The translations under genes were made by a program, and so were the position numbers. Shown here in pieces: positions 1 to 64,000 of a stretch of DNA of 64,000 bases. Within the stretch, counting starts at the first letter, position 1; each line of letters begins with the position of its first letter. The DNA is from Candidatus Bathyarchaeota archaeon (GTDB lineage: Archaea > Thermoproteota > Bathyarchaeia > 40CM-2-53-6): contig CAVPLU010000016.1 in assembly GCA_963706285.1 (NCBI GenBank), positions 1 through 64,000 on the forward strand. Reading direction: 5' to 3'. The notes beneath the pieces are model-generated. The model worked only from the letters and a program-made list of their open reading frames with translations. It was not told the origin of the DNA and did no database searches.

Positions 1-998
1 CAATCTCTGATAGTTGAGCAGCACCTCAAGTGCGCCGTTGTCTTTCATCGCCTTTCTTATGTGCTGGAAATCTATCTCGAAGGTTTTGCCGCCGTCATAT
101 TTCTCCCGAGACCCTCAGAAGGAACAGCCGGTCGCTTACCTGATCACGCTCTTCTGCGAGCTTGAGAAGATCCTCTTGCACTTTCGCTGCGGTTGGCCGT
201 TAGCATCGTATTCGATTAGCCCGTACCGACAAACGGGATCGGCACAAAATCGATCTTCTCGAGTTTTGTGAGAATTTGACGATGAAGAAGCCTCTCTCTT
301 GGCCTTTGGCGGTGGTTTCTAGGTCACGATAGTCGGCGCCGAAGGGCGTCCCGGGATATGCTATATTGTAGCCGTACTCGTTGCTGAGGGTTTTCGTGGA
401 CTACGCCCTCCAGCATAGTAAGCGAATTGTCTGGCAGACTCTGAGCAGGGGGATCGATTCTGATTCCGCGGCGTACTTTGGTTTGTATTCGGTTACGGCG
501 CCGTGCATGACAAATATCTTGAATCCGTCTTCTTTCTCCAGCGAAGCCCTGTCCAGCACGTTGTAGTATTCTTTCTCGTTCCTGAGTCTTCTGCGGGAGA
601 TGCTGCAATAGTTTCGCATTGGTATGGTCATCGACCTGAAACTCAAGATGCAATTTACCGTTGATCATTTTGCCCTGTGTGACTTTCTTGAAGAGGCCCG
701 CACTTTCGATCAGGTCAACGATAGATGTTTGGGTTGGGCTGAAGTCGTGGCTGCCGTAAACGACGTAGAATGGGATGCCTTTTTTTGTGACTTCTCTGAT
801 CTTCTTTACCGCTGCATTTGCCAATGCCATGTCTGGGATGTTTGAGTCGAATAGGTCGCCGCTCACTATTATGAAATCGACCGCTCGCTCAATGCAGATG
901 TCCATTGCTTGTGTGAATGATTTGAGTGCAAGGTCTTGGAGAATTGGCTGTCTGAATGCTCCGATGTGGATATCCGACAGGTGAGCGAAGCTTCCCAA
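1..998 (-). CDS. mre11: Mre11 DNA double-strand break repair nuclease (frameshifted, runs off the window start)
   Basis: Metallophosphoesterase motifs AHLSDIHIG, VSGDLFD, YGSHD; continuation in other frames (MHGAV, YPGTPF); directly downstream of herA; TTG start at 998. Confidence 0.9.
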
Positions 999-1005
999 AT
1001 AGCGT

Positions 1006-2525
1006 CTACCCAGTGTACTCCAAATCTGACTGCTTCCGAGCGGCCTTCTGTTCCTTGACGAGGCTCTCAAAGAGGGGTATCTGTATCGGCACGGCGAATC
1101 TTGTGAATATACTGGTGACTATCGCCTCGCCTTTATCGAGGCTGGCTATCATCTGGTCGTCGTCTTCGAGATCTTGAGCGGCGCTATCTATTACCGCACG
1201 TCTCTCCGTAGCCATCTCGTTTCCAAGGATTATCTTCGTGTTAATGTTCGTTAGAATGTCGCGTGGAATCACACTTGTAAGCTGGGTTATCGCTATCAGG
1301 CCTACCTTGAATTTTCGCCCTTCCCTCGCGATCCGGCTGTAAACGTTTTCCCCAGCCTGCAGTTTTTCGCTTGCTAGTACTCGAGGGGCTTCCTCGATCA
1401 CGATACTAACCGGAGCTTGTCCTTGAGTGTTCCCTCGGCTTTGCTGTTCTGGTAACTGTCGAGGACGTTTGTTGCGATCATGCTTCCAATTAGAAGCTCG
1501 GCCTCGTCGCCGATCTTTGACGTGTCCATAACGACGATCTTGCCGTCCTCGAGCGCGTTCACGATCTCCTTGACTGTAGACTCGCCCGCGGTGGCGCTGA
1601 AGAGCCTATTCCTGCAGGCAATCTTTCCGTCCTTAATGTGGATGGATAGTTTGGTGTTGATGATTCGCTGCAGGACGCCGAGCGTGACGTCCTTCACGCC
1701 TTCTATTGTCGTTCCTCGGATAATATTCTCTATCCAGTTTTCCCTATATTCTGTGTAGTATCTGCGCACAGCCTGCCCCTGAGCTTCAGTGAGCGAGATA
1801 ATACCTTCAAGGTGTGAGGGCAGAATCGTCTTGAGACTCATTACTAGGGTGTTTGTGCCGGGCGACGGATTCACCGAATAGTACGCTAGCCCGCCGCTGG
1901 CTGTCGGGTGGTCTTTGAGACCTACGCCCGTTCGGCCGTAATACTCGTCATGAGCGTCCAAGACCAAGACGCCAAACTTGTGTTGACCGATAATGCTCCA
2001 GAGCATGACCTTGACCAAGTTGCTTTTCCCTCTGCCGGTAGCGGAGGGGATGAGTATGTGGTGAACCAGAGCCTCCAACCCGTCCAAGTAGACCGGAACA
2101 TCCATGACCTTCGAGCCGCTGCGAACCTTGCCGAGGTAAATTGGATTCTTCGGCCTGCTCAGGAACTGCAGGTCTTTCGCTTCTGCGTGTCTTACTGTTC
2201 CGAAGAAATCTGGAAGTGTCTTTGCCGCTTGAGGTTTGCTGGTGACTCGTAGGACCGCTTTCGCCTGCGCGATCACATAGTTTCTCAGCTGCGGTTCAAA
2301 GAACTCTAACCCGACGCCGAAACCCTCCAATTTCAGGCCGGCAATCTGTTCCCTTGCCATTTTCGATATCTGGCTTCCATAAAGAAGATCGTAGACCTGC
2401 ATTATGAGAAGGCCTTCAGCATCCTCGACCACGAGCAAGTCTCCGAGCTCGATTTTCTCGCCGCTCTTCTCACGTATGAGGATCTTGCCTATTTCGCCAG
2501 CAACAATCTGCCCGCAGACTGTCAA
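1006..2525 (-). CDS. herA: HerA bipolar DNA helicase (frameshift near 1400)
   Basis: N-terminal HAS barrel, Walker [16 protein letters not shown], Walker [17 protein letters not shown] and ITQ motifs across ORFs 1398-2525 and 1006-1401. Confidence 0.92.
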
Positions 2526-2527
2526 GC

Positions 2528-3646
2528 CTACGAGGCCCCCCGGAGGCCATTCAAAACATCGTGAGCGTCACTTGATTGCATATGGCGAACGAATTTCGCA
2601 GCAGAACCAAGCTTAGAGATTTCAGATAACAATAACACTCGATATGTCTCCAGTTCTTCGAACCTGACGCGGGCATTATCATCCGCGTCAATCAGGCCAT
2701 AAGGGTAGCCAGGAAAACTGAGGTCGCTCGCGTTGATCGATAACTCGCTGAAGATCTCATTAAGCTCCTCAGGATTGAGAGATTTTGCTTGCCCTGAATT
2801 GATCTCGTATCTGAAGATGCGTCGTGACTGATCGCTGAGCTTTAACAGGAAAATGGCCGCCTGATGATCCGTACTCAGTGAATCCGCAATAGGATAATAA
2901 TACCACACCGGTCCGACTTCGTTGTCCAAAGCAAGCCTTCTAACAGCACCCGAGAGAGATAGGCCGGTAGTAGTTAGGAGGCGACTGGTTTTCGATAAGC
3001 CTGTGCAAAGGATACCTTTCTCATTCGCCGTTGTGTATGCGGCTCTGGCATACTTGGACTCGTTCGGAAAACCTGTCCAGAGCGTACCGTCCATTACCAA
3101 GATATCCTTTCGATCAAGTTCATTCTCAAGTATTTGTTTGGCACATTGCCATTCAGCGAATCTTCTGGTTATGGAAGCAACACGTCGAATATCTGCACGT
3201 GCATTACCTACCATGATTCTCTTGTCCGCCGAATCAAATGAAATGCTGGACAAGTCAGGAACAAAACTGGAACATTTCTCATTCGCTGGAAACGTTGAGG
3301 TGTGGTAGCGTATCTTCCCGTTTTTGAAGTCGGCGTGTGTGACTGAGATGAACTCAACCTTGTTTGGCAGCGACTTCGGTTGCGTCATCTTCGCTCTCGC
3401 GAAGAGGTTGAAGTAGGTTCTGTTGAGTTGGACAGAGAAGTTTGGTGCGCCGATAAGTTCCTGATTCCCACCATCTATGAAGGCAAGTTTCCTGCCACTC
3501 TCTACGCGTCGAATTTGCGTGAGGTTGCTAGGGTTTAGAGGATACGCTCGATAGTTGCGATTGCCCAGAAATGGGTCGCCAAGGTCCTGCTCAACGATCC
3601 GGCGATCGAGATCCTGAGCAACTTTCTTCGCAACCTCACCAATCAA
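2528..3646 (-). CDS. nurA: NurA 5'-3' nuclease
   Basis: FIDGG, VMDGTL, GLSKTS, GYPYGLIDAD motifs; operonic with herA and mre11. Confidence 0.9.
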   Translation of the reverse strand: MIGEVAKKVAQDLDRRIVEQDLGDPFLGNRNYRAYPLNPSNLTQIRRVESGRKLAFIDGGNQELIGAPNFSVQLNRTYFNLFARAKMTQPKSLPNKVEFISVTHADFKNGKIRYHTSTFPANEKCSSFVPDLSSISFDSADKRIMVGNARADIRRVASITRRFAEWQCAKQILENELDRKDILVMDGTLWTGFPNESKYARAAYTTANEKGILCTGLSKTSRLLTTTGLSLSGAVRRLALDNEVGPVWYYYPIADSLSTDHQAAIFLLKLSDQSRRIFRYEINSGQAKSLNPEELNEIFSELSINASDLSFPGYPYGLIDADDNARVRFEELETYRVLLLSEISKLGSAAKFVRHMQSSDAHDVLNGLRGAS

Positions 3647-3798
3647 AGAGCGTCAATCAGCAATCTAACGAACATTCTATCTAACCCTTTGGACACCCTC
3701 AGATGGAGCATCTGTTTGGCATCTAGAAAACAGGATTAGTCAATGCCGCATAAGCTGGAAGCCATCAGCATGGGATTTGGAGATAGACTGATCCGTGT

Positions 3799-4386
3799 TT
3801 GCTAAACTTTCCAAGACCACGTGTAGCTCTCCAGAGGACCTTGTTGACTATTGGGAGCAATTCTACGAAGAGAACACGCAGCATCCGGAACTCTAAGTTC
3901 TTGGAGCATTTGAAGTGGAAGGGTGGGAAACTCACCGCAGATGATGTGAGGTATCTGTTTGGCTGGAAATACAGACCAGTACCCAGCTGGGATCCTCATC
4001 CAGTCATCAGACGCTTGCGCGAATTGAACAAGTTGAGGTTCAAGGAAGATCGCTCTGTTGTCAAATTTGCGGAAACATTTTCGAAAGGACTGGTGAAACG
4101 CTTCTTCATATGCCACATCATAAGCCCACGCAAGTACCCGGTTTGGGATCAGTATGTGCTCAAGGCACACCTCTTGATCTCTGGTCGTAGTGATGAGATT
4201 GCGCGAGCAGGCGAGCTGATCCACGATGAGAGAGAGTACGAATCCTATCGAATCGGCTTCAATAGCTGGGTCAGGCAAGTGCCAAGTAGGGTTTGGAACT
4301 CGATAGAATACCCGCCATTCCGCAGACTGGATCGCGCCTTATTTGCCATGGGAAAACACAGCCAGATCCTGCTTCGCTCGAAGTAG
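3799..4386 (+). CDS. Hypothetical protein with HhH-GPD/DNA-glycosylase-like signature
   Basis: 195-aa ORF with GWK, HIISPRKYPVWDQYV and RRLDRALF motifs. Confidence 0.5.
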   Translation: MLNFPRPRVALQRTLLTIGSNSTKRTRSIRNSKFLEHLKWKGGKLTADDVRYLFGWKYRPVPSWDPHPVIRRLRELNKLRFKEDRSVVKFAETFSKGLVKRFFICHIISPRKYPVWDQYVLKAHLLISGRSDEIARAGELIHDEREYESYRIGFNSWVRQVPSRVWNSIEYPPFRRLDRALFAMGKHSQILLRSK

Positions 4387-4440
4387 ATCCTCCTATGGAG
4401 AGATGGCAGGAGGGAGTATAGGGGGACGAGTTGGTAAATC

Positions 4441-4530
4441 ACGCCTCCCATGAGAGTTCATATCTGGATTCCCGCACCAAGAGATTCCCACACAATGCCA
4501 ATAACGACGACAAACGACGGCTCAAGCCAT
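4441..4530 (+). repeat. Dispersed tRNA-3'-end-like repeat, copy H
   Basis: acgcctcccatg..GTTCATAT-ctggattcccgc-A-CCA-agagattcccacacaa (core 4456-4479), followed by a degenerate cgacgac/ggctcaag unit. Confidence 0.7.
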
Positions 4531-4711
4531 GCTCGCAATACGAGATGCCCCGCTTCCTCTTGAGGTCAAGGTGAAAGCGTGGATCATCGCCTCCCATGAA
4601 TATGTGTGGCTAGTTTGGTGCGCATGCACCCGTGGGGGGGGGAGAGCCGCCGGCCGTCTTGAATATCGAGCAATAGGCACCTATTGCATGACATCACTGA
4701 CGTGATCAGGG

Positions 4712-5280
4712 TTAGCCGTAGCCCAATTCCTGGAGCAGGCTCACGGTGAGAGAGATGTTCGCGTCACCGAGCGTTTTAATCTTCTGGAAACCATTCCGCT
4801 TGGGATTATGCTGTAGAGTGGTTCTGCTTGGCCTAGGAATACAGTGTCCACAAGCTCCTTCCGTCAAGAGCTGCTGCAATGGCCTGTTCACTTTCGGATT
4901 GTCGAAGGGCGGAATCTTCTCTTGGAAGCATAGGAACATTATGTAAGCCCCTGCGCCCTCCCAGACTCTCACGTTGGATCGGTTTGAGGAAGTTCTTGAT
5001 GTCAGGTGCCGTCAATTGGGTTGCGTCGAATTCCGTCCCGTCATAGAACTTCGACCTTGCCTCAAATCCAAAGTCCATACAAGACCGTACGGGCTTGCTG
5101 ACCACCCTGTCGCCAATCCCGGTACAAAGTCACTGATTGCCCAGATTAGGTTTGATATAGACCAAGGCGGCTCCGGTATTCATGATGACGTGCGTTCCAA
5201 AAGTCCGCTTCAGCCACATCTATGTTAGTAGCCACCGAGTCTGTCGTTCCAATGACCAGCGTGTCTCTGGGGCTTTCGAT
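4712..5280 (-). pseudogene. Degraded ABC peptide substrate-binding protein (family 5) remnant
   Basis: Fragments in shifting frames: DTLVIGTTDSV, PGLATGWSASPYGLVWTLDLRQG, KFYDGTEFDA, PPFDNPKV; about 570 bp versus about 1.5 kb expected. Confidence 0.75.
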
Positions 5281-5397
5281 CAGCCAATAGCACAAATATC
5301 CTGCCATGTCGAGTGTGACTCCTCGACTTGGGCAGTGATCAAGGTACTGCCAGGATTGGCCATGGGTGCCCTGATAGGACTGTTCATAGGTTGATTT

Positions 5398-6042
5398 CTA
5401 GTTACAGATCCCAGCTACTCGGGCTTGATGATCGTTCGCATCTGGATTCTGTATCTCTTTGTGAAGAACGGTGAATAGGTGCCTGAGCACTGCCAGAGAC
5501 TTGTCTCTTTCCATCTTGTCAGGAATATCGTTCACACTATAGTCCATCAATGCCCGCAGGTTCACCAAGTCTGCCAAGTCCTCAGTGATGCCGCCAAGCA
5601 TGAAACTGGAGAAATTGGTGATCGCGACAGAGGTCAGCGTCAGAAAGGCTGCGAACGTTGCAGCGCTGGTGGATAGGCCTGCAATGAATGCGGAAAGCAC
5701 GACAACCAGTCCGGTAACTGATCCATCAGCTAATCCAGCTACAACTTCGATCACAGGGTCCTTCTTCAAGAGGAGCCTTCGCCATTCCTCGCCGAGTCTG
5801 ACGCCTCGATCAGTCAGCTGAACCGCTCCCTCTTGAAACAGAACGAGTCCCTCGGAAACCATCTCTTTCAACGCTCGATCGAGGTCATTCATTTCGACGT
5901 GGACGTGAGGGCCTGCACAGATCTTGTCTATCCGTCGCTTAAGTGACAGGAACTCGTGCCGATCGCCCTTGCGTAGGCTAAGAAGAACAATCACTCTTAT
6001 GATGTCAGCTAGTTCTTGGATTTCAAACGACAATTGAATCAA
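5398..6042 (-). CDS. Winged-helix domain fused to a VIT1/CCC1-like membrane segment, probably C-terminally truncated
   Basis: wHTH-like ALKEMVSEGLV..VQLTDRG followed by VVAGLADGSVTGLVVV and hydrophobic helices. Confidence 0.55.
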   Translation of the reverse strand: MIQLSFEIQELADIIRVIVLLSLRKGDRHEFLSLKRRIDKICAGPHVHVEMNDLDRALKEMVSEGLVLFQEGAVQLTDRGVRLGEEWRRLLLKKDPVIEVVAGLADGSVTGLVVVLSAFIAGLSTSAATFAAFLTLTSVAITNFSSFMLGGITEDLADLVNLRALMDYSVNDIPDKMERDKSLAVLRHLFTVLHKEIQNPDANDHQARVAGICN

Positions 6043-6137
6043 TTCACCGTCTACAGTCTGAAGCGAAACGCGCCAATTCTGTCATCTTGAGACCTTGCGG
6101 CATTACTTGACAGCTTCCCCTTTATCTTGACGGACGA

Positions 6138-6226
6138 TGGCGCGGGCATCTAGATTTGAACCGTCGTCGTTCGTGGTTTTTGGACTTAGATGTGTGCCGT
6201 GCTTGGTGCGAGCATCGGATTCTCGC
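6138..6226 (-). repeat. Dispersed tRNA-3'-end-like repeat, copy G (two units)
   Basis: Minus strand acgacgacGGTTCAAAT-ctagatgcccgc-G-CCA (6170-6138); second degenerate unit gaatccgatgctcgcACCA followed by cacaca. Confidence 0.75.
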
Positions 6227-6363
6227 TATTGAGGTTTTGGAAATGCGTAGTTTGGCAGAGAGTGAGCACGCGGACACGTGTCTCAATATGGGCACTTGGA
6301 TTCATAACAAGAAAAATCGGATTTAAGAAAAAAGAGGGGTGCGTATTGATGGAGATTGGTTGT

Positions 6364-7723
6364 TTATTTGACGTATGTTGGTACGGTGATTTTTGCTGGT
6401 TCGTATTCGCTGAGTTTCTTGCCCAGGAACATTTCGTATGCTGATAGGTCTAGGAGTCCGTGGCCGCTGCAGTTGAACGCTATCACTTTCGCCTCGCCGC
6501 TCCTCTTGCAGGCGAGCGCTTCGTCTATTGCGCATTTTATGGCGTGTGATGTTTCGGGTGCTGGGATGAGTCCTTCTGTGCGTGCTAGGAGTAGTGCGGC
6601 GTCGAATATTTCGTTCTGTCCGTAGGCGACTGGATTTCATGTATTTCTTGTTGATGAGGTAGGAGATGAGTGGCGCCATTCCGTGGTATCGTAGGCCGCC
6701 TGCGTGGATCGGTGGGCAAGCGTACATGTGTCCGAGCGTCAGCATCTTCGCGAGTGGTGTCATTCCGGCTGTGTCTCCGAAGTCGTACGTATAGACGCCT
6801 CGTGTGGTGTGTGGTACTGCTTTTGACTCGCATGCAATGAATTCGGTGTTCTTCTTTCCTTGCAGTTTGTCCATCATGAATGGGAAGGAGAAGCCTGCAT
6901 AGTTTGATCCGCCGCCGATGCAGCCAATGACTACGTCGGGATAGGTGTCCAGTTTCTCGAATTGTTTCTTTGCCTCCAATCCAACGATGGTTTGGTGCAT
7001 CAGCACGTGGTTGAGTACTGATCCGAGGCAGTAGCGTGTATCTTCGCGGGCGAGCGTGTCCTCAAGAGCTTCGCTGATTGCAATTCCTAATGTGCCTGGA
7101 TGGTTCTTGTTCTTCTTGAGTAGGCTTCGGCCGAATTTTGTCTTGTTGCTTGGGGATGGGAATACTTCTGATCCCCATGTTTCCATCATGATTCGGCGGC
7201 CCGGTTTCTGATTGTAGCTGACGCGAACCATGTATGCTCGGCATTTGAGGTCGAAGAAAGCGGACGCCATCGCAAGGGCGGATCCCCATTGGCCAGCGCC
7301 TGTTTCAGTGACGATTCGCTCTACTCCCTGCTTCTTGCAGTAGTATGCTTGAGCGATCGCCGTGTTCGGCTTGTGGCTACCGGCAGGGTTCGTGTATTCG
7401 CATTTGAAGAAGATCTTCGCAGGCGTCTTCAGATACGCTTCGAGTCGTCTTGCTCGGAATAGTGGTGTGGGTCGGGGTAAGCGCAGGTAGGCGTCGAGGA
7501 CTTCGTCGGGTATCGTGATGTAGCGTTCTTTCGAGTCTTCCTGTCGGACGAGTTCTTCTGCCCATATTCGAGGAGTTAGACCTGGGCTCAGCGCCTCTTT
7601 CGTGCCGGGGTGCAGTAGTGGTGGCAAAGGCTCGGGAAGGTCGGCTTGGATGTTGTACCACGAGGTCGGTATTTCATCTTGGTTCAGGAACGTTGCACAG
7701 TGGTTTCTAATACTGTTCGACAT
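6364..7723 (-). CDS. trpB2: TrpB-like PLP enzyme (TrpB2), frameshift near 6630
   Basis: PAGSHKPNTA, TETGAGQWGSA, GCIGGGSN, IHAGGLRYHG; alternative frame ends SGHGLLDL..YVK-stop at 6364. Confidence 0.93.
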
Positions 7724-7920
7724 TTCATTTCACCAGAAATTCACGGAGGTCGAGTCGACGAGGTCTTCGTATGGGGGCGGGGCGTTCAGTCAAGTAGGCT
7801 ATGGTTGTGTGCCGTCCAAACGCAGTCACCTGTCATCGAATTTGACCTCCGGATTGGCTCGCCGAGTATGCAACGTCTAATTTAAAGCTTCGTTGTGCTA
7901 TTATGTACGTTGAAGTACAA

Positions 7921-8421
7921 ATGTGGAGACAGATATCCCACCGCCTCGACGAATACCCCGGACGCCTCAAAGTAGCCAGAGCACTAGTCGAACTTGGACT
8001 AAGCGTCAAGGAAGGCAAGATCTTCTGCGGAGACGTAGAACAATCGGAACTCAAGATGGCTAGAGCAATTGGAGTGGATCGGCGAACCGTCAGGGAAACA
8101 GCCGAACTCATAGAGTCTGACCCAATGCTCCAACCTGTCTTCAAAGGATTGAAACCCGCAGGCCCCTTCCTCCCCAATGTCGCGCGTTTTCTCGGTTATC
8201 GTGTAATCGAAATCTATGCGGATCCGCACGCCGTCGGAATAGTCACAGAAGCCTCTTCACTGATCTCTCAGGAGGGGATCTCGATTCGACAAGCCGTCGC
8301 TGACGATCCCGATCTGATTCCAGAACCGAAACTCACGCTAGTAGTCGAAAGAGAGCCTTCCGGCGAGGCGATTCAGAAGATGCTTAAGATTCCCGGTGTA
8401 ACAAAGGTTGCCACATACTAG
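7921..8421 (+). CDS. Archaeal amino-acid metabolism regulator with HTH and ACT domain (COG2150-like)
   Basis: MARAIGVDRRTV HTH; ISIRQAVADDP ACT motif. Confidence 0.8.
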   Translation: MWRQISHRLDEYPGRLKVARALVELGLSVKEGKIFCGDVEQSELKMARAIGVDRRTVRETAELIESDPMLQPVFKGLKPAGPFLPNVARFLGYRVIEIYADPHAVGIVTEASSLISQEGISIRQAVADDPDLIPEPKLTLVVEREPSGEAIQKMLKIPGVTKVATY

Positions 8422-8433
8422 CTGGGAGACGCG

Positions 8434-9225
8434 CTGAGACTACAAGATCTCATCTCGATCGCGCGTGAGGCCGGAGACGCGCTTGCAAGAGACTTTGGCA
8501 AGAAGCATCTAGCCGAAGTGATCGGGGTCGGAGACTCCGGAGACGTAACGATCGGTGCTGACGATCTCTCCGAAAAGATCGTGCTCAAACGCCTGAAAGA
8601 GATCGACAACATCGAAGTGATGTCTGAAGAAGCTGGCCGAGTCGTGTTTGGCAAGCCCCAGTACAGGGTCATCCTCGACCCGCTCGACGGAAGTTCAAAT
8701 TACAAACGAAACATTCCACTCTTCTCAGTCTCCATCGAAGTTCGAACCTTCCCAGATCTAGAGCCCACGATGGCCGTGATCTATGAACCGATGAATCGAA
8801 AGATGTTCTCTGCGGAAAAAGGAAAAGGCGCGTTCCTAGACGACTCAGAAATTCACCCAAACCAAGAAAGGCCATTCGCGGAATGCCTGTTCGACTTGGA
8901 CCTTCACACTGCAGCGGAAGAGAAGAAATTCATGAGGTGCATGGAGGCGTTTCGCAAATTCGGCGCCTCATTGAAGAGCTTTCGTAGCGTCGGATCATGC
9001 GCAATATCGCTCGCTTACACCGCATGCGGAACACTCGACGGCTTCCTCGACTTCACCAAGAACAGTAGAATGGTCGACGTAGCCGCCGGACTTTTGATAC
9101 TGCAAGAGGCGGGAGGCGTCACAACCGATATTCGAGGCAACCCGATCACCGAGGCATATGATTCGCTGATCGCATGTTCCAGCGAGCAACTCAATCGCAA
9201 GATCAGAAAGCTACTACTCGAGTAA
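8434..9225 (+). CDS. Inositol monophosphatase / FBPase family protein
   Basis: SEEAG, ILDPLDGSSN, DVAAGLLILQEAGG; probable in-frame CTG start at 8434. Confidence 0.88.
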   Translation: MRLQDLISIAREAGDALARDFGKKHLAEVIGVGDSGDVTIGADDLSEKIVLKRLKEIDNIEVMSEEAGRVVFGKPQYRVILDPLDGSSNYKRNIPLFSVSIEVRTFPDLEPTMAVIYEPMNRKMFSAEKGKGAFLDDSEIHPNQERPFAECLFDLDLHTAAEEKKFMRCMEAFRKFGASLKSFRSVGSCAISLAYTACGTLDGFLDFTKNSRMVDVAAGLLILQEAGGVTTDIRGNPITEAYDSLIACSSEQLNRKIRKLLLE

Positions 9226-9363
9226 GCACGCCTGAGCCCTTACGTGCTCAACGGTAATCGGGGCGAAGTCATATGAGCCGAAATGATTGCTGATTATTTG
9301 CCATTATTCGACAAGCGAAAGGCCTATGAGTGAAGCCCCGCGTCTTGCGCGAAAGTGCGTCAC

Positions 9364-10450
9364 ATGCAGACCGCAACCGTTGCCAAACCGAAGCTCTTCG
9401 GCTCGCTCATATCCGAAGTGTTGAATCGTAATCTTTGTACATCCTGCGGCGGCTGCGTCGCATCCTGCCCAGTATACATTCTTCAGATGCAAGGCGAGAA
9501 TCCCACGATGAAGGGGAAATGCGAACTCTGCCAAGTCTGCTACTACTCATGCGCGGGCGCAGCATTCCCAATAGACGAAGTTGAGAAAGCAATCTTTGGA
9601 AGACCTAGAGACGCTGACGAGCCGATCGGCATCTACAACACAATAGCGAACGCTCGTTCCATGAAAGAAGAGATTCTGCAAAAGAGCCAAGATGGCGGAG
9701 TCGTCACCTCGGTTCTTGGATATGCGCTTGAAAGCGGCAAGGTCGATGCCGCCGTGGTCACATCCCTCGACAAACAGATGTCGTGGAAAGCGATTCCGAG
9801 CGTCGCGCTGGATTACTCCGATGTTCTGAACGCCGCGGGGACGAAGTACACTCCCTCTCCAACATTGATCGGCCTCATGTCAGCCGCACAGGAATAGATG
9901 GAAAGAAGAAGGTCGCAATAGTATAGGCACTCCGTGCCAGATCCGAACATACAGGAGAATGCAGACATCACATCTCGGCGCGAAGAAACTTGCGAGCACA
10001 GTCTCACTTGCGATCGGATTATTCTGCATGGAAAGCTATCACTACGACAAACTACTCGGAGATTACCTCCAAACCAAGAATGTTGAGTTGAGCAAGGTCA
10101 GTCGGTTCGAGATGAAGAGCGGAGAATTCCGAGTCTACACTGGAAAACAAGAGACACTGAATGTTCCGATCAAGGAGCTGGATGTGCTTAGACGAGCAAA
10201 CTGCAAAGCCTGCGAAGATTTCTCAGCCGAATTCGCCGACATATCCCTAGGAGGCGTGGGATGCTCGGAGGGTTGGTGTACTGTGATCGCTCGCACAACC
10301 CGCGGACAGGAATTCCTAATCAACGCTGAAAAGAATGGTTGGATAGAGCTGAAACCCATCGACTCTGAGAAATGCGGAATGGAGCAGATACTCAGACTCT
10401 CAGCTAGCAAGAAGACGAGCATGCAGAAGAACGAGTCTGTGCATACCTAG
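9364..10450 (+). CDS. Coenzyme F420 hydrogenase/dehydrogenase beta-subunit family protein (FrhB-like), interrupted near 9897-9930
   Basis: CTSCGGCVASCP ferredoxin, SQDGGVVT, AAGTKY, GTPCQ in the junction, IGLFCME, CKACEDFSAEFADIS. Confidence 0.85.
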
Positions 10451-10555
10451 CCGCCCACACCATTAGCTCCGACGACGAAAAACGAACGCCTCTCCTATGA
10501 CGGTTCAAATTCCGATGCCGCACCTAGGCAACTACACACAACAGGGTCAGATTCC
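10451..10555 (+). repeat. Dispersed tRNA-3'-end-like repeat, copy A
   Basis: cgcccacacca..cgacgacgaaaaacgaacgcctctcctatgacGGTTCAAATtccgatgccgcacct..cacacaa immediately after the FrhB-like stop. Confidence 0.7.
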
Positions 10556-10709
10556 ATCATCCTTTCGACGACCTGCCGATTGGCCCTCTCGATCTCATCT
10601 TTGATCTGACCCGGACTCGTGAAGTCAAAGTCTCGGCTATTCGTTGAAACTTGATCCAAAGTGTAGAAGAGAATCTCTCTACTCTTGCTTCAGAGCCTGA
10701 ACGGCTTTT

Positions 10710-13145
10710 CTAGCCACCTATTCTTTTCCGGATTCGAGTCTGGGCGGCGATAGCAGCCATCGCCTGTGAGGCGAACAAAGCTGAGGCGGCGAGACCTGCG
10801 AGGACGATCGTTGATGTTGCAGCCATCGTCACAACAGCTGGAGCGCCAAGAGCGGTTATGAAAGCCACAGCAACAATGGCACTGAATAGAACCGCCACTA
10901 TGGGTACTTGAGACCTCCTAGCAATTCGACGTGCCCTCGAAGAATACACAAGCACAAGAGTGAGTGGTCCGGTTAAGTACACTAGACCCATGAGTGAACT
11001 TACCAGAAGCCCGGATGCAACCGCGCCCGCCTCATGATTCATTGGGAAGAGGTCGAACACTGCAGCTCCGATCCTCAAGATTCCCATTAGAGGATAGAGA
11101 GCGAGTTTCATGATGGTTCTCGCGGTCTGGTGTTCTCTAATGAATTGCGCAACCGTTGGGCTGAACGAATAGTAGAACACGTTGAAAGCGACCATGAAGG
11201 TCGATCCCGCAGTCGTTTTCATGATCGATCTGTCACGGAAGTTCCTCAGGAACTGGACTTCGTCCGAAAGTTCGGACCCGTAAGTGGCGGTAGCAATCAA
11301 GCATGGCCCGGCATTGCCGGGAATCTCGACTGTGATTGTCGCGCTGTGGCTGCGCGAGCCGCTGATTCCGGCAATAGTGATTATGTGATTTCCTATGGGT
11401 GCACCTGAGAGAGTGATTGTGACGAGTGACGATACCGTTCCGCCTATCGGCGGCGTTATGGGAGTCGTTCCGAACACTACAGCCATCCCGTCCGGTTGAC
11501 CGGAACTCGTGAGATTTACTGGCGAAAAGAATACTCCAAGCGATTGGATCGTGACGGCCGAGGTGGCAGATGCACCAGGAGGAATGGATAGATGTGTTGG
11601 GGAGGTCATGATCGCGAAATCGGCCACCCCGGAAGCAATCGTAACGGTCAGATTCGCAGCATGGGTCAGTGAGCCACTTTTTCCCGTTACCTGAAAAGTG
11701 AACGTTCCGGTGGAGGCTATTGGACCCGCCGAAATAATCAACGTTGATGCGACTCCTCTACCAGGGGGAGGAGTGATTGGAGTTGGAAGCGTGAAAGCAA
11801 CGCCTTCCGCTCGTGCTCCTGACCAGGAGCCTGCAAGCTCGACGGCCGAAGTAAAGCCATCGATCGAGGTCACCGTACATGTGCTCGTCCCGTTGGCGCC
11901 TTGCACAACAATCAGTGATGATGGATCGCACTTGATGACGTAGTCCGACTTCAGTGAAATTCTTGCGACCTTGTTAGCTGAAGATTCTAGTGCCCACGCG
12001 TCGCCTGACGCGTCAACGACTAGGTCATGAGGCCGACTTCCAGCAGGCAACATCCACTCTGTAAACGGTTCCGCACTCAAAGTAGCGGGGGTACTCGACG
12101 TTGGAGTGACGGTGGCGGTTGAGGGGAGCATTGGGCCAGCCACGTATGTGAAGAGCTCTCCCCTTATGAGACTGGATCGGGTGGTGGTTGGCTGCGAATT
12201 CGTAATGATTCCACCGGTAGACGGGTCAAGTTCTGCAATCTTGTCTGCTCCTTCTGCAATCCAAGGGTTCTGCGTCACCGGATTTATGCTGATTATTTGG
12301 GCATCAGCACTAACAGTTGGGACTTGCCACTCCGTGTAAGTGTTGTCATTCCGCAAGACACCGACATAGTTGGCGGTGCCGGTCCCGCCGGGGCTTGTTG
12401 AAGTGTACCAGACTTGGCCTAGCTGATCGACATCGACGAAGGCAGCCTGATTTGAAGGATGAGACGGGATAGCCCAAGTGGTGAACTGACTAGCGGCTAT
12501 GTCCCAGTTGACGATGGCGCTGACACCGGCGAGCCAGATGACTCCTGGACCCGCGTGGACACCTTCGGCTCCGCCGCCCGCACCCGCCGGAAGTGTCAGT
12601 CGGTACAGCTCCGCGGTACCTGAATCAGTATCGTAGACGATCTCGCCTATCGAATTCCCATTGAGGTTAGTGAACCATGCTCTGATCTGTTTCTCCGCAG
12701 GCTCAATCGAAATGTACTTGGGGCGTGGATCTTCGGGCAAGTTGTACTCTTTGAATATACCCGTGCTTGGGAAGAAGACAAACACGTTGTTCTTGGCGGA
12801 CTCGGTTCCGAGAACAACCGGCGATCCTGATATCACTGCTAACGCCAAGCTTGTAGGACTTGAGCTAGGTGTGGGGATTGCCCATTCTCGGAAGCTGTTA
12901 GTTGACGGGTCCAGATGAGCTACCTTGTTGCCAGCTGATTCCACGAACCAGCAGCATTTCCCGGACGGATCCAATGCCAAGCCGGTCGGTTGGCTATCGG
13001 GAGTTGGAATTGTCCACTCTGTGAGTGCAGAAGTTGCATCAAGAGCGTAAGCTGATAGAGTAAGGGGAGCTCCAACCATCAGAGGCGTTAGCATCAGAAC
13101 GAGCAAGGCAGTAGGTCTCCACGCCCAAAACGTACGAGCCGTCAA
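10710..13145 (-). CDS. Secreted surface protein: Vgb-like beta-propeller, Ig-like repeats, CFI-box-CTERM anchor
   Basis: Signal peptide; repeated EW.IPT..S.P..L and WF.ES..NKVA.LDP blades; CLIATATYGSEL..VQFLRNFRD followed by TM helices. Confidence 0.85.
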   Translation of the reverse strand: MTARTFWAWRPTALLVLMLTPLMVGAPLTLSAYALDATSALTEWTIPTPDSQPTGLALDPSGKCCWFVESAGNKVAHLDPSTNSFREWAIPTPSSSPTSLALAVISGSPVVLGTESAKNNVFVFFPSTGIFKEYNLPEDPRPKYISIEPAEKQIRAWFTNLNGNSIGEIVYDTDSGTAELYRLTLPAGAGGGAEGVHAGPGVIWLAGVSAIVNWDIAASQFTTWAIPSHPSNQAAFVDVDQLGQVWYTSTSPGGTGTANYVGVLRNDNTYTEWQVPTVSADAQIISINPVTQNPWIAEGADKIAELDPSTGGIITNSQPTTTRSSLIRGELFTYVAGPMLPSTATVTPTSSTPATLSAEPFTEWMLPAGSRPHDLVVDASGDAWALESSANKVARISLKSDYVIKCDPSSLIVVQGANGTSTCTVTSIDGFTSAVELAGSWSGARAEGVAFTLPTPITPPPGRGVASTLIISAGPIASTGTFTFQVTGKSGSLTHAANLTVTIASGVADFAIMTSPTHLSIPPGASATSAVTIQSLGVFFSPVNLTSSGQPDGMAVVFGTTPITPPIGGTVSSLVTITLSGAPIGNHIITIAGISGSRSHSATITVEIPGNAGPCLIATATYGSELSDEVQFLRNFRDRSIMKTTAGSTFMVAFNVFYYSFSPTVAQFIREHQTARTIMKLALYPLMGILRIGAAVFDLFPMNHEAGAVASGLLVSSLMGLVYLTGPLTLVLVYSSRARRIARRSQVPIVAVLFSAIVAVAFITALGAPAVVTMAATSTIVLAGLAASALFASQAMAAIAAQTRIRKRIGG

Positions 13146-13416
13146 GAGCTCACCTTTCCCGCCACCGAACCTTGAATCAGGAGCAGCTGCAGTATGGTTA
13201 CACTGGACCTTTCTTATGTCATCTTCGTTTGCGGGCACGCCGCATGTATCCGGTTTTGTGTGTGTACGCACCAAGCTAGAATCACACACAACGCGTCTTT
13301 CCAGAGGTTAAATTCCAAAGAATCTTTCAGATCGCCCTAACAGTGCGTCATAAAGACAGGTGACGAAAAACATAAGCGAGACAGTCCTTCTTTCAGAACA
13401 CCTCGGGGGCGATACT

Positions 13417-14224
13417 ATGCTACAGATTGGCAAGACCATTAGAATGGACAGAATAATGAACAGACAGACCAAGAGAACTGTAATCATCCCGCTGGATCAC
13501 GGAGTCACCTTGGGGCCGGTGCGCGGACTCCGCAAGATGAATGAGACTGTCGACGCTGTCTCGAGAGGCGGGGCAAATGCAGTTGTGGAGCACAAGGGAA
13601 TCATTCAGGCAGGATATCGAGGATATGGAAAGGACATCGGTCTCATTATGCATATGTCTGCGAGCACCAATCTGGGCCCCGACCCAGGCAACAAGATCGC
13701 CGTTGCTGATGTTGACGAAGCGATAAAGCTCGGAGCAGACGCCGTTTCTGTTCACATAAACATAGGATCCAAGACTGAACCCGATCAGTTGGCATTCCTC
13801 GGACGCACCGCTAAGATCTGTGGAGAATGGTCCATCCCCCTTCTCGCGATGATGTACCCCAGAGGAGAGAAGATCAAGAACGAATTTGACGTGGAAGTCG
13901 TTGCGCATGCTGCTACGAGTTGGCGCTGAACTGGGGGCGGATGTGATCAAGACCAACTACACAGGAAGCATTGAATCGTTTAGAGAGGTTGTGCTAGGAT
14001 GCCCGGTGCCTGTCGTTATGGCGGGCGGACCAAAAACGGAGACACATGAGGAGTTCTTCCGAATGGTCCATGATTCGGTGAAAGCCGGCGGATGCGGTGT
14101 CTCGGCTGGAAGAAATGTGTTTCAAGCCGATGATCCAACAAAAATGGTCCAAGTGCTCTGTGGCATAGTTCATGAGCAACTGAGCGCGGAAGCCGCTGTA
14201 GAGAAATACATGAAACGAACCTAG
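13417..14224 (+). CDS. DhnA-type class I aldolase, probably ADH synthase (AroA'), frameshift near 13910
   Basis: [55 protein letters not shown]. Confidence 0.85.
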
Positions 14225-14372
14225 TATTCGAAGCCGCCCCCTTTCACCTCGATTCCGAAAACTAGTTAGAAGAGAGCTTCTAGGCGCCGAGAATTTTTGT
14301 CTTGACAGCCGCACCAGCCGACCCGGTGGCGGACGATAGGTTATTAATCGATCGTATTCGCCTTTTTCCAAC

Positions 14373-15468
14373 ATGAGAGAGAAGGGCGAACTTGTCGAGA
14401 GCATGTACGTGCGCGTAGACTATCTAGCCCTGACTGATTTCGTTGTGCAGGTTTTGCAGAAATTCGGCGTGCCTGACGAGGATGCGACAATTACGGGTCA
14501 GAACTTGGTCAAAGCAGACCTCAGAGGCATAGAGTCTCATGGAGTTGCAAGACTGAAGCGTTACACTGATGGCCTGAATAACGATGTGGTAAGAACACAT
14601 CCAAACATAAGGACGATTCGCGAATCCCCGGTCACGGCTTTGGTGGACGGCGACTTTGGATTGGGTCAAGTCGTGTCTTACAGGGCGATGAGTCTTGCAA
14701 TCGAAAAGGCAAGGAAGAGTCATGTCGGTTTGGTCGGTGTTCGCAACAGTAACCACTTCGGAATCGCCGGATTCTACGGCCTCATGGCAGCTCGAGCACG
14801 ACCTAATCGGACTTGTCATGACGAATACCCGGCCGTTGGTGACCCCTACCTTCTCAAGAGGGAAGATGATAGGCACTAACCCGTTGTGTGTCGCGGTGCC
14901 GACGGGTGGGAAAGGATTCGTACTCGATATGGCTACTAGTGTGGCGCCGATCGGAAAGATGGAGGTAGCCAAGAGGCTCGGCAAGAAAGTTCCTATGGGT
15001 TGGGGCATTGATCCGGAGGGGAACTTGACAGATGACCCGAGCAGCATATCGAAGGGTGCGCTACTTCCTCTGGGGGGACTAGGTGAGGTTCTCGGAGGCC
15101 ACAAGGGTTACGGTTTGGCGGCCGTCGTAGACATTTTCTGTGGCATCCTTACAGGAGCACACTTCGGCTCGACGGTCGGAGAGACGCAAGGTCCTGATCC
15201 GGCCAATGTGGGCCACTTCTTTGGAGCAATCAATCCGGAGTCTTTCATGCCGTTGTCCGAATTCAAGCATCGGATGGACCAGTTGATCGGATCACTCAAG
15301 TCGGGCGAGAAGCTGCCTGGAGTCGAAGAGATATACATCGCAGGCGAGAAGTCGGCATACACAGAAGAAATCAGAAAGAAGATAGGCGTGGCACTGGATC
15401 TCGAGACGATTAAGATGCTTAGACAATTGAGCGCCGAGACGGAGGTGCCCTTTACATTAACCAAGTAA
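14373..15468 (+). CDS. Ldh_2 family oxidoreductase (malate/L-sulfolactate dehydrogenase-like), frameshift near 14790
   Basis: ADLRGIESHG, RNSNHFG, GTNPL, DMATS, GHKGYGL. Confidence 0.88.
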
Positions 15469-15479
15469 CGGCATCGACG

Positions 15480-15600
15480 AGTCGTTGTGTGTGGGTGGAT
15501 CTCTTGGAGCGAGCGTTGTAATTTGAACAACTGGTTTTGTGTGTGGGTAGGCTGGTGCGGGCGCCCGAATTTGAACACTCGTCGTCGTTCAACGTTTTCC
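15480..15600 (-). repeat. Dispersed tRNA-3'-end-like repeat, copy D (two tandem units, 48-nt period)
   Basis: Minus strand GTTCAAAT-tcgggcgcccgc-A-CCA (15576-15553) and GTTCAAAT-tacaacgctcgc-T-CCA (15528-15505), each followed by a cccacacacaa tail. Confidence 0.8.
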
Positions 15601-15711
15601 TTGTGTGCGGATCTCTTGTTGCGAATCCAAGAAAAGAAGATCTGGCTGGCAATGGATCTTCTTACCCCACCGTAGGAACATGGGCCAGCTCTGACTTTTG
15701 GTGATTGACCT

Positions 15712-16450
15712 TTGACTAGAGGAAAGCGCGGCTACAAACGCGGATATCCTATAGCTGTTCTGGTTGGGTTTGAGGAGAGAAGGGCGGTTCTGTGGCGCGT
15801 CTTCAGCGAATTAGTGAAACGGGATAGCATAGTGGAACGTGAAGATGGAAAGACGCTGTACGATTTCTATGAGTCAATTGTGAACGCGTTGCGGCCAATG
15901 TTCAAAGAAGGAGTCAGAAGCACACTAGTCGCGGCCCCTGCGAGGACAGACTACGCAAAGGATTTCCTCACGCATATCCGAAGGCATCATGCGTGGCTTG
16001 TTCGAGATGGCCCCAATGCTGCAACCTTCGGAGAATTGGTGGGCTCCGCGGGCCAACCTCACGAAGTCCATGAGCTCGTGAGAACTAAAGAGTTCCACGA
16101 TGTGATTGGTGAGACGAGATCTCGAGATGCTGATGGTATTGCCGCAGTCTTGGAGAGGAGTCTCAACCTGAGATAGCGGCGAGGCAGTGTCGTACGCACT
16201 TGAGGAAATAGAGAGCCTAGTTTATGGTCGGCAAGGACAAAGTGACCTCAGGCCAGATCAAATTGTTCTAACTGACAGATACCTTGCGGAAACCAAGAAC
16301 AAAGGTAGAATCCAGAGACTTCTACAGATCTCAAAGAACAAAGGCATCAAGACTACAATCGTCAACGCTAAGACTGGACCGGGGCTTCGTCTCAGTCAGC
16401 TTGGAGGGTTAGTCTGCTTCTCCAACTCAAACGAGAAGAAGCGAAAATGA
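15712..16450 (+). CDS. Pelota/eRF1 domain 2+3-like protein lacking the N-terminal domain (frameshift near 16170)
   Basis: FYESIVNAL..LVAAP..KDFL middle domain; SYALEEI..IVLTD..GLRLSQLGGLVCF resembles eRF1 domain 3. Confidence 0.65.
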
Positions 16451-16551
16451 ACGAGAAGCACGTGGAATGGAGATCATCCCAATCATCGTGCCATTCTCTT
16501 TACGTGTGCGGATCTAGGACGTTACCTCTATTCTGGCAGGGATTTCTGTAT

Positions 16552-17250
16552 TCAGGTGTGATTGCCGTCGCAGAAGGGTTTGTTCTCTGATTTTCCACAA
16601 CGACACAAGGTAACGCGGTTTCTCGTTTCGTATCCGGTCCCGTCTGATGACTCGAGAGGTATCCCGCCTTCCAACCAAATTGGTCCGTGACTTTTTTCTC
16701 GTGGGTTCTCTACTAGACTGATACGTGGTTCTGACTGAGGCTCAATTGATTTTCCAGTATCTTTGTCCCAGACCACTAGCCTTCCTGAGGGGCAGTCCCA
16801 TGTTTCCTGAATCGCAATTTCCCTCGCCTTTGTATTGTCAGAATTTTCTGTGAGTTTCCAAACCCCGCCTGCCCTGTGGCAGAACCTTGCAGCAGCACAA
16901 AATGCGTGGGCATCAGTCAAGACTAAGTTAGGCCCTGATATCGTGTGGGCCTGTTCAGCATACTTTTTCCTAATGGCAGTCTCGGTGCCATCGAAGATGA
17001 TCCTCGTATGCGTTTTGTCGCAATAGGGCTTGTTTGCCGATCGCCCGCAACGACAAAGGTCATACTTTTCCTGATTTGGGTAGTGACGGCCCTCTTCCCA
17101 TTTGACAGGGGTACCCTCAATGTCTGATACTATGATCTTCTCAGCGAGAGGCAAGTTGCCGGAAACAAGATAAGGGCCGTCTCTTGAAACTACCACCTTA
17201 CGGTTCTTCATTTTCGAATCTCCAGTAGATCCCTCTCCGTTCACGGTCAT
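16552..17250 (-). CDS. CDGSH iron-sulfur domain protein (two CDGSH motifs)
   Basis: LCRCGRSANKPYCDKTH and LCRCGKSENKPFCDGNH flanking CAAARFC..CPSGRL. Confidence 0.9.
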   Translation of the reverse strand: MTVNGEGSTGDSKMKNRKVVVSRDGPYLVSGNLPLAEKIIVSDIEGTPVKWEEGRHYPNQEKYDLCRCGRSANKPYCDKTHTRIIFDGTETAIRKKYAEQAHTISGPNLVLTDAHAFCAAARFCHRAGGVWKLTENSDNTKAREIAIQETWDCPSGRLVVWDKDTGKSIEPQSEPRISLVENPREKSHGPIWLEGGIPLESSDGTGYETRNRVTLCRCGKSENKPFCDGNHT

Positions 17251-17288
17251 TCACAACCCTCCCTATGTTTCATCTGCGCGTCTCAGTT

Positions 17289-18212
17289 CTACAATGCAGT
17301 TCCTTTGCCTATGATGCGCATCTTCTTGGCATTCAGGTCTAGTAATAGGAAAGTGTCTCTCGGCGTGTAGACTATCGGTTTTTCAGATTCGATAGCGATA
17401 GAGGTTTCGCTCTTCTTGGTGACTGTAACGGGGATCGTCTGCATGCCCACAGTAACATGGAAAGCACCCTCTCTAACGTCGTCGGAATAGAATGGGCTCT
17501 TCATGAAGGAGAGGTCTACTGTTGTACTCACCTTAGCATCACTAGGAACACATAGAACTGAGCCTCTTTCCATCTCGTCAACAGTCGCACCCTTAATGGC
17601 TAGGCCAACTCTTGATCCAGCTTCGGCTTCATCGTAGTCTTCATCCTGCATTTGTATTGAACGAACCATCACTTCCTTACCTGCTGGCAACAACGAGAGC
17701 TTGTCGTATTTCCTTACGATACCTCTCTTCACAAACCCGAGTATTACCTCACCCACTCCCCTAACACTGAACGAGTTGTCAACCACAACCACAGGCGGAG
17801 ATACTGTATCCCTATCTGGGTGAATGTTTTTGAGAAGTCCCAGGATCTTCGCTGGGTCCCTATTTTCAATGATGAACGACTTGAGAGACGTCTCTTTGAT
17901 TATCGCTGTTATGCGGTCAGGCATCGCGTACGGTGAGGCTACGGCGATTCCCTTGGAAATCCCCAGAGAGTCCAGCATCACGACTGTCTCCCCCAGTTCT
18001 CTTGTCATCTCGGTGAACGTAACTATGGCTACGTCAATGCTGGAGATTATCTCGCTTTTTGCTGATAGTTTGTCTTCGAGAGGGTACATGAAAGTGAGTA
18101 TGTGCTCATCCATCTTCCTGTTGAGAATCACTATATCGGTCTCAGTATCCTTCTTACCCAGTTCTCGACTGAGCGTATCGTCGTGGAATATGCCGACCGC
18201 AAGATGTTTCAT
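17289..18212 (-). CDS. SelB/EF-Tu-like protein with a degenerate G domain
   Basis: VDNSFSVRGVGEVILG, VRSIQMQ, GSRVGLA (EF-Tu domain II); ELGKKDTETDI with no canonical GxxxxGKT. Confidence 0.8.
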   Translation of the reverse strand: MKHLAVGIFHDDTLSRELGKKDTETDIVILNRKMDEHILTFMYPLEDKLSAKSEIISSIDVAIVTFTEMTRELGETVVMLDSLGISKGIAVASPYAMPDRITAIIKETSLKSFIIENRDPAKILGLLKNIHPDRDTVSPPVVVVDNSFSVRGVGEVILGFVKRGIVRKYDKLSLLPAGKEVMVRSIQMQDEDYDEAEAGSRVGLAIKGATVDEMERGSVLCVPSDAKVSTTVDLSFMKSPFYSDDVREGAFHVTVGMQTIPVTVTKKSETSIAIESEKPIVYTPRDTFLLLDLNAKKMRIIGKGTAL

Positions 18213-18346
18213 GGCGCGATGAATATTATCGCAGAATATCAATTCTCATGTATTTGCAAGGAGTATGAGTTGGAGGTACACAAGCTTCTCCTGTTCTATC
18301 CAAAGAGAGAAAAGGTCGGAGGCATGATATATCGAGAGGCGCTGAC

Positions 18347-18793
18347 GTGTTGACTGCGAACCACACCATGTACATTTCAAAGACCATTAACGCTCCTCTA
18401 CGATTCGTCTACGATTGGTGTACCGACTTCAGGGAAGACGACAGGAAGATGATAGGTTCAAAGAGGAAGAGAATAATCTTGCAGAAGACGAAACGTCGTG
18501 TAGTCTACAGCTATATCTACCGACGAGGAGGCAAGATCAGGAACGCTGTAAATATCGTGACGCTCCAGCCTCCAAGGGCTTGGCATTTGGATTCTCCTGG
18601 GCAGGACTGCGATGAGATCGGTGACTACCGATTATCGAGTCTTGGTCCCAAAAAGACGAAGCTGGATATGACCTTCAAGGAACATTACAAGATTCATGGG
18701 GCGCCGACAAGAGAGGAAGACATCAAAAGCATCAGTGAAGCTTGGGACAAATACGTGGCAGTTCTCGAAAGAGACTATGCACGCCGGGAATGA
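18347..18793 (+). CDS. SRPBCC/START-like hypothetical protein
   Basis: ISKTINAPLRFVYDWCTDF N-terminus typical of the fold. Confidence 0.5.
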   Translation: MLTANHTMYISKTINAPLRFVYDWCTDFREDDRKMIGSKRKRIILQKTKRRVVYSYIYRRGGKIRNAVNIVTLQPPRAWHLDSPGQDCDEIGDYRLSSLGPKKTKLDMTFKEHYKIHGAPTREEDIKSISEAWDKYVAVLERDYARRE

Positions 18794-19275
18794 GTTGGAC
18801 CGGTCAGTATTTCGGGGTATGAGATTGACGGTGTCTGCTGCTTGGAGTTGGGGGATTTGCTGAGGATGTCCCACAATTCCTCTTCCAAAGTGGCGCCGTG
18901 TTGAGTCTTCTCGACGAAGCGTCCGATCTCTCTCCAGCTTTTGTCATGAATGACAATGGTTGGGATTCGGAGTACGCGCATCTCTTCCGCGATGTCTCGG
19001 TTCTCGTCAAAATCCACAACCTTGACTGAGACGTTGCTGTTCTTGGCTGCGATGAGGAGTTTCGCTAGACTGGGAATATGAGCGCGACATTCAGCATCCC
19101 ATTCAGCAGAGAAAACTACCATGAAGTAACGTGTATCGATTGTTGAGAATCTGTCAATTATCTCCAGTTTGGGCTGATACTCCTGTACTCGACGCTTCAT
19201 TGTTTGCTTACTGCTTGGATTCTTCACGGTGTTGATGTAGTCGAAAATGTCTTGACCGAGCTTCATCGCCATCAA
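18775..19275 (-). CDS. Thioredoxin-fold protein with a DxxC active site
   Basis: FSAEWDAECRAHIP, IPTIVI, EIGRFVE. Confidence 0.7.
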   Translation of the reverse strand: MMAMKLGQDIFDYINTVKNPSSKQTMKRRVQEYQPKLEIIDRFSTIDTRYFMVVFSAEWDAECRAHIPSLAKLLIAAKNSNVSVKVVDFDENRDIAEEMRVLRIPTIVIHDKSWREIGRFVEKTQHGATLEEELWDILSKSPNSKQQTPSISYPEILTGPTHSRRA

Positions 19276-19350
19276 AAAGTCGTCAACTCAGCAGAGTGCA
19301 TTTCTATGAGGTCAGAAATCTCGTTGATAATTCATTCAGCGTACGACTCT

Positions 19351-21313
19351 CTATTCACGCAAGAACAATTTGTCGGTGTCAAACATGATTTTTCCAGTTT
19401 GAGGATCGCGTCTTGTGACGCCGAAGGCTTCTACCCTCATTCCAGCAAGCTTCCCGGTTGCGTCGATAGGCAAGGCTACCGTACTCGTTCCTTTCGCTAA
19501 TATCTCTTTCTGAGCCCAATTCACGCTCTTGCCGATTAGAGCGTGCGGTTCTTTGCTTCGAACATTCGCCACAATCGTGTCCGTACCATCGTCAAGCCGC
19601 ATACGGGTTGTAAGCAGCCAAGTCGGTTCAGCCTGCGACCCGTGAGTGGAGCAAACGAAGTGGTCATCTGAGGGGGCAACCGGTTGCTCGCATTGACTGC
19701 AAATAGAAGTCAGCGCAGCCCCGTCTTCAGCATCTAGCACGATCGCTCTAACCCAAACCTGCTCGTTCTCCTTGAGTGTAAGGAACTGCCTGAACTCATC
19801 AGGGGAAGGCCCTGCACTCTCGGCGCGAGCCAACACTTCAAGCTTCGAAGCTTGGACCGTGTTGAATTCTGTATCACCTGACTAGGCCCGGTTTGGGTAC
19901 TAGACCGTAGATGCGTATCCTTGAACCGCGCTTCAGTTTGCCAGCTTCGGTCGCGTGTGATCTCCAAAATGAGACTCTTGCCTCGCCTGTCTCGTCTCGA
20001 ATTCGAGTTGATGTGACTTGGATGTTCTCGCCTTTTCCGGTCGTTATGTCCCTCGTCTCGGGATCCGTAGCAACTTCTCCCTCCAACGCGACAAGCTCAG
20101 GTTGTGATCCGATCTGAGTTATCTTGCTGATCTTGACCTCTACTGTTAGGCCTTTTTCACTCACTTTCTGAATTACTGCTGTTTTTCCTGCGCTTATTGA
20201 TACCTGGCCGAGTTGCAGGGTCGGCCTTGCGTCTTCAATCTGGATGAGATCACCGATTTTCAGCTCAGCCGATAACGCCGCCTTATCGTCCCACAGGGAA
20301 ACAGAGGTTATCCCGGTCTCATCGCCAACGAGAATTCGTGAGACTGAAACCTTCTCGCCAGTTTTACGTTGCACTTCTTGCGCGTTACTCGCTCCGACAA
20401 TGCGTGCCACAAGATTCGCTGCTGGCAAGTCCGGTTTCAATTCAGATATCTTGTGAAGCTTCATCTCTGGAATCGTAAAGCCTTCTGGCGGTTTCTCGAG
20501 AAGAGTCACCTTTGCCATGTTGTCGAGATGCACCTCTAGGCGTCCGAGGTTATCTCGACGTAATCTGCCGCCTTGAACTCGTAGGATATCACTTTTGTTG
20601 AGGTTTTTCAATTCCTCGGCTTTTTCATTCCATGCAACTAGGGCGATCGACCCGGTATTGTCCGTAAGTATCGTTCTCAGCACCGCGCCCTTCTGCCCAT
20701 TCCTATCGAATTCGTAGAATCTTGGTTCCGAATGGATGATGCCGAGCAGGTTCAGCTCTAAGACAGGTTCCTGTATAGCTCCTATCGCTGTGATCGGGCG
20801 TGCGGTTGGAGGGCCGGCTTCAGCAGTGATCGTGATTTCGCTTCTTTCTCCTGCGTTAAGTTCCGGTTCGCCTGTTAGACCGGCGCGTGTGTAGCCATGC
20901 CTTACCGTTATTGATTTCCCTACTATGTCGCCTTGTTTGGCGACTTCATCGGCTTTGTCATCCCAAATGGCGCATCGAATCTTACCAGTCAGATCTTCAA
21001 AAATAACGTTCACAACGCGACCGGTAGAACCATCTTGCCGTACGAAATCTCTTGACGACTCGATGGACACGACCTTCCCACTCAGAGTCGTGTCATTCAA
21101 TCCGGCGACCAAGTCTCGAATCATCATGCTCGGAACAGCGACATGTTCGGTTTCGATCAGAAGTTCCTCGGCTACGAGTCTAGCGGCACCTTGGTCGGAG
21201 AGGAGACCGTCAAAGTTGCGCTTCTTCTCTTCAATGAGCTTGTGTAGCTGCTCGTGGGTGAAGTCTTTGCGCTCGGCTAGGATCTTCTCAATGAGCTCCT
21301 CCATCGAGGCCAA
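19351..21313 (-). CDS. rpa: Replication protein A (multi-OB-fold SSB with Zn finger), frameshift near 19875
   Basis: Repeated DxTGxI..W OB folds, GLLSDQGAARLVA N-terminus, CSQC..CSTHG Zn site, LDDGT. Confidence 0.88.
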
Positions 21314-21424
21314 ACATCTATCTCCTACAAGTCCTGATGCAATCGCAGTCGCGTTAGATTCAATTCGACCTTATTACGGTCTCAACCCTTATAATCGAAC
21401 ATTACGGTAAACGAAAACAGTTGG

Positions 21425-21760
21425 ATGGCGAAAGGGATGACTACGAACGCTCGCATGTTGACGACCTTGGCTTGGGGACTGTTCTTCATTCTTGTCGGCG
21501 GGGCTTGGATTTACGGTGAAACCTTCCGGGTTGATGTGGGCACCGTGATCGCGCTCGGTGTAGGGCTCATACTCATCGGGTTGAACCTAGCCCGAAGCAG
21601 CATAGGCGTCAGCATGAGTAAGTTCAGCCTCGGCATTGGCATACTCGCATTACTCATAGGACTCGCACGCTACTTTGGCTTGAAGCTGGATATACTTCCA
21701 CTAATCATAATCCTGATCGGGCTCTTCATAATCGCAGAAACAATCGCAAGAAGAAGATAG
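21425..21760 (+). CDS. Small four-TM membrane protein
   Basis: 111 aa, almost entirely hydrophobic helices. Confidence 0.7.
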   Translation: MAKGMTTNARMLTTLAWGLFFILVGGAWIYGETFRVDVGTVIALGVGLILIGLNLARSSIGVSMSKFSLGIGILALLIGLARYFGLKLDILPLIIILIGLFIIAETIARRR

Positions 21761-21790
21761 AAGATAAACTTGGAAGGCTCTGCGCCTCCC

Positions 21791-22720
21791 CTATGCTAAG
21801 CTGGGATTCAGTTTCTTCGGAATCGAGAGTACGTAGATAGCGAAGAGCATCAAGCAGCCTGCAAGAACCTGCACCAAGCTGATTGGTTCATGAAGCACAA
21901 AAAATGCGAAAACGGCTCCAAACAGCGATCCTATCGAGAATATCACTCCTGTTCTCATTGCTCCAATCTGTTGGAGCGCGAACAAGAAAAGCAGCAGGGA
22001 GAGTCCCACGCTGAAAACTCCCAGAATCAGCAGCCAAGAGATCGCAAATATGCTTGGGACGAAGCGAAAGCCGTAGAGCGAAGCGATCGCGAATAGTAGC
22101 CCACCACCGATAATGCTCTTCAACGAACCAACGTGCAAAAGGCTTCCTCTGACTGTGAGAGGTCGTGAAAGGTTGTTATCGATCCCCCAAAAGAAGGCAG
22201 CAAGGACAACGAGTACGTTGCCGATCAATGTGCCTTGAGAACCAATCTGTTGAAAGTTCAGGTTCGTTGTCAGTATCACTGCGCCCATGATGAGGAGACC
22301 CATAGCAGCGTAATCTCTCGGTCTTCCTCGTTCGCCGAGGAAGAAGAATGCGATCCCGATTGTGAAAAGAGTCTCCGTGTTTCCGAGCAGCGCAGCAGAA
22401 ACCGCCGTTGTCTGGTTGAGTCCGATCAGGTTGAGGGAGGGAGCTAGAACTCCTCCAAACAGTGCGATCGACAGGAGCAAGACAGCATCCTTCCAAGTTA
22501 GCTTCGCTCGTGTGTTGCCCGGCAACTTGAGGAAAGAAGTCAGTTTGGTCTTCTGCGGGAGGAAGCTGATAGCTCCGAGGAATGTTCCTGCAACGATGTA
22601 GGTGATGGATGCGATTATGAGCGGAGATATTGACTCCAGTAGGATTTTGTTGGCTGTGATAGAGATGCCGAACAGGAGGGCCGCGCAGAGTATAGCCACG
22701 TAGCCCCAGTGATGTGACAC
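21791..22720 (-). CDS. DMT/EamA family transporter
   Basis: About ten TM helices, two EamA halves, FFFLGER and FVLHEP ends; GTG start at 22720. Confidence 0.88.
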   Translation of the reverse strand: MSHHWGYVAILCAALLFGISITANKILLESISPLIIASITYIVAGTFLGAISFLPQKTKLTSFLKLPGNTRAKLTWKDAVLLLSIALFGGVLAPSLNLIGLNQTTAVSAALLGNTETLFTIGIAFFFLGERGRPRDYAAMGLLIMGAVILTTNLNFQQIGSQGTLIGNVLVVLAAFFWGIDNNLSRPLTVRGSLLHVGSLKSIIGGGLLFAIASLYGFRFVPSIFAISWLLILGVFSVGLSLLLFLFALQQIGAMRTGVIFSIGSLFGAVFAFFVLHEPISLVQVLAGCLMLFAIYVLSIPKKLNPSLA

Positions 22721-22802
22721 GCTCTTCTTCTCTCCTTGCGTCCGGAACGATGGTTTTTTGGGCAACTTACATACAAACGCTACGTAGAGTGTGTTTCGGT
22801 CG

Positions 22803-23066
22803 ATGGCCGAAGAGAAACTGGAGCAAATTGGCTCCATAGGGAACTACTACAGCAAGATCAGCGTCGCCGTCGTCGACTTGACCGGCAAACTAACCGTTGG
22901 AGACACCATACGACTCAAAGGCGCCACAACGGACTTCCGCCAGAAGGTGGACAGCATGCAAATTGAACATGCAAACGTGCAAAGCGCAGGACCCGGGCAG
23001 TCAATCGGAATGAAAGTCGCAGACAAAGTCCGAAAGGGAGACCTGGTCTACAAAGTTCTCGCATGA
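22803..23066 (+). CDS. Stand-alone EF-Tu domain II-like / U32 peptidase C-terminal beta-barrel protein
   Basis: NYYSKISVAVV, VDSMQIEH, VRKGDLVY. Confidence 0.75.
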   Translation: MAEEKLEQIGSIGNYYSKISVAVVDLTGKLTVGDTIRLKGATTDFRQKVDSMQIEHANVQSAGPGQSIGMKVADKVRKGDLVYKVLA

Positions 23067-23163
23067 TTCAAGACGGTCAAGCGAGTTGCGATGATACACT
23101 GCCGATGGATACTGCTCTCGATGAACCGGGATTTCTGTGCAGCGATCGCACCGTAGAGTCCGT

Positions 23164-24015
23164 TCACGTTGATTGGTCTAGCTTGACAAAGTCCTCCTGA
23201 TCGAGGCTCCAGCCCAAAGCGTTAACGTTCTCCATGACCCTTTGCGGCTGCGATGCCCTTGGTATCGGGAAGACCACTTTGTTCTTGTTCACCAGCCAGT
23301 TGAGGGCGATCTGAGCAGGCGTTTTCCCGTCATGCTTCTGCGATATCTCATCAACGACTGCCCCCAGCTTTCCCGAAGGGTTGGCTAGCGCTCCGTGAGC
23401 AACCGGCCTGTACGCTAGTATGGCAACGCTGTTTCTTTCACAGTAGGGTAGGAGGTCAGCTTCTATCGTCTTGACCTTGAGGCTGTATTCCATTTGGTTT
23501 GACGCAAGCTCATACTTCGACAGCGCTTCTTGTGCTTCTCTCATGCGTGAAAGCGAGAAGTTGCTGACGCCGATGTACCTGTACTTTTCCCTCGTCGACT
23601 AGCTTCTCCATCGCTTTCAGGGTTTCTTTGACCGGCACTAATGGGTTGGGTCCGTGTATCTGGTAGAGGTCGATGTAGGAGCATTGCAGTTTCGATAGGC
23701 TTCGCTGAGCGGCCTTCAGAACTTGATCATATTTGAGATGGGTGATCCAGATCTTTGTGGCGACGAAGAGAGTGTCCCTGTCGTATCCTTGAATCGCTTC
23801 CGCGACGAGCGGTTCAGTGTTATACATTTCAGCCGTATCGATGAGGTTGATGCCTAGGTCGATGCCTCGCTTCAGGGCGGAGATTTTGTCTTCTCTGTCT
23901 TGCCGCTGGCTGAAGATGTGGGATCCCATTATCCATGGAGTGTCGTAGTATGTACCCATGCCAATGGAGGAGACCTTCACTTTTGTTCTTCCAAACTCTC
24001 GGTATTCCGTTTCAG
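23164..24015 (-). CDS. Aldo/keto reductase (frameshift near 23580; start approximate)
   Basis: IDTAEMY, DLYQIH, AQIALNWL, IPRAS. Confidence 0.85.
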
Positions 24016-24039
24016 ATACGCCCCTGACTGTTGTGATGT

Positions 24040-25017
24040 TTAGTCTTCGTCCTGTACAGGTTTGTTCTGGAGAATCTTCTCAATTCGCTCCATTACATCG
24101 GAATCAAGTTTGGGCGCAATCTCTTCCGCTTTCAAGTTTTCAGCAACTTGTTCTGGTCGGCTTGCGCCGGTAATGACTGTGCTCACGTTTGGATTCTTCA
24201 GACACCACGCCAGTGCGAGTTGGGCCATCGAGCAGTCCAAATCGTCAGCTACAAGCTGCAGTTGCTTGACCTTTTCGATTCGTTCTGGGGTGATGATGTA
24301 TTCTCGTAACCATTCGTAGCCTTGAACTGTCGCCCTGCTGTTTGGTGGAATTCCCTTGTTGTATTTGCCGGTCAGGACTCCTGAAGCGAGAGGACTCCAG
24401 ATCGTGGTTCCTAGGCCAATCTCCCGGAAGAGTGGTAAGTATTCCTTCTCCAATTTTTCGCGGTGAAACATGTTGTACTGCGGCTGCTCCATCTGTGGTG
24501 GAGTAAGATCGTGCTCACGGGCAAGCGCGTACGCACGCATGATGTCAGCCGCGCTCCATTCAGATGTTCCCCAGTACAGGATCTTGCCCTGATGGATCAG
24601 ATCGTCCATCGCGCGGACGGTCTCTTCGATAGGCGTGTTCGGATCAGGTCTGTGGCAGAAAAAGAGATCCAAGTAGTCAAGCTGTAGACGCTGTAGGGAA
24701 TTTCTGCATGCTTCGAAGATGTGTTTGCGAGAAAGGCCTACGTCGTTGGGTCCTTCGCCGCCCCAGAAGACTTTGCTTGAGATTATGAGGCTCTCACGGC
24801 GCCAGCCCATTTTCTTGATCACTTTGCCAATTACGATCTCAGCGTTTCCTTGAGCGTAAGCTTCGGCGCTGTCGAAGAAGTTGACTCCGGCGTCGTGTGC
24901 TGCTGACATACACTTGAGGGCGACCTCTTCACCTACTTGTCCGCCGTATGTGACCCAGGAGCCGAGAGACAACTCGCTGATCTTGAGACCAGCATTACCC
25001 AACCGACGATAATTCAT
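24040..25017 (-). CDS. Aldo/keto reductase (Kv-beta-like)
   Basis: LSLGSW, FDSAEAY, YWGTSEW, WSPLASG. Confidence 0.9.
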
Positions 25018-25210
25018 GACAACATCCTGAACCGCGTTTGCACTCTTCAAGTATTAAATCGAGAACGCTCACAACTGCAAATATCTGAGAGCGGGAAGGC
25101 TGCATTCGTTCAGGGCAACGAGCCCAGAAGCGTACGTGAAGAAAGGCTTCTGGGCGGATTTCAGGAGTTCGACTGCTTCCCGCTTCTTGAGACAGGCGGA
25201 TAATAGAGAT

Positions 25211-25897
25211 TTACGGCGACTTTCTGAGTCTTCTCTGAACCGCCTTGCTCTCGAGCTCCGTGATGGCGTCGGATGCGATCCAACGGGCGGCTTTCGAGTC
25301 AATCTGCTGGATCTGCTTGGCAGTCTTTATGGCGGCCCTGTTTAGGTTCGGGTTTCTTTTCCCGATATTCCTCAGCGCCCAGTTCACCGCCTTCTTAACA
25401 AAATTCCTCTCGTCAGTCGCTCCACCCTTTATCACCGGAAACAACTTCATGAACTTCTGGTCTTCCGCGTGCTTGTCATGCCATGCGAGGCAGGCTATCA
25501 GGGCGAAGGCAGCCCTCTTGACGTATTCGTCGTCTCGTTTGGACCAGTCACGGATCTTCTTCCATGCAAGCGGCGTCTTCTCGAAGAGGTTCATGCATAC
25601 TTGGTCACAGACATCCCAAGAGTTGAAGTCTTTCACCCAATTCTCCATCTGAGTCTCTGACAGTTTCTCAGGCTCGTCAATCATGGCGGCCATGATTCTT
25701 GCGTCATCTATACCCGTCTTCCATAGCTCGATTGCTAGTTTGTGGTCTTTTCCCAGTTCTTTCGCGATCTTGCGCAGGTCAGGTATCGATACGCCCAGCC
25801 TTTGCTCAACGGCCATCCCGTATCGAGCCATGCCCTCCAACTGGTCGGGTCGAGCTTTCGCCTTCATCCTCTTAAGAGCCACTTCCACAGAAACCAT
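25211..25897 (-). CDS. DNA alkylation repair protein (AlkD-like HEAT-repeat glycosylase)
   Basis: FNSWDVCD, VKKAVNWALRNIGKRN. Confidence 0.85.
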   Translation of the reverse strand: MVSVEVALKRMKAKARPDQLEGMARYGMAVEQRLGVSIPDLRKIAKELGKDHKLAIELWKTGIDDARIMAAMIDEPEKLSETQMENWVKDFNSWDVCDQVCMNLFEKTPLAWKKIRDWSKRDDEYVKRAAFALIACLAWHDKHAEDQKFMKLFPVIKGGATDERNFVKKAVNWALRNIGKRNPNLNRAAIKTAKQIQQIDSKAARWIASDAITELESKAVQRRLRKSP

Positions 25898-26023
25898 TCT
25901 TGATCTCTCTCGCCTCGATGCAAATCGTCTCGCGTGAACCGTTGGACTCATGAGAAAGATTAGGTTAACGAACAAATGTTGGATGAGATGCAACACGAAG
26001 GCTGAAAGAGAAAGCAGCGTCTT

Positions 26024-26571
26024 CTATTCAACCAGTAACAGTCCGAAACGGTTCGTTTCTTCCCCATAGCCTTTCAGCACATGAATTGGGTACCCAATCT
26101 TCCGCACTGTGCTGTAGACATCCACCGAAAAAGCTTCCAGGCTCGGCCGAGCAGCGCGAGGCTGCTTGCATTCTTTCTTGCTTCCAGGGCAATCCGTGCA
26201 CAAATCGCAAGACGCGGGTGGGAAGACAAATGCTTTCGGCAGATCTGCGAGGAAGACTTCTCTCTCAAAAGCCACGGCCTTCTTCTGCATCTCTCGACCC
26301 CATTGGAATCGCAGCTCTGGATCCTTGAATTTGATTGCAGAGTGGAGGAGAAGGCCGAGCTTGTACTCATCAAAGAATCTTCTGCAATCGGCTACGGAGG
26401 GAACTTCTGGCGGGCAGCATCCCCTTCTCCCGAAGTCTGGACAACCGTATTGGCATTTCATTCGAACCCAGTTTGCGGAGAACAACCTTTTTCGGATTGA
26501 TCCATTTGAAATCATTAAACCCATGACTCTTCGCAATTCTTTCGATCCTCCTTGCGGCTGACCTTCGTCAT
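26024..26571 (-). CDS. DUF2284 metal-binding protein (N-terminal frameshifts)
   Basis: WVRMKCQYGC..CCPP, CDLCTDC, RPSLEAFSVDVYST. Confidence 0.8.
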
Positions 26572-26612
26572 TACGAACACCCAATCTGACCCACTCATCA
26601 GGATACTGGGAT

Positions 26613-26825
26613 ATGATCACATCGAATATCCTAGGATCAAACAACACGACAACTCCAACAACTGGTAAACGTTCGGGTATCGGCCTCGCCCTAGTCGCCG
26701 GATTAGCCGTCGCGGCCGCATTAGGTGTCGCTGTTCTTCTGCTACGTCGAGCTATGAAGAATACGGCGACGGGCTCGCACGCTTTGGTATTGGATCAGAT
26801 ATCTCAGGCAAGCGTTGCGGCATGA
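26613..26825 (+). CDS. Small Thr-rich linker plus TM segment, possibly a surface-protein C-terminal remnant
   Basis: NNTTTPTTGKR then GIGLALVAGLAVAAALGVAVLLLRR. Confidence 0.35.
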   Translation: MITSNILGSNNTTTPTTGKRSGIGLALVAGLAVAAALGVAVLLLRRAMKNTATGSHALVLDQISQASVAA

Positions 26826-26916
26826 CCGGCAGCCATATCGGCAGGATTATATGGCACATATGATGTATACCGCACATTAAGTGCGCTATAACCGCATATA
26901 ATGTTAGGTGAACCAC

Positions 26917-27132
26917 ATGGAAGAAAGAATGACCGAGGGATTGTGGGTAGCGGGAACGGCTGTTGTCTCCTCGACGGCGTTCATTGTTCTGGGCATTATG
27001 TTCGGAGGCTCTCCGCTCAGATGGGACATCCATGTCATATTCGCGTCCGCGATTCTTGCGGTAATGCTCGCGCCGGATTCCGTTGGCACTTCCTGCACGG
27101 AAGGGAAGGCACGTAGGAGGGTGCTTCAATGA
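26917..27132 (+). CDS. Small membrane protein
   Basis: Two hydrophobic helices; stop overlaps the next start (ATGA). Confidence 0.5.
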   Translation: MEERMTEGLWVAGTAVVSSTAFIVLGIMFGGSPLRWDIHVIFASAILAVMLAPDSVGTSCTEGKARRRVLQ

Positions 27133-27461
27133 CTGGATTTGAGTGGTTGGCTTCGAGTGGCCTGATAGCAGTAGCCATCGTCGTGATCGGCATCCTGTTC
27201 GTGTGGAGGACGCTCAAAGATAAGAAAGCGGGCTTCCCCGCCACGGACGAGCGCACTCAGAGAATAACTGGAAGAGCCGCGATGACGGCCCTCAACCTCG
27301 GGTGGTACTTCATAGTCGCAATTCTGATCGGGGCTATTGTCGCGAGGGAATTCCTTGGCATGCCTAGCTTTGGCGAGGACTTCTACAGCTACTCGTTGAT
27401 AGCCGTCCTATTGATTCAGAGCATTTCTCTCGGGTTCCTCCGCTGGTACTTTGGCAGGTAA
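27129..27461 (+). CDS. DUF2178-like membrane protein
   Basis: DERTQRITGRAA motif between TM helices; upstream of an XRE HTH gene. Confidence 0.75.
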   Translation: MTGFEWLASSGLIAVAIVVIGILFVWRTLKDKKAGFPATDERTQRITGRAAMTALNLGWYFIVAILIGAIVAREFLGMPSFGEDFYSYSLIAVLLIQSISLGFLRWYFGR

Positions 27462-27474
27462 CGGCGATTCCTGA

Positions 27475-27678
27475 ATGGCGTTCAGGACGAGGATTAAGGA
27501 GCTTAGGGCAAGGTACAATCTGACTCAGGAGGAGCTTGCAAAGAAGGTTGGAGTGAGAAGGGAAACAATACTCTTTGTCGAAAATGGAAAATACGTCCCT
27601 TCCTTGAAGCTGGCTCATGATTTGGCCAAGATCTTGCAGACAACGATCGATGAACTGTTCATTTTCGATGACGATTAG
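27475..27678 (+). CDS. XRE-family helix-turn-helix regulator
   Basis: [26 protein letters not shown]. Confidence 0.92.
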
Positions 27679-27883
27679 ACGTTCGGGAAATGACGAGAAT
27701 GAATCGAGCTAGGTCTATGCTTCAGTTCGTAACAGGATTAGTGACAGCGATAACATCGGCTGGATTAGTATTCTTCATTGGGAACAGAGAAACTTGGATT
27801 CTGGCCCATGGTTGCGGCAATATTCGGCATCGGCTTGATAGCCACTTCAGGAGCACGCCTCCTACGCTGACACCGACACAGGG

Positions 27884-28102
27884 TCATATTCGATAGTCTT
27901 GTTTAGCTATCTTCTTGGCTCTTTGCACTCGCTTGGGATCTGAGGATTTGATATCATCCAGCAGTTGCTGGATTCTGAGTCGTTTCGCTAGGTCGTGTGG
28001 TTCATGTTGTGTAACATGAAGCAGTAATTTTTGAAGCTCGTTTTCAACTCGTCTTTGGGGTGGGACCGACATTCTCTTCACAATGGAGGGTTGTCGTCTC
28101 AC
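27884..28102 (-). CDS. Hypothetical protein
   Basis: 72-aa ORF abutting the upstream VOC gene. Confidence 0.35.
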   Translation of the reverse strand: MRRQPSIVKRMSVPPQRRVENELQKLLLHVTQHEPHDLAKRLRIQQLLDDIKSSDPKRVQRAKKIAKQDYRI

Positions 28103-28105
28103 GAT

Positions 28106-28522
28106 TTATGATTTGGGCTGTCTGGGCTTTTTGGCTGGTCCAATCAGCTCGATCCAGACACCGTCGGGATCCTTCACGTACGCCAGAGTTTCCGATTCAT
28201 CTCCGAATGGCTTCGCGGCCGGTTTTGCACCTCGCTTGATGAGAAGTTTGAACCACTTCTCGGCATCGTCTACGATGAAGCCGATATGGTCGAGTTCGCT
28301 TCCGTTTTTGTATCGCTCATAGAAGCGGCTTCGTTTCGGATACCAATTCAACTCCAACTTCTGGCCTGTCGAAGGCGCTTTCATCTGTACCCATTTGCCG
28401 CCGTGAGCCATCGTGCCACGATTGGTAACCTTGAGCCCGAGTGAACGGTAGAATCTGAGCGACCTGCGGAGTTCACGAACCTGTATTCCAGTGTAGTATA
28501 GTTTGATCTTATTCCTGGACAT
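28106..28522 (-). CDS. VOC/glyoxalase family protein
   Basis: YTGIQV, LELNWY, LDHIGF, KDPDGVWIEL. Confidence 0.88.
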   Translation of the reverse strand: MSRNKIKLYYTGIQVRELRRSLRFYRSLGLKVTNRGTMAHGGKWVQMKAPSTGQKLELNWYPKRSRFYERYKNGSELDHIGFIVDDAEKWFKLLIKRGAKPAAKPFGDESETLAYVKDPDGVWIELIGPAKKPRQPKS

Positions 28523-28652
28523 GCCTCTGAATCACACGACAGATAATGAGCGACCCGTCAGTCCATAACTCTTTTCGTGTAGGTCCTCCGAAAGATGAAG
28601 GAGAGTGAGCTCCCCCGGGGCTAACTGGCTATTTGTGAGCGACAGACGCTAT

Positions 28653-28931
28653 CTAGTTTGAGAACGGTCCTCTTCCGTAACCTTCGGCGTCTCTGTTTCC
28701 TTGGCCTTCGACTAGAGTCTCCGTACTCATTATTCCAGCTAGTTTGGTTGCTCTCGAAATAGCTTTGAAAAGTTCCTTCACGTCATCATTCTCGAGGAAA
28801 GCTACAATATCGAACCTGCCGAAAACAGCATACGCGTCTGTAACGTGTGCCATGCGTTTCAGTTCTTTTGCGAGGTTCACCGCTCTCGGTACTCTGCCGC
28901 CGCTCTTGATCAGCATTACAGCTCGAATCAT
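28653..28931 (-). CDS. Stand-alone Lrp/AsnC ligand-binding domain protein
   Basis: AYAVFGRFDIVA..STETLV, no HTH. Confidence 0.8.
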   Translation of the reverse strand: MIRAVMLIKSGGRVPRAVNLAKELKRMAHVTDAYAVFGRFDIVAFLENDDVKELFKAISRATKLAGIMSTETLVEGQGNRDAEGYGRGPFSN

Positions 28932-29170
28932 GATTCTGCCTCCGCGGCGACCAAAGTCTCGGTGGTTATGACATCCTGCAAGTTACCGATCTTGGTTCCA
29001 AGAGCTGTAAGGGCTTTCAGGTTCTTGACTTCTATTCTCGCAACGATATCAGCGGTACCGATTACGGGAAATGCGGCCGTGATTCCTGGAAGACCGGCGA
29101 TCTTGTGAGCGACTCGCTGATGATGTCCCGGACGGACTTTGACTAGAACACACGCTTTCACAGCTGTCAT
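28928..29170 (-). CDS. Stand-alone Lrp/AsnC ligand-binding domain protein
   Basis: ACVLVKV..VIGTADIVA..TTETLV; 4-bp overlap with its paralog. Confidence 0.8.
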   Translation of the reverse strand: MTAVKACVLVKVRPGHHQRVAHKIAGLPGITAAFPVIGTADIVARIEVKNLKALTALGTKIGNLQDVITTETLVAAEAES

Positions 29171-29312
29171 CTCTGCTCAGCTGGCGTATTGGCAGGACTA
29201 TCTGCGGAGACGGTTCGATCAGTTAAACATTAGGTTCGAAAGCGACCGAATCTGACGGAGATTACCGCGTTGAGGCTCATTGAGAATCCCTGCGGAGGCG
29301 TGTTGCCGGTAT

Positions 29313-30026
29313 TCATTTGACGGCATTTTCCGCTGATGCGAGAATTCTTTTGATCTCCGATTCAGAGACGCCCAACTGTGAGGATAGCAGCTGTATCGAA
29401 ACAATCGGATTGTGGCGTTTGATCTCCAAGAGTTTGCCGTTTAGGTAATTGTCATATGTCAAGGCTTGTCCCCATTTCTCTTCAAAATTCTGCAGTAGTA
29501 TCTGCGCAAGTCCTTCCGAAGGGATTACGTAGCCTTCTCTTGTCGGTTCGGTTTCGCCAGGAGCGCTAGGCAATCCAAGCACTGTGTATTTGGTATCGAT
29601 TATCACGTATCTCATGTCGCTGACTAGTAGGCCAGCGTGGAATCTCAAATCGGCACCGGCCTCTATGTATCTGCTTGCTAGTGCAAGCCTGTCTTGAGCC
29701 TTTGGAAGTAAATACTGGACGGTGACATTACGGCTCCTCGCACGATGTATCTGTTCGATAATTCCATCAATTCTGTCCTTCGCCTCGGGAGTCTGCGGGG
29801 ATGACCCGGTAATGGAGCCCTTGATCGAGGCGACTGCGTTCTGCATACCGAACTGGACTGAGTTGAAGTATTCTTGTCTTGAAACCATCTTTGCCGTACT
29901 GGTTATCTGCCTCAGCAAGAGTTGCCTTCCATGCGCTTCCCTTCTGGCAAGAATGAGCAGTGAGAGGGTCGCAACCAATAGAACAAGCTCGACAATGAGC
30001 AGCACGAGGCTTACATCTATAATCAA
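29313..30026 (-). CDS. Membrane-anchored protein with a TrmB/PLD-like domain and a C-terminal HTH-like tail
   Basis: N-terminal TM; RARSRNVTVQYL, RYVIID, NFEEKW; LSSQLGVSESEIKRIL. Confidence 0.5.
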   Translation of the reverse strand: MIIDVSLVLLIVELVLLVATLSLLILARREAHGRQLLLRQITSTAKMVSRQEYFNSVQFGMQNAVASIKGSITGSSPQTPEAKDRIDGIIEQIHRARSRNVTVQYLLPKAQDRLALASRYIEAGADLRFHAGLLVSDMRYVIIDTKYTVLGLPSAPGETEPTREGYVIPSEGLAQILLQNFEEKWGQALTYDNYLNGKLLEIKRHNPIVSIQLLSSQLGVSESEIKRILASAENAVK

Positions 30027-30183
30027 ATCGCATTCCTAGTCCAAAGACTCCTTCGCAAATTTATGGATTCCTCAAATAGGCGTGACCTTAAGATCCCAGG
30101 TTCAATCTTGGAAGCGACAAGATGTATGCACAATCCTATTGTGCCGACTTCGCCGTTAAGCGGTACATTCTGAGAGTCAAGCC

Positions 30184-30450
30184 TTGACTATTCAGTCATC
30201 AACACAACTGATCGTACAATTTGGAATATTCTATCTTCTAATCTTAGTCGGATATTTGATCGCCCGATTCTCCGGAAAGGGGCGTGACCGCGAATGCGCA
30301 CTTGACGAGTCTGCTCGTGTCCCTGCAGTGTTGAGCGTCGTCTATGTGGGTTGGTTCAGGTTCAACTCAGAGAAAGCAGCAACGATTGTGACTCTTGGAA
30401 CGCTGCTGCTACTTCCGGAACTTCCTTTTGTGCTTCTTCTATTGAGATAG
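30184..30450 (+). pseudogene. AEC (auxin efflux carrier) transporter remnant with internal deletion
   Basis: First helix FYLLILVGY joined directly to C-terminal ESA..PAVLSVVY..EKAATIVTLGTLL. Confidence 0.6.
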
Positions 30451-30456
30451 AACAAA

Positions 30457-31649
30457 TTATGTTCGTCGTGATTTCAGTTTAAGGTAAGAGCGGTTTTGTG
30501 CGGGCTTAGAATCTTGAAGCTTTGAAGAGGGTGAGACTGAAGGTTGCCTCTTCTTTCTTTTCAATAGAATTGCGCCTATTACTGCCACAAGGACGATAGC
30601 GCCAACCACCGCGAGGTATCCTCCTAAGACCTGACCTTCTTGACCGTACGTTGTCGAGGTCTGTTCAGTCTTTAGAGTGGATTCTGATGGTGGAGCGGTT
30701 GATGAGGTGTGGCTTGAAGCTTCTTCAATGATGAATCTTTTCACGAAGAGCAAATGGTCTTCGTTGAAGACCTCGACTCTCCACATTCCAGGAAACTTGC
30801 CAAGCGCCTCGTAACCGGGATCGTAAAGCGGATCGCCTTTACTACCGGACGCCTCAAGGCCCTTGTTGATGGAGACCTGATAGGCGAACCCAGTGATTTC
30901 CTTGCCGTTCGGGTCTCTCGCAAGCAGAACGGAGTATCCGTCACTTCTCTCTCTGTGCAGGGTACCGTTGGGACTGTAGAATCTGAATGTCAAGCTGGCT
31001 TTCTGACTCATCATTGCTGGCCAATCAGCGTGTTTGATGTCTGTGTAAGCATAGGATATTGCCGCTTCGTCGTTCAGAGCTGTAGTTTTCAGTGATGCCC
31101 ACTGGTAGGCTATCTTGATCGATTCTATTGCACATACCGTAGTTGATTATGTTGAAATCGCTGCTGTAATTCCCTGGATAGATGCTCAATGTCTTGACCA
31201 GTTCATTGTTGCTCTGGGTTCTGATCGTTTGGTTCAGCCACGACTGCTTTGATCTGATGGTCGCCCTGCTTGAAGATCGCATAGTCGGAAATCGTAAAAT
31301 GCCATACCTGCGACCGACCTGTGGCAATTCTTGGGCTGACCGCCGGTTGGTAGCCAACTAACCGAGTCAACCAGCCATCGATCCACCAGTCATCAACGTA
31401 CAAAGACACTACGTACTTGTCAGACGAGACGTTGTCTCCAGCGTTTCTGATTCTGCCATGAATAGACCATGGGCCCCCAGAGACAGGGTGCTCAGGATCC
31501 CATGTGAGATACTCAATCGCGAGATCCGTAGACGCAGAGAAAGCATGATCCAAACTAGCTAGGAAGACTGTCCCCATGATTGTCAATGAGAGCGACAGGC
31601 ATAGTGCAATACGAAAGTGCTTGCTGACGTTCAAGTGAGTTCTTGCCAA
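30457..31649 (-). CDS. Secreted CARDB/Ig-like protein with C-terminal TM anchor (two frameshifts)
   Basis: Signal peptide, DLAIE..IRNAG..LYVD..GDHQIKAVV..NNEL, S/T linker, TM plus KRKKR. Confidence 0.7.
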
Positions 31650-32024
31650 TGGTTTCTAGACTGACGGATAAGACTTGATGCATCCTTGCCGAGCCTCTCT
31701 CGGCGTGCAGAATCTGATGAACCCTCGCCCAATCCTTCGCAAACTGGACACGTCGCGAGAGCACCTGATTCGTTAACCTCTTAAAAGACTCGCGCAAACG
31801 GCGTCAACAGACATCACATTATCGCCAACGCAGTCATTTCAGGAATTTCCTCCAATGAGACTGATGCGTCATTCTAGCGAAAAGCTGCAGGTCTTTGCGC
31901 GACTAGATCCAAACAAAAAGTATGAGGAAACATGATCCATGTACCAAAGAAAAGATGCGAGCCCTACACGCAAGCGTAATAACGCCAAGCAACCATCTTT
32001 GGCCCAATCTACACAACTCGTGAG

Positions 32025-32852
32025 GTTAACCCGACGAAACGGAATATCCTCCTCGGCATTGTCTTGGTGTTTTTTGCGGCGAGCTGGATTGTCCCGCGAG
32101 TTGCTACGAACGGGACTCCGACAAAGTACTATTTCCAGTCGAAGGTTTTTGATTCAAAATACGCTCAATTCTCATGTGATGTCTTGAAGAAGAACTACTC
32201 TACGAACGCCATGGATACTCCGTTGCCTACAGGTCCACTCTGCGAGAGCATATCATTCAAGTCGCTAATGTACCCGGGACTCCCTGCGGTGAATTCGATA
32301 CCTGGGTTCTTTAGTAGAGCTTTGGTGGCTGCACACACCTTCAGTAATTTCAGACTGCATCTGTATCTGAAGGCTGGATCATGTATTGAGACACTTCTCT
32401 CATGCAGACTGACAGTATCGCTCGGTTCATGGACATCCGTGAGTGGAACAAGCAATGCCAAGATTCAGTTCAAAACAACCGTGCTTGTGGATTCTAAAGT
32501 AGCAGTGTTCGATACTCAGATTACCACTCCTGCGGGAATGGAAATCGTTGTACTTGCAGGTGAGGGACTCTCTATAGCCTTCGGAGACATTGCTGGTGGC
32601 GAGGAGAGTTATTCGCAGCCGATCATCCAGTTTGGTGACGCCGCACACGCGAGCTATATTGAGACTGACTCCGTAAGTCTTGAAGGGCAGCCGATTCCAG
32701 AGCTTTCTCTACCTTCAGTTGTCTTGGCCATCTCATTACTAGTGACATTTGCATTTATGACCAGACGCGGGGTAAGTGAGTCGGTCATGCCTACGAAAAG
32801 CCCCGCAAGCTACAATTCATTATGGAGAGTTTCCGCGTCTACATTGCTCTAG
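32025..32852 (+). CDS. Secreted protein with a PEF-CTERM-like sorting signal (start uncertain)
   Basis: KRNILLGIVLVFFAA signal; IPELS followed by a TM helix and RR. Confidence 0.6.
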   Translation, partial: VNPTKRNILLGIVLVFFAASWIVPRVATNGTPTKYYFQSKVFDSKYAQFSCDVLKKNYSTNAMDTPLPTGPLCESISFKSLMYPGLPAVNSIPGFFSRALVAAHTFSNFRLHLYLKAGSCIETLLSCRLTVSLGSWTSVSGTSNAKIQFKTTVLVDSKVAVFDTQITTPAGMEIVVLAGEGLSIAFGDIAGGEESYSQPIIQFGDAAHASYIETDSVSLEGQPIPELSLPSVVLAISLLVTFAFMTRRGVSESVMPTKSPASYNSLWRVSASTLL

Positions 32853-32923
32853 CTCAAACACGACATTGTTAAAGAAGTCCAGACCCAATTCATTTGTGGA
32901 TTTCTCAGAGGTATGCCGTCGAG

Positions 32924-33553
32924 ATGAAGAAGCTCGATCTAAAGAAACAGTTGAAGCACCTTTACGCTGCATCTGCTCGCAAGGTAGAGATTGTAGACGT
33001 GCCCAAATTCAATTTCGCCATGATCGATGGTGAAATTGAACCAAACCAGACACCAGCAACATCTGAGAAATTCCAGAATAGTGTGGGCGCGATTTATGGT
33101 GTCTCATTCACTCTGAAGTTCATGTCGAAACTGCGCAAAAAGAACCCGATTGACTACCCTGTGATGGCATTGGAAGGGCTCTGGTGGACGAATTCAGGAG
33201 AATTCGACTTCGCGAAGAGAGAGCCCTGGAAATGGACTGTGATGATCATGCAACCAAAGCATATCACGGAAAATATGCTAGAACAGGCAGTACAGCAGGT
33301 TAGAAAGAAGCGAGATAGCCTAGAGCTATCTGGAATCCGGCTTGAGAGCTTTCATGAAGGTCTCTCGATGCAGGCCATGCATGTTGGACCTTACTCTGAG
33401 GAACCACGCACTATTGATAAGATGAAGAGTTTTGCTCTCGAGCAGGGTTACGTTGCGAGCGGTAAGCATCACGAAATCTATCTTGGAGACCCGCGACGAG
33501 CCAAACCTGAGAAACTGAGAACGATACTGAGACAGCCAATAGCGACCAAATAG
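32924..33553 (+). CDS. GyrI-like small-molecule-binding domain protein
   Basis: ALEGLWW, MHVGPYSEE, HHEIYLGDPRR..LRTILRQP. Confidence 0.88.
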   Translation: MKKLDLKKQLKHLYAASARKVEIVDVPKFNFAMIDGEIEPNQTPATSEKFQNSVGAIYGVSFTLKFMSKLRKKNPIDYPVMALEGLWWTNSGEFDFAKREPWKWTVMIMQPKHITENMLEQAVQQVRKKRDSLELSGIRLESFHEGLSMQAMHVGPYSEEPRTIDKMKSFALEQGYVASGKHHEIYLGDPRRAKPEKLRTILRQPIATK

Positions 33554-33606
33554 CAGCTCAGTCCTTGCGTTCGGCTATCCATGGTAACGCAACAGCCCCA
33601 AAGGAG

Positions 33607-33987
33607 CTACTCTTCAATCAGTTCGAGCCAGTTTCCGTCAGGATCTTTGATGAATGCTATCTGATGTGTTCCACCCTTCAGTTTGAACGGTTCCATTGCT
33701 ATCACGGTGCCGAGTGCACGTAGGTGCTCGATTGTGGCCTTCATATCCTCGACGCCTAGCGCGACATGATCAAAGTTGTCACCTTCAACAAGCTGCTTCT
33801 TGTCGCGCCAATGAGTTAATTCGATAGCGCTCCCGTCCGGATCTTCCAAGAAGGCGATCTCGGCGTTGTTCTCTTTGACTTCGAATCTTCGTGTAAGCTT
33901 CAGTCCCAGTCGGTCTCTATAGAAAGCAATTGATTTGTCCAGATCCATCACGTTCAGACAAGTGTGCATAATCCGCAAGCAAGCCAC
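33607..33987 (-). CDS. VOC family, lactoylglutathione lyase-like
   Basis: HTCLNV, IELT, FDHVAL, KDPDGNWLEL. Confidence 0.88.
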   Translation of the reverse strand: MACLRIMHTCLNVMDLDKSIAFYRDRLGLKLTRRFEVKENNAEIAFLEDPDGSAIELTHWRDKKQLVEGDNFDHVALGVEDMKATIEHLRALGTVIAMEPFKLKGGTHQIAFIKDPDGNWLELIEE

Positions 33988-34127
33988 TCAACCAGAATAG
34001 CGAAACACTGACTCATTTGTATTATGAGAGTCGAGAAATCACATTAACGGATTATCTCGTGATTTCAACGAGATGATTTCCTGCCTGTGCACACACTGGG
34101 CCATTAGTTCAATCTCCGAAGGCCTAG

Positions 34128-35024
34128 CTAGATTTCGCCGATTAGGCGAGTGACTTTCTCGAGTGATTCCTTATACCGTTTGGTGAAGGGTAAGCTGAAT
34201 ACGAAATATTCAACGCCGGCATCGACGTAATCAATTATTTTCTTCTTAGCCTCATTGAAATCTCCAACAATGGCCCATTCCCTGATCTTACTGATGGTGT
34301 CACCGGTCTGTTCACTCAGAAACGTCGCAGACCGCTCAGCCTCCGCAGCCGTGTCTTCCATTATTAGATACACGTGCGCTGCCACCATGCGGACATCCGT
34401 AGGCTTCACCTGCTGCTTGAACTCTGCTCTACCTCGGCGGATTTCATCCAAAGTTGGATCTGTTGGGAACCATGCATCGTATCTGCTGGCTCGCCGAATG
34501 GCTGAGTGAGAGTTCCCGCCGATCCAGATTGGTGGCAATTTCTTGGGCGGCGTTCCGATCCTAGCATCCTTCACGGTGAAGTGCTCGCCCTTGAAACTGA
34601 ACGCTTCACCTTTCCAGAGTGCATGCATGATCTCAAGGCACTCGTCTGTGATTGCTCCCCTCTTTTCGAACCGTACTCCCAAAGTCTCAAACTCACTGCG
34701 GTCCCAACCAACACCCACACCTAACATGAAACGTCCACCGGACGCTTCTTGAATGGTCCCTGTAATGTCAGCAAGGAGAACTGGGTTCCTAAGAGAAGCG
34801 ATGAGTACCGAGGTCCCGAGATGGATTTTCTTGGTGGCACCAGACAGGGCTGCCAGCGATGTGAGCGGCTCATATAGACCACCAGACGCACTCGAAAGAA
34901 TGTGATCGGCGACCCACACCGATTCGAAACCCAAGTCCTCGCACTTCGTTGCATATGCAACAATGTCTCGGAAATTGGCGTTTGATGAAGAAGGGAGATG
35001 AATCCCGAACATTGGTTTTGTCAT
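34128..35024 (-). CDS. LLM-class (probably F420-dependent) oxidoreductase
   Basis: GFESVWVADH, SGGRFMLGVGVGW, PIWIGG. Confidence 0.88.
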   Translation of the reverse strand: MTKPMFGIHLPSSSNANFRDIVAYATKCEDLGFESVWVADHILSSASGGLYEPLTSLAALSGATKKIHLGTSVLIASLRNPVLLADITGTIQEASGGRFMLGVGVGWDRSEFETLGVRFEKRGAITDECLEIMHALWKGEAFSFKGEHFTVKDARIGTPPKKLPPIWIGGNSHSAIRRASRYDAWFPTDPTLDEIRRGRAEFKQQVKPTDVRMVAAHVYLIMEDTAAEAERSATFLSEQTGDTISKIREWAIVGDFNEAKKKIIDYVDAGVEYFVFSLPFTKRYKESLEKVTRLIGEI

Positions 35025-35076
35025 AACGCATCACGCATGTATCGAGACTTTTCATCCTAGATTCTCTAGGTCATGC

Positions 35077-36399
35077 CTACATTGCAACGTATTGGACTCG
35101 TCTGAGTTTCTCGCCTTCAGGCTGAGGCGCCAATTGTTTGTCTACGCGGAGCTGCATGAAGTGAACCACATTGTCAGCTACCTTGTGGAGTCTGCTAAGA
35201 GCGAGCGGGTTGTCTCTGATCTTCTGAAGATCCGCTTTCGTATTCTCAGCAAGGTTGGAGAGGTTGTACCATATTCCGAAAGGCGGCAACACGTACCCAA
35301 GGTTCTGAAGCACGAGAAAAACGTCCCACGCGACCTTGTAGGCTCCATCTTCGTGACCGTTTACGAAGATGCCGACTGGGCGGCCCGCCCAATCTACATG
35401 CCCCATTTGGAGGCCTATGTCCTGCATGTTGGTCATTCTATCCAAGAAGACCTTCAAGCGGCTGTTCATTCCCTCCCAGTTTATCGCTGTCACGATTATC
35501 AGTGATTTAGCTCGAACGAGTTTCGGGTAGATTTTTTGCATGTCATCATGCAGGTTGTTGCATGGGAATCGACAATCGTCGTCGGCCAGCGAGTAACATG
35601 CCCAGTTGTGCTCTATCTTGCACTTCGAAAGATCAACCCACTCGTACACCAAGTCTGGATGCGTCTCTTTGAGATGTTCAAGGATCTTTGGCGCTATGTA
35701 ACCACTTACGATGTGCTGCGGATGAGCGCTAGCGCTGATGATCAGCACGTCTATCGGCTGTTGCTTAGCAATGCTGCGCCATATCTCAAGACGCCGAGAG
35801 ACTAACTCGCCCTTCAGAATTCCCTTGGTAAGATACTCGGTTGTTACTTCTTCATCGATTGCGTAAGTCGATGTGTGAGTCAAGTCTTTCGAAAGAACAC
35901 TCAGAACCCTATCTTTTGGCTGAATTAGTTCTTGTGGTGCTCGACATTTCGTACATTTCACAGGCGGCAGCTTTCCCGCGTATTCGTTCATGCAGACGAG
36001 ACATTTCCATTCAAAGCTGTCGTCATTTTGTGGTTGCGGCTTCTGAGGCGCAAGTTCGATCTCATCTTCTGCGCTCCTACCCTGAGAGATTGGCTCCACG
36101 GAGACGAATACGTCATCTCCTTCAGCCTTCACAGCATAAGTTTCAACTCTTTCCGGTGCACCGCCTGGTGACTGTCCGGTCTTCGGGTCATAGTGATACC
36201 CGTGCCATGGACAAACGACGTGTCCATTCTTGTCCAGGTGGCCGTCGATGAGGGGTCCGCCAATATGAGCGCAAACGTTCGATATTCCGTAGTATTTCCC
36301 GTCGATCTGGAAGATCGCTACCTGTCTCCCGTCCACAAGTGCGAGGTACCTGTTGTGGACGAAGTCTTTCTTTGAGCATACTCGAACAAACGAGGCCAT
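35077..36399 (-). CDS. Rieske [2Fe-2S] + rubredoxin-like + flavodoxin-like fusion protein
   Basis: CAH..CPWHG; WKCLVC..KCTKC; DDMQKIYPKL..SRLKVFLDRM..GHEDGA. Confidence 0.8.
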   Translation of the reverse strand: MASFVRVCSKKDFVHNRYLALVDGRQVAIFQIDGKYYGISNVCAHIGGPLIDGHLDKNGHVVCPWHGYHYDPKTGQSPGGAPERVETYAVKAEGDDVFVSVEPISQGRSAEDEIELAPQKPQPQNDDSFEWKCLVCMNEYAGKLPPVKCTKCRAPQELIQPKDRVLSVLSKDLTHTSTYAIDEEVTTEYLTKGILKGELVSRRLEIWRSIAKQQPIDVLIISASAHPQHIVSGYIAPKILEHLKETHPDLVYEWVDLSKCKIEHNWACYSLADDDCRFPCNNLHDDMQKIYPKLVRAKSLIIVTAINWEGMNSRLKVFLDRMTNMQDIGLQMGHVDWAGRPVGIFVNGHEDGAYKVAWDVFLVLQNLGYVLPPFGIWYNLSNLAENTKADLQKIRDNPLALSRLHKVADNVVHFMQLRVDKQLAPQPEGEKLRRVQYVAM

Positions 36400-36614
36400 A
36401 CCCTCTTGTGAAGAACGACTTCATGAAAAACGTACTCATCCACCGTTAGCATCTTTCGTGAGACCGCACGACCAGGTAAACAAAAGATCGTCAGGAATCA
36501 CCTCAGGACCATGTTGAGAGAGGAAGGATTGTTCTTGGGGCTGGAGAGAATCAACCAGTACGATAATTAGGCGCTCGAACAATCCTAGCGACGCTCGCAT
36601 CAGGCGTCCTGGCT

Positions 36615-38012
36615 ATGGATAATCATGTCGAGAATTTGGTGATTGGCGGCGGCCCTGGCGGATACGTGGCCGCGATCAGACTCGGCCAATTGGGCCGAGA
36701 GACTATGTTAGTTGAGAAAGACAAGACGCTAGGCGGTGTCTGCGTCAATGTTGGATGTATCCCCTCGAAAACAATTGTCCGTGCCGCCAAATTGATGAAG
36801 GATATCTATCGAGCTCAAGATTTCGGGATAGAGATTTCTCAACCTAAGATGGATCTTCAGAAACTCCAGGTATGGAAGAAGGGCGTCGTTGACAGACTCA
36901 CGCAGGGTATAGCATACCTCTGCAAGGGGAACAAGGTGAATGTCGTTTATGGTGAGGCAAGATTCCAAGGCCCACACCGGGTCGAGATCAGCGGCACAGA
37001 GGGATTGCGTGTGGTTGATGCGGACAATGTGATTATCGCAACCGGTTCGCGTCCCGTGGAGATACCGTCATTCAAGTTCGACGGACAGTTTGTGATCACT
37101 GCAACGGAAGCGCTCTCATTTACGGAAGCGCCGCGTAATTTTGTCATCATCGGTGGCGGAGTCAGCGGCCTTGAGCTTGGAATGGCGTACGCACGCTTTG
37201 GCAGCCATGTCACCGTGATCGAGATGCTTGACCAACTCCTGCCCGGAACCGATATTGAACTAGTGAGAGTGGTCGAGCGCACATTGAGAAAGCTGGGCGT
37301 GGAGACGCATCTGAAGGCTCGCGCCAAATGGGCGAAGGACGGCAAGGTTGGTGCTCAGCTTTCCGATGGTAAGGAGATTGAGGTTCCAGCGGACAAGGTG
37401 ATGGTTGTTGTTGGCAGACGACCGAACTCTGATCAGATCGGACTTGAGACCACAGGAGTCAAGACAGATCAAGGAGGATTCATCCAAGTAAACGCGCAGA
37501 TGCAGACCAACGTGTCTGGCATATACGCAATAGGAGACATTGTTGGTCAACCATTGCTTGCTCACAAGGCATCGAAGCAGGGCACAGTAGCAGCCGAGGT
37601 GATTGCGGGTGAAGCGAGCGCCGCGGATTTCAAGGCGATCCCGGGCGCTATCTGGACTGATCCTGAAATCGCTACCGTAGGCTTGACAGAAACGGAAGCG
37701 AAGAAGCAAGGATACGAAGTGATCGTCGGAAAATTCCCGTTCACTGCATTGGGCCGAGCAGTCGCAGTGGGCGAGACAGACGGATTCATCAAAGTCGTCG
37801 CCGACAAGAAGAGCGAACAGATACTTGGAGTGCATATGGTCGGCGCTGACGTAACCGACCTAATCAGCGAAGCCACGCTGGCAATTGAGATGGGCGCAAC
37901 ATTAGACGACCTAGCACTGACGGTTCACCCCCACCCGACACTGCCAGAGGCCCTAATGGAAGCAACCGAAGCAGCCAAAGGAAAGGCAATCGACATCTTG
38001 AAGCAACTATGA
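36615..38012 (+). CDS. lpdA: Dihydrolipoamide dehydrogenase
   Basis: GGGPGGY, GGVCVNVGCIPSK, HPHPTLPE. Confidence 0.95.
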   Translation: MDNHVENLVIGGGPGGYVAAIRLGQLGRETMLVEKDKTLGGVCVNVGCIPSKTIVRAAKLMKDIYRAQDFGIEISQPKMDLQKLQVWKKGVVDRLTQGIAYLCKGNKVNVVYGEARFQGPHRVEISGTEGLRVVDADNVIIATGSRPVEIPSFKFDGQFVITATEALSFTEAPRNFVIIGGGVSGLELGMAYARFGSHVTVIEMLDQLLPGTDIELVRVVERTLRKLGVETHLKARAKWAKDGKVGAQLSDGKEIEVPADKVMVVVGRRPNSDQIGLETTGVKTDQGGFIQVNAQMQTNVSGIYAIGDIVGQPLLAHKASKQGTVAAEVIAGEASAADFKAIPGAIWTDPEIATVGLTETEAKKQGYEVIVGKFPFTALGRAVAVGETDGFIKVVADKKSEQILGVHMVGADVTDLISEATLAIEMGATLDDLALTVHPHPTLPEALMEATEAAKGKAIDILKQL

Positions 38013-38702
38013 ACAAAACACTCCTCGTAGATCTTCAGACCCGTGAATACAAAGAGACCTGGGAACTACAACGCAGGCTCGTGGAGCTGCGAGCGCGAGC
38101 GCTTATTCCGGATATTCTGCTTCTCGTTGAGCACCCACACGTAATCACGATGGGCACATCAGCGAAGGCTGAGAATATTCTGTCCAAGAGATTTCCAGTT
38201 TATGAAGTGGAAAGGGGTGGAGACGTCACGTATCACGGATATGGTCAACTGGTCGGATACCCGATCATTGACCTAACCCAACGAGACAAAGACATCAGAC
38301 GATACGTGAGAAGCCTTGAGGTTACTCTCATTGAGACTCTCGATCATTTCGGAATCTCAGCCCAGAGGATAGAGGGCCGTACAGGAGTCTGGATCGTCGA
38401 ACAACAACTCCGGAAAAAGATCGCCTCGATCGGTGTAGCCGTTCGCAGCTGGGTCACATTTCACGGTTTCGCTCTCAACGTCTCAACTGACCTCTCCTGC
38501 TTCTCCGCTATCAATCCTTGCGGCTACGAGAGCGGAGTAATGACATCGGTCAGTGAGCAGCTGAGCGAAGCAAGTGCCAGTTGCAGCGGCAAAAGAACCC
38601 CTCACGAAAGCATTCGAGCATGTTTTTGCGACGGAACTTGAAACAGTTAGCGAAGAACAGCTAACACGCTTGCCGGAAAACGATACTTCAGTCAGAACCT
38701 GA
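38009..38702 (+). CDS. lipB: Lipoyl(octanoyl) transferase LipB (C-terminal frameshift)
   Basis: EHPHVITMG, RGGDVTYHGYGQLVGYP, KIASIG, HGFALN, INPCG. Confidence 0.92.
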
Positions 38703-38765
38703 TCGAGCTAGTCTTGGCAGGCGCCAAATGAGCGCGATGACTCCAGCGTGGGCACGCTGAGTTCG

Positions 38766-39755
38766 CTACTTCTGAAATATGGCTCTCGGATAAGCACGGC
38801 ACGTTTGAACAACTCCGCGATCTCGTCGTCCGAACTCCCTGACTCTCATGCTTGTTAGGAAGTCCACGTGGTTGTCTTCACGGAGCAAGCATGGCTTGAA
38901 TTTTCCGTCATGCGTAATCCTCATTCTGTTGTTTTTCATGCAGAATTCTGAGTTGTGCATGGGGCGCACAACTTCAACTGTGACTCCGTTTGGCAAGACG
39001 TATCTTGGGCGATTATGCATTCCGCGTCTGTAGACTGTGACTGCTTGAGACTTCAAGCGCTCTTCTATTGGCGCTAGGTCACAGTGATACTTCTTGTAGA
39101 ACTCTGGATCCGTGACAACGAGCTCAATCAGCTGAAGGATGACCTCACCATTGCCTCCCGAAGAGTGAACGAATTCTATCATGTCCTCGATCTCGTCTTC
39201 GTTGATACTCTTCATCAATGTCACGTTCAGTTTGACTGGTAGGAGTTTTGCCGATATCGCGGCGCTCACTGCGGTGATTGCCTTGTCGTATCCGTCGACT
39301 CCTGCAATGAACTTGAAACGGTCTTTGCGGAGGCTGTGAAGGCTAATGTTAACTCTCGACAAACCAGCATCATGTAACTTTGTGGCAAGTTCTGGAAAAC
39401 GTGTCCCGTTCGTTGTCATAGAGAGTTCACGCAAACCCACGCTTTTGAGATGCTGCACAATTTCGATTATGTCGTGTCGGAGCATTGGCTCTCCGCCAGT
39501 CAGCTTGACTACCTCGATTCCAAAACGGGAGAGAACTTGGACCACACGTTGTATCTCGTCGGCAGTCATCAAGATTGAATTAGATGATTTGACGCCTTCC
39601 ATGTGGCAGTGAATGCATCTGAAGTTGCATGTCGAGCTTGAATTGAGTGAAATCCTAATGTTGGTGACGGGCCTGCCGAACCTGTCAATGAGGGCAGGGC
39701 CGGGAGTGGCTCTTCGAGTCTGATCGAAACCCAGGTAAGGTTTGTGGAAGCCCAA
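38766..39755 (-). CDS. moaA: GTP 3',8-cyclase MoaA (archaeal type)
   Basis: DRFGRP, CNFRCIHC, LTGGEP, KFKPCL. Confidence 0.9.
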   Translation of the reverse strand: MGFHKPYLGFDQTRRATPGPALIDRFGRPVTNIRISLNSSSTCNFRCIHCHMEGVKSSNSILMTADEIQRVVQVLSRFGIEVVKLTGGEPMLRHDIIEIVQHLKSVGLRELSMTTNGTRFPELATKLHDAGLSRVNISLHSLRKDRFKFIAGVDGYDKAITAVSAAISAKLLPVKLNVTLMKSINEDEIEDMIEFVHSSGGNGEVILQLIELVVTDPEFYKKYHCDLAPIEERLKSQAVTVYRRGMHNRPRYVLPNGVTVEVVRPMHNSEFCMKNNRMRITHDGKFKPCLLREDNHVDFLTSMRVREFGRRDRGVVQTCRAYPRAIFQK

Positions 39756-39995
39756 CGCTGTCCCGCTACAACGACAACACGGCCGATTTAAGCAGTTACC
39801 AGCCTCCGTCGATCGTTCACAGCAAGCCTACAAGCCTGCAACGTATGGAATCGTGTTGGACTTGCAGTGAAGACAGCGTATTCAATTCAACGTTAGTCTT
39901 ATAGGTTCTAGGGGGAACGTACTCGCGGCCATACCCTCAACAAACATGGGATAGAGCCTAGATCCAGCGATCCTATTGTCGGCGTGAACCCGGTC

Positions 39996-40268
39996 ATGGA
40001 ACAATCAAACCTAGTTCGCATCGGCAAGAAACCTATCATGAATTATGTGGTCGCTTGCGTCACACTGTTCAATTCGGGCGCCGACGAGGTTATGGTCCGT
40101 GCGAGAGGCCAGGCAATCACAAAAGCCGTTGAAACAGTCCTGATGCTTAGAAACTCGTTTGTTAAAGACCTCGACATTGAAGACATAACGATCGGATCTG
40201 AAGAAGTCACAAGACTAGACGGGACACGAGGCAGTATCTCAACAATAGAGATCCTGCTCGGAAAGTAG
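39996..40268 (+). CDS. albA: Chromatin protein Alba
   Basis: IGKKPIMNYV, RARGQAITKAV, ISTIEI. Confidence 0.93.
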   Translation: MEQSNLVRIGKKPIMNYVVACVTLFNSGADEVMVRARGQAITKAVETVLMLRNSFVKDLDIEDITIGSEEVTRLDGTRGSISTIEILLGK

Positions 40269-40354
40269 TAGAACGAGAGCTCACCAGTTTCCCAGTTGCC
40301 CCAAATCCTTTTTGACCCGACACGAGTAGCTTTCGGCCTGCCGGTAAGACCGTA

Positions 40355-41704
40355 ATGAGTGGGAAGGCGACGTATCCGAAGATCGTAGTCACACCCCCAG
40401 GACCTAAGGCTCGCGAGCTTGTCCGCAGCGATGAATCCTACATCTCAAGTTCCATGGTAAGATGGTATCCGCTTGTAGCAGAATCAGGATCAGGATGCAT
40501 CGTCAAAGACGTGGATGGTAACGAATTCATCGACTTCAACTCCGGATTGGCTGTTCTCAACGTGGGTCACTGCCATCCAAAGGTCGTCAGCGCAATCACC
40601 GAACAGACCAAGAAGCTGATCCACTACTCCTACACCGACTTCTACTATCAACCGATAATCGATCTCAGCAGAGAACTCACCAAGATCACGCCCGGTGCCC
40701 ACGCGAAGAGGGTCTTCTTCTGCAACAGCGGCACCGAAGCGATCGAAGCTGCGATGAAAATGACCAAGTGGCACACGCGCAACAGCCTATTCCTGAGCTA
40801 TACAGGCGCATTTCATGGACGAACCCTTGGAGCAGTCAGTCTAACCGCAAGCAAACCAGTGCAACGTAGACACTTCTTTCCCCTTGTACCCGGCACGACG
40901 CACGTACCCTATCCGTACTGTTACCGTTGCCCATTCCATCTAACCTATCCCGAATGTGATCGCTGGTGTGTAGACTTCATCGAGGAGGAGGTCCTCAACA
41001 AGTACGTTCCAGCTGAGAATGTTGCCGCGATGTTTGTTGAGAGCATCCAGGGCGAAGGAGGATATGTGGTTCCGCCCGACGACTACTTCACACGACTACA
41101 GAAGCTCCTCGAAAAACATAACATAATCATGATCGACGACGAGATCCAGTCAGGAATCGGCAGAACAGGCAAATGGTTCGCAATCGAGCACTTTAACGTA
41201 ATTCCGGATGCAGTCTGTATCGCGAAGGCAATAGGCTCCGGCCTTCCTATAGGGGCGCTCATCAGCAAAGATGAGATGATGGACTGGGAAGGCGGATCAC
41301 ACGCTTCGACATTCGGTGGAAACCCAGTCGCCTGCGCTGCAGGCCTCGCAGTCATCGACGTGATCAAACAGGAGCACCTGCTTGAGAACGCTACCAAACA
41401 AGGAGCGCACCTAATGAATCGCCTCAAAGAAATGCAACGCAAGTATCCCATAATCGGCGACGTACGCGGCAAAGGACTCATGGTCGGCGCCGAGATCGTC
41501 AAAGACCCAGACACAAAAGAACCTGGATCGGAACTATCACGAGAGATCATGACGAAATGCTTCAAACGAGGACTCGCAATCATAACATCAGGCAAATCCA
41601 CAATGCGATTCGTACCCCCGCTAGTGATCACGCGAGAACTACTAGACGCCGGACTCGACGTGTTCGAAGGCGCAGTCAAAGAAGTCGCAGGTTCCGCAAA
41701 ATAG
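40355..41704 (+). CDS. Class III aminotransferase (4-aminobutyrate/acetylornithine type)
   Basis: FHGRT, DEIQSGIGRTG, AKAIGSG, STFGGNP. Confidence 0.9.
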   Translation: MSGKATYPKIVVTPPGPKARELVRSDESYISSSMVRWYPLVAESGSGCIVKDVDGNEFIDFNSGLAVLNVGHCHPKVVSAITEQTKKLIHYSYTDFYYQPIIDLSRELTKITPGAHAKRVFFCNSGTEAIEAAMKMTKWHTRNSLFLSYTGAFHGRTLGAVSLTASKPVQRRHFFPLVPGTTHVPYPYCYRCPFHLTYPECDRWCVDFIEEEVLNKYVPAENVAAMFVESIQGEGGYVVPPDDYFTRLQKLLEKHNIIMIDDEIQSGIGRTGKWFAIEHFNVIPDAVCIAKAIGSGLPIGALISKDEMMDWEGGSHASTFGGNPVACAAGLAVIDVIKQEHLLENATKQGAHLMNRLKEMQRKYPIIGDVRGKGLMVGAEIVKDPDTKEPGSELSREIMTKCFKRGLAIITSGKSTMRFVPPLVITRELLDAGLDVFEGAVKEVAGSAK

Positions 41705-41720
41705 ACAACCCTGTCAGGTT

Positions 41721-42434
41721 TTGGCCGCAGGGAAGCCCTTGGTAACGAGACACCCGTCACTCGCCTTGCAGAAACAAATGCTCGACACGATTCTGCGCCG
41801 ATTCCCAGTGCGAAACCGACCCGGTTCCACTTCCGCGTTTGAAACCCTGATCCAGACTGTCCTGTCGCAGAATACAAGTGACGTGAACAGTGGCAGAGCG
41901 ATGGAAAGGCTTCAGAGCCGGCTTGATATCACGCCTGAAGTTCTTTCGCGGACTCCTATCGACGAACTGATTGAATCTATTCGTCCTGCAGGACTTTACA
42001 GAGTTAAGGCTCCCAGGATCAAAGAGATCTCATCGATAATCATCAATCGATTCAGCGGCGATTTTGATTCCATCCTGAAAAGGAGACCCGAAGAGGCACG
42101 ATCGATCCTAACGGAGCTGCCTGGCGTCGGCTACAAGACCGCAGACGTCGTGCTCGCGTTCGTTACGGGTCACCCGACAATTCCAGTTGACACACACGTG
42201 ATGAGAGTGAGCAAACGGCTGGGGATAACTCGAAAGAATGCGGGTTATGAAGAGATCAGACTCGGGCTTGAGAGGCTCGTGCCTCCTAATCGGAGGGTGA
42301 GAATGCATCTCTCTCTGATTCGATTTGGACGTGAGATCTGCAAGGCACCAAAACCGCTGTGCCCTCAATGCCCAGTGAATAGAACCTGCCCAAGCTCCAC
42401 AACACGTGTGAGAATCCAACACCACATGGTCTAG
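41721..42434 (+). CDS. nth: Endonuclease III
   Basis: LSQNTSD, LPGVGYKTA, VDTHV, C-x6-C-x2-C-x5-C. Confidence 0.92.
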   Translation: MAAGKPLVTRHPSLALQKQMLDTILRRFPVRNRPGSTSAFETLIQTVLSQNTSDVNSGRAMERLQSRLDITPEVLSRTPIDELIESIRPAGLYRVKAPRIKEISSIIINRFSGDFDSILKRRPEEARSILTELPGVGYKTADVVLAFVTGHPTIPVDTHVMRVSKRLGITRKNAGYEEIRLGLERLVPPNRRVRMHLSLIRFGREICKAPKPLCPQCPVNRTCPSSTTRVRIQHHMV

Positions 42435-42554
42435 CTCTAATACACCGAATATATGTCATCTCCACATTCATATTATGGCGAAATCACCATTTTATAACAA
42501 CATTTCCAACAACTAATATACTGTCAAATACGCCCTATAGCTCCCGACCTTCAA

Positions 42555-43121
42555 ATGAACACGCGGGAAATCACCGGCACCGCCATCCTCAGTGCCTTGG
42601 TCGTGGTCTTCGACTATGCACTCAAGTTTGCAGGAATCAAGATCCCGTTTCCAATGCTCCCGTTTCTGAAATTCGACCTAGACGGCATTCCAGTAGTGCT
42701 ATCTCTCCTGTTATACGGCCCGTACTCCGCTGTGACAACATGTTTCGTAGCTCTCGTGGCAATCCTTGCTCGAAGTGGCGACGCCCTCAGTGCGTCAATG
42801 AAAGCTCTAGCTGAATTTGCAACCGTCCTCGGAATGATACCATTCTACGCCGTCAGCTCAAATCGACTCAAAGGATTAGCTATCATCCCAGGAATGGCGA
42901 CCAGAGTTGTTGTGATGCTCGTTGCGACTTTGGCCACGTGGCCTCTGTTATTCAATTCGCTGGGCGCTGTTGTTGCTTTCCTTCCTTTCTCTGCTTTGTT
43001 CAACGCTGTCGCAGCTGTGATCAGTGTCGCAGGCGGATTCATCATCTACGAGGCCCTGAGCAAAAGGGCACCCGCCCTGCTGCACAACGCGAACGGACAC
43101 AACTCACGACGGCACAAGTAA
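42555..43121 (+). CDS. ECF transporter S component
   Basis: PFLKFDLDGIP motif and 5-6 TM helices. Confidence 0.8.
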   Translation: MNTREITGTAILSALVVVFDYALKFAGIKIPFPMLPFLKFDLDGIPVVLSLLLYGPYSAVTTCFVALVAILARSGDALSASMKALAEFATVLGMIPFYAVSSNRLKGLAIIPGMATRVVVMLVATLATWPLLFNSLGAVVAFLPFSALFNAVAAVISVAGGFIIYEALSKRAPALLHNANGHNSRRHK

Positions 43122-43143
43122 CTCGCAGAACTATGGAGTGCGA

Positions 43144-43434
43144 CTAGACTGCGACCTCTCTCGTCTTCTGAATCAGCTCTGTGATGAGCTCGGGTTTTCG
43201 TGGCGTGAGCACGCGAGATCGTCCAACTTCGAATACTTCCAGCAATCTGGCCGTTCTGAGAACGTGAACGTGCCTGTAGACTGCAGCATAGTCCATCTTC
43301 AAGTTTCGCGCAACGGCCTTTATGTGAAGCGGCTTCTTCGTCTCGATGAGCATTTTGAGAATTCTGAGCCTAACAACGCTGCCAAGCGCGTTGAAGATCG
43401 TGGATGCATTTCTAAGATCTTCTTCTGGGGGCAT
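43144..43434 (-). CDS. ArsR-family winged-helix regulator
   Basis: FNALGSVVRLRIL..VYRHVHVL. Confidence 0.8.
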   Translation of the reverse strand: MPPEEDLRNASTIFNALGSVVRLRILKMLIETKKPLHIKAVARNLKMDYAAVYRHVHVLRTARLLEVFEVGRSRVLTPRKPELITELIQKTREVAV

Positions 43435-43501
43435 TCTCTATCATCCTGAATAATGGATAGATGTCATTTATGATATCTTTGCTAACAAAATCGCGTTTGC
43501 G

Positions 43502-43771
43502 CTATGGACTCAAGCGTTGTTGACCGTACATTGTGAGCGCCCACACGTAGGGGCGGTGCTTGGATCGCTCGATGAGGCGCTCCTTCTTCATTGACCTCAG
43601 ATGGTATATGACGCAGTCATAGCCAAGACCGCTCCGCTTTGAGATGTCAGAGGCGCCTCTCTTGGCTTCCTCCAAGACGAACAGGATCTTCGAACGAGCT
43701 CTCAATCCTGCTTTGACATTGCGTTTCGTCGTAAGACGTGCTTTCGGATGCATCTCATTCCTTGCCATCAT
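43502..43771 (-). CDS. Small winged-helix protein downstream of DP2
   Basis: ISKRSGLGYDCVIYHL..PYVWALT. Confidence 0.7.
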   Translation of the reverse strand: MMARNEMHPKARLTTKRNVKAGLRARSKILFVLEEAKRGASDISKRSGLGYDCVIYHLRSMKKERLIERSKHRPYVWALTMYGQQRLSP

Positions 43772-43783
43772 GCGCCACGTTGC

Positions 43784-46700
43784 CTACATGAAATCCGCCA
43801 AGGCTGGTTGCTTCTTCTCTTGGCTCTCGTCAGCTTCTTCGCGGAAGAGAGACTTCAGCTCTTCCTGAAGAAGGAGCAGCCGTTGACTGTTGTAGATTCC
43901 AAGGTCATATCGTCGAACAAGACCTCGGGCCAGGTCTAGGTACTTCTCGATGGTGCCCCTGTAGACGGTCATCGTAATCTTGCCTCCGCACTTCGGGCAG
44001 ACTCCTACTAGCGGAGGGCGGCGATACTTCGCATTGCATTTCATGCATCGCATGCGCTGCGTCGAGAAAGCTCTCAAATTGCCGATCAAGTCTCTCATTA
44101 GATGTGTCGAGAGTACTCGTCGCGCCACGTCCGCTGCAACGACCGCACGTATCTTCTCCGCGAGATTGAGCTGCGCGGACATCTTGTCGATCATGGTCGG
44201 TAGCTGGGTGTAGGCGCTCTCGTGGGTTCCGGTGTTTATGTCTCCTATCTCATGTGTGAAGCCGATCGGCTGGAGAATTCGGTCGCTTCCCAAGCGATGG
44301 ACGACGACTTCGATCAGGTCAGCGACTGCTTTTGGATCGGCGTTCTTTGATGCTTCATCGAAGAACCTTACCGGAAAGCTGTTCACGGCTTCAAGGTTGA
44401 ACGCTTGACGAGCAATCTCTGAGGGATTCATTACAACGGTTAGAAGCATCGGCGCATCCATGATGCCTCCAATCCGGGATGGTAGAAACGACCTTGAGAA
44501 GTTTATCAGAACATCCAACGCCAGCGTGACAGAGTCTTCGTCGCCGTCGCAATCTCGTCGTTTCGATGCATGCCAGAACGGATGGGCGAAGCATACTCTG
44601 GCCTTGGTGAAGCCAATGATTCTGCCGATTATACCTACGGATGTGTGAGGCGAGAGCCCAACTACAAGATGTCCAACCAGATCGTCACGACTCTTCATGT
44701 TGTAGAAAGATGGGAGATCGTAGAATCGTGTCAACAGATTGTCGACAAAATCTGCGACTCTCACGAGGTAGTCTCCGCACGAATCGTTTACGATAATATC
44801 TTGTGATTCTATCGGAATGACTTGATTGGCGTTCTCAAGCGGATTTCCATCAGCGTCTGTATCATAGCCCAGTTTGCGAAGCGTCTCGACGGTGACGCCA
44901 ATCTCGGCTGGTCGGAAGTGAGTCAGAGGAGCGTTTGTCGCATCAAACCTGACGGTGCCGTCCTTGAACATGGAGAGGTCGTACCTTGCGCGAAGGATGC
45001 CCTTCTCTAGCGGTTCTGGGCACCTGGAGCCGCTCATCAGACTCTTCACGCCCTTCACGACCTCAGGCTCCTCTCCCAAACGCAGTTTCTTCGAAGCGGC
45101 AGACCAGATCTCGCTCACTGCGATGGCTGTTCTCTCATATGGACGCGCGTTAATCTTGCATGCGGGGCAGAGTTCTTGCGAGAGTGTCCTCCCACATTTC
45201 GGACATATCATCTCGACCTCTGTTCTGCTCGCGCATTTTGGACAGAGAGTCTTGTAGGTGATAATTCCACAAGTTTTGCAGCTGCGTCTGATCAGCTCTG
45301 CCTCTACGATACTGCCTGACTTTGCCGCTTCCACAATGTTACGTCTTGCTCCGCCCGCAAGTCCTACGGGAAACAGGCAATGTGTGACTGGACGCATCTC
45401 TCTTCTCTTAGCCTTCTCAGGTCTGCCCATCCTTGCCCCTATGAACGTCCCACCTCGAGTTAGGATGGGAAATCCTGCAACTATTCCTGCAGCTTCCAAG
45501 CCGTGATTTCCCACATGGTCAGGCATCGGTTTGCCCACGCCTAGACATGCTGCGAGCACGATTGCGTCCTCGCCAAAACAGATGCTGCCATCTTGGACTT
45601 TGTGAGGAATGCACAATGTTTCAAGGAGGGCTTTGATCTTCGGTTCGTTTGGAGCTACGACTGCACTCTCTGGGTCAACCAGACGAGGACCGAGCCTCTC
45701 CCTAAGGTAAGTCCAATCTTCGGCAGAAAGTCTCTCCCAGAACCAGGTATAGCGTGGATGAAGAGGCACCCCGAGCCTCTGAGAGACCATCAAGCACTCT
45801 TGAGGGGATGGAAACGATCGTAGAGGCTCCTCCATGAGCAACTTCAACCGAGCTTGGGCTATACCGCAGGCATGCTCGACCTCCGACAGCGACTGAAAGT
45901 CCAGCTCGGTTCGGTTCTTGAGTAGCTGCGCCCACCATTCTTCTGTGAATCCTGGAGATGCAAGGGGTCTATTGTTCTCAAGGAATTCCCCGTAGGAGAT
46001 GAGCAAATCTCCGACGAAAAGCACTGACTGGATGGATTTCTGCAATTGTCTTGCTTGGTCGGCGCTGTCGAGCCTGACCACTGAACCGTCGCTCAGCTTG
46101 ACTATGGGAGGCTCTATGGTGTCAACTGGCGTGACGATGCCAGCTTTCCCTGGTCTTTCGATTCTCAGCTGTGTTCCGATCGCTGGGAAGTCGTCCAGGG
46201 CCACCATTGTCGAAGGATGGATTCCAATCGCCGCCATGCCTGTGGCACGTGTTCGGCCATAGCGAAGCCTGAAGCCTCCCAGCGCCCCGGGAAAGGAGAA
46301 GATCGGCCGGCCAGCGACAACATCCTCCATGAACATCAACTCCTTTACCTCGTCAGCCTCTGGTGACGGCTGACGAAGATCACGCAGCCAATCCCATCCG
46401 GCGAGGTTCAATCTCTCGACGATCTTCACTACCTTCTGGCTGCGGCCTATGAGACCGTCATTGACGACTCGTAGTGCACCGCCTCTAACGCGGTTAGTCT
46501 CTATCCTAGGCACGTTTCTGTACGACGCGACTTCAACCTGGTCTGTCTCGACACCAGTGATTTCTACCGGCAGCTTCAGAATCGCATTGTACAGCTCGTC
46601 ATCAGGGATGTGATACTGGAACCGCGCGACCTCGCGTTCGTAGAGCCTGAGTTCTTCTACGAAACGTTTAGCCTCAATCTCAGTCGCTTTGTACTTCCCA

Positions 46701-47188
46701 AGCCCACAGATCTGGCGAACATATTCAGCCACGACGACTGTTAGGCCCATCTCGGTGCCGCCTGCGGATCTTATGGGACCCGCGAAGTAGAGTGCAAGAT
46801 ACTTGGTTTTGTCAGGATTACTCTTGATCTTGACTGTGTTGATTCCTTGAAGAGGAGCAGCTGTCACACCTTCGTCTAGGATCGCTGCAGCGGTACGTAT
46901 CGCCTGCTCCGTCGCACATTCGGCCTCTGTTGCGAAACCAGCGAGCGTTATCTCCTCTGCAATTTTGATTGCGACTTCCTCGCGTGGAATCATTGAGGAT
47001 AGTTCACGGATTCTTACCGCTATGCCAGGTGGGCCTACGGATTTCTCGACCCTTTCAGCGACATCCCTTGCGACCTTACATTCTGGTTCGAGCGAGGGAT
47101 CCAGTCCCTTCGAATGTGCGATCCCTGCTAGTTCATGGAGTTGATTGAACTGAGTCCGAAGACGGTCGCCGTTCGGACTCGTCAGCAA
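43784..47188 (-). CDS. polC: DNA polymerase D large subunit DP2
   Basis: AGPIRSAGGT, RMGRPEKA, KRRDCDGDED, GGIMDAP, C-terminal Zn finger. Confidence 0.97.
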   Translation of the reverse strand: MLTSPNGDRLRTQFNQLHELAGIAHSKGLDPSLEPECKVARDVAERVEKSVGPPGIAVRIRELSSMIPREEVAIKIAEEITLAGFATEAECATEQAIRTAAAILDEGVTAAPLQGINTVKIKSNPDKTKYLALYFAGPIRSAGGTEMGLTVVVAEYVRQICGLGKYKATEIEAKRFVEELRLYEREVARFQYHIPDDELYNAILKLPVEITGVETDQVEVASYRNVPRIETNRVRGGALRVVNDGLIGRSQKVVKIVERLNLAGWDWLRDLRQPSPEADEVKELMFMEDVVAGRPIFSFPGALGGFRLRYGRTRATGMAAIGIHPSTMVALDDFPAIGTQLRIERPGKAGIVTPVDTIEPPIVKLSDGSVVRLDSADQARQLQKSIQSVLFVGDLLISYGEFLENNRPLASPGFTEEWWAQLLKNRTELDFQSLSEVEHACGIAQARLKLLMEEPLRSFPSPQECLMVSQRLGVPLHPRYTWFWERLSAEDWTYLRERLGPRLVDPESAVVAPNEPKIKALLETLCIPHKVQDGSICFGEDAIVLAACLGVGKPMPDHVGNHGLEAAGIVAGFPILTRGGTFIGARMGRPEKAKRREMRPVTHCLFPVGLAGGARRNIVEAAKSGSIVEAELIRRSCKTCGIITYKTLCPKCASRTEVEMICPKCGRTLSQELCPACKINARPYERTAIAVSEIWSAASKKLRLGEEPEVVKGVKSLMSGSRCPEPLEKGILRARYDLSMFKDGTVRFDATNAPLTHFRPAEIGVTVETLRKLGYDTDADGNPLENANQVIPIESQDIIVNDSCGDYLVRVADFVDNLLTRFYDLPSFYNMKSRDDLVGHLVVGLSPHTSVGIIGRIIGFTKARVCFAHPFWHASKRRDCDGDEDSVTLALDVLINFSRSFLPSRIGGIMDAPMLLTVVMNPSEIARQAFNLEAVNSFPVRFFDEASKNADPKAVADLIEVVVHRLGSDRILQPIGFTHEIGDINTGTHESAYTQLPTMIDKMSAQLNLAEKIRAVVAADVARRVLSTHLMRDLIGNLRAFSTQRMRCMKCNAKYRRPPLVGVCPKCGGKITMTVYRGTIEKYLDLARGLVRRYDLGIYNSQRLLLLQEELKSLFREEADESQEKKQPALADFM

Positions 47189-47261
47189 GGGTTCCGGCCT
47201 TCAAGTAGGTGTCAAGATGGATCAGCGGATGTCCGGATTATTAGCTGGTCTGGTCAGCTTT

Positions 47262-47522
47262 TCACTTCTGGAGCCGGAGGCTTGAGGCTGTACCGGTTAG
47301 GTAGTACTTGTCAGTGAACTTGCAGTACACGTCGACCATCTGCGTGCCTCGAGGAACATCAAATTCGTCTTTCACCCCACATGCGGCACAGTGAATGGCT
47401 GCCATACCTGCGCTTTTTGGCAGGATGACCTTCATGGCATCTTCATTGCAGACCGGGCAAGTGAAGACTGTTGGCAGCTTCTTCTTGACGATCCTGATGA
47501 CACGTCTACGTCGACGACCCAT
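47262..47522 (-). CDS. elf1: Transcription elongation factor Elf1
   Basis: MGRRRR..FTCPVC..CAACG..VDVY. Confidence 0.9.
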   Translation of the reverse strand: MGRRRRRVIRIVKKKLPTVFTCPVCNEDAMKVILPKSAGMAAIHCAACGVKDEFDVPRGTQMVDVYCKFTDKYYLTGTASSLRLQK

Positions 47523-47667
47523 GCTAATCTCACTGTGACGCATGGGTGATGCGCCACTTATTTCAACGTTCCATGCGATCTTGGGAACCAGTCGAGCAAG
47601 GGTTATCAGAGCGGAGGAATGAGATTGCCGGGGATACGAAACTGTATCTCCTAGAGAGGTCCCTAAA

Positions 47668-48153
47668 ATGACCGCGGAACAAGCTCAATTACCCATCGAC
47701 TGGTCTCTCGCCACGCTCAAGGATGATAGACTTGCGAAGATACTGCTGCGGAACAGCCATCTCACACAAGTTCAATTCGCCACTTTGATCATTGATGCCC
47801 TATGGCCAACAACTCAATCAGCGCATGAGAATGAGAAGTCTAGGTCGAGTCGGCGTAAGGTAAGCAAGGGCGCATTCAACAGATCCCTGGCTCAGGCTCG
47901 CGGAAACGTCATCAAGTCCATCTACACGGTCTTCCTACTCTCCTATTTCGGCCTGTTTGATAGCCCTAAATTGGAACCTTTTCTGCGGTTAGGCGATGAA
48001 ATGAAAACTTTCCTTGACGCCAAGCAAGAAACGGGGGTTAAAGGCGAAGCTGCAGCCCTTGACGCCATGAAAACACTGGAAGATGCGTTGGAAAGCTCCA
48101 TCAGCGACCTCGCGAGGATGAATTCCTTCAAGCGTCAGCGAGATCTCACGTGA
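47668..48153 (+). CDS. Hypothetical protein with an HTH-like segment
   Basis: LLRNSHLTQVQ, VSKGAFNRSLAQARGNV. Confidence 0.7.
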   Translation: MTAEQAQLPIDWSLATLKDDRLAKILLRNSHLTQVQFATLIIDALWPTTQSAHENEKSRSSRRKVSKGAFNRSLAQARGNVIKSIYTVFLLSYFGLFDSPKLEPFLRLGDEMKTFLDAKQETGVKGEAAALDAMKTLEDALESSISDLARMNSFKRQRDLT

Positions 48154-48433
48154 CATCTGCCAGACGCGCATTGAAGCCAAGGCCGGCAGATCACAGTCAC
48201 GCTTGAAGAATGATGCGGTGTGATATCACACGGGTCACAGTCATGTGATCCACAACTCCTACCTTAGCACGAACCTATCTCCTGAAGGCAATTACGCAGA
48301 AATTGAGCGTAAATGGGAGGGCTAGATCACGCGACTCTCTCTCGAATGGGAACTCCTAGGAAAGACATGTTCGACCCGCGATCACGGCTGAGATCACGAT
48401 CGTGACGTGTGTGACGCGTCACAGCCAAATCAC
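48146..48433. repeat. Array of TCAC/GTGA half-sites and palindromes
   Basis: 15 half-sites counted by hand; palindromes TCACGTGA, GTGTGATATCACAC, TCACGATCGTGA, TGTGACGCGTCACA. Confidence 0.8.
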
Positions 48434-48520
48434 AAGGGTCAAAGACTGTGGAATTGACAAAGTCGCAGTATTCAAGACATAAAAGCCTAAGAGGGGAATT
48501 GTCAGGCGGCATGGATTACC

Positions 48521-49225
48521 TTGGATTATTTCTGGCTGTTCGCACCCATTTCGGCGGTTTTCGGAGCTCTACTGACTGGAGTTGTGCTTCGAAGGCTTGA
48601 CATTTCTCGAATGAGCTACCGCGAAGCGAAGCAGATGCTGTCAGCGATCGTTGGTTCGCTGTCGAATCGGATCGAGCAGAATGAAGCACTCACGAAAGAA
48701 TTGTCAGAGCAGCTCGAGATCCTGTCGGCAAACCATGCACGCGTTAGTGTCGAAGGACAAACCGCTGACAAAGAACGACTTCTCATCTTCATGCAGGACT
48801 GGATGGGGAACCTGAAGCGGTTCATTGAGAAAGTGGATGGACTTCAGAAGAGCCTCAAGAGCGCTGAACATGAAATTCAGGAGATGCGAGTTCGCGTCGA
48901 ACAGTTGAGCGGTGCTCGCGCCCAAAGCTCAATCCCTTCAGAAGCACCAGTGGGTGTTGTGACAAAAGAGACGCTTACGAGGCTCTCGCCGACCGAGAAA
49001 ACTGTGTTGGAGCTTCTGATAGGTGGCCCAAAGGCAGCTCCTGAGATTGGGCGACTTGTAGGGAAATCACGTGAGCACACAGCCCGAATGATGAAGTCGC
49101 TCTTCGAACAGGGTTTCGTCGAGAGAGAAGCAAACCGTCAACCATACCAGTACCGTATCAACGACAAAGTTGGAGAGGTACTAGGACGCCCTTCTCAAGC
49201 AGAGGCTATTCAACGCGAAGGCTAG
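48521..49225 (+). CDS. Membrane-anchored coiled-coil protein with a C-terminal winged helix
   Basis: N-terminal TM, heptad-rich middle, LSPTEKTVL..SREHTARMMKSLFEQGFVER. Confidence 0.8.
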   Translation: MDYFWLFAPISAVFGALLTGVVLRRLDISRMSYREAKQMLSAIVGSLSNRIEQNEALTKELSEQLEILSANHARVSVEGQTADKERLLIFMQDWMGNLKRFIEKVDGLQKSLKSAEHEIQEMRVRVEQLSGARAQSSIPSEAPVGVVTKETLTRLSPTEKTVLELLIGGPKAAPEIGRLVGKSREHTARMMKSLFEQGFVEREANRQPYQYRINDKVGEVLGRPSQAEAIQREG

Positions 49226-49617
49226 GCGTGCGCTGAGCGAGAGCAGTAGCGCCAACTACCGGGAGAACCGGAACGGTATAGGAGACCTCTGTCGACAAGC
49301 CTTGAAAGGTAGGTCGCAACCGTCGTCAGGGGAATTGGTTCGGCATACAATTGCTGGTACAATGTCCTGACTTCATGCGAAGAAAATGTGGCTTCCCGAA
49401 GCCTGTGAACTACGAGATCTCGAACGCGCTCCAGTTTGGTACGCGCGTATTGGGATGGATCCTGGGTTGCTGATTGTGAGGAAACGCCGCCCATGAGCTC
49501 CGTGTAGTCGAGGATTCTCGCAATCTTCTCTCGAGTAAGAGGGCCCTCGAGAGAAACGGTATGCCGGCAGCCTGAATCGTCATAGAACTCAATTCTAAGA
49601 CGTTTGACTGCCAACAC
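49222..49617 (-). CDS. Winged-helix protein adjacent to oriC
   Basis: FSSHEV..IPLTTVATYLSRLVDRGLL..WRY. Confidence 0.75.
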   Translation of the reverse strand: MLAVKRLRIEFYDDSGCRHTVSLEGPLTREKIARILDYTELMGGVSSQSATQDPSQYARTKLERVRDLVVHRLREATFSSHEVRTLYQQLYAEPIPLTTVATYLSRLVDRGLLYRSGSPGSWRYCSRSAHA

Positions 49618-49689
49618 GCGACACTCTCACGAGTCTGTGTGAACGACGTGTAGATAAAGGGATTATGTGTGACATGACTGTTACTCCTT

Positions 49690-50180
49690 GGTCAGTTCCA
49701 ATGGAAAAATGAAGTATTCCAGCGGAAACGGAGGGGTGTGTCCTAGTTCACTTAATGTGAACCTATTTCTTGCCTGAAAACTTCCACAAAGCCCAGACCT
49801 GGTTGAGATATGATTATGATTACACATGATGACAGTTGAATGTGAAGTGTCCCTAACCCCTGCCTTTCCAGTGGAGTTCGTTTTGACATTTCACGGTCTG
49901 AAAAAGAGTCTTAGTGTTACTACTACAATAATTAGCATAACCTTCCTTATCCTAAAACTCTCGCTAATATACACAGGATTTTTTTCTCAACACTACACTT
50001 CACTTCTTTAGGAATACGTTTCTCCAGGGGAAGTGCACGGGTGCCGGGGAGGTAATGCTCAACTCCATACAAATCAATATGATTCAGGTTTCACGATTTT
50101 TTTGTTGCAACTAGTCTTACTTCTTCGACAATGATGATTATTATGAGTTCAAGTAGAAAGACGGGGATTACCAGTGGAGA
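49690..50180. other. Replication origin oriC with inverted ORB elements
   Basis: TTCCAGCGGAAACGGAGGGGT (49717-49737, +) and CTCCACTGGAAAGGCAGGGGT (49876-49856, -); mini-ORBs near 49696, 50022 and 50170; AT-rich tracts; directly upstream of cdc6. Confidence 0.88.
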
Positions 50181-50186
50181 TGCCTA

Positions 50187-51452
50187 ATGGAGAAGCCTAG
50201 TATGAAATCAGCAGACGTTCTTGAAGGCATCTTTGAGAACTTCCTCACTGGACCACAACTGTTCATTAATCGAGAAGTTCTGAGAAACGACTACATCCCC
50301 AGCACGCTACCTCACCGTGCAGAACACATTCAGAGACTAGGCGGTATACTCGCGCCGGCCCTGAGTGGTTCCAAGATATCCAACCTTTTCGTGTATGGGA
50401 AGACTGGAACCGGGAAAACCATAGTAGCAAAATTCGTGTTAGAGAGACTGAAGAAGAAGGCCGAGGATGTCGGCACACCTGTTCGAATCTCATACGTCAA
50501 CTGTCGCATGGCAGGAAGCAACTATCGAGTGCTCGCTGATCTCTGTCGCTGCGTCGGAGTTGAGATTCCCTTCACAGGCCTGGCATTAGGTGAAGTTCTG
50601 GATAGATTCAGGACCGGCCTAAACGCCGACAAAACCCCTCTCATAGTTGTCTTAGATGAAATAGACGCCCTCGTCAAGGGTCGTCAAGACGACTCCCTGC
50701 TCTATGAATTGACCAGAATCAATGAAGAGCTTGGCCAAAGCTGGATTGGAATAGTCGGCGTCTCCAACGATCTCCACTTCAAAGAGTTCCTCGACCCTCG
50801 AGTGCTGAGTTCTCTAAGCGAAGAAGAGGTCGTCTTCAGGCCCTATCTCGCAAACGAACTCTACGACATTCTCCTCGACAGAGCCAAACTAGCGTTTGCT
50901 GATGGAATCCTATCGGAACCCCCCCTCCGACTCTGTGCAGGGCTCGCAGCCGGCGAACACGGCGACGCCAGAAGAGCACTCGACCTATTACGAGTGGCAG
51001 GAGAGCTTGCGGAACGCGAAGGCGCACGCACGATCCAGGAGGACCATGTCAAACGTGCGCAACACAAGATTGAACACGACAGAGTCGCCGAAGTGCTGAA
51101 GTCACTTCCTGTACATTCAAAGGTCGTGTTGGTCTGCGCGTATCTGGCCACTAATCAGGCGCCAGAAGGCGTGATCACAGGCGACATCTACGAGGTCTAT
51201 CATGAGCTGTGCTCAGCGGCAGGGTTGGATCCACTTACGCAACGGCGTGTGAGCGGCCTAGTGAACGAGCTTGATGTAATGGGAATTCTCAACGCAAGGG
51301 TCGTAAGCTTCGGCCGGTACGGTAGAACTAAGAAGATAAGACTCGGCGTCTCACCTAGAGTCATCGTTGAAACCTACTCGGAAGACACCCTCGTCGGACG
51401 ATTATTCAGCCACGTACCCAGATCTCTCCAGAAGCGCCCAGGAATCGCTTAG
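50187..51452 (+). CDS. cdc6: Orc1/Cdc6 replication initiator
   Basis: GKTGTGKT, VLDEID, GDARRALDLLR, C-terminal wH with GRYGRT. Confidence 0.96.
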   Translation: MEKPSMKSADVLEGIFENFLTGPQLFINREVLRNDYIPSTLPHRAEHIQRLGGILAPALSGSKISNLFVYGKTGTGKTIVAKFVLERLKKKAEDVGTPVRISYVNCRMAGSNYRVLADLCRCVGVEIPFTGLALGEVLDRFRTGLNADKTPLIVVLDEIDALVKGRQDDSLLYELTRINEELGQSWIGIVGVSNDLHFKEFLDPRVLSSLSEEEVVFRPYLANELYDILLDRAKLAFADGILSEPPLRLCAGLAAGEHGDARRALDLLRVAGELAEREGARTIQEDHVKRAQHKIEHDRVAEVLKSLPVHSKVVLVCAYLATNQAPEGVITGDIYEVYHELCSAAGLDPLTQRRVSGLVNELDVMGILNARVVSFGRYGRTKKIRLGVSPRVIVETYSEDTLVGRLFSHVPRSLQKRPGIA

Positions 51453-52023
51453 AGCTGTCGGCATAGACGACGGCCCATCAAAACGCAGTGGAACAACGAA
51501 GTCATCTACGTCTCACGCCTCGTTGGTCGCAGTCTGGTTTGACCAACTAAGATTCGACCAAATACGCATCGGAGTTCTGGAAGTTGATGGACTGGATTCA
51601 ACCAACGTAATCCTCAAGCTACTCAGGGGAACACGAACAGACATAATCTTTCTTTCAGGAATCACCTTCGCAGGATTCAACATCGTCGATTCTACCCGAC
51701 TTCACAATACGCTTCACATTCCGATTATCGTTGTCTGCCGAGAGAAGCCTGATAATCGCTCCGTCAAACGTGCGCTTCAGAAGCATTTCACAGACTGGGA
51801 GAAACGATGGGAGCTGGTGCGCAAGTTTGGGAGGATATACTCATTCGCGCCGAAACCGTCAGAGCAGCCTCTACATTTTGAAGCTGTTGGCATCTCAGCA
51901 GCCCATGCGAAGAAGGTCATCAGTGCCTACTGTGCCACGTCGAGGATTCCCGAACCTATCCGGGTTGCCGGCATCGTCGCAAAAGGACTAGCTCTAACCG
52001 GCGCGGAGCTAAACGCTCGATAG
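51367..52023 (+). CDS. DUF99 family (endonuclease V-like) protein; true start probably near 51440
   Basis: VGIDDG, VDGLDST, GITFAGFNIVD, IPEPIRVA. Confidence 0.85.
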   Translation: MKPTRKTPSSDDYSATYPDLSRSAQESLRAVGIDDGPSKRSGTTKSSTSHASLVAVWFDQLRFDQIRIGVLEVDGLDSTNVILKLLRGTRTDIIFLSGITFAGFNIVDSTRLHNTLHIPIIVVCREKPDNRSVKRALQKHFTDWEKRWELVRKFGRIYSFAPKPSEQPLHFEAVGISAAHAKKVISAYCATSRIPEPIRVAGIVAKGLALTGAELNAR

Positions 52024-53538
52024 ACATGAAGTCGGTGACGCTAAGCTTCAGCGTCTGAAGGTTCACTACCGGGAGCAGACCAGGCGTAGGCTTTAGGCCC
52101 ATTCGCTGCTGATATTCCGTCTGATGCTTGCCACGCACCCGAGTTCACAATGAGCGTCCCTCGATACTGCTCGTGACCAAAGACGTGAATATGTCCTGAA
52201 TGAAATACGTCGGGCGGATTCTCAATTATCAAATGATCCTCTGGCATTGGCGCGATAGATGTTCGGTTGCCGTACTCAGGAGCCAAATGTCTGCATCGAA
52301 GCTGAAGCTCCATCGCCCTCTCGGGTTTGTCGAAACTCATTCCAGGAGCGCTTGTCAACATGTCCTCAAGGCTTCGGCCGTGATGTACGAGGAAACGTAC
52401 TCCATGAAGCTCCACTTCGCATGGGTTCCCTAGCGACGTAACGTGTCGTGCCTCATAGACGGGTTCACCATACTCTCTCGAGATCGCGGGTTGGGGGAGC
52501 GCCTGTCTTACGCCGTCGTGATTGCCTGGACTGATAATGACTTCCATGTGTTCTGGTATCTGTTGGATGAATCGAGCAGCATACTTGTACTGCTCGTAGA
52601 TGTCTGGAATGGTTAGCTCGTCCTCTTGGCGAGGATAGACTCCTATTCCATCTACGAGATCTCCAGCGATGATGACGTACTTGGTTCGTTGAGCAACGTA
52701 GACTTGTTGAGGGTTTCCCACTTCGCCGTTAAGCCAACGAATTGCACGTTTGAAAGCGTCTTCCAGGAACTTGTTGCTACCAACATGAATGTCAGATAGG
52801 AGAACCGCGTAGACTTCTTCCTTTGCGCCTCGGGGCCTTCTCTCCGGGATATCTGGAAGCGTGACTCTCTGGGCGACGAGGAGACTCCGGCTGCTCTTCA
52901 CGGCTTCGATGCAGACAACTTGGTCGAGCGGAGCCGTTAGAGCCATCTCGTAGAGTTGACGGTCGCGGTCTGTTGGGACCAGAACCTGTGCCGTGTCTTC
53001 GAAATCGTCCACGCTTAGGAAGAGCTTGTTTCCTCGCTCACGCTTATCCATTATCATCCCAATGAACTTCACATGTGCGCTCTGCTGTGCGTTGAGAGCA
53101 TCGGATATCGTGCCTGCATCTCTGGCGTCGCTTCTTCGTTGAAGGATCTCACGCATCTTCACGAATCGGTCTCGGAAGTGCCGGTTGAAGTCGTCCATTG
53201 ATCCACCGAAGGTCGACATGCTGGAAGGGTCTTTCAACACCTTCAATTCGCTCTGGATCTGAGCCGCAACTGGGGCTCCGGCTCTGACGGGTTCGGAGAT
53301 TCGAATCGTCTCAGCCAGCGGGAGCATGTGATTGAGGACTAGTTCAACAACGGGGCGGTCAATCAGGTGTTGCTTAGGATGCTGCTTCTTTGCCGCCGCG
53401 ATCAATTCTTCAGCCAGTCTTATCTTGGTCGAGGCTGCCGGCCGAAGCCTGAATGAGGTCGAAGGCGTCCGTGCCAAATTGCCATCCTGCAGAGAGCACG
53501 CGCTCAACCACATGCCTGAAGCCTTCGTGGACCTGCAA
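51956..53538 (-). CDS. polB: DNA polymerase D small subunit DP1 (frameshifts near both ends)
   Basis: OB fold plus SDIHVGS, GDLVDG, PGNHD, HGRS, HLAP, GHIH. Confidence 0.93.
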
Positions 53539-53681
53539 CCGCGCTGCCTCTTAGCTGATAACTCAGAAGCCCTACTACACCTCTAGATCATGTCAGGGCG
53601 ATCTTAAGCGAAGTGGTGGCCTTCCATGATGGCTTCATTAATCTGGATGCTCGTGGAACGAGTCACTGGTGCTGAAGCCGC

Positions 53682-54656
53682 TTGGATCTCCGTCGACTCC
53701 AAAGAACGTCAGATGGAACATTCTTCGTAACTCTACCCAAACCCTGGGTCGTCAAGAACAGGCTTGAGAAAGGTGCCATTCTAAGTTTCTCGGAGCGGAA
53801 AGACGGGAAGCTGCTTACTGAGCCATATGGCGAGCAGGAACGGAAGATCAGCACGGTCACGTTGGCGCCGAGCCCGATGTTGCGGCGAGAGATCGAGGAG
53901 AATTATCTCCTCGGATACGACGTATTCGAAATAGTCTCACAGCAAGCCATTCACTCAGACACGAGAGAGACGGTGAGAAGGATCGTTCGTAGCTTGGTGG
54001 GTCTTGAGATTGTGGAGGAGGATACGAAGAAGATAGTCATACAATGCCTCATCGAACCATCGCTGCTCTTTCCGGACAAGATCCTGCGAAGGCTCCACTT
54101 GATCACATTGTCGATGCAGAAGGACGCTGTTTCATCGTTTGTTAGCGGCGATTCAAAGTTCGCTCACACCGTGATCGAACGCGACGAAGATGTTGACAGA
54201 CTATACTTCCTTCTCGTGCGAGTTGTCCGAGCGGCTTTGACTGATCCGGCGATCGCTGAGAAACTTGCCACGAGCGCCATAGAGTGCCTCGACCATAGGA
54301 TTCTCGCGAGTCTCGTTGAGAACTTCGCGGACTATGCCACCGATATTGCAGAAAGTACGTGGGCACGGGGAAAAGGTAGAGATATGGAGAGTACGATTCG
54401 AAGCATCGAGAAGGCGGGCGGCATTCTCAACCGCATGCACAAAGACGCGGTTGAAGCCGTGTTTACCAGAAACCTTGCGCTCGCTGAAGAAGCAACAAGC
54501 CTCTACAGGGACGCAGAAACAAGCATCAAGACCGCAGAGCGGGGATTAGTTAACGCAAAGCCGGAAACCATCGATCGGTTGGCAACTGTTGTGTCCGCGC
54601 TGAAAGCGATGTCAGAAATAAATGTCGACATTGCCGATTTGGCAGTCACTCGGTAG
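53682..54656 (+). CDS. phoU: Archaeal phosphate uptake regulator (AbrB + PhoU domains)
   Basis: RRLQ..TLPKPWV, YLLGYD, ERDEDVDRLYFL. Confidence 0.85.
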   Translation: MDLRRLQRTSDGTFFVTLPKPWVVKNRLEKGAILSFSERKDGKLLTEPYGEQERKISTVTLAPSPMLRREIEENYLLGYDVFEIVSQQAIHSDTRETVRRIVRSLVGLEIVEEDTKKIVIQCLIEPSLLFPDKILRRLHLITLSMQKDAVSSFVSGDSKFAHTVIERDEDVDRLYFLLVRVVRAALTDPAIAEKLATSAIECLDHRILASLVENFADYATDIAESTWARGKGRDMESTIRSIEKAGGILNRMHKDAVEAVFTRNLALAEEATSLYRDAETSIKTAERGLVNAKPETIDRLATVVSALKAMSEINVDIADLAVTR

Positions 54657-55215
54657 CTCGTCGCCGCGTCTTGCTCGCGTGTCGATATCGTCTAGCATGT
54701 GTTGCGAGGTAGTATAGTGCGGAGATTGTTTTTGCATCCTGGATCTTACCACGCTCGATCGCTCTTAGGGCTTGACGCAAATCGACGGCCTGAATAGCGA
54801 TTGACTCGTCTTCTTCCTGTTTCCCCTTGGCTGGAATGAGTCGTGTCGCAAGGAAGAAGTGAATCTTCTCTGTGCTATAACCCGGTGCCAGATAGCAGGA
54901 GAACAGCTTCCTAATTCGTTTCGCTGCATATCCAGTCTCTTCGACAAGTTCCCTCTTTGCGCACGATAGAGGGCTCTCGCCTGGTTCGAGCGTTCCGGCG
55001 GGGATCTCCATCAGCTGTCTATGCGTAGCCGCCCTGTACTGCTTAACGACTAGGAGCTTGCCGTTGTCTAGGATGGGGATGATTGCAGCGGCTCCTGGGT
55101 GCTCTACGATCTCTCTAGTAGTCTCTCTACCGTTCGCTAGCTTGACTCTGTCAACGTGTAGTCTGAGTACTCTTCCTCTGTAGATGGTTCGGCTGCTGAT
55201 GGTCGATTCGGTCAT
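54646..55215 (-). CDS. NUDIX hydrolase (ADP-ribose pyrophosphatase-like)
   Basis: EIPAG..AKRELVEETG Nudix box, HPGA, DAKT. Confidence 0.9.
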   Translation of the reverse strand: MTESTISSRTIYRGRVLRLHVDRVKLANGRETTREIVEHPGAAAIIPILDNGKLLVVKQYRAATHRQLMEIPAGTLEPGESPLSCAKRELVEETGYAAKRIRKLFSCYLAPGYSTEKIHFFLATRLIPAKGKQEEDESIAIQAVDLRQALRAIERGKIQDAKTISALYYLATHARRYRHASKTRRRATE

Positions 55216-55354
55216 TATGCTCTTCAGCGTCTCTCATCGAGCACGGATATAGGCCCAGTCCTAAGGAAGGAATTTACACGCTACGCCCCGCAAGAAACAC
55301 TACGATAAGGTACAATAGTACACACGGCGTTGGGCAGAAAGTCCTCCACGGATG

Positions 55355-55717
55355 CTATGCGTGCAGCCACAGAAGGTACGACGCCTGTCCCTTGCAGTGA
55401 GAGCATCTACAGGCAGGGGTTGGAACGAACTCAGCTGGAATCCATGTCTCCAATAGACGGGATTGGGTTTCAAGACCGCAATTTGCGCAGAATACTCCCT
55501 CAAGTGTCCATGCCATCTTTTCTGAACCGCACTCGCATGTTTCTCGTTCGAACTCAAGATCCGCCTTTGATATTCTAACCGCTCGTTTGAGGAACTTCGT
55601 CTTGTAGTATCGTTTCTGTTTCCACATGAGATAGCATTCGTGGGAGCAGACGCGTCGTGGTCTACCGAAACTGTAGGGGATCTCTTTTCCGCAGACGACG
55701 CATGCGTTTTGAGCCAT
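55355..55717 (-). CDS. Multi-zinc-finger hypothetical protein
   Basis: CVVC..CSHEC, CECG..CANCG, CRCSHC. Confidence 0.6.
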   Translation of the reverse strand: MAQNACVVCGKEIPYSFGRPRRVCSHECYLMWKQKRYYKTKFLKRAVRISKADLEFERETCECGSEKMAWTLEGVFCANCGLETQSRLLETWIPAEFVPTPACRCSHCKGQASYLLWLHA

Positions 55718-56048
55718 GGACGGTTCTCTCGCTTTCTTTGTTCGATTGTATCGGCTAGGATGCCAACTGTTTCTTAAGCATATTCGAGTGCTCGTGTAGG
55801 CTCTAATGGGCGGTTACTTTCAGAATAGATGAACACTTCTCGCTCGTGGGAAGTCGTAGAGTCGCAGCATCTTCAGTGATCTCTACTTTAGGGTCGAGAA
55901 TTCTCACACGAACAAGTACATCTCGTCATATGGTTTGTATGGATAGCTAGCAGGTTCTTTGAAAGATCCTCACGCGGGCTCGGGTGAGAGCGTCAGTGGA
56001 GTGATGGTAGGGAACGACATTTATGCGTGGCAAGCATCCGGTCGTGGT

Positions 56049-56188
56049 GCCCGGGTTGCCGAGCCAGGTACGGCGACAGAGCCTATGCGTTTCGGTGCGC
56101 TGGGCGTTGAACCTCGAGATCGCAATAAATCGGACCAAGTAAGCTGTTGGTCCTCTGGGCCGCGTGGGTTCAAATCCCACCCCGGGCG
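56049..56188 (+). tRNA. tRNA-Ser(CGA) with two introns (30/31: 56080-56111; 37/38: 56119-56141)
   Basis: Acceptor GCCCGGG/CCCGGGC plus G73, long variable arm, GTGGG-TTCAAAT-CCCAC T arm; after splicing the anticodon arm is ACAGC-CTCGAGA-GCTGT. Confidence 0.88.
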
Positions 56189-56257
56189 CCTAATCAAGCC
56201 CAGTGCAGACGATCACAAAATCTCCAATCGCGACTAGAGTAGCTTGGGTCGCTGATG

Positions 56258-56512
56258 CTACGCGAAAAGCACCTTTCGCAGGGCGTCTTCGAGCGTATTC
56301 GGATTGGAAAGCGCGGCTCCTGCTAACCGGATTTTTCCGTCAACCTCAACGACCGGAATGATGTTCTTGTATCTTTCAAAGAGCTGCGAATCCGTTGTGA
56401 TGTCTTTGATTGAAATCTCGAAGGATTGCTCATCTCTGAGTTTCAGTAGCTCAGTTAGTACGCGCTCACAGAGATGGCATCCATCCTTTGTGTACAAAAC
56501 CACTTTATGCAA
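56258..56512 (-). CDS. Glutaredoxin-like protein (DUF836)
   Basis: LYTKDGCHLCE, IPVVEVDG. Confidence 0.85.
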   Translation of the reverse strand: MHKVVLYTKDGCHLCERVLTELLKLRDEQSFEISIKDITTDSQLFERYKNIIPVVEVDGKIRLAGAALSNPNTLEDALRKVLFA

Positions 56513-56815
56513 ACGGGCTCACTTCGCTGCTATCAACCGTCGCTCTAATCCCATTGCGACATTGATCAATTTGACTGCACGCGTGTTTCACGTGAGCGAG
56601 CAGCATAACGAATTGTCCATTAGAATCCTGATCCCTAGAAGAGAGACCGACCACTTTCTCATACGAGAGTGGACTCGGACACCACACAATTGCTCGTATC
56701 ACGGAAACTCGGAGTCGAGAATTCTTTGACTGATCTTGTCACATAATAAGCGCCTGTTGGAGAAGAGAAAAATGAGCTAAGGTTTATTCTCAGCTAGTTC
56801 GATGGAGATGATTCC

Positions 56816-57433
56816 ATGTTCAAATTGTTGATCCTAGACATGGAGCCATTGATTTTCAATGCAGAGTATCTGCCGCTTTTGGCTAAGGAGGTCGGATTGG
56901 AAGAAAAGGTTGCCAAAATAACGAGCGATGGGTTAAGTGGAAGGATAGAGTGGAAAGTAGGACTGATTGAAAGAATCAAATTGCTAAAAGGGATTCCGCT
57001 AGATGTTGTCAAAAGAGTTGCGGATGAAATAGATTATACTGAAGGAATCCAGGATGTTTTTAGATTTGCAAAAGAAAAAGGAATAATCACGGCAGTAATA
57101 ACTGGAGGTTTCAGGATTCAGGCCAGAAGAATAGAAGACGAGCAGGGAGCCGACTATATTCTTGCGAACGACCTGATCTTTAAAGAAAACAAACTTCACG
57201 ACGTTAAGGTTCACGTTCACGCGAATAAGAATAGTCATGTAAACTTCCTCAAAGCACTTCTTGGAATTGACTCTCAAGACATTATAGCAGTCGGAGAAGG
57301 CATGAACGATCTCACCATGCTCAAGAACAATTTCGGAGTAGGCTACAATCCAACTAATGAGAGGGTCAGAAAAGCATGCAAAGTGATCATTGAAAAACCA
57401 ATAGAATTGATCCATATCCTTGAAGCATCTTGA
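56816..57433 (+). CDS. SerB-like HAD phosphatase with variant motifs
   Basis: ERIKLLKG, ITGGF, ANDL, AVGEGMND; motif I reads DME. Confidence 0.75.
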   Translation: MFKLLILDMEPLIFNAEYLPLLAKEVGLEEKVAKITSDGLSGRIEWKVGLIERIKLLKGIPLDVVKRVADEIDYTEGIQDVFRFAKEKGIITAVITGGFRIQARRIEDEQGADYILANDLIFKENKLHDVKVHVHANKNSHVNFLKALLGIDSQDIIAVGEGMNDLTMLKNNFGVGYNPTNERVRKACKVIIEKPIELIHILEAS

Positions 57434-57440
57434 AAATTCC

Positions 57441-57482
57441 ACGTTCAAATTCGACTCTACGCACCATGAGATCCACACAAGA
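57441..57482 (+). repeat. Dispersed tRNA-3'-end-like repeat, copy F
   Basis: GTTCAAAT-tcgactctacgc-A-CCA-tgagatccacacaa, starting 10 nt after the serB-like stop. Confidence 0.75.
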
Positions 57483-57515
57483 GAATCCGAATGCATGACG
57501 TTTGGCTGTTAGGCG

Positions 57516-57944
57516 CTATTTCTTTCGCTTCTTCTTAGGGGCGGGAGTTCTCTTTTTCGTTATGTGGTAGATGTCGAGCCAGATTCCGTCGATGACTTTG
57601 AAGAATGCGACTTTCCATTCGCCATCTTCAATTGGTCCAATCATGGGAGGATATCCAGCATCTTTTAGTCGTTGCACGGCTCCGTCGAAATCATCAACCT
57701 CGAATCCTAAGTGATCCAGCTCGTCACCTTCTTTGAAGGGGCCTGCGACTGGGCTGTCATCTGCGTACCAGTTGATCTCTAGCCAATGCTTCTCGTCGAG
57801 TGACAAGAGGTTTGCGAACTCCCCTTTGTTCGAAGGAGCCTTGATACGACCTTGCACCTTCATTCCGAGGACATTCGTGAAGAATTGAATTGCGTTATCG
57901 AGATCTCGGACACGTATCCCCGTGTAACCGAACTTGAATCTCAT
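57516..57944 (-). CDS. VOC/glyoxalase family protein
   Basis: YTGIRVRDLD, LEINWY, LDHLGF; paralog of 28106-28522. Confidence 0.85.
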   Translation of the reverse strand: MRFKFGYTGIRVRDLDNAIQFFTNVLGMKVQGRIKAPSNKGEFANLLSLDEKHWLEINWYADDSPVAGPFKEGDELDHLGFEVDDFDGAVQRLKDAGYPPMIGPIEDGEWKVAFFKVIDGIWLDIYHITKKRTPAPKKKRKK

Positions 57945-58002
57945 GATAGGCAAGAGTGCTCGTTTCGGTATTAAGACTGTACCAAGGACCGATGCCATAC
58001 CA

Positions 58003-58140
58003 GTGTGTGTGGTAGTAATGGTGCGAGCGCCCAAATTTTGGCCGTCGTCGTTTGAGGTTTTTGTGTGTGGATCTATTGGTGCGGGCGCCGTAATTTGAAC
58101 CGTCGATTGGCGTCGTAGTTTGACTGTGTGTGCGCACCAA
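58003..58140 (-). repeat. Dispersed tRNA-3'-end-like repeat, copy E (two tandem units)
   Basis: Minus strand GGTTCAAAT-tacggcgcccgc-A-CCA (58101-58077) and GGCCAAAAT-ttgggcgctcgc-A-CCA (58043-58019), each with a cacacac tail. Confidence 0.8.
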
Positions 58141-58411
58141 GATGCCTGTATACACACAAGAATCAATGGTTTGAACCGTGACGGACGACGGGTTAGGGAA
58201 AGAATCCTCCTACTGATTCCTCATTTGATGACTGACTCAAAGGGGTCGATCATAATCACTATGAAGAGTCCGATGAAGCTTGTGTGATTCCGGCAAGACG
58301 AAGAAACCAAGAACCACATGGAGTGCATGAGAGAGCCCGACGAAACGCGCAATGACAGAAGTTAATCGAAATAATTGTGGAAGTCATTAGCGATTCCAGA
58401 AAATGTATTTG

Positions 58412-58451
58412 AAAAATGGGGGTAACTGGGAGCGTATGTCTCCCAGGTTAC
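58412..58451 (-). terminator. Hairpin plus T-tract terminator candidate
   Basis: gtaac-tgggag/ctccca-g-gttac stem followed on the minus strand by TTTTT, just after the 58460 stop. Confidence 0.55.
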
Positions 58452-58459
58452 TTACGATT

Positions 58460-58984
58460 TTATGCCTTAACGTTAGGCTCGTACGCGAATAGTGTCTCGC
58501 TTCTCCAGATCCCATCAGTATGACCTATTTGTTCGACCGTAGATTTCATGAGGTCCTCATAGTTCCTTGCCTTGGAACTCATGATGATGTCGAACTGACC
58601 TGGAATACTCCACGCGTCGTATATGGCGGGTAGCTTCTTCAGCTTCTGTATAACTTCCGGTAATGGCTTATTCACTGATAGGAGACTGAATCCCCAAACG
58701 CCCTCCGCGTCAAGTTTCTGACCGTTAACGAATCCATCATTTGCAGTGAAAGTATTGGTGCTGTTTACTCCGTGGATACTACGTATCTTGTTAACTATAC
58801 TGTAGACTTGCTCTGGAGTACTGTTCTTGATTCGCATAATGATATCGTATCGACCGGTCACTGGTGCGCTGAACTCTATATCGCTGTACTTGCGTAGCTC
58901 CTCAACCACATGTGGCAACCGGTCATGCTGGACCTTTGCGAACACGTAAGTCGGGAACATTTTGTTTGCTTGCATTATTTTCAC
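58460..58984 (-). CDS. Tandem Lrp/AsnC ligand-binding domain protein (no HTH)
   Basis: VTGRYDII..TNTF and IPGQFDII..SETL repeats. Confidence 0.8.
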   Translation of the reverse strand: MKIMQANKMFPTYVFAKVQHDRLPHVVEELRKYSDIEFSAPVTGRYDIIMRIKNSTPEQVYSIVNKIRSIHGVNSTNTFTANDGFVNGQKLDAEGVWGFSLLSVNKPLPEVIQKLKKLPAIYDAWSIPGQFDIIMSSKARNYEDLMKSTVEQIGHTDGIWRSETLFAYEPNVKA

Positions 58985-59081
58985 CTACTAACTCCAAGTA
59001 TTGTTAAGCCTAAGTATAGCTGTATCATGCATATAACAGTTGTTACCAGAAGATATATCTGTAACATTCACCAATTCAGGC

Positions 59082-59774
59082 ATGAATGAACCCATGAAAA
59101 CGGTAAGAAGGCGAACGATATCCGGAGTCGTAGTGGATCTGTTAACGCGAAACCACCCCGTTTACCAGCACATTCGGATGGGACTCATCAACTATCACGC
59201 CTTAGCCGCAAGAATCAAGCCTACCGTGGACCGGATTACTGGCAGGGACGTGAACGTTAACACGATAGTTGTAATTATCAAGAGGTTTTCGGATGCACAA
59301 TCCAAACTTGGGCTACCACTCACCATGTCCATACTTAGAAATTCAAAAATGAGTTTGAGTAGTGGAGTGGTTGACGTGACAATTACTCCTAAGAGAGAAG
59401 CTTTCATTGGCGAATTGAGGAGGCTCGTGGAACTATCTACTGAAATGGACGAACGCCCACATATCTTCCCCCTCGTCAACTCAATCAAGATCATTGCCGA
59501 CGTAAACGACTATGGAAAACTGAAAACGGCACTGAAAGGCCGATACTCCCTAAAGCCTCGAATGAATACGGTGAAAATTATGATACATCTATCCGAGGAT
59601 GCTGAGAGGCCTCCTGGAATCGCCGCGTACATTACTGACCTGCTCTACCGCAACGGAATAAACATCATAGACGCATTCCTAGGATACGAAGACATCATCC
59701 TCATACTCGATGAGTCAGATGGATCACGAGCATACACAATATTGGAAGAGGAGACCAGCGAAGCTCGCAAGTGA
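59082..59774 (+). CDS. ACT-domain regulator-like protein
   Basis: GLINYHALAARI N-terminus; PGIAAYITDLLYRNGINI ACT domain. Confidence 0.75.
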   Translation: MNEPMKTVRRRTISGVVVDLLTRNHPVYQHIRMGLINYHALAARIKPTVDRITGRDVNVNTIVVIIKRFSDAQSKLGLPLTMSILRNSKMSLSSGVVDVTITPKREAFIGELRRLVELSTEMDERPHIFPLVNSIKIIADVNDYGKLKTALKGRYSLKPRMNTVKIMIHLSEDAERPPGIAAYITDLLYRNGINIIDAFLGYEDIILILDESDGSRAYTILEEETSEARK

Positions 59775-59832
59775 GCCTGCCAATGCACTATTCGAGGGAT
59801 GCGGCTACAACTCTTTAACGCGTGGGTCAGCT

Positions 59833-59945
59833 GGTGCGCGACGACGAAAAACGTCCCTCCCATGCGAGGTTCAATTCTGGGTGCTCCACACTAGTGACCA
59901 CGACGACGGGTCAGATCCAGTAGTTTTGTGCGTGCGCACCAAGAG
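59833..59945 (+). repeat. Dispersed repeat, copy C (degenerate)
   Basis: cgacgacgaaaaacg identical to copy A, then ccctcccatg..GGTTCAATT, cgacgacgggtcagatcc and cgcacca. Confidence 0.65.
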
Positions 59946-60068
59946 GCTCTCATGAGTGAGGAGCGAGACAGAGCACGAATCCTATCTCCAAATGCTTTGC
60001 GGCAGCCATAGACGGATACGTTCCAGTACGCAACCAGCTTGTGTTTGCAGCGCTTGCAGTTGAATGAG

Positions 60069-60102
60069 AAAAAGGAGGTCGAGCATGTGTTGTGCTCGAC
60101 CT
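60069..60102 (-). terminator. Hairpin plus T-tract terminator candidate
   Basis: aggtcgagca/tgctcgacct 10-bp stem then TTTTT on the minus strand, 26 nt after the Tyr-rich ORF. Confidence 0.6.
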
Positions 60103-60128
60103 AGGTCGGTTTAGTTTCGACGCTCTAA

Positions 60129-60296
60129 TTACCAATAGTTCGGATATCCGTACGAACCGTAGGTGTATGGATAACTATACGAACCATAGCTGTAACCGTA
60201 CGTTGGGTTGTCGCATGATGGATAACCGTACGACGTAGGGAACAGATAGTCCGATAAGTGATTGTAGTAAGTACCTCCAATAGTTACATGACCCAT
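60129..60296 (-). CDS. 55-aa Tyr/Gly/Ser-rich microprotein (not in the ORF track)
   Basis: MGHVTIGGTYYNHLSDYLFPTSYGYPSCDNPTYGYSYGSYSYPYTYGSYGYPNYW; GGAGGTG Shine-Dalgarno upstream. Confidence 0.75.
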   Translation of the reverse strand: MGHVTIGGTYYNHLSDYLFPTSYGYPSCDNPTYGYSYGSYSYPYTYGSYGYPNYW

Positions 60297-60317
60297 TTTT
60301 CTTTCCACCTCCCCTTC

Positions 60318-60482
60318 TTACATCCGATCTCCAGGCTTCGACCAAGCCTTACCTAGCCAGTCATTGACAGCTTCCTCGATCGCGCAGCTGAGGTCTCCTT
60401 TCTTCCCTCCGAGCCTCTTCACAATTGTCAATCGCAGTCGGTGCTCAACATTGTCCGAGAGCACTACGTAGATTCTTCCCAA
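60318..60482 (-). CDS. Ribbon-helix-helix protein (54 aa, not in the ORF track)
   Basis: MGRIYVVLSDNVEHRLRLTIVKRLGGKKGDLSCAIEEAVNDWL; paralog of 60576-60872. Confidence 0.75.
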   Translation of the reverse strand: MGRIYVVLSDNVEHRLRLTIVKRLGGKKGDLSCAIEEAVNDWLGKAWSKPGDRM

Positions 60483-60575
60483 AGATTATCTGGCCGAACC
60501 CTATATGCGCAAAGCGCGCTATAAGCTTATCTATTTAACGTTATACAGATATAACTGCATGACTGCGACTGAATT

Positions 60576-60872
60576 TCAGTACGTCTTGGGGGCAGATTTA
60601 GAATGCGTGTACACATCGGTCTTTTTGGGATCATGCTCATTGTTCTCGTTGGATCGTTTCGAAGCACGGGGTCTCTCTGGACCTCTTTCATGCAGCTGGC
60701 CGCGCACCCATTTGGTAATGTCGGCTTCTGTCGCATGTTTGTCCAGCCATTCTTTGATAGCCACCTCGATGGCACTGCTTAGATCGCCCTTCTTTCCGCC
60801 GAAAATTGTGACAACGGCCAGTCGGAGTCTGCGTTCCGTTTCGTCAGAAAGAACTATGTACATCTTACCCAA
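60576..60872 (-). CDS. Ribbon-helix-helix protein with a C-terminal extension
   Basis: GKMYIVLSDETERRLRLAVVTIFGGKKGDLSSAIEVAIKEWL. Confidence 0.75.
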   Translation of the reverse strand: MGKMYIVLSDETERRLRLAVVTIFGGKKGDLSSAIEVAIKEWLDKHATEADITKWVRGQLHERGPERPRASKRSNENNEHDPKKTDVYTHSKSAPKTY

Positions 60873-60981
60873 AATCAACATTCCCCTGACGGACGCCATA
60901 TTCAGCTTATCGATATAAGCTTATAACTTATAACCTTATAAGCGGCACAGTTCAACTATTTTAGGTCCTGAGTTAATTGAT

Positions 60982-61242
60982 ATGAGCAAGATCTATTCTA
61001 TGATAGCACCTTTACTTGGCGTAAGTTTGTTTCGAATTCTTAACGAATTAGGTGTGAATCAGACTGCAGGTTCTATGGTTAATTCAGCCTATACGTGGCT
61101 GGTGACCCTGAATCCGATCCTACTGATAATCCTGGGCATAATCGTATTCGTCGCTGGGAGGCTAGCGAAATGGATCGGCATCATAATGGTCATCGTCGGC
61201 GTCATCTTCCTAGTCCTACCGTACATACTAGGCGTCATCTAG
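60982..61242 (+). CDS. Small membrane protein
   Basis: Hydrophobic helices, 86 aa. Confidence 0.6.
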   Translation: MSKIYSMIAPLLGVSLFRILNELGVNQTAGSMVNSAYTWLVTLNPILLIILGIIVFVAGRLAKWIGIIMVIVGVIFLVLPYILGVI

Positions 61243-61257
61243 CCGAGGCCGTGTAAC

Positions 61258-61428
61258 ATGAGCAAAGAAGAAGTAAAGGGAAAAAGTAAGCAAATCAAGG
61301 GACAGATTCGTGAAGAAGTAGGCAAATTGACGAAGAACAAAACGGAACAGCTCAAAGGCAAGATTGAGCAAGTCGAAGGAAAAGCACAAGAGGAAATAGG
61401 GAAGTTCAAAAGAAAGGCCAAAGAGTAA
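61258..61428 (+). CDS. csbD: CsbD-family general stress protein (not in the ORF track)
   Basis: MSKEEVKGKSKQIKGQIREEVGKLTKNKTEQLKGKIEQVEGKAQEEIG. Confidence 0.85.
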   Translation: MSKEEVKGKSKQIKGQIREEVGKLTKNKTEQLKGKIEQVEGKAQEEIGKFKRKAKE

Positions 61429-61601
61429 GCCGACGTTCTGGCACGTACGCGCGCACTAATTTTCTCCGTAGTTTTGCGTTTACAGAGCTTTTTCAACTGT
61501 TTGGATACTCATGCTCTGCTCAGCTGAAAGAAGAATTGTGTAGCGTAGTCTCACCAAGGCTTATCTACAAATTTCGAATAATTAGCATCCGGGTAATCAT
61601 A

Positions 61602-61802
61602 ATGGCTGTGAAGATACTGGAACTGATAGGAAGCTCCGATAAGAGTTGGGAGGATGCAGTGCAAGAGGCCTTGAGAGAAGCCGCGAAAACTGTGAGGGAA
61701 ATCGTTGGCGTAGATGTGTTGGGATTCAAAGCAGATGTGAAGAATGGCAAGATTAGCCGATATAAGGCCCACGTCAAGATAGCCTTCACCGTTGAACGAT
61801 AA
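61602..61802 (+). CDS. Dodecin family flavin-binding protein
   Basis: KILELIGSSDKSWEDAV..YKAHVKIAF. Confidence 0.9.
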   Translation: MAVKILELIGSSDKSWEDAVQEALREAAKTVREIVGVDVLGFKADVKNGKISRYKAHVKIAFTVER

Positions 61803-61831
61803 TTCAATCCGGTAACATTGGAGGATCACGG

Positions 61832-62047
61832 ATGTTATCGGAACTCAAGACTTGTGGCATTTGTAACAGGGAGAACCTGCCAGAGAGCAGTTTTTGTGAC
61901 CTATGCGGATCGCCTTTCGAAGTTCTGGTGGAATGCAGTTGCGGATGCTGTCATCCTGAAGCAGTATTCTCTGATCCAAGCGACTATCCTGAAGCAGTAT
62001 TCTTGATAGACTATCCTGAAGCAGTATTCGCGACAATTATTGGTTAA
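61832..62047 (+). CDS. Zinc-ribbon microprotein with a triplicated PEAVF tail
   Basis: CGIC..FCDLCG; ATCCTGAAGCAGTATTC three times at 61953, 61986 and 62013. Confidence 0.5.
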   Translation: MLSELKTCGICNRENLPESSFCDLCGSPFEVLVECSCGCCHPEAVFSDPSDYPEAVFLIDYPEAVFATIIG

Positions 62048-62140
62048 CACTTAACGCTAATCGCATTCGAAGATTACTCTATCCTTACATCAGAACTAGC
62101 TGACAAGATACGGAAGACTAGAGCCTCAAAGAGGGAACGA

Positions 62141-62210
62141 AACGCAGCACCAAGTGACCCGACAACGACGATAAACGAACGCCTATCCTGTGGCAGTTCA
62201 ATTCGCTGCA
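62141..62210 (+). repeat. Dispersed repeat, copy B (degenerate)
   Basis: gcacca..acgacgataaacgaacgcctatcctgtggcaGTTCAATT, alignable to copy A. Confidence 0.6.
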
Positions 62211-62610
62211 ATGAGAGCCGACACGCGGACAGAGCACCGCCAGTACGGGTCCTTTTTCAGATGTGTACCCTTAAGCACACAACCACCTGAGGAACCCCCG
62301 ACATCCAAGTCCCGTGAAAAGGCGAGCCTGTCTAACCTATGATGATGACAGGCCAGTGAAACTGTGGCATGACTGCCATACGCGACACTCAGCGCTCGTT
62401 AATGACACAGGCATTACCCCTCCGAAGAACTCTCGGTGCGGCAAATACGGACGATCTCGTGCAAGCAACGAGTCGCAACTCTTTAGCAGCTTGCAAGCAT
62501 CCGCGTCAGATATCGGCATCTACTGTCTCTCGAATGCTCAATTTTGGGGTGTTCTGATCCCGAAAGACTCTTACAGCAGATTATCCCATACAGTTGAACT
62601 GGGATTGTTC

Positions 62611-64000
62611 TTGAGATTCAAGTCGGTGAAATCGCGAACAATAGTTCTGGCTGCGTTGATTTTGGTCGCGTATTTTGTTGGTTTGCTTGTACCGCAAGCG
62701 CATGCCTGGAACCTATCCTCGAGTCCTGCGACGAGAACGACGACACCCGGCGGCACGGTTACGTTTACGATCTCGGTTTTTTACGAGCCTCCCGAGGCCG
62801 TTCTTGGGACGGTCCAGCTGTTGGTGTCGCCTCCAGAGCTGGGCTTAACGCCCAGTTTTTCGCCGACAAGTGGGTCTATTCCGTTTACCTCAACCTTGAC
62901 GGTTCAAGTAAGCGCCACGAAGGCAGTTGGGGTTTACTCTCTCCCTGTGTGGGCGCATCCTACAGCCATCCCCTACCCCGGCCCTGGCAACAAAGCAATT
63001 AATGTGCAAGTTGTGGTGGCAGCAGCTTCAACGGATTGGGCATTATCAAGTCCCACATTGTCACCTGCTTCTCCTAACGTCGGAGACCCAACCACCTTCC
63101 AAGTGATTCTGACCGCTTTGAGCACGAGTCTATCTTATCCGCAGAGTCCAACCCTTCTTGCGCAAGTCGATGGCGTCCCCGTCGGTGGTGGTTCCGTAAG
63201 CTACCCCGGCCCAACAGGGATCCCGGCTACTGTCTACTCGGCGCCGCCATGGTCTGCCACAGCCGGCACCCACACGATAGTTTGGACAGTAAGTTCTGGA
63301 GTCTCAGATCCTAACCCGTCGAACAATCAGGTGTCGCGTACGTTCACGGTGGGGCCTCCGCCCGCTCAGTTTGATTTCGAAGTATTGGCCTCACCGACTG
63401 ATAGCACAGCAACGCCCGGGAGCAGCACTAGCTACACAATAATGGTGAATCTCCTCTCCGGCTCAACTCAGAGCGTCACACTGAGCTTATCCGGACAACC
63501 GGGAGGCGTCAGTGGAGCATTCTCTCCTTTGTCTGGAAGTCCCACGTTCTCATCGTCGCTGACGCTTTCCGTTGCTTCTTCTGTCTCCACGGGAAGCTAC
63601 ACAATGACTGTAACTGGGGTCGGCGGAGGCAAGACGCACACAGCCACAATCAAGCTGACCGTGTCACAAGCTCCAGACTTCCGGATTGATGTGAGCCCGC
63701 CGTCTGTGAGTGTCAGCCAAGGACAGGTAGCCTCTTACTCTGTCAGCATCTCGGGTCTGAACGGATTCAACTCGCAAGTCTCGTTATCAGTCTCAGGAGC
63801 ACCAGCTGGCGTCAATCCTGTATTCACCGTCCCGTCAGGAACCCCCAGTTTCAATTCGATTCTGACCGTTACCCTTCCAGGCAATGTCCAGACCGGTTCC
63901 TTCACTTTGCAGATAACAGCGTCGGGGGGAGGTCTCACTAAGATCGCGAATGCTGTGCTAGTCATCTCGGCTGCTACTGGAACTCAAACTCAAACACAGA
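62611..64000 (+). CDS. Secreted S/T/P-rich Ig-like/CARDB repeat surface protein (partial)
   Basis: Open frame to the window end; signal peptide ..PQAHA; DPNPSNN CARDB motif; DF...SP..G.Y.TVTG repeats like those in 10710-13145. Confidence 0.8.
   Translation, partial: MRFKSVKSRTIVLAALILVAYFVGLLVPQAHAWNLSSSPATRTTTPGGTVTFTISVFYEPPEAVLGTVQLLVSPPELGLTPSFSPTSGSIPFTSTLTVQVSATKAVGVYSLPVWAHPTAIPYPGPGNKAINVQVVVAAASTDWALSSPTLSPASPNVGDPTTFQVILTALSTSLSYPQSPTLLAQVDGVPVGGGSVSYPGPTGIPATVYSAPPWSATAGTHTIVWTVSSGVSDPNPSNNQVSRTFTVGPPPAQFDFEVLASPTDSTATPGSSTSYTIMVNLLSGSTQSVTLSLSGQPGGVSGAFSPLSGSPTFSSSLTLSVASSVSTGSYTMTVTGVGGGKTHTATIKLTVSQAPDFRIDVSPPSVSVSQGQVASYSVSISGLNGFNSQVSLSVSGAPAGVNPVFTVPSGTPSFNSILTVTLPGNVQTGSFTLQITASGGGLTKIANAVLVISAATGTQTQTQ

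Follow-up and report, generated by a model that had tools for sequence, protein, structure and literature searches.

Repeat units and element junctions in the window

The window, that is, the whole 64,000-nucleotide stretch of Bathyarchaeia DNA analyzed here, carries a repeat family that is real: the eight loci listed in the initial annotation all exist, with heptamers starting at 4457+, 6160-, 10504+, 15527-/15575-, 57444+, 58041-/58099-, 59870+, and 62197+. A full unit consists of a leader, T-TCAAAT-Y, which matches the tRNA T-loop; exactly 8 nt; and a 14-nt target block starting CGCA-CCA, equivalent to tRNA positions 70-76 plus 7 nt. The block directly abuts the tip of an inserted element, and the tips found after it are of the types CACACACAA, CGACGACGAAAA, and CACCACCAC, with CGCCCCCGCCGCC also present in a relative. 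The features of the window are as follows:

4440..4497, plus strand: landing pad and element end, with a remnant of an A-type end (..ACGCCTCCCATGAGAG), leader TTCATAT (4457-4463), 9 nt, block CGCACCAAGAGATT (4473-4486), and a CACACA-type tail
4560..4622, minus strand: block CGCACCAAACTAGC (4609-4622), then a D-type element's left end (CACACATATTCATGGGAGGCGATGA..), which recurs at two other genome sites (approximate starts C14:93414 and C9:19305)
6131..6210, minus strand: block (6197-6210), D-type end (CACACATCTAAG..ACGACGACGG), leader TTCAAAT (6154-6160), and block CGCGCCATCGTCCG (6131-6144), which has no tail and thus looks like an unoccupied pad
10456..10546, plus strand: block CACACCATTAGCTC (10456-10469), starting 6 nt past the FrhB-C stop codon, A-type end (CGACGACGAAAAACGAACGCCTCTCCTATGACGG), leader TTCAAAT (10504-10510), a spacer of 8 nt, block CGCACCTAGGCAAC (10519-10532), and a D-type tail
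13255..13293, plus strand: junction of two element ends, ..TTTTGTGTGTGTA, block CGCACCAAGCTAGA (13267-13280), and ATCACACACAACG
15482..15623, minus strand: array of three target blocks (15610-15623, 15546-15559, 15498-15511), each followed by a CACACA tail, with two full units (leaders 15569-15575 and 15521-15527)
57444..57482, plus strand: full unit 10 nt past a HAD hydrolase gene, with leader (57444-57450), block CGCACCATGAGATC (57460-57473), and tail CACACAAGAG
57516..57998, minus strand: glyoxalase-family cargo gene, bracketed by the inverted full units 58041- and 57444+
58003..58106, minus strand: two tandem units, the first with leader TTCAAAT (58093-58099), block (58070-58083), and D-type end, the second with degenerate leader CCAAAAT (58035-58041), block (58012-58025), and a tail that extends into the glyoxalase start codon
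58124..58160, plus strand: end-block-end junction, CTGTGTGTG, block CGCACCAAGATGCC (58133-58146), and TGTATACACACAAG
58143..59838: cassette with genes for an AsnC-type regulator (58460-58984, minus) and for a 244-aa product (59040-59774, plus)
59825..59948, plus strand: inverted block (59825-59838), A-type end (59839-59869), leader TTCAATT (59870-59876), and degenerate block (59886-59899), followed by a second degenerate leader (GTCAGAT) and block CGCACCAAGAGGCT (59935-59948)
62146..62203, plus strand: block AGCACCAAGTGACC (62146-62159), A-type end (CGACAACGACGATAAACGAACGCCTATCCTGTGGCAG), and leader TTCAATT (62197-62203)
4609-4622-, 6197-6210-, 10456-10469+, 13267-13280+, 15610-15623-, 58133-58146+, 59825-59838-, and 62146-62159+: eight further junctions, missed by the initial annotation, of 14-nt block and tail without TTCAAAT

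Copy number and fixed spacing

With up to one mismatch, the pattern GTTCAAAT-N13-CCA matched the window eight times, against a mean of 1.11 and a maximum of 6 in 100 shuffles; one of the eight (56168) is the genuine 3' end of an intron-containing tRNA-Pro gene (56049-56190). The tail motif CACACACAA occurred 10 times in the window against 1.6 expected. Genome-wide, approximately 47 units were detected, 45 of 47 intergenic, and the family was found in all nine congeners searched. Of 19 sites in the genome with CGCACCA no more than 40 nt after TTCAAAT, 17 have a gap of exactly 9 nt, which bears out the fixed spacing first noticed in the window. The information profile of 59 units reads G-TTCAAAT-T..G.YGCYCGCACCA, followed by weakly conserved positions.

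Likeness to tRNA 3' ends and to published casposase targets

The initial annotation described an unpaired T-stem and a missing 5' half, and indeed ARAGORN calls no tRNA at the units. Its remark that the units end like tRNA genes in CGCACCA is correct, as the genome's real tRNA genes end in CCGCACCA; ARAGORN labels these genes Ala(CGC), Trp(CCA), and Gly(GCC) rather than Leu, although such labels are unreliable for intron-rich tRNA genes. Among 59 genomes of the family, 12 contain the pattern CCGGCGGCCGCACCA-N5-9-CACACA, and reversed-pattern controls gave none. At the tRNA-type 3' ends fetched from relatives, the tail begins exactly 7 nt past CCA in 10 of 10 loci; ARAGORN finds a tRNA gene at four of these, and a paired T-arm can be recognized by eye at eight.

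The Aciduliprofundum boonei casposase is reported to recognize TCAAATC “8 bp upstream of the TSD” together with the opening 2 nt of a duplication of 14-15 bp at a tRNA-Pro 3' end; in Methanosarcina mazei the reported duplication measures 14 bp, has a conserved 5'-CGCA, and covers the final 4 bp of tRNA-Leu. Within the duplicated block, the first bases alone are reported to matter. Judged by sequence, the geometry of the units is that of the published target of family 2 casposons, and the fixed spacing with a free interior emphasized earlier fits a T-loop motif placed 8 bp upstream of a 14-bp duplicated block.

Cas1 genes, element ends, and target duplications

In a relative from the same family (L058), a TTCAAAT-N9-block precedes an element whose inverted tips match perfectly over 17 nt and lie 10,932 bp from one another, and an identical 14-mer occurs three times, against none expected. 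This element encodes an HNH nuclease and a 404-aa Cas1 whose best solved relative is 6OPM (262 bits; other Cas1 entries reach at most 83 bits), an entry that the M. mazei casposase structure paper cites. Such similarity suggests a casposase-like protein, and the Cas1 of genome G009 is likewise nearest to 6OPM (218 bits). L058 has a second G-type end, at 16121, and this is matched by the end at 7079 as an inverted repeat of greater length (55 nt, 80%); the 11-kb element may therefore be composite.

In the genome under study, C-terminal remnants of Cas1 lie at C9:513-925, C10:48972-49333, C14:89521-89602, and C10:248706-248836, the first two at 1.5-3 kb from triple-unit arrays. At the last listed unit of the window, the pad is replaced from 62204 onward by the end of a repeat of about 500 nt that elsewhere in the genome adjoins Cas1 fragments. 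Because only fragments, and no intact Cas1, were found in this 89%-complete assembly, the casposon system looks mostly fossil here. No family B polymerase was found in or near the Cas1 elements examined, and therefore one defining casposon feature is missing.

Duplicated blocks flanking inverted ends were also found at other sites. In this genome, C3:30962 and C3:32597 carry an identical 14-mer 1635 bp apart, the only exact pair, and C10:139806 and C10:140790 form a direct repeat of 15 nt (93%) that immediately encloses inverted ends of 19 nt (89%). Among relatives, L050 has a one-mismatch block pair with CACACA-type inverted ends of about 20 nt, and L043 an exact pair 1278 bp apart. In the permutation control for such pairs, 10 of the 17 pairs come from a tandem repeat on C19 that is unrelated, and the control is inflated accordingly. 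Many elements are bounded by inverted rather than direct blocks (for example 4473+/4622- in the window and 3189/4431 in L043), which may be explained by inversions between inverted ends.

Flanking genes and synteny

The genes next to the units have accessory redox and stress functions. In all four loci of relatives with both flanks mappable, synteny is lost at the unit, and strain comparisons place the break inside units in two cases. One metagenome contig lacks the 58143..59838 cassette and joins 58142 to 59839 with 4 other letters between them (depth 2.96). The 57444..57482 unit is kept in a contig of a relative (L014), where the HAD hydrolase gene is 97% identical, and in a congener (G001) the same glyoxalase-family gene follows another unit and lies on the downstream side of a tRNA-Gly gene. 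On these alignments, the units mark flexible DNA.

The impression gained from the window that units lie on the same strand as, and downstream of, the preceding gene did not extend to the genome. Based on our own rough gene calls for 47 units, strands relative to the two flanking genes were opposite/opposite in 15, same/same in 15, opposite/same in 9, and same/opposite in 8, with no strand bias.

Preferred and alternative explanations

We consider that the units are probably junctions at the DNA level, left behind by casposon-like transposons that a Cas1-family integrase mobilized. The initial annotation had offered scars of repeated tRNA-targeted integration as one possibility, and this comes close to the evidence, the agent apparently being a Cas1 transposase (casposase) with matching target geometry.

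Since tRNA 3' ends are the classic target of tyrosine-integrase islands, the units could instead be attL/attR scars, with the block as att core and the tails as element arms. Inserts flanked by direct block repeats and integrase genes in 5 of 10 genomes of the genus agree with such a reading, which is nevertheless improbable: PF00589 has no match in this genome, four unit-bearing congeners also lack an integrase, and only 1 of 10 integrase loci has a unit at E < 1e-3. Furthermore, the repeated core is 14 nt and directly abutted by inverted element tips, the L058 element between identical blocks encodes Cas1 and no integrase, and the geometry equals the published casposase target.

If the units were a promoter or operator module repeated across a stress regulon, with TTCAAAT as TATA box and transcription starting in the CACACA tract, this would account for a heptamer one base off TTTAAAT, CACACA about 24-31 nt downstream of it, several units immediately ahead of start codons (58041 at the glyoxalase gene, C9:19272, C16:99950), and the adjoining redox and stress genes; halovirus intergenic repeats are also reported to carry promoters. 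Half of the units, however, face the 3' end of a convergent gene or no gene, the genome's own tRNA genes use GAAA..CTTTAAGT-type promoters whose A-rich BRE is missing from the units, and the 14-nt duplications, inverted tips, and occupied tRNA-type 3' ends in relatives are left unexplained. We regard this module as even less likely, and outward promoters at element ends could still exist.

Least credible is a repeat belonging to the host, either REP/BIME-like or SINE-like and tRNA-derived, or else a small structured RNA or a signal for 3'-end processing that mimics the tRNA acceptor arm: intergenic confinement, a mosaic modular make-up, and the likeness to tRNA 3' ends are countered by the lack of a consensus RNAalifold structure on either strand, a mean folding z-score of -0.08 (59 units), no Rfam match at the units even with E up to 10, no orientation bias, and no Y1 (RAYT-type) transposase in the genome. 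The unit as an RNA was rejected on the fold, Rfam, and strand results, and the SINE/REP-like and 3'-UTR ideas proposed earlier are unsupported, with no strand or positional bias to genes, no fold, and synteny breaking at units.

Comparison with known systems

Family 2 casposons (AciBoo-C1 of A. boonei; M. mazei at tRNA-Leu) share with the units a tRNA gene 3' end as target, the T-loop leader motif TCAAAT-C/T 8 bp before the duplicated block, a 14-bp duplication starting 5'-CGCA at tRNA position 70 and abutted by inverted ends, leader-proximal reinsertion that yields tandem arrays with one shared block between insertions, and HNH nuclease cargo; the Cas1 of the L058 element is also closest to the solved M. 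mazei casposase. In contrast, the Cas1 elements examined here show no family B DNA polymerase, the tips fall into several unrelated types, the majority of “elements” are one- or two-gene cassettes without Cas1, and dozens of leader-plus-block pads occur away from tRNA genes, often in tandem units of 46-67 nt. The host clade, Bathyarchaeia, also differs, and our literature search found no paper treating casposons in it.

CRISPR arrays similarly combine a Cas1-family enzyme, a leader motif upstream of a duplicated block, leader-proximal insertion, and short-repeat arrays (period here 46-67 nt), but here the duplicated block measures 14 nt and the “inserts”, unlike the diverse spacers of CRISPR, are conserved element ends; the leader is repeated in each unit, and no cas2 or effector genes are linked. 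Tyrosine-integrase islands at tRNA genes also repeat a partial tRNA 3' end at their borders and stack beside tRNA genes, whereas here integrase genes are absent or unlinked and a core of just 14 nt is bordered by inverted tips. Integron cassette arrays and CALINs, archaeal ones included, resemble the present loci in their rows of single accessory genes with a short recombination site between them and an order shuffled between strains. Archaeal integrons are described as structured like bacterial ones, with attC folding and same-orientation cassettes (Ghaly et al. 2022), while the units here lack an attC-like hairpin and IntI and are of mixed orientation. Enterobacterial REP/BIME elements are likewise intergenic, mosaic, and dispersed; the units differ in being non-palindromic, lacking RAYT, and being tied to target duplications and a Cas1 element.

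Proposed mechanism and implications

The units are most likely casposon target-plus-end junctions of a polymerase-less variant with dispersed landing pads. From the published A. boonei and M. mazei casposase biochemistry, we infer that the integrase would recognize the leader motif plus the opening bases of the block, and would join both element ends 14 bp apart, so that the block is duplicated. The leader-proximal copy would remain a valid target where further elements pile up, and later inversions or deletions between inverted ends would leave short scars and single-gene cassettes.

At least 28 leader copies lie away from tRNA genes; they are not explained by standard casposition, in which the 14-nt block alone is duplicated. 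In a proposal we hold about evenly balanced, suggested by one complete element (C10:139820-140789) and by the repeated sequence arrangement, a separate copy of the landing pad would lie 16-37 nt inside the tip in A-type ends and in many of the D-type ends. Such copies would spread pads away from tRNA genes, and a pad hit in turn would leave tandem units of 46-67 nt. Casposons inserting at the ends of tRNA genes most likely stacked accessory genes into variable islands.

Repeat units as probable casposon junctions

The repeat units, each made of a leader with the T-loop-like heptamer TTCAAAT, 9 nt, a 14-nt target block beginning CGCACCA and a tail that forms the tip of an inserted element, are quite likely the combined trace of target and element end left by casposon-like Cas1 transposons, which are a known type of element. 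Their form here is unusual, with no polymerase, several types of tip, dispersed landing pads (leader plus block) and mostly single-gene cassettes.

Copy number and distribution: The eight loci of the initial annotation, described there as a family mimicking a tRNA 3' end, were all located in the window. A search for GTTCAAAT-N13-CCA with at most one mismatch gave eight matches in the window against 1.11 expected, one of which is a genuine tRNA-Pro gene, and the tail motif was also enriched, with 10 matches against 1.6 expected.

56049-56190, + strand: tRNA-Pro(TGG) gene with a 64-nt intron, called by ARAGORN in intron mode only

Across the whole assembly (2.13 Mb in 21 contigs, 89% complete, 7.5% contamination, with archaeal 16S and 23S rRNA genes present), an iterated nhmmer profile recovered 47 units at E ≤0.01, of which 45 are intergenic according to our own rough gene calls; these calls cover 78% of the assembly and underlie both the intergenic and the orientation counts. 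The units are clustered, at 23-65 kb of contig C3, 3-37 kb of C9, 50-52 and 139-140 kb of C10, 68-70 kb of C6, and 4-15 and 57-62 kb of C16, which holds the window. Because the weaker profile matches are also mostly intergenic (all 24 at E 0.001-0.1, 11 of the 12 at 0.1-1 and 24 of the 29 at 1-10), the true family size is probably nearer 100 copies. The family also occurs in all nine other genomes of the genus that were searched and in some related genera.

Anatomy: Aligned on the heptamer, 59 units give the profile G-TTCAAAT-T..G.YGCYCGCACCA, followed by seven weakly conserved bases and then the tail. The block, counted as 14 bases from CGCACCA onward, reads as CGCA-CCA plus 7 nt because the tRNA genes here encode CCA. 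Four settings of the block were found in the assembly.

Settings of the 14-nt block
Setting 1: 9 nt downstream of TTCAAAT; 28 or more genomic sites
Setting 2: flanked by an inverted tail on one side and a forward one on the other, as in TTGTGTGTG-block-CACACACAA; 14 sites
Setting 3: in either orientation
Setting 4: ahead of a tail, which is CACACACAA, CGACGACGAAAA or CACCACCAC

The CGACGACGAAAA tail runs on as ..ACG.CC.CTCCTATGA.GG into a new TTCAAAT-N9-block, which is the long form seen in the initial annotation. A separate conserved motif of about 40 nt, AAAGCGGCACCTCTTTCCCGGARGGCGGCACCTCTTTG, which contains two direct copies of GGCACCTCTTT, is found at C14:93464-93504 and in 13 or more further places, in some cases 60-70 nt inward from an element end of the CACACA type; it might act as an operator or promoter for cassette genes.

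Genomic setting: The window carries core genes, including those for both PolD subunits, Orc1/Cdc6, HerA and NurA, together with many small redox and stress genes. Orc1/Cdc6 lies between the two PolD genes, and a nearby 570-nt gap, which is free of units, may hold a replication origin. Several window genes look split or truncated: the N- and C-terminal parts of FrhB are separate ORFs, an aldo/keto reductase is read as two overlapping ORFs, and matches to DeoC and Ldh_2 are partial. These genes may reflect assembly frameshifts or real pseudogenes.

43784-53513: stretch containing PolD large subunit (43784-47188), Orc1/Cdc6 (50187-51452) and PolD small subunit (52041-53513)
49617-50187: 570-nt gap, candidate replication origin
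9355-10450, 23164-23980, 13360-14224 and 14695-15468: split or truncated-looking genes

Agreement with published casposase targets

The Aciduliprofundum boonei casposase is described as needing TCAAATC 8 bp upstream of a duplicated segment of 14-15 bp at a tRNA-Pro 3' end, together with the two bases that open this segment; at the element end about five terminal bases suffice, and the enzyme integrates short single-stranded oligonucleotides (PMC6614799). Work on Methanosarcina mazei gives a 14-bp duplication with a conserved 5'-CGCA start overlapping the last 4 bp of tRNA-Leu, and reuse of one site that leads to tandem elements with a shared duplication between them (PMC4779613; PMC6977970). 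The geometry of our units, T-TCAAAT-Y, 8 nt and a 14-nt block starting with CGCA, is identical to the published target, and the leader motif, the 8-bp spacing and the conserved start of the duplication at a tRNA 3' end are those of a family 2 casposon. From this agreement we infer that the leader and block are recognized by a casposase.

In the wider family, 3' ends of tRNA type are occupied in the same way. The 3' end CCGGCGGCCGCACCA is followed 5-9 nt on by CACACA in 12 of the 59 family genomes, and the reversed pattern occurs in none. Among ten tRNA-type 3'-end loci that were fetched, the tail starts exactly 7 nt past CCA in every one; ARAGORN calls a tRNA in four of these ten, and a paired T-arm is visible in eight. 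The tRNA genes of our own assembly that end in CCGGCGGCCGCACCA are unoccupied.

Junctions and duplications

Strain and species comparisons: Sequence homology repeatedly ends at units. Positions 3750-4398 and 5452-6333 of the window match C15:1-2900 at 95-97% identity, and between these flanks C15 carries a different insert of 1.3 kb, with divergence starting at a unit. C15 is a second haplotype of this stretch, and the bin therefore mixes at least two strains. A stretch from a relative (L014), 96-97% identical where it matches and with a hydrolase gene 97% identical to its window counterpart, joins the homologue of C3:29592-30976 to that of window position 56719, and homology stops inside units. 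In a congener (L006), a single unit connects the C3 tRNA-Gly region with the glyoxalase gene of the window. Both flanks could be mapped in our assembly for four of 11 loci fetched from relatives, and all four break at a unit. In a comparison of filled and empty sites based on short contigs from four DNA runs, with uncovered stretches ignored, the sole informative joint was one metagenome contig (depth about 3) that connects 58142 to 59839 and so lacks the cassette with an AsnC-type regulator.

Duplications and inverted ends: Target site duplications of 14-15 bp are present, as are terminal inverted repeats in L058 (a stretch from a genome of the same family), in C10 and in L050 (a stretch from another relative).

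C3:30962 and 32597: identical 14-mer, 1635 bp apart
C10 pair: 15-nt direct repeat (93%, one mismatch), spacing 984 bp
C10:139820/140789: inverted ends of 19 nt, 89% identical, just within the direct repeat
L050: insert of 1 kb whose inverted ends measure about 20 nt (by eye), with a one-mismatch duplication
L043 (stretch from a relative) 3189/4467: exact 14-mer pair, 1278 bp apart

At many other junctions the block is inverted or unmatched, and many inserts are flanked by an inverted block. A permutation test for matching 14-mers was contaminated by a tandem repeat on C19 and was discarded as a statistic. That repeat, five copies of about 142 nt at C19:29097-29656, is unrelated to the units.

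Cas1 genes and complete elements

The L058 element: L058 comes from a 100% complete genome in three contigs. On its minus strand, TTCAAAT-N9-CGCACCAGCATACC is followed by an element whose inverted tips, 17 nt long and perfectly matched, lie 10,932 bp apart, then by the 14-mer again, an element of the CACACA type, the 14-mer a third time and an unrelated flank; the 14-mer gives three matches against none expected. A second end of the G type lies internally and pairs with the end at 7079 as a longer inverted repeat. In the first element lie genes for a Cas1, for an HNH nuclease and for two proteins that look like defence cargo, a TIR-domain protein and a TPR protein; neither cas2 nor cas4 was seen beside cas1.

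L058:10179-11393: Cas1 of 404 aa, inside the element with inverted ends
L058:11395-12159 and 16212-17675: TIR-domain protein and TPR protein of the same element

The best PDB match of this Cas1 is 6OPM at 262 bits, with other Cas1 entries at 83 bits or less; 6OPM is cited in the M. mazei casposase paper (PMC6977970). The Pfam Cas1 match covers residues 58-296 of 404, with about 100 residues beyond it, and the alignment to 6OPM reaches query residue 395 and residue 405 of 431 in the chain. A Cas1 of a congener (G009), located 3.8 kb inside an end of the CACACA type, has PDB matching like that of the L058 protein. Another congener (G006) has a regular CRISPR adaptation module, so CRISPR Cas1 and casposase-like Cas1 coexist in the genus.

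L044:9092-12188 (G006): csa1, cas1, cas2 and cas4, with a CRISPR Cas1

Judged by sequence, relatives thus encode putative casposases distinct from CRISPR Cas1. No intact casposase was found in our own assembly, which at 89% completeness does not prove absence. C-terminal Cas1 fragments lie at four places in it, two of them 1.5-3 kb from arrays of three units. Three copies of a repeat of about 500 nt adjoin truncated Cas1 fragments, each at the same position, and the end of this repeat takes the place of a landing pad in the window. The repeat holds an ORF of 179 aa, which precedes the Cas1 fragments and was considered as a casposase N-terminus and rejected, having neither similarity nor a family match.

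C9:1-505, C10:48470-48975 and C14 about 89000-89525: copies of the ~500-nt repeat
Window 62204-62290, reverse: end of the ~500-nt repeat

Polymerase: A family B polymerase, as in self-synthesizing casposons, was not found in or near the Cas1 elements examined. PF03175 had no match in our assembly or in three relatives (G066, G009 and G073), all PF00136 matches in G066 lie off the contigs of its two Cas1 loci, and none of the 13 ORFs scanned in the L058 element is a polymerase.

Alternative readings

A promoter would account for at most half of the units, and no consistent ORF lies downstream of them; the tRNA promoters of this genome combine an A-rich BRE with a CTTTAA-type box and differ from CGACGG-TTCAAAT. 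Attachment sites of a tyrosine integrase would require a linked integrase gene, and the repeats show no such linkage: PF00589 has no match in the assembly, and integrases occur in five of ten genomes of the genus, with a unit at just one of ten integrase loci. The Y1 transposase of IS200/IS605 (PF01797) has no match in the assembly either, and its single TnpB is far from any unit. Integron attC sites are rejected on the lack of a fold, the mixed orientation of the units and the same lack of PF00589 matches, and the units do not fit the description of archaeal integrons.

A signal in 3' untranslated regions, offered in the initial annotation, fails, since orientation to genes is random and the units are not tied to gene ends. 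Relative to the two flanking genes, the units are opposite/opposite in 15 cases, same/same in 15, opposite/same in nine and same/opposite in eight; the strand bias to gene 3' ends that had been noted in the window is absent among the 47 units genome-wide. Adjacent units follow no consistent pairing rule, and distant pairs are convergent in eight cases, direct in seven and divergent in three. RNAalifold found no consensus fold for either strand, individual units were no more stably folded than shuffled sequences (mean z -0.08), and Rfam gave no matches at units even at E up to 10. A tRNA or tRNA-like structured RNA is rejected on these grounds together with the lack of a cloverleaf, paired T-arm, acceptor stem or ARAGORN call. 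Split-tRNA 3' halves, considered because tRNA genes here are intron-rich, are dismissed, as the units lack an anticodon or T-stem and number about 47. Nearly all ARAGORN tRNA genes of the assembly have introns and most encode the CCA end; ARAGORN reports three tRNA genes without the intron option and 26 with it.

Proposed spread of landing pads and its implications

Casposon insertion at tRNA ends leaves unexplained both the dozens of leaders that are not next to tRNA genes and the tandem units, because ordinary casposition duplicates only the block. Some element ends may carry a landing pad of their own, located 16-37 nt inward from the tip. In the complete C10 element an A-type end is followed by TTCAAAC-N9 and a block-like sequence, and window positions 10456-10532, 59825-59899 and 62146-62203 have the same arrangement. 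Insertion at a pad inside an older element would leave the first 46-67 nt of that element as one unit, and inversions between inverted ends could yield the inverted blocks and the longer inverted repeat of L058.

The machinery of CRISPR adaptation is considered to descend from casposons, and to our knowledge records of natural casposon insertions are few outside Methanosarcina, Aciduliprofundum and Thaumarchaeota. Our literature search, conducted outside subscription journals, found no paper on casposons in Bathyarchaeia, and within that literature this host clade is previously unreported. A far-reaching possibility, which we regard as speculative and rather unlikely, is that Bathyarchaeia have a polymerase-less, casposase-driven, integron-like system of gene cassettes, in which short ends bring their own tRNA-like pad, insertions make new targets, pads spread, and accessory genes are stacked, shuffled and lost; the tandem arrays of 46-67 nt, each a leader, block and short insert, would then be a living intermediate between casposon and CRISPR.

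The units provide dozens of natural target sites across a whole genus. Their conserved positions coincide with the motifs defined in vitro (the T-loop motif, the 8-bp spacer and the first bases of the 14-bp duplication) and therefore give independent evolutionary support for the target rules of casposases. For annotation, they explain numerous peculiar intergenic repeats of "tRNA-like" appearance and breaks in synteny in metagenome-assembled Bathyarchaeia. If pads travel inside ends and the elements move with no polymerase of their own, Cas1 enzymes would have a new route to islands of accessory genes, and portable pads, if real, would offer a concrete model for the origin of leader-repeat arrays.

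Follow-up and report, generated by a model that had tools for sequence, protein, structure and literature searches.

How chromosomes are positioned and separated in Archaea is an open question, and the locus described here poses it in a specific form. In a 64,000-bp stretch of a Candidatus Bathyarchaeota genome (contig CAVPLU010000016.1, positions 1 to 64,000, referred to as the window in the rest of the paper), three genes, named here ORFA, ORFB and ORFC, lie next to a predicted replication origin. A preliminary description of this DNA proposed them as a candidate module for attaching the origin to the membrane. Do these genes hold origin-side DNA at the membrane, or are they local regulators whose place beside the origin is a matter of inherited gene order? 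As detailed below, the tethering and segregation interpretation is partly supported.

Three uncharacterised genes lie between the DP2-Elf1 genes and a predicted origin

Open reading frames and Pfam matches confirmed the layout first described, with three uncharacterised genes between DP2-Elf1 and oriC-cdc6. The features of the locus are as follows.

43784-47188, minus strand: DP2 (DNA polymerase D large subunit), from the open reading frame list; flank of a conserved replication island
47262-47543, minus strand: Elf1 zinc-ribbon gene (PF05129, 3.3e-18), divergent from ORFA
47633-47648, plus strand: box A, conserved element 5′ of ORFA; window variant GATAC-N5-TGTATC
47668-48153, plus strand: ORFA, 161 aa, helical, without known family
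48146-48440: array of palindromes and half-sites in the A-B spacer, including the ORFA stop codon
48521-49225, plus strand: ORFB, 234 aa, TTG start; predicted transmembrane (TM) helix, coiled coil and winged helix
49222-49617, minus strand: ORFC, 131 aa, GTG start; convergent with ORFB, divergent from cdc6, read away from the origin
49618-50186: predicted oriC, AT-rich gap (GC 0.39-0.44) with five ORB-like elements
49747-49761: inverted repeat TTCAC-N5-GTGAA, next to the G-string/ORB in the ORFC-facing part of the origin
50187-51452, plus strand: Orc1/Cdc6 initiator (Cdc6_C, 2e-27; Cdc6_lid, 1.7e-25)
Between Cdc6 and DP1: Endo_dU gene
52041-53513, minus strand: DP1

The conserved island also holds two further small ArsR-type winged-helix genes. 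No Rfam family was found on positions 47200-50400 of the window or on positions 6300-11700 of a relative's locus (L043), and a scan with sigma-70 promoter and terminator models, which are ill-suited to archaea, gave signal at the level of shuffled sequence.

The gap upstream of cdc6 contains five matches to the ORB-like consensus CCARNGGAR (at 49698, 49719, 49868, 50024 and 50171), all in one orientation, and no further match occurs elsewhere in 38001-58000. The five matches fall within 480 bp of AT-rich DNA (GC 0.38-0.39) that abuts cdc6. Clustered ORB elements in AT-rich DNA beside orc1/cdc6 characterise an archaeal oriC, and we treat the gap as a predicted origin; the same arrangement of ORB and AT-rich DNA by cdc6 recurs in relatives. 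The Cdc6 encoded here is the copy linked to the PolD genes, two distant paralogues (27-29% identity) being encoded on other contigs. It is also the sole ATPase encoded in 42.5-54.7 kb, where no ParA- or SegA-type partition ATPase was found, in agreement with the initial claim that the module lacks one.

It is highly improbable that the trio descends from a plasmid or virus that integrated and left its replication or partition genes and iterons beside the origin. Small winged-helix genes with repeat arrays would suit such a source, as would the weak RepC-like matches of ORFC (RP-C at 0.055, and up to 2.4e-4 in 2 of 35 members) and the presence of the centromere-binding protein AspA of pNOB8 among its weak structural neighbours (E = 0.034). 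However, the trio has the GC content of its flanks, reading of the ORFs in 42.5-54.7 kb revealed neither integrase, tRNA target nor terminal repeats, and the genes are single-copy and occupy the same chromosomal place with host-like divergence across the class and beyond.

The trio consists of two conserved units

We compared relatives, which are related genomes and not independent samples, through family tallies and about 130 loci. The class sample comprised 251 genomes, 135 of them of high quality, and the phylum sample 301 genomes; the loci comprised 20 at the order level and 80 from Bathyarchaeia (1.17 Mb), and box A was counted over 159 fetched loci. Synteny with cdc6 held in all 20 order-level loci, rearranged ones included, with cdc6 within approximately 2.5 kb of the trio. 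Among the 80 Bathyarchaeia loci, ORFA was followed by ORFB in 76, ORFC was present in 74, cdc6 lay within 5.1 kb in 72, and DP2 occupied the same position in 69 (tblastn orthologues). The order DP2-A-B-C-cdc6-DP1 is the same in two closed genomes of family f35, and the linkage to cdc6 and PolD outlasts several independent rearrangements. In Caldarchaeum-type genomes, ORFA and ORFB overlap or abut as an operon; in three genomes of other classes, 14-31 kb separate the two genes from the cdc6 orthologue.

The ORFA profile is present in 204 of the 251 class genomes (122 of the 135 high-quality ones) and in 119 of the 301 phylum genomes, and a set of 1.84 billion proteins contains 434 representatives at E ≤ 1e-3; within the class, ORFA is a core gene present in single copy. 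The ORFB and ORFC profiles are present in 184 and 148 of the 251 class genomes, respectively.

The proposed trio is not an obligate single module, since family tallies in the class sample show A, B and C occurring separately. ORFA occurs without ORFB in families f2 (11/13 versus 1/13), f8 (3/3 versus 0/3) and f10 (4/5 versus 0/5), and more generally ORFB hits number 0-1 per family in f2, f7, f8, f10, f18, f21 and f23, where ORFA persists. In family f18, ORFC is found in 7/7 genomes, ORFA in 1/7 and ORFB in 0/7. Conversely, family f22 retains ORFA (48/59) and ORFB (52/59) with ORFC in 1/59 and the orthologous Cdc6 in 1/59, the one genome being G105 in both cases. Every family in which ORFC was found retains this one Cdc6 lineage, and ORFC is on that account a candidate accessory factor of the origin, whereas the survival of A-B without Cdc6 in f22, and at 14-31 kb from it in Caldarchaeum-type genomes, indicates that a strict origin function is not required for that pair. 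Two conserved units thus stand side by side, ORFA-palindrome-ORFB and ORFC-oriC-cdc6.

Our preferred reading, a tentative one built on sequence comparison, is that ORFB may bind the palindromes of the first unit while anchored in the membrane and thereby hold origin-adjacent DNA there, ORFC being an origin- or cdc6-coupled factor. The main alternative, which we consider somewhat unlikely, is a plain regulator cassette: three transcription factors, each controlling its own expression, whose adjacency to oriC reflects inherited gene order and plays no mechanical role. The independent loss of the three genes and the persistence of A-B without this Cdc6 in f22 suit such a cassette. Single-copy conservation throughout the class and more widely is unusual for a local regulator, and the maintenance of the cdc6/PolD linkage through several independent rearrangements also argues against it.

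A palindrome array marks the locus

The palindrome array reported beside the trio is beyond chance and is present in all 20 order-level A-B spacers. It begins at 48146 with TCACGTGA, which overlies the ORFA stop codon, and includes a 14-bp palindrome at 48409-48422. The perfect 12-mer TGTGAYRTCACA, at 48219-48230, occurs once in the 2,134,064-bp genome; allowing up to one mismatch yields 10 genomic sites, which are scattered. A 370-bp span at 48150 holds 14 RTCAC/GTGAY half-sites, the genome maximum (mean 1.43, sd 1.20; runner-up span, 10). Other half-site-dense spans (C10:188609 and C16:78505) are repetitive coding sequence without palindromes.

Exact 10-bp palindrome cores number 9 in the genome itself versus about 8 expected, and we rejected a genome-wide regulon mark because counts outside the locus are at chance. 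In contrast, the 80 Bathyarchaeia loci, which amount to 1.17 Mb of relatives' DNA, hold 166 exact cores versus 4.5 expected, and 152 of these are no more than 700 bp away from ORFA. Since the 12-mer is found only here and the relatives' cores gather near ORFA, the palindrome marks the locus and not a regulon.

Most palindromes stand away from core-promoter positions. Of 83 palindromes, from 72 loci, 58 are centred 2 bp beyond the final base of the ORFA stop codon. Palindromes lie 80-400 bp from the ORFB start, the best-conserved one, on the stop codon, at 200-400 bp, and another is found 380-630 bp upstream of the ORFA start; in L048, two lie within the hypF coding region. Such an arrangement fits poorly with a cassette of regulators, in which the palindromes would serve ORFB as operators or form a roadblock where ORFA ends: the best-conserved copy sits on a stop codon instead of at a promoter, and the upstream copy precedes a gene whose promoter carries a different box. 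Nevertheless, in f5 loci a palindrome lies directly 3′ of the ORFB TATA box and in genus g2 one overlaps the expected ORFB transcription start, which is classical repressor geometry and favours the cassette. Regarding the centromere-like character ascribed to the array, its 14 half-sites, 1-3 palindromes and conservation speak for it, and the one or two exact palindromes of most relatives, few for such an array, speak against it.

The palindromes follow ORFB

At least one exact palindrome occurs within 700 bp of ORFA in all 76 ORFB-bearing loci, and palindromes are absent from both loci of the 80-locus set that truly lack ORFB (L075 and L106). Five further loci without ORFB, from five families (L054 and L056-L059), contain no palindrome in approximately 20 kb each; in five genomes checked, four of them behind these loci, the ORFB profile was not found genome-wide. 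Altogether, 7 of the 8 loci without ORFB that have full context lost the palindromes and retained ORFA, suggesting, to the extent that co-occurrence among related and non-independent genomes can assign a motif to a protein, that the motif depends on ORFB and not on ORFA. The exception is G127 (L050), with three palindromes around ORFA and an XRE-CBS gene in place of ORFB.

This exception favours a reading in which ORFA binds the palindromes, and ORFB either binds another target or holds ORFA at the membrane as an anchored antagonist. The palindromes on both sides of ORFA, one of them part of its stop codon, the A/B operon of Caldarchaeum-type genomes and a conserved core resembling sigma-70 region 4 or a DUF134-type helix-turn-helix (HTH) would also agree with it. 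We nonetheless judge it quite improbable, given the seven loci in which ORFA outlived the palindromes, the lack of a consistent HTH match in any of 33 members and the presence of box A in the ORFA promoter, a more natural ORFA target.

ORFB is a candidate membrane-anchored DNA-binding protein

ORFB is predicted to carry an N-terminal TM helix at about residues 5-25 (Kyte-Doolittle 19-residue maximum of 2.03 at residue 5), a coiled coil at about residues 92-133, whose heptad periodicity was matched by none of 1000 shuffles in a home-made test, and a C-terminal MarR/TrmB-type winged helix spanning about residues 155-215. The DNA-binding head proposed earlier corresponds to a Pfam TrmB winged-helix match at 163-213 that falls 0.1 bit under the curated cut-off (E = 1.2e-5; 25.5 versus 25.6 bits). 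Some close homologues carry the precomputed PF01978 match, and MarR is carried by 62-82% of the proteins in the top five look-alike clusters listed from the Atlas (ranks 1-6). The region of the recognition helix is invariant across 33 orthologues and, together with the significant coiled coil, makes a palindrome a fitting target for a dimeric winged helix.

The two other parts proposed for ORFB, a membrane anchor and a spacer rod, are predicted for the window protein and hold less well across the family. The TM helix, preceded by 3-10 residues, scored positive in 33 entries out of 43, which represent 42 distinct proteins, and extends to other classes (Caldarchaeum CSUB_C0746 and families f35, f46, f47 and f52). 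It is missing, however, from 10 of the 43 entries, with 9 real absences among the 42 distinct orthologues, namely those of genus g2 (6 loci), L060, L154 and L157. An amphipathic helix replacing it in g2 was rejected, because hydrophobic moments there do not exceed those of the remaining protein. The spacer rod is not conserved and varies in length among orthologues; the Caldarchaeum-type ORFB, 130 aa in total, consists of the TM helix, a linker of about 30 aa and the winged helix.

The TM-less variants still have the palindrome motif, indicating that anchoring is dispensable for whatever retains gene and motif and lending weight to a cassette of regulators, in which ORFB would be sequestered at the membrane and released or inactivated by a signal. 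An anchor without an outside domain offers no obvious means of sensing such a signal.

Under the preferred tether, ORFB would cross the membrane once, the N-terminus lying outside the cell and the C-terminus inside, and would dimerise through the coiled coil. Its cytoplasmic MarR/TrmB-type winged helix would bind the TGTGAYRTCACA palindromes that bracket ORFA. The membrane fixation of ORFB would keep the DNA to which it binds, 1-5 kb away from oriC in the majority of Bathyarchaeia, at the cytoplasmic membrane, and the same binding probably also tunes the expression of ORFA and ORFB.

ORFA and ORFC each have a conserved promoter element

ORFA belongs to no Pfam or NCBIfam family, and a consistent HTH match was found in none of 33 orthologues, so the earlier label of HTH-like was not confirmed. 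Leads toward sigma-70 region 4 or a DUF134-type HTH came from a DUF134 match below cut-off (5.8e-4) in 1 of 38 distant homologues and from an Atlas similarity of 0.80 to a cluster with Sigma70_r4 in 14% of its members; the profiles match 0 of the 33 orthologues. The AlphaFold2 model of ORFA, with six helices and a pLDDT of 56.8, is too poor for a fold search, and its profile had no match below E = 0.1 among PDB sequences. A predicted complex of ORFA with ORFB residues 27-234 scored 0.00, which is uninformative for or against pairing. Box A sits approximately 20-35 nt upstream of the ORFA start; its exact form GTATAC-N5-TGTAT occurs in 71 of the 159 fetched loci, at one place per locus, with palindromic variants in L136 and L156 that match both strands. 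Its position just 5′ of ORFA in the A-centred loci was judged from the pattern of coordinates and not locus by locus. In the preferred reading, ORFA would be a helical partner with its own promoter box.

The gene read convergently from the origin edge is indeed predicted to encode a winged-helix protein, as had been proposed. The AlphaFold2 model of ORFC (49222-49617, minus strand; mean pLDDT 82.7) comprises a beta-hairpin and helix at residues 5-42, followed by a linker that is disordered and, at residues 61-126, by a winged helix of canonical form (pLDDT above 93). Foldseek against the PDB returned only generic winged-helix regulators (E = 0.02-0.07, probability about 1.0, 63-81 columns), with none at E ≤ 0.001 and no structural match for the beta-hairpin-helix domain; the ORFC profile had no match below E = 0.1 among PDB sequences. 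Penicillinase_R-like matches occur in 25 of 35 orthologues. Assignment to BlaI/MecI was rejected at 19.6 bits versus a cut-off of 22.6, ORFC having its winged helix at the C-terminus and a beta-hairpin-helix at the N-terminus.

In relatives, an ORB is found upstream of ORFC even if the trio is no longer next to cdc6, and ORFC is always across the ORB field from cdc6 even where insertions part it from A/B. GTGAA repeats are found between the ORFC TATA box and start across the class; in the window, GTGA-type repeats occupy 49626-49643. The density of GTGAA/TTCAC is unenriched in the genome itself, and the conserved feature is position in ORFC promoters; likewise, TTCAC-N5-GTGAA occurs 8 times in the genome versus 8.1 expected, but the copy at 49747-49761 has the same position in several relatives. 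According to our preferred reading, the target of ORFC would be the origin edge or cdc6, and ORFC would repress itself through the GTGAA-type repeats that closely follow its TATA box.

Conserved motifs in their own promoters give ORFA and ORFC the look of autoregulated regulators, and a cassette in which each represses its own promoter would account for three motif types, box A, the GTGAA repeats and the palindromes. The two ArsR-type genes of the island also favour that view, indicating that regulators are common here.

Comparison with known systems

The trio is distinct from SegAB and ParAB, as originally stated: SegB and ParB folds were not detected, and the Walker-type ATPase of SegAB and ParABS has no counterpart in 42.5-54.7 kb. 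What it shares with SegA/SegB of Sulfolobus and with ParABS is a candidate site-specific binder and a clustered cis element near the origin. In the sections available of a 2024 review, SegAB are only "thought" to act in segregation, how they drive it is not known, and they alone are named, with no mention of a DNA-membrane tether (PMC7617429).

The closest analogues of ORFB in design are the Firmicutes origin-to-membrane anchors RacA, RocS and RicO, which unite a sequence-specific DNA-binding head, a coiled coil and a membrane element in one polypeptide, have a target motif that is origin-proximal only and are not known to need a dedicated ATPase. No sequence relationship links them to ORFB, and the order is a mirror image: they begin with a MerR/MarR-like HTH, whereas ORFB has its TM helix first and its winged helix at the C-terminus. 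Their membrane route is DivIVA or a C-terminal amphipathic helix, in contrast to the predicted integral N-terminal TM helix of ORFB. RicO is reported to have nine sites over about 700 kb (bioRxiv 10.64898/2026.03.06.710092), compared to 1-4 palindromes within approximately 1 kb here.

For ORFC, the nearest folds to the C-terminal domain are BlaI/MecI, Fur, RosR, ArsR and AspA, none of which reaches E = 0.001; unlike these, ORFC is locked to oriC/cdc6. Membrane-bound one-component regulators such as ToxR and CadC of bacteria and ArnR of Sulfolobus have an outside or HAMP sensor domain. As is predicted for ORFB, they tie a winged-helix or HTH domain to the membrane by a TM helix and bring DNA to the membrane; unlike them, ORFB has 3-10 residues before the TM helix and nothing outside. 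ORFC might be an accessory origin factor, for which UBP of Sulfolobus sets a precedent: it is described as a small non-initiator protein that binds the ucm element inside an archaeal origin (PMC12141716). It is unrelated to ORFA, ORFB and ORFC, and has a beta-rich saddle fold and hundreds of sites genome-wide, its gene not being described as origin-linked (PMC12141716).

Literature searches found nothing joining Bathyarchaeota, replication origin and cdc6, and nothing mentioning the Caldarchaeum locus tags of the trio homologues; the portions available of work on membrane-bound archaeal MarR/TrmB regulators and on Nitrosopumilus origins or segregation contain nothing about these proteins.

Significance of the trio

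This work newly defines three uncharacterised protein families and three cis-elements, and places the trio beside the main origin and the PolD genes throughout the class and into other classes. A broader hypothesis, unlikely as it stands, would make them an ancestral archaeal origin-handling system common to Bathyarchaeia and neighbouring classes (Caldarchaeum-type), in which a membrane-embedded ORFB dimer would clamp a unique palindrome pair beside oriC to the membrane, positioning or separating sister origins without a ParA-type motor, and ORFC, found only with this Cdc6, would gate firing or cdc6 expression at the origin edge. If this hypothesis were true, no DNA-membrane anchor of an origin would have been described in Archaea before it. 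Because the proteins are small and the motifs exact, the choice between a tether and a cassette of regulators is experimentally tractable. ORFB, predicted to be membrane-anchored and encoded beside a palindrome that the genome has nowhere else, is thus a candidate tether of origin-side DNA to the cell membrane.

Organization of the replication island and its putative origin

ORFA, ORFB and ORFC (the trio) lie between the genes for DP2-Elf1 and the PolD-linked initiator Cdc6 in a replication island, organized as follows (genes called from ORFs and Pfam).

Features of the replication island, in order
First gene: ECF-transporter S component
43144-43434, minus strand: small ArsR-type winged-helix gene downstream of DP2
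43502-43771, minus strand: second small ArsR-type winged-helix gene downstream of DP2
43784-47188, minus strand: DP2
47262-47543, minus strand: Elf1
47633-47648: variant of the ORFA promoter element
47668-48153, plus strand: ORFA
Between ORFA and ORFB: A-B spacer, 367 bp
48521-49225, plus strand: ORFB
49222-49617, minus strand: ORFC
49618-49660: ORFC promoter region with GTGAA-type repeats
Between ORFC and Cdc6: AT-rich gap, 569 bp
49747-49761: TTCAC-N5-GTGAA inverted repeat, next to the G-string and first ORB
50187-51452, plus strand: Cdc6
After Cdc6: Endo_dU, then DP1 (minus strand), then an AbrB/PhoU gene

The stop codons of ORFB and ORFC overlap each other. The second ArsR-type gene stays next to DP2 class-wide (tblastn). 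Since the 569-bp gap is AT-rich (GC 0.38-0.44) and contains five ORB-like CCARNGGAR elements (49698-50179), all pointing the same way, it has the usual sequence hallmarks of an archaeal oriC and is taken as a putative origin; no further CCARNGGAR match was found elsewhere in 38001-58000. Each gene of the trio is single-copy in its own genome, a metagenome bin like the other sources (89% complete, 7.5% contamination), which codes for two more, distant Orc1/Cdc6 paralogues on other contigs (C4:408922-410076 and C9:146393-147469; 27-29% identity to the window copy).

The preliminary description had proposed the trio as a candidate origin-tethering/segregation module, and the linkage to the origin was borne out in close relatives, which carry the label Bathyarchaeia and are not mutually independent as counted: cdc6 lies within ~2.5 kb in 20/20 loci of the order and within 5.1 kb in 72 of 80 separate Bathyarchaeia loci (ORFB in 76, ORFC in 74, DP2 in 69). 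ORFA and ORFB are adjacent in all 20 loci of the order; ORFC is present in 17 and was not found in three loci of family f5. A single-protein search recovered ORFB in 42/61 relatives, with 33/36 in the same family. Genus g2 is rearranged, reading cdc6-Endo_dU-gene-A-B-C or carrying C-B-A directly upstream of cdc6, with the trio unbroken and still near cdc6 and an ORB remaining upstream of ORFC. Two closed f35 genomes have the order DP2-A-B-C-cdc6-DP1. Profiles matched ORFA in 204, ORFB in 184, ORFC in 148 and the orthologous Cdc6 in 160 genomes of a 251-genome class sample, and beyond the class ORFA matched 119/301 phylum genomes. The overlapping A-B operon of Caldarchaeum (CSUB_C0745 and CSUB_C0746, both named 'hypothetical', the latter also 'uncharacterized membrane protein') lies 14.4 kb from the orthologous cdc6; representatives of two other classes show 21.5 and 31.5 kb between them.

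The trio separates between families

The view of the trio as one machine did not survive the family tallies, across which its genes separate.

Genomes with each gene, by family
f2: ORFA 11/13, ORFB 1/13, ORFC 11/13, this Cdc6 11/13
f8: ORFA 3/3, ORFB 0/3, ORFC 3/3, this Cdc6 3/3
f10: ORFA 4/5, ORFB 0/5, ORFC 4/5, this Cdc6 4/5
f18: ORFA 1/7, ORFB 0/7, ORFC 7/7, this Cdc6 7/7
f22: ORFA 48/59, ORFB 52/59, ORFC 1/59, this Cdc6 1/59

The sole f22 genome with ORFC, G105, is also the sole one with the PolD-linked Cdc6. Hence ORFC accompanies this Cdc6 and the associated origin, and A-B does not require it. The largest sampled family, f22 retains DP1, ORFB, palindromes, ORFA, Elf1 and DP2 (e.g. locus L048); judged from these sequences, its origin and initiator must differ from the PolD-linked Cdc6 system.

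A palindrome marks the ORFA-ORFB locus

The A-B spacer contains 14 RTCAC/GTGAY half-sites in 370 bp, the highest density of the 2.13-Mb genome (mean 1.43, sd 1.20, runner-up 10), and TGTGAYRTCACA occurs in the genome only there. A genome-wide regulon was considered and rejected: the 10-bp core has 9 copies genome-wide, which is the chance level, and the palindrome is therefore a locus mark. Our home-made motif tests found 166 exact cores in the 80 Bathyarchaeia loci (1.17 Mb) compared to 4.5 expected under equal base frequencies; 152 of these cores lie no more than 700 bp from ORFA.

At least one palindrome is present in 76/76 loci with ORFB and in neither of the two loci truly devoid of it. 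Five further B-less loci from five families gave no palindrome in ~20 kb; the ORFB profile went unmatched in the five genomes checked and in the families concerned, and ORFA is retained where ORFB is missing. The exception is genome G127 (locus L050), with three palindromes around ORFA and no ORFB. The position of ORFB is taken there by a gene (8777-9460) coding for XRE-HTH and CBS domains, as read off its translation; part of this stretch is masked as N.

Among 72 loci with ORFA followed by ORFB, 58/83 palindromes have their centre 2 bp beyond the final nucleotide of the ORFA stop codon, the TGA forming part of the motif, at a variable distance (80 to 400 bp) from the ORFB start. In 57/80 loci another palindrome is located 380-630 bp 5' of ORFA, and families f1 and f5 have additional palindromes at the ORFB promoter. 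L048 has two within the hypF coding region. Where hypF is inserted beside ORFA, its TGA stop likewise falls inside a palindrome (L048 9800-9811; L043 6489-6498), and one palindrome of L048 is common to two convergent stops. Locus L043 (6492-9818 and 10312-11585) contains a 3.3-kb ORF-free stretch of decayed segmental duplications, derived from the 3' ends of hypF and ORFA and with one palindrome each, and its ORFA is flanked by a 126-nt inverted duplication.

Predicted properties of the three proteins

ORFB begins with a hydrophobic helix, whose KD19 value is 2.03 at residue 5; together with the basic residues that come next, this would place the C-terminus of ORFB inside the cell. The predicted TM scored positive in 33/43 entries (home-made hydropathy; one protein entered twice and one start probably cut short, orthologue starts being set by rule) and is truly missing from 9/42 distinct proteins. 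An amphipathic helix as a substitute in genus g2 was sought, and none appears. A heptad-periodic segment (~92-133) was equalled by 0/1000 shuffles in a home-made test; the coiled coil ranges from ~110 residues to none among orthologues, and the proposed 'spacer rod' is not a conserved part. Residues 155-215 match a TrmB/MarR-type winged helix (E 1.2e-5, missing the curated cut-off by 0.1 bit). The start region carries a duplicated GGATTAY (48511-48529), and an ATG lying 10 nt before the TTG, in another frame, opens a 50-aa frame also beginning MDY; we kept the conserved TTG start because this ATG is missing from relatives.

ORFA has zero Pfam and zero NCBIfam matches, a profile search found no relative of solved structure, and its AlphaFold2 model is all-helical with low confidence (pLDDT 56.8). 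The label 'HTH-like' is unverified, since a consistent HTH match was obtained in 0/33 orthologues and a sigma-r4/DUF134-like HTH is hinted at solely by 1/38 distant homologues (5.8e-4) and an Atlas lead at 0.80. ORFC is modelled confidently (pLDDT 82.7): residues 5-42 form a beta-hairpin-helix domain, residues 61-126 a canonical winged helix, and a loose linker joins the two. For this ORFC model Foldseek returned generic winged-helix regulators only (best E 0.02).

Two proposed adjoining units near the putative origin

The ORFA promoter element GTATAC-N5-TGTAT is exact in 71/159 loci, at a single place per locus, downstream of a TATA-like box and preceding the ORFA start by ~20-45 nt; it also occurs in two other-class loci (L156 and L157). 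Class-wide, the stretch from the TATA box to the start codon of ORFC contains GTGAA-type direct repeats; these and TTCAC-N5-GTGAA resemble operators, on which ORFC or a different origin factor may act. The chief rival to the reading given below is a simple cassette of autoregulated factors, located where it is for historical reasons.

The observations are consistent with a pair of neighbouring units. ORFB is the strongest candidate to bind the palindrome: the two are co-lost, the site is compatible with a dimer and the recognition helix is invariant. The DNA-to-membrane logic would be that of RacA, RocS and RicO (RicO: bioRxiv 10.64898/2026.03.06.710092), although the ORFB architecture is reversed and unrelated. 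Binding, membrane insertion and any effect on the origin are predictions. In the first unit, ORFB, predicted to be membrane-embedded with no outside domain, would by binding place origin-flanking DNA at the membrane; in the second, ORFC would act as a winged-helix factor coupled to the origin or to cdc6.
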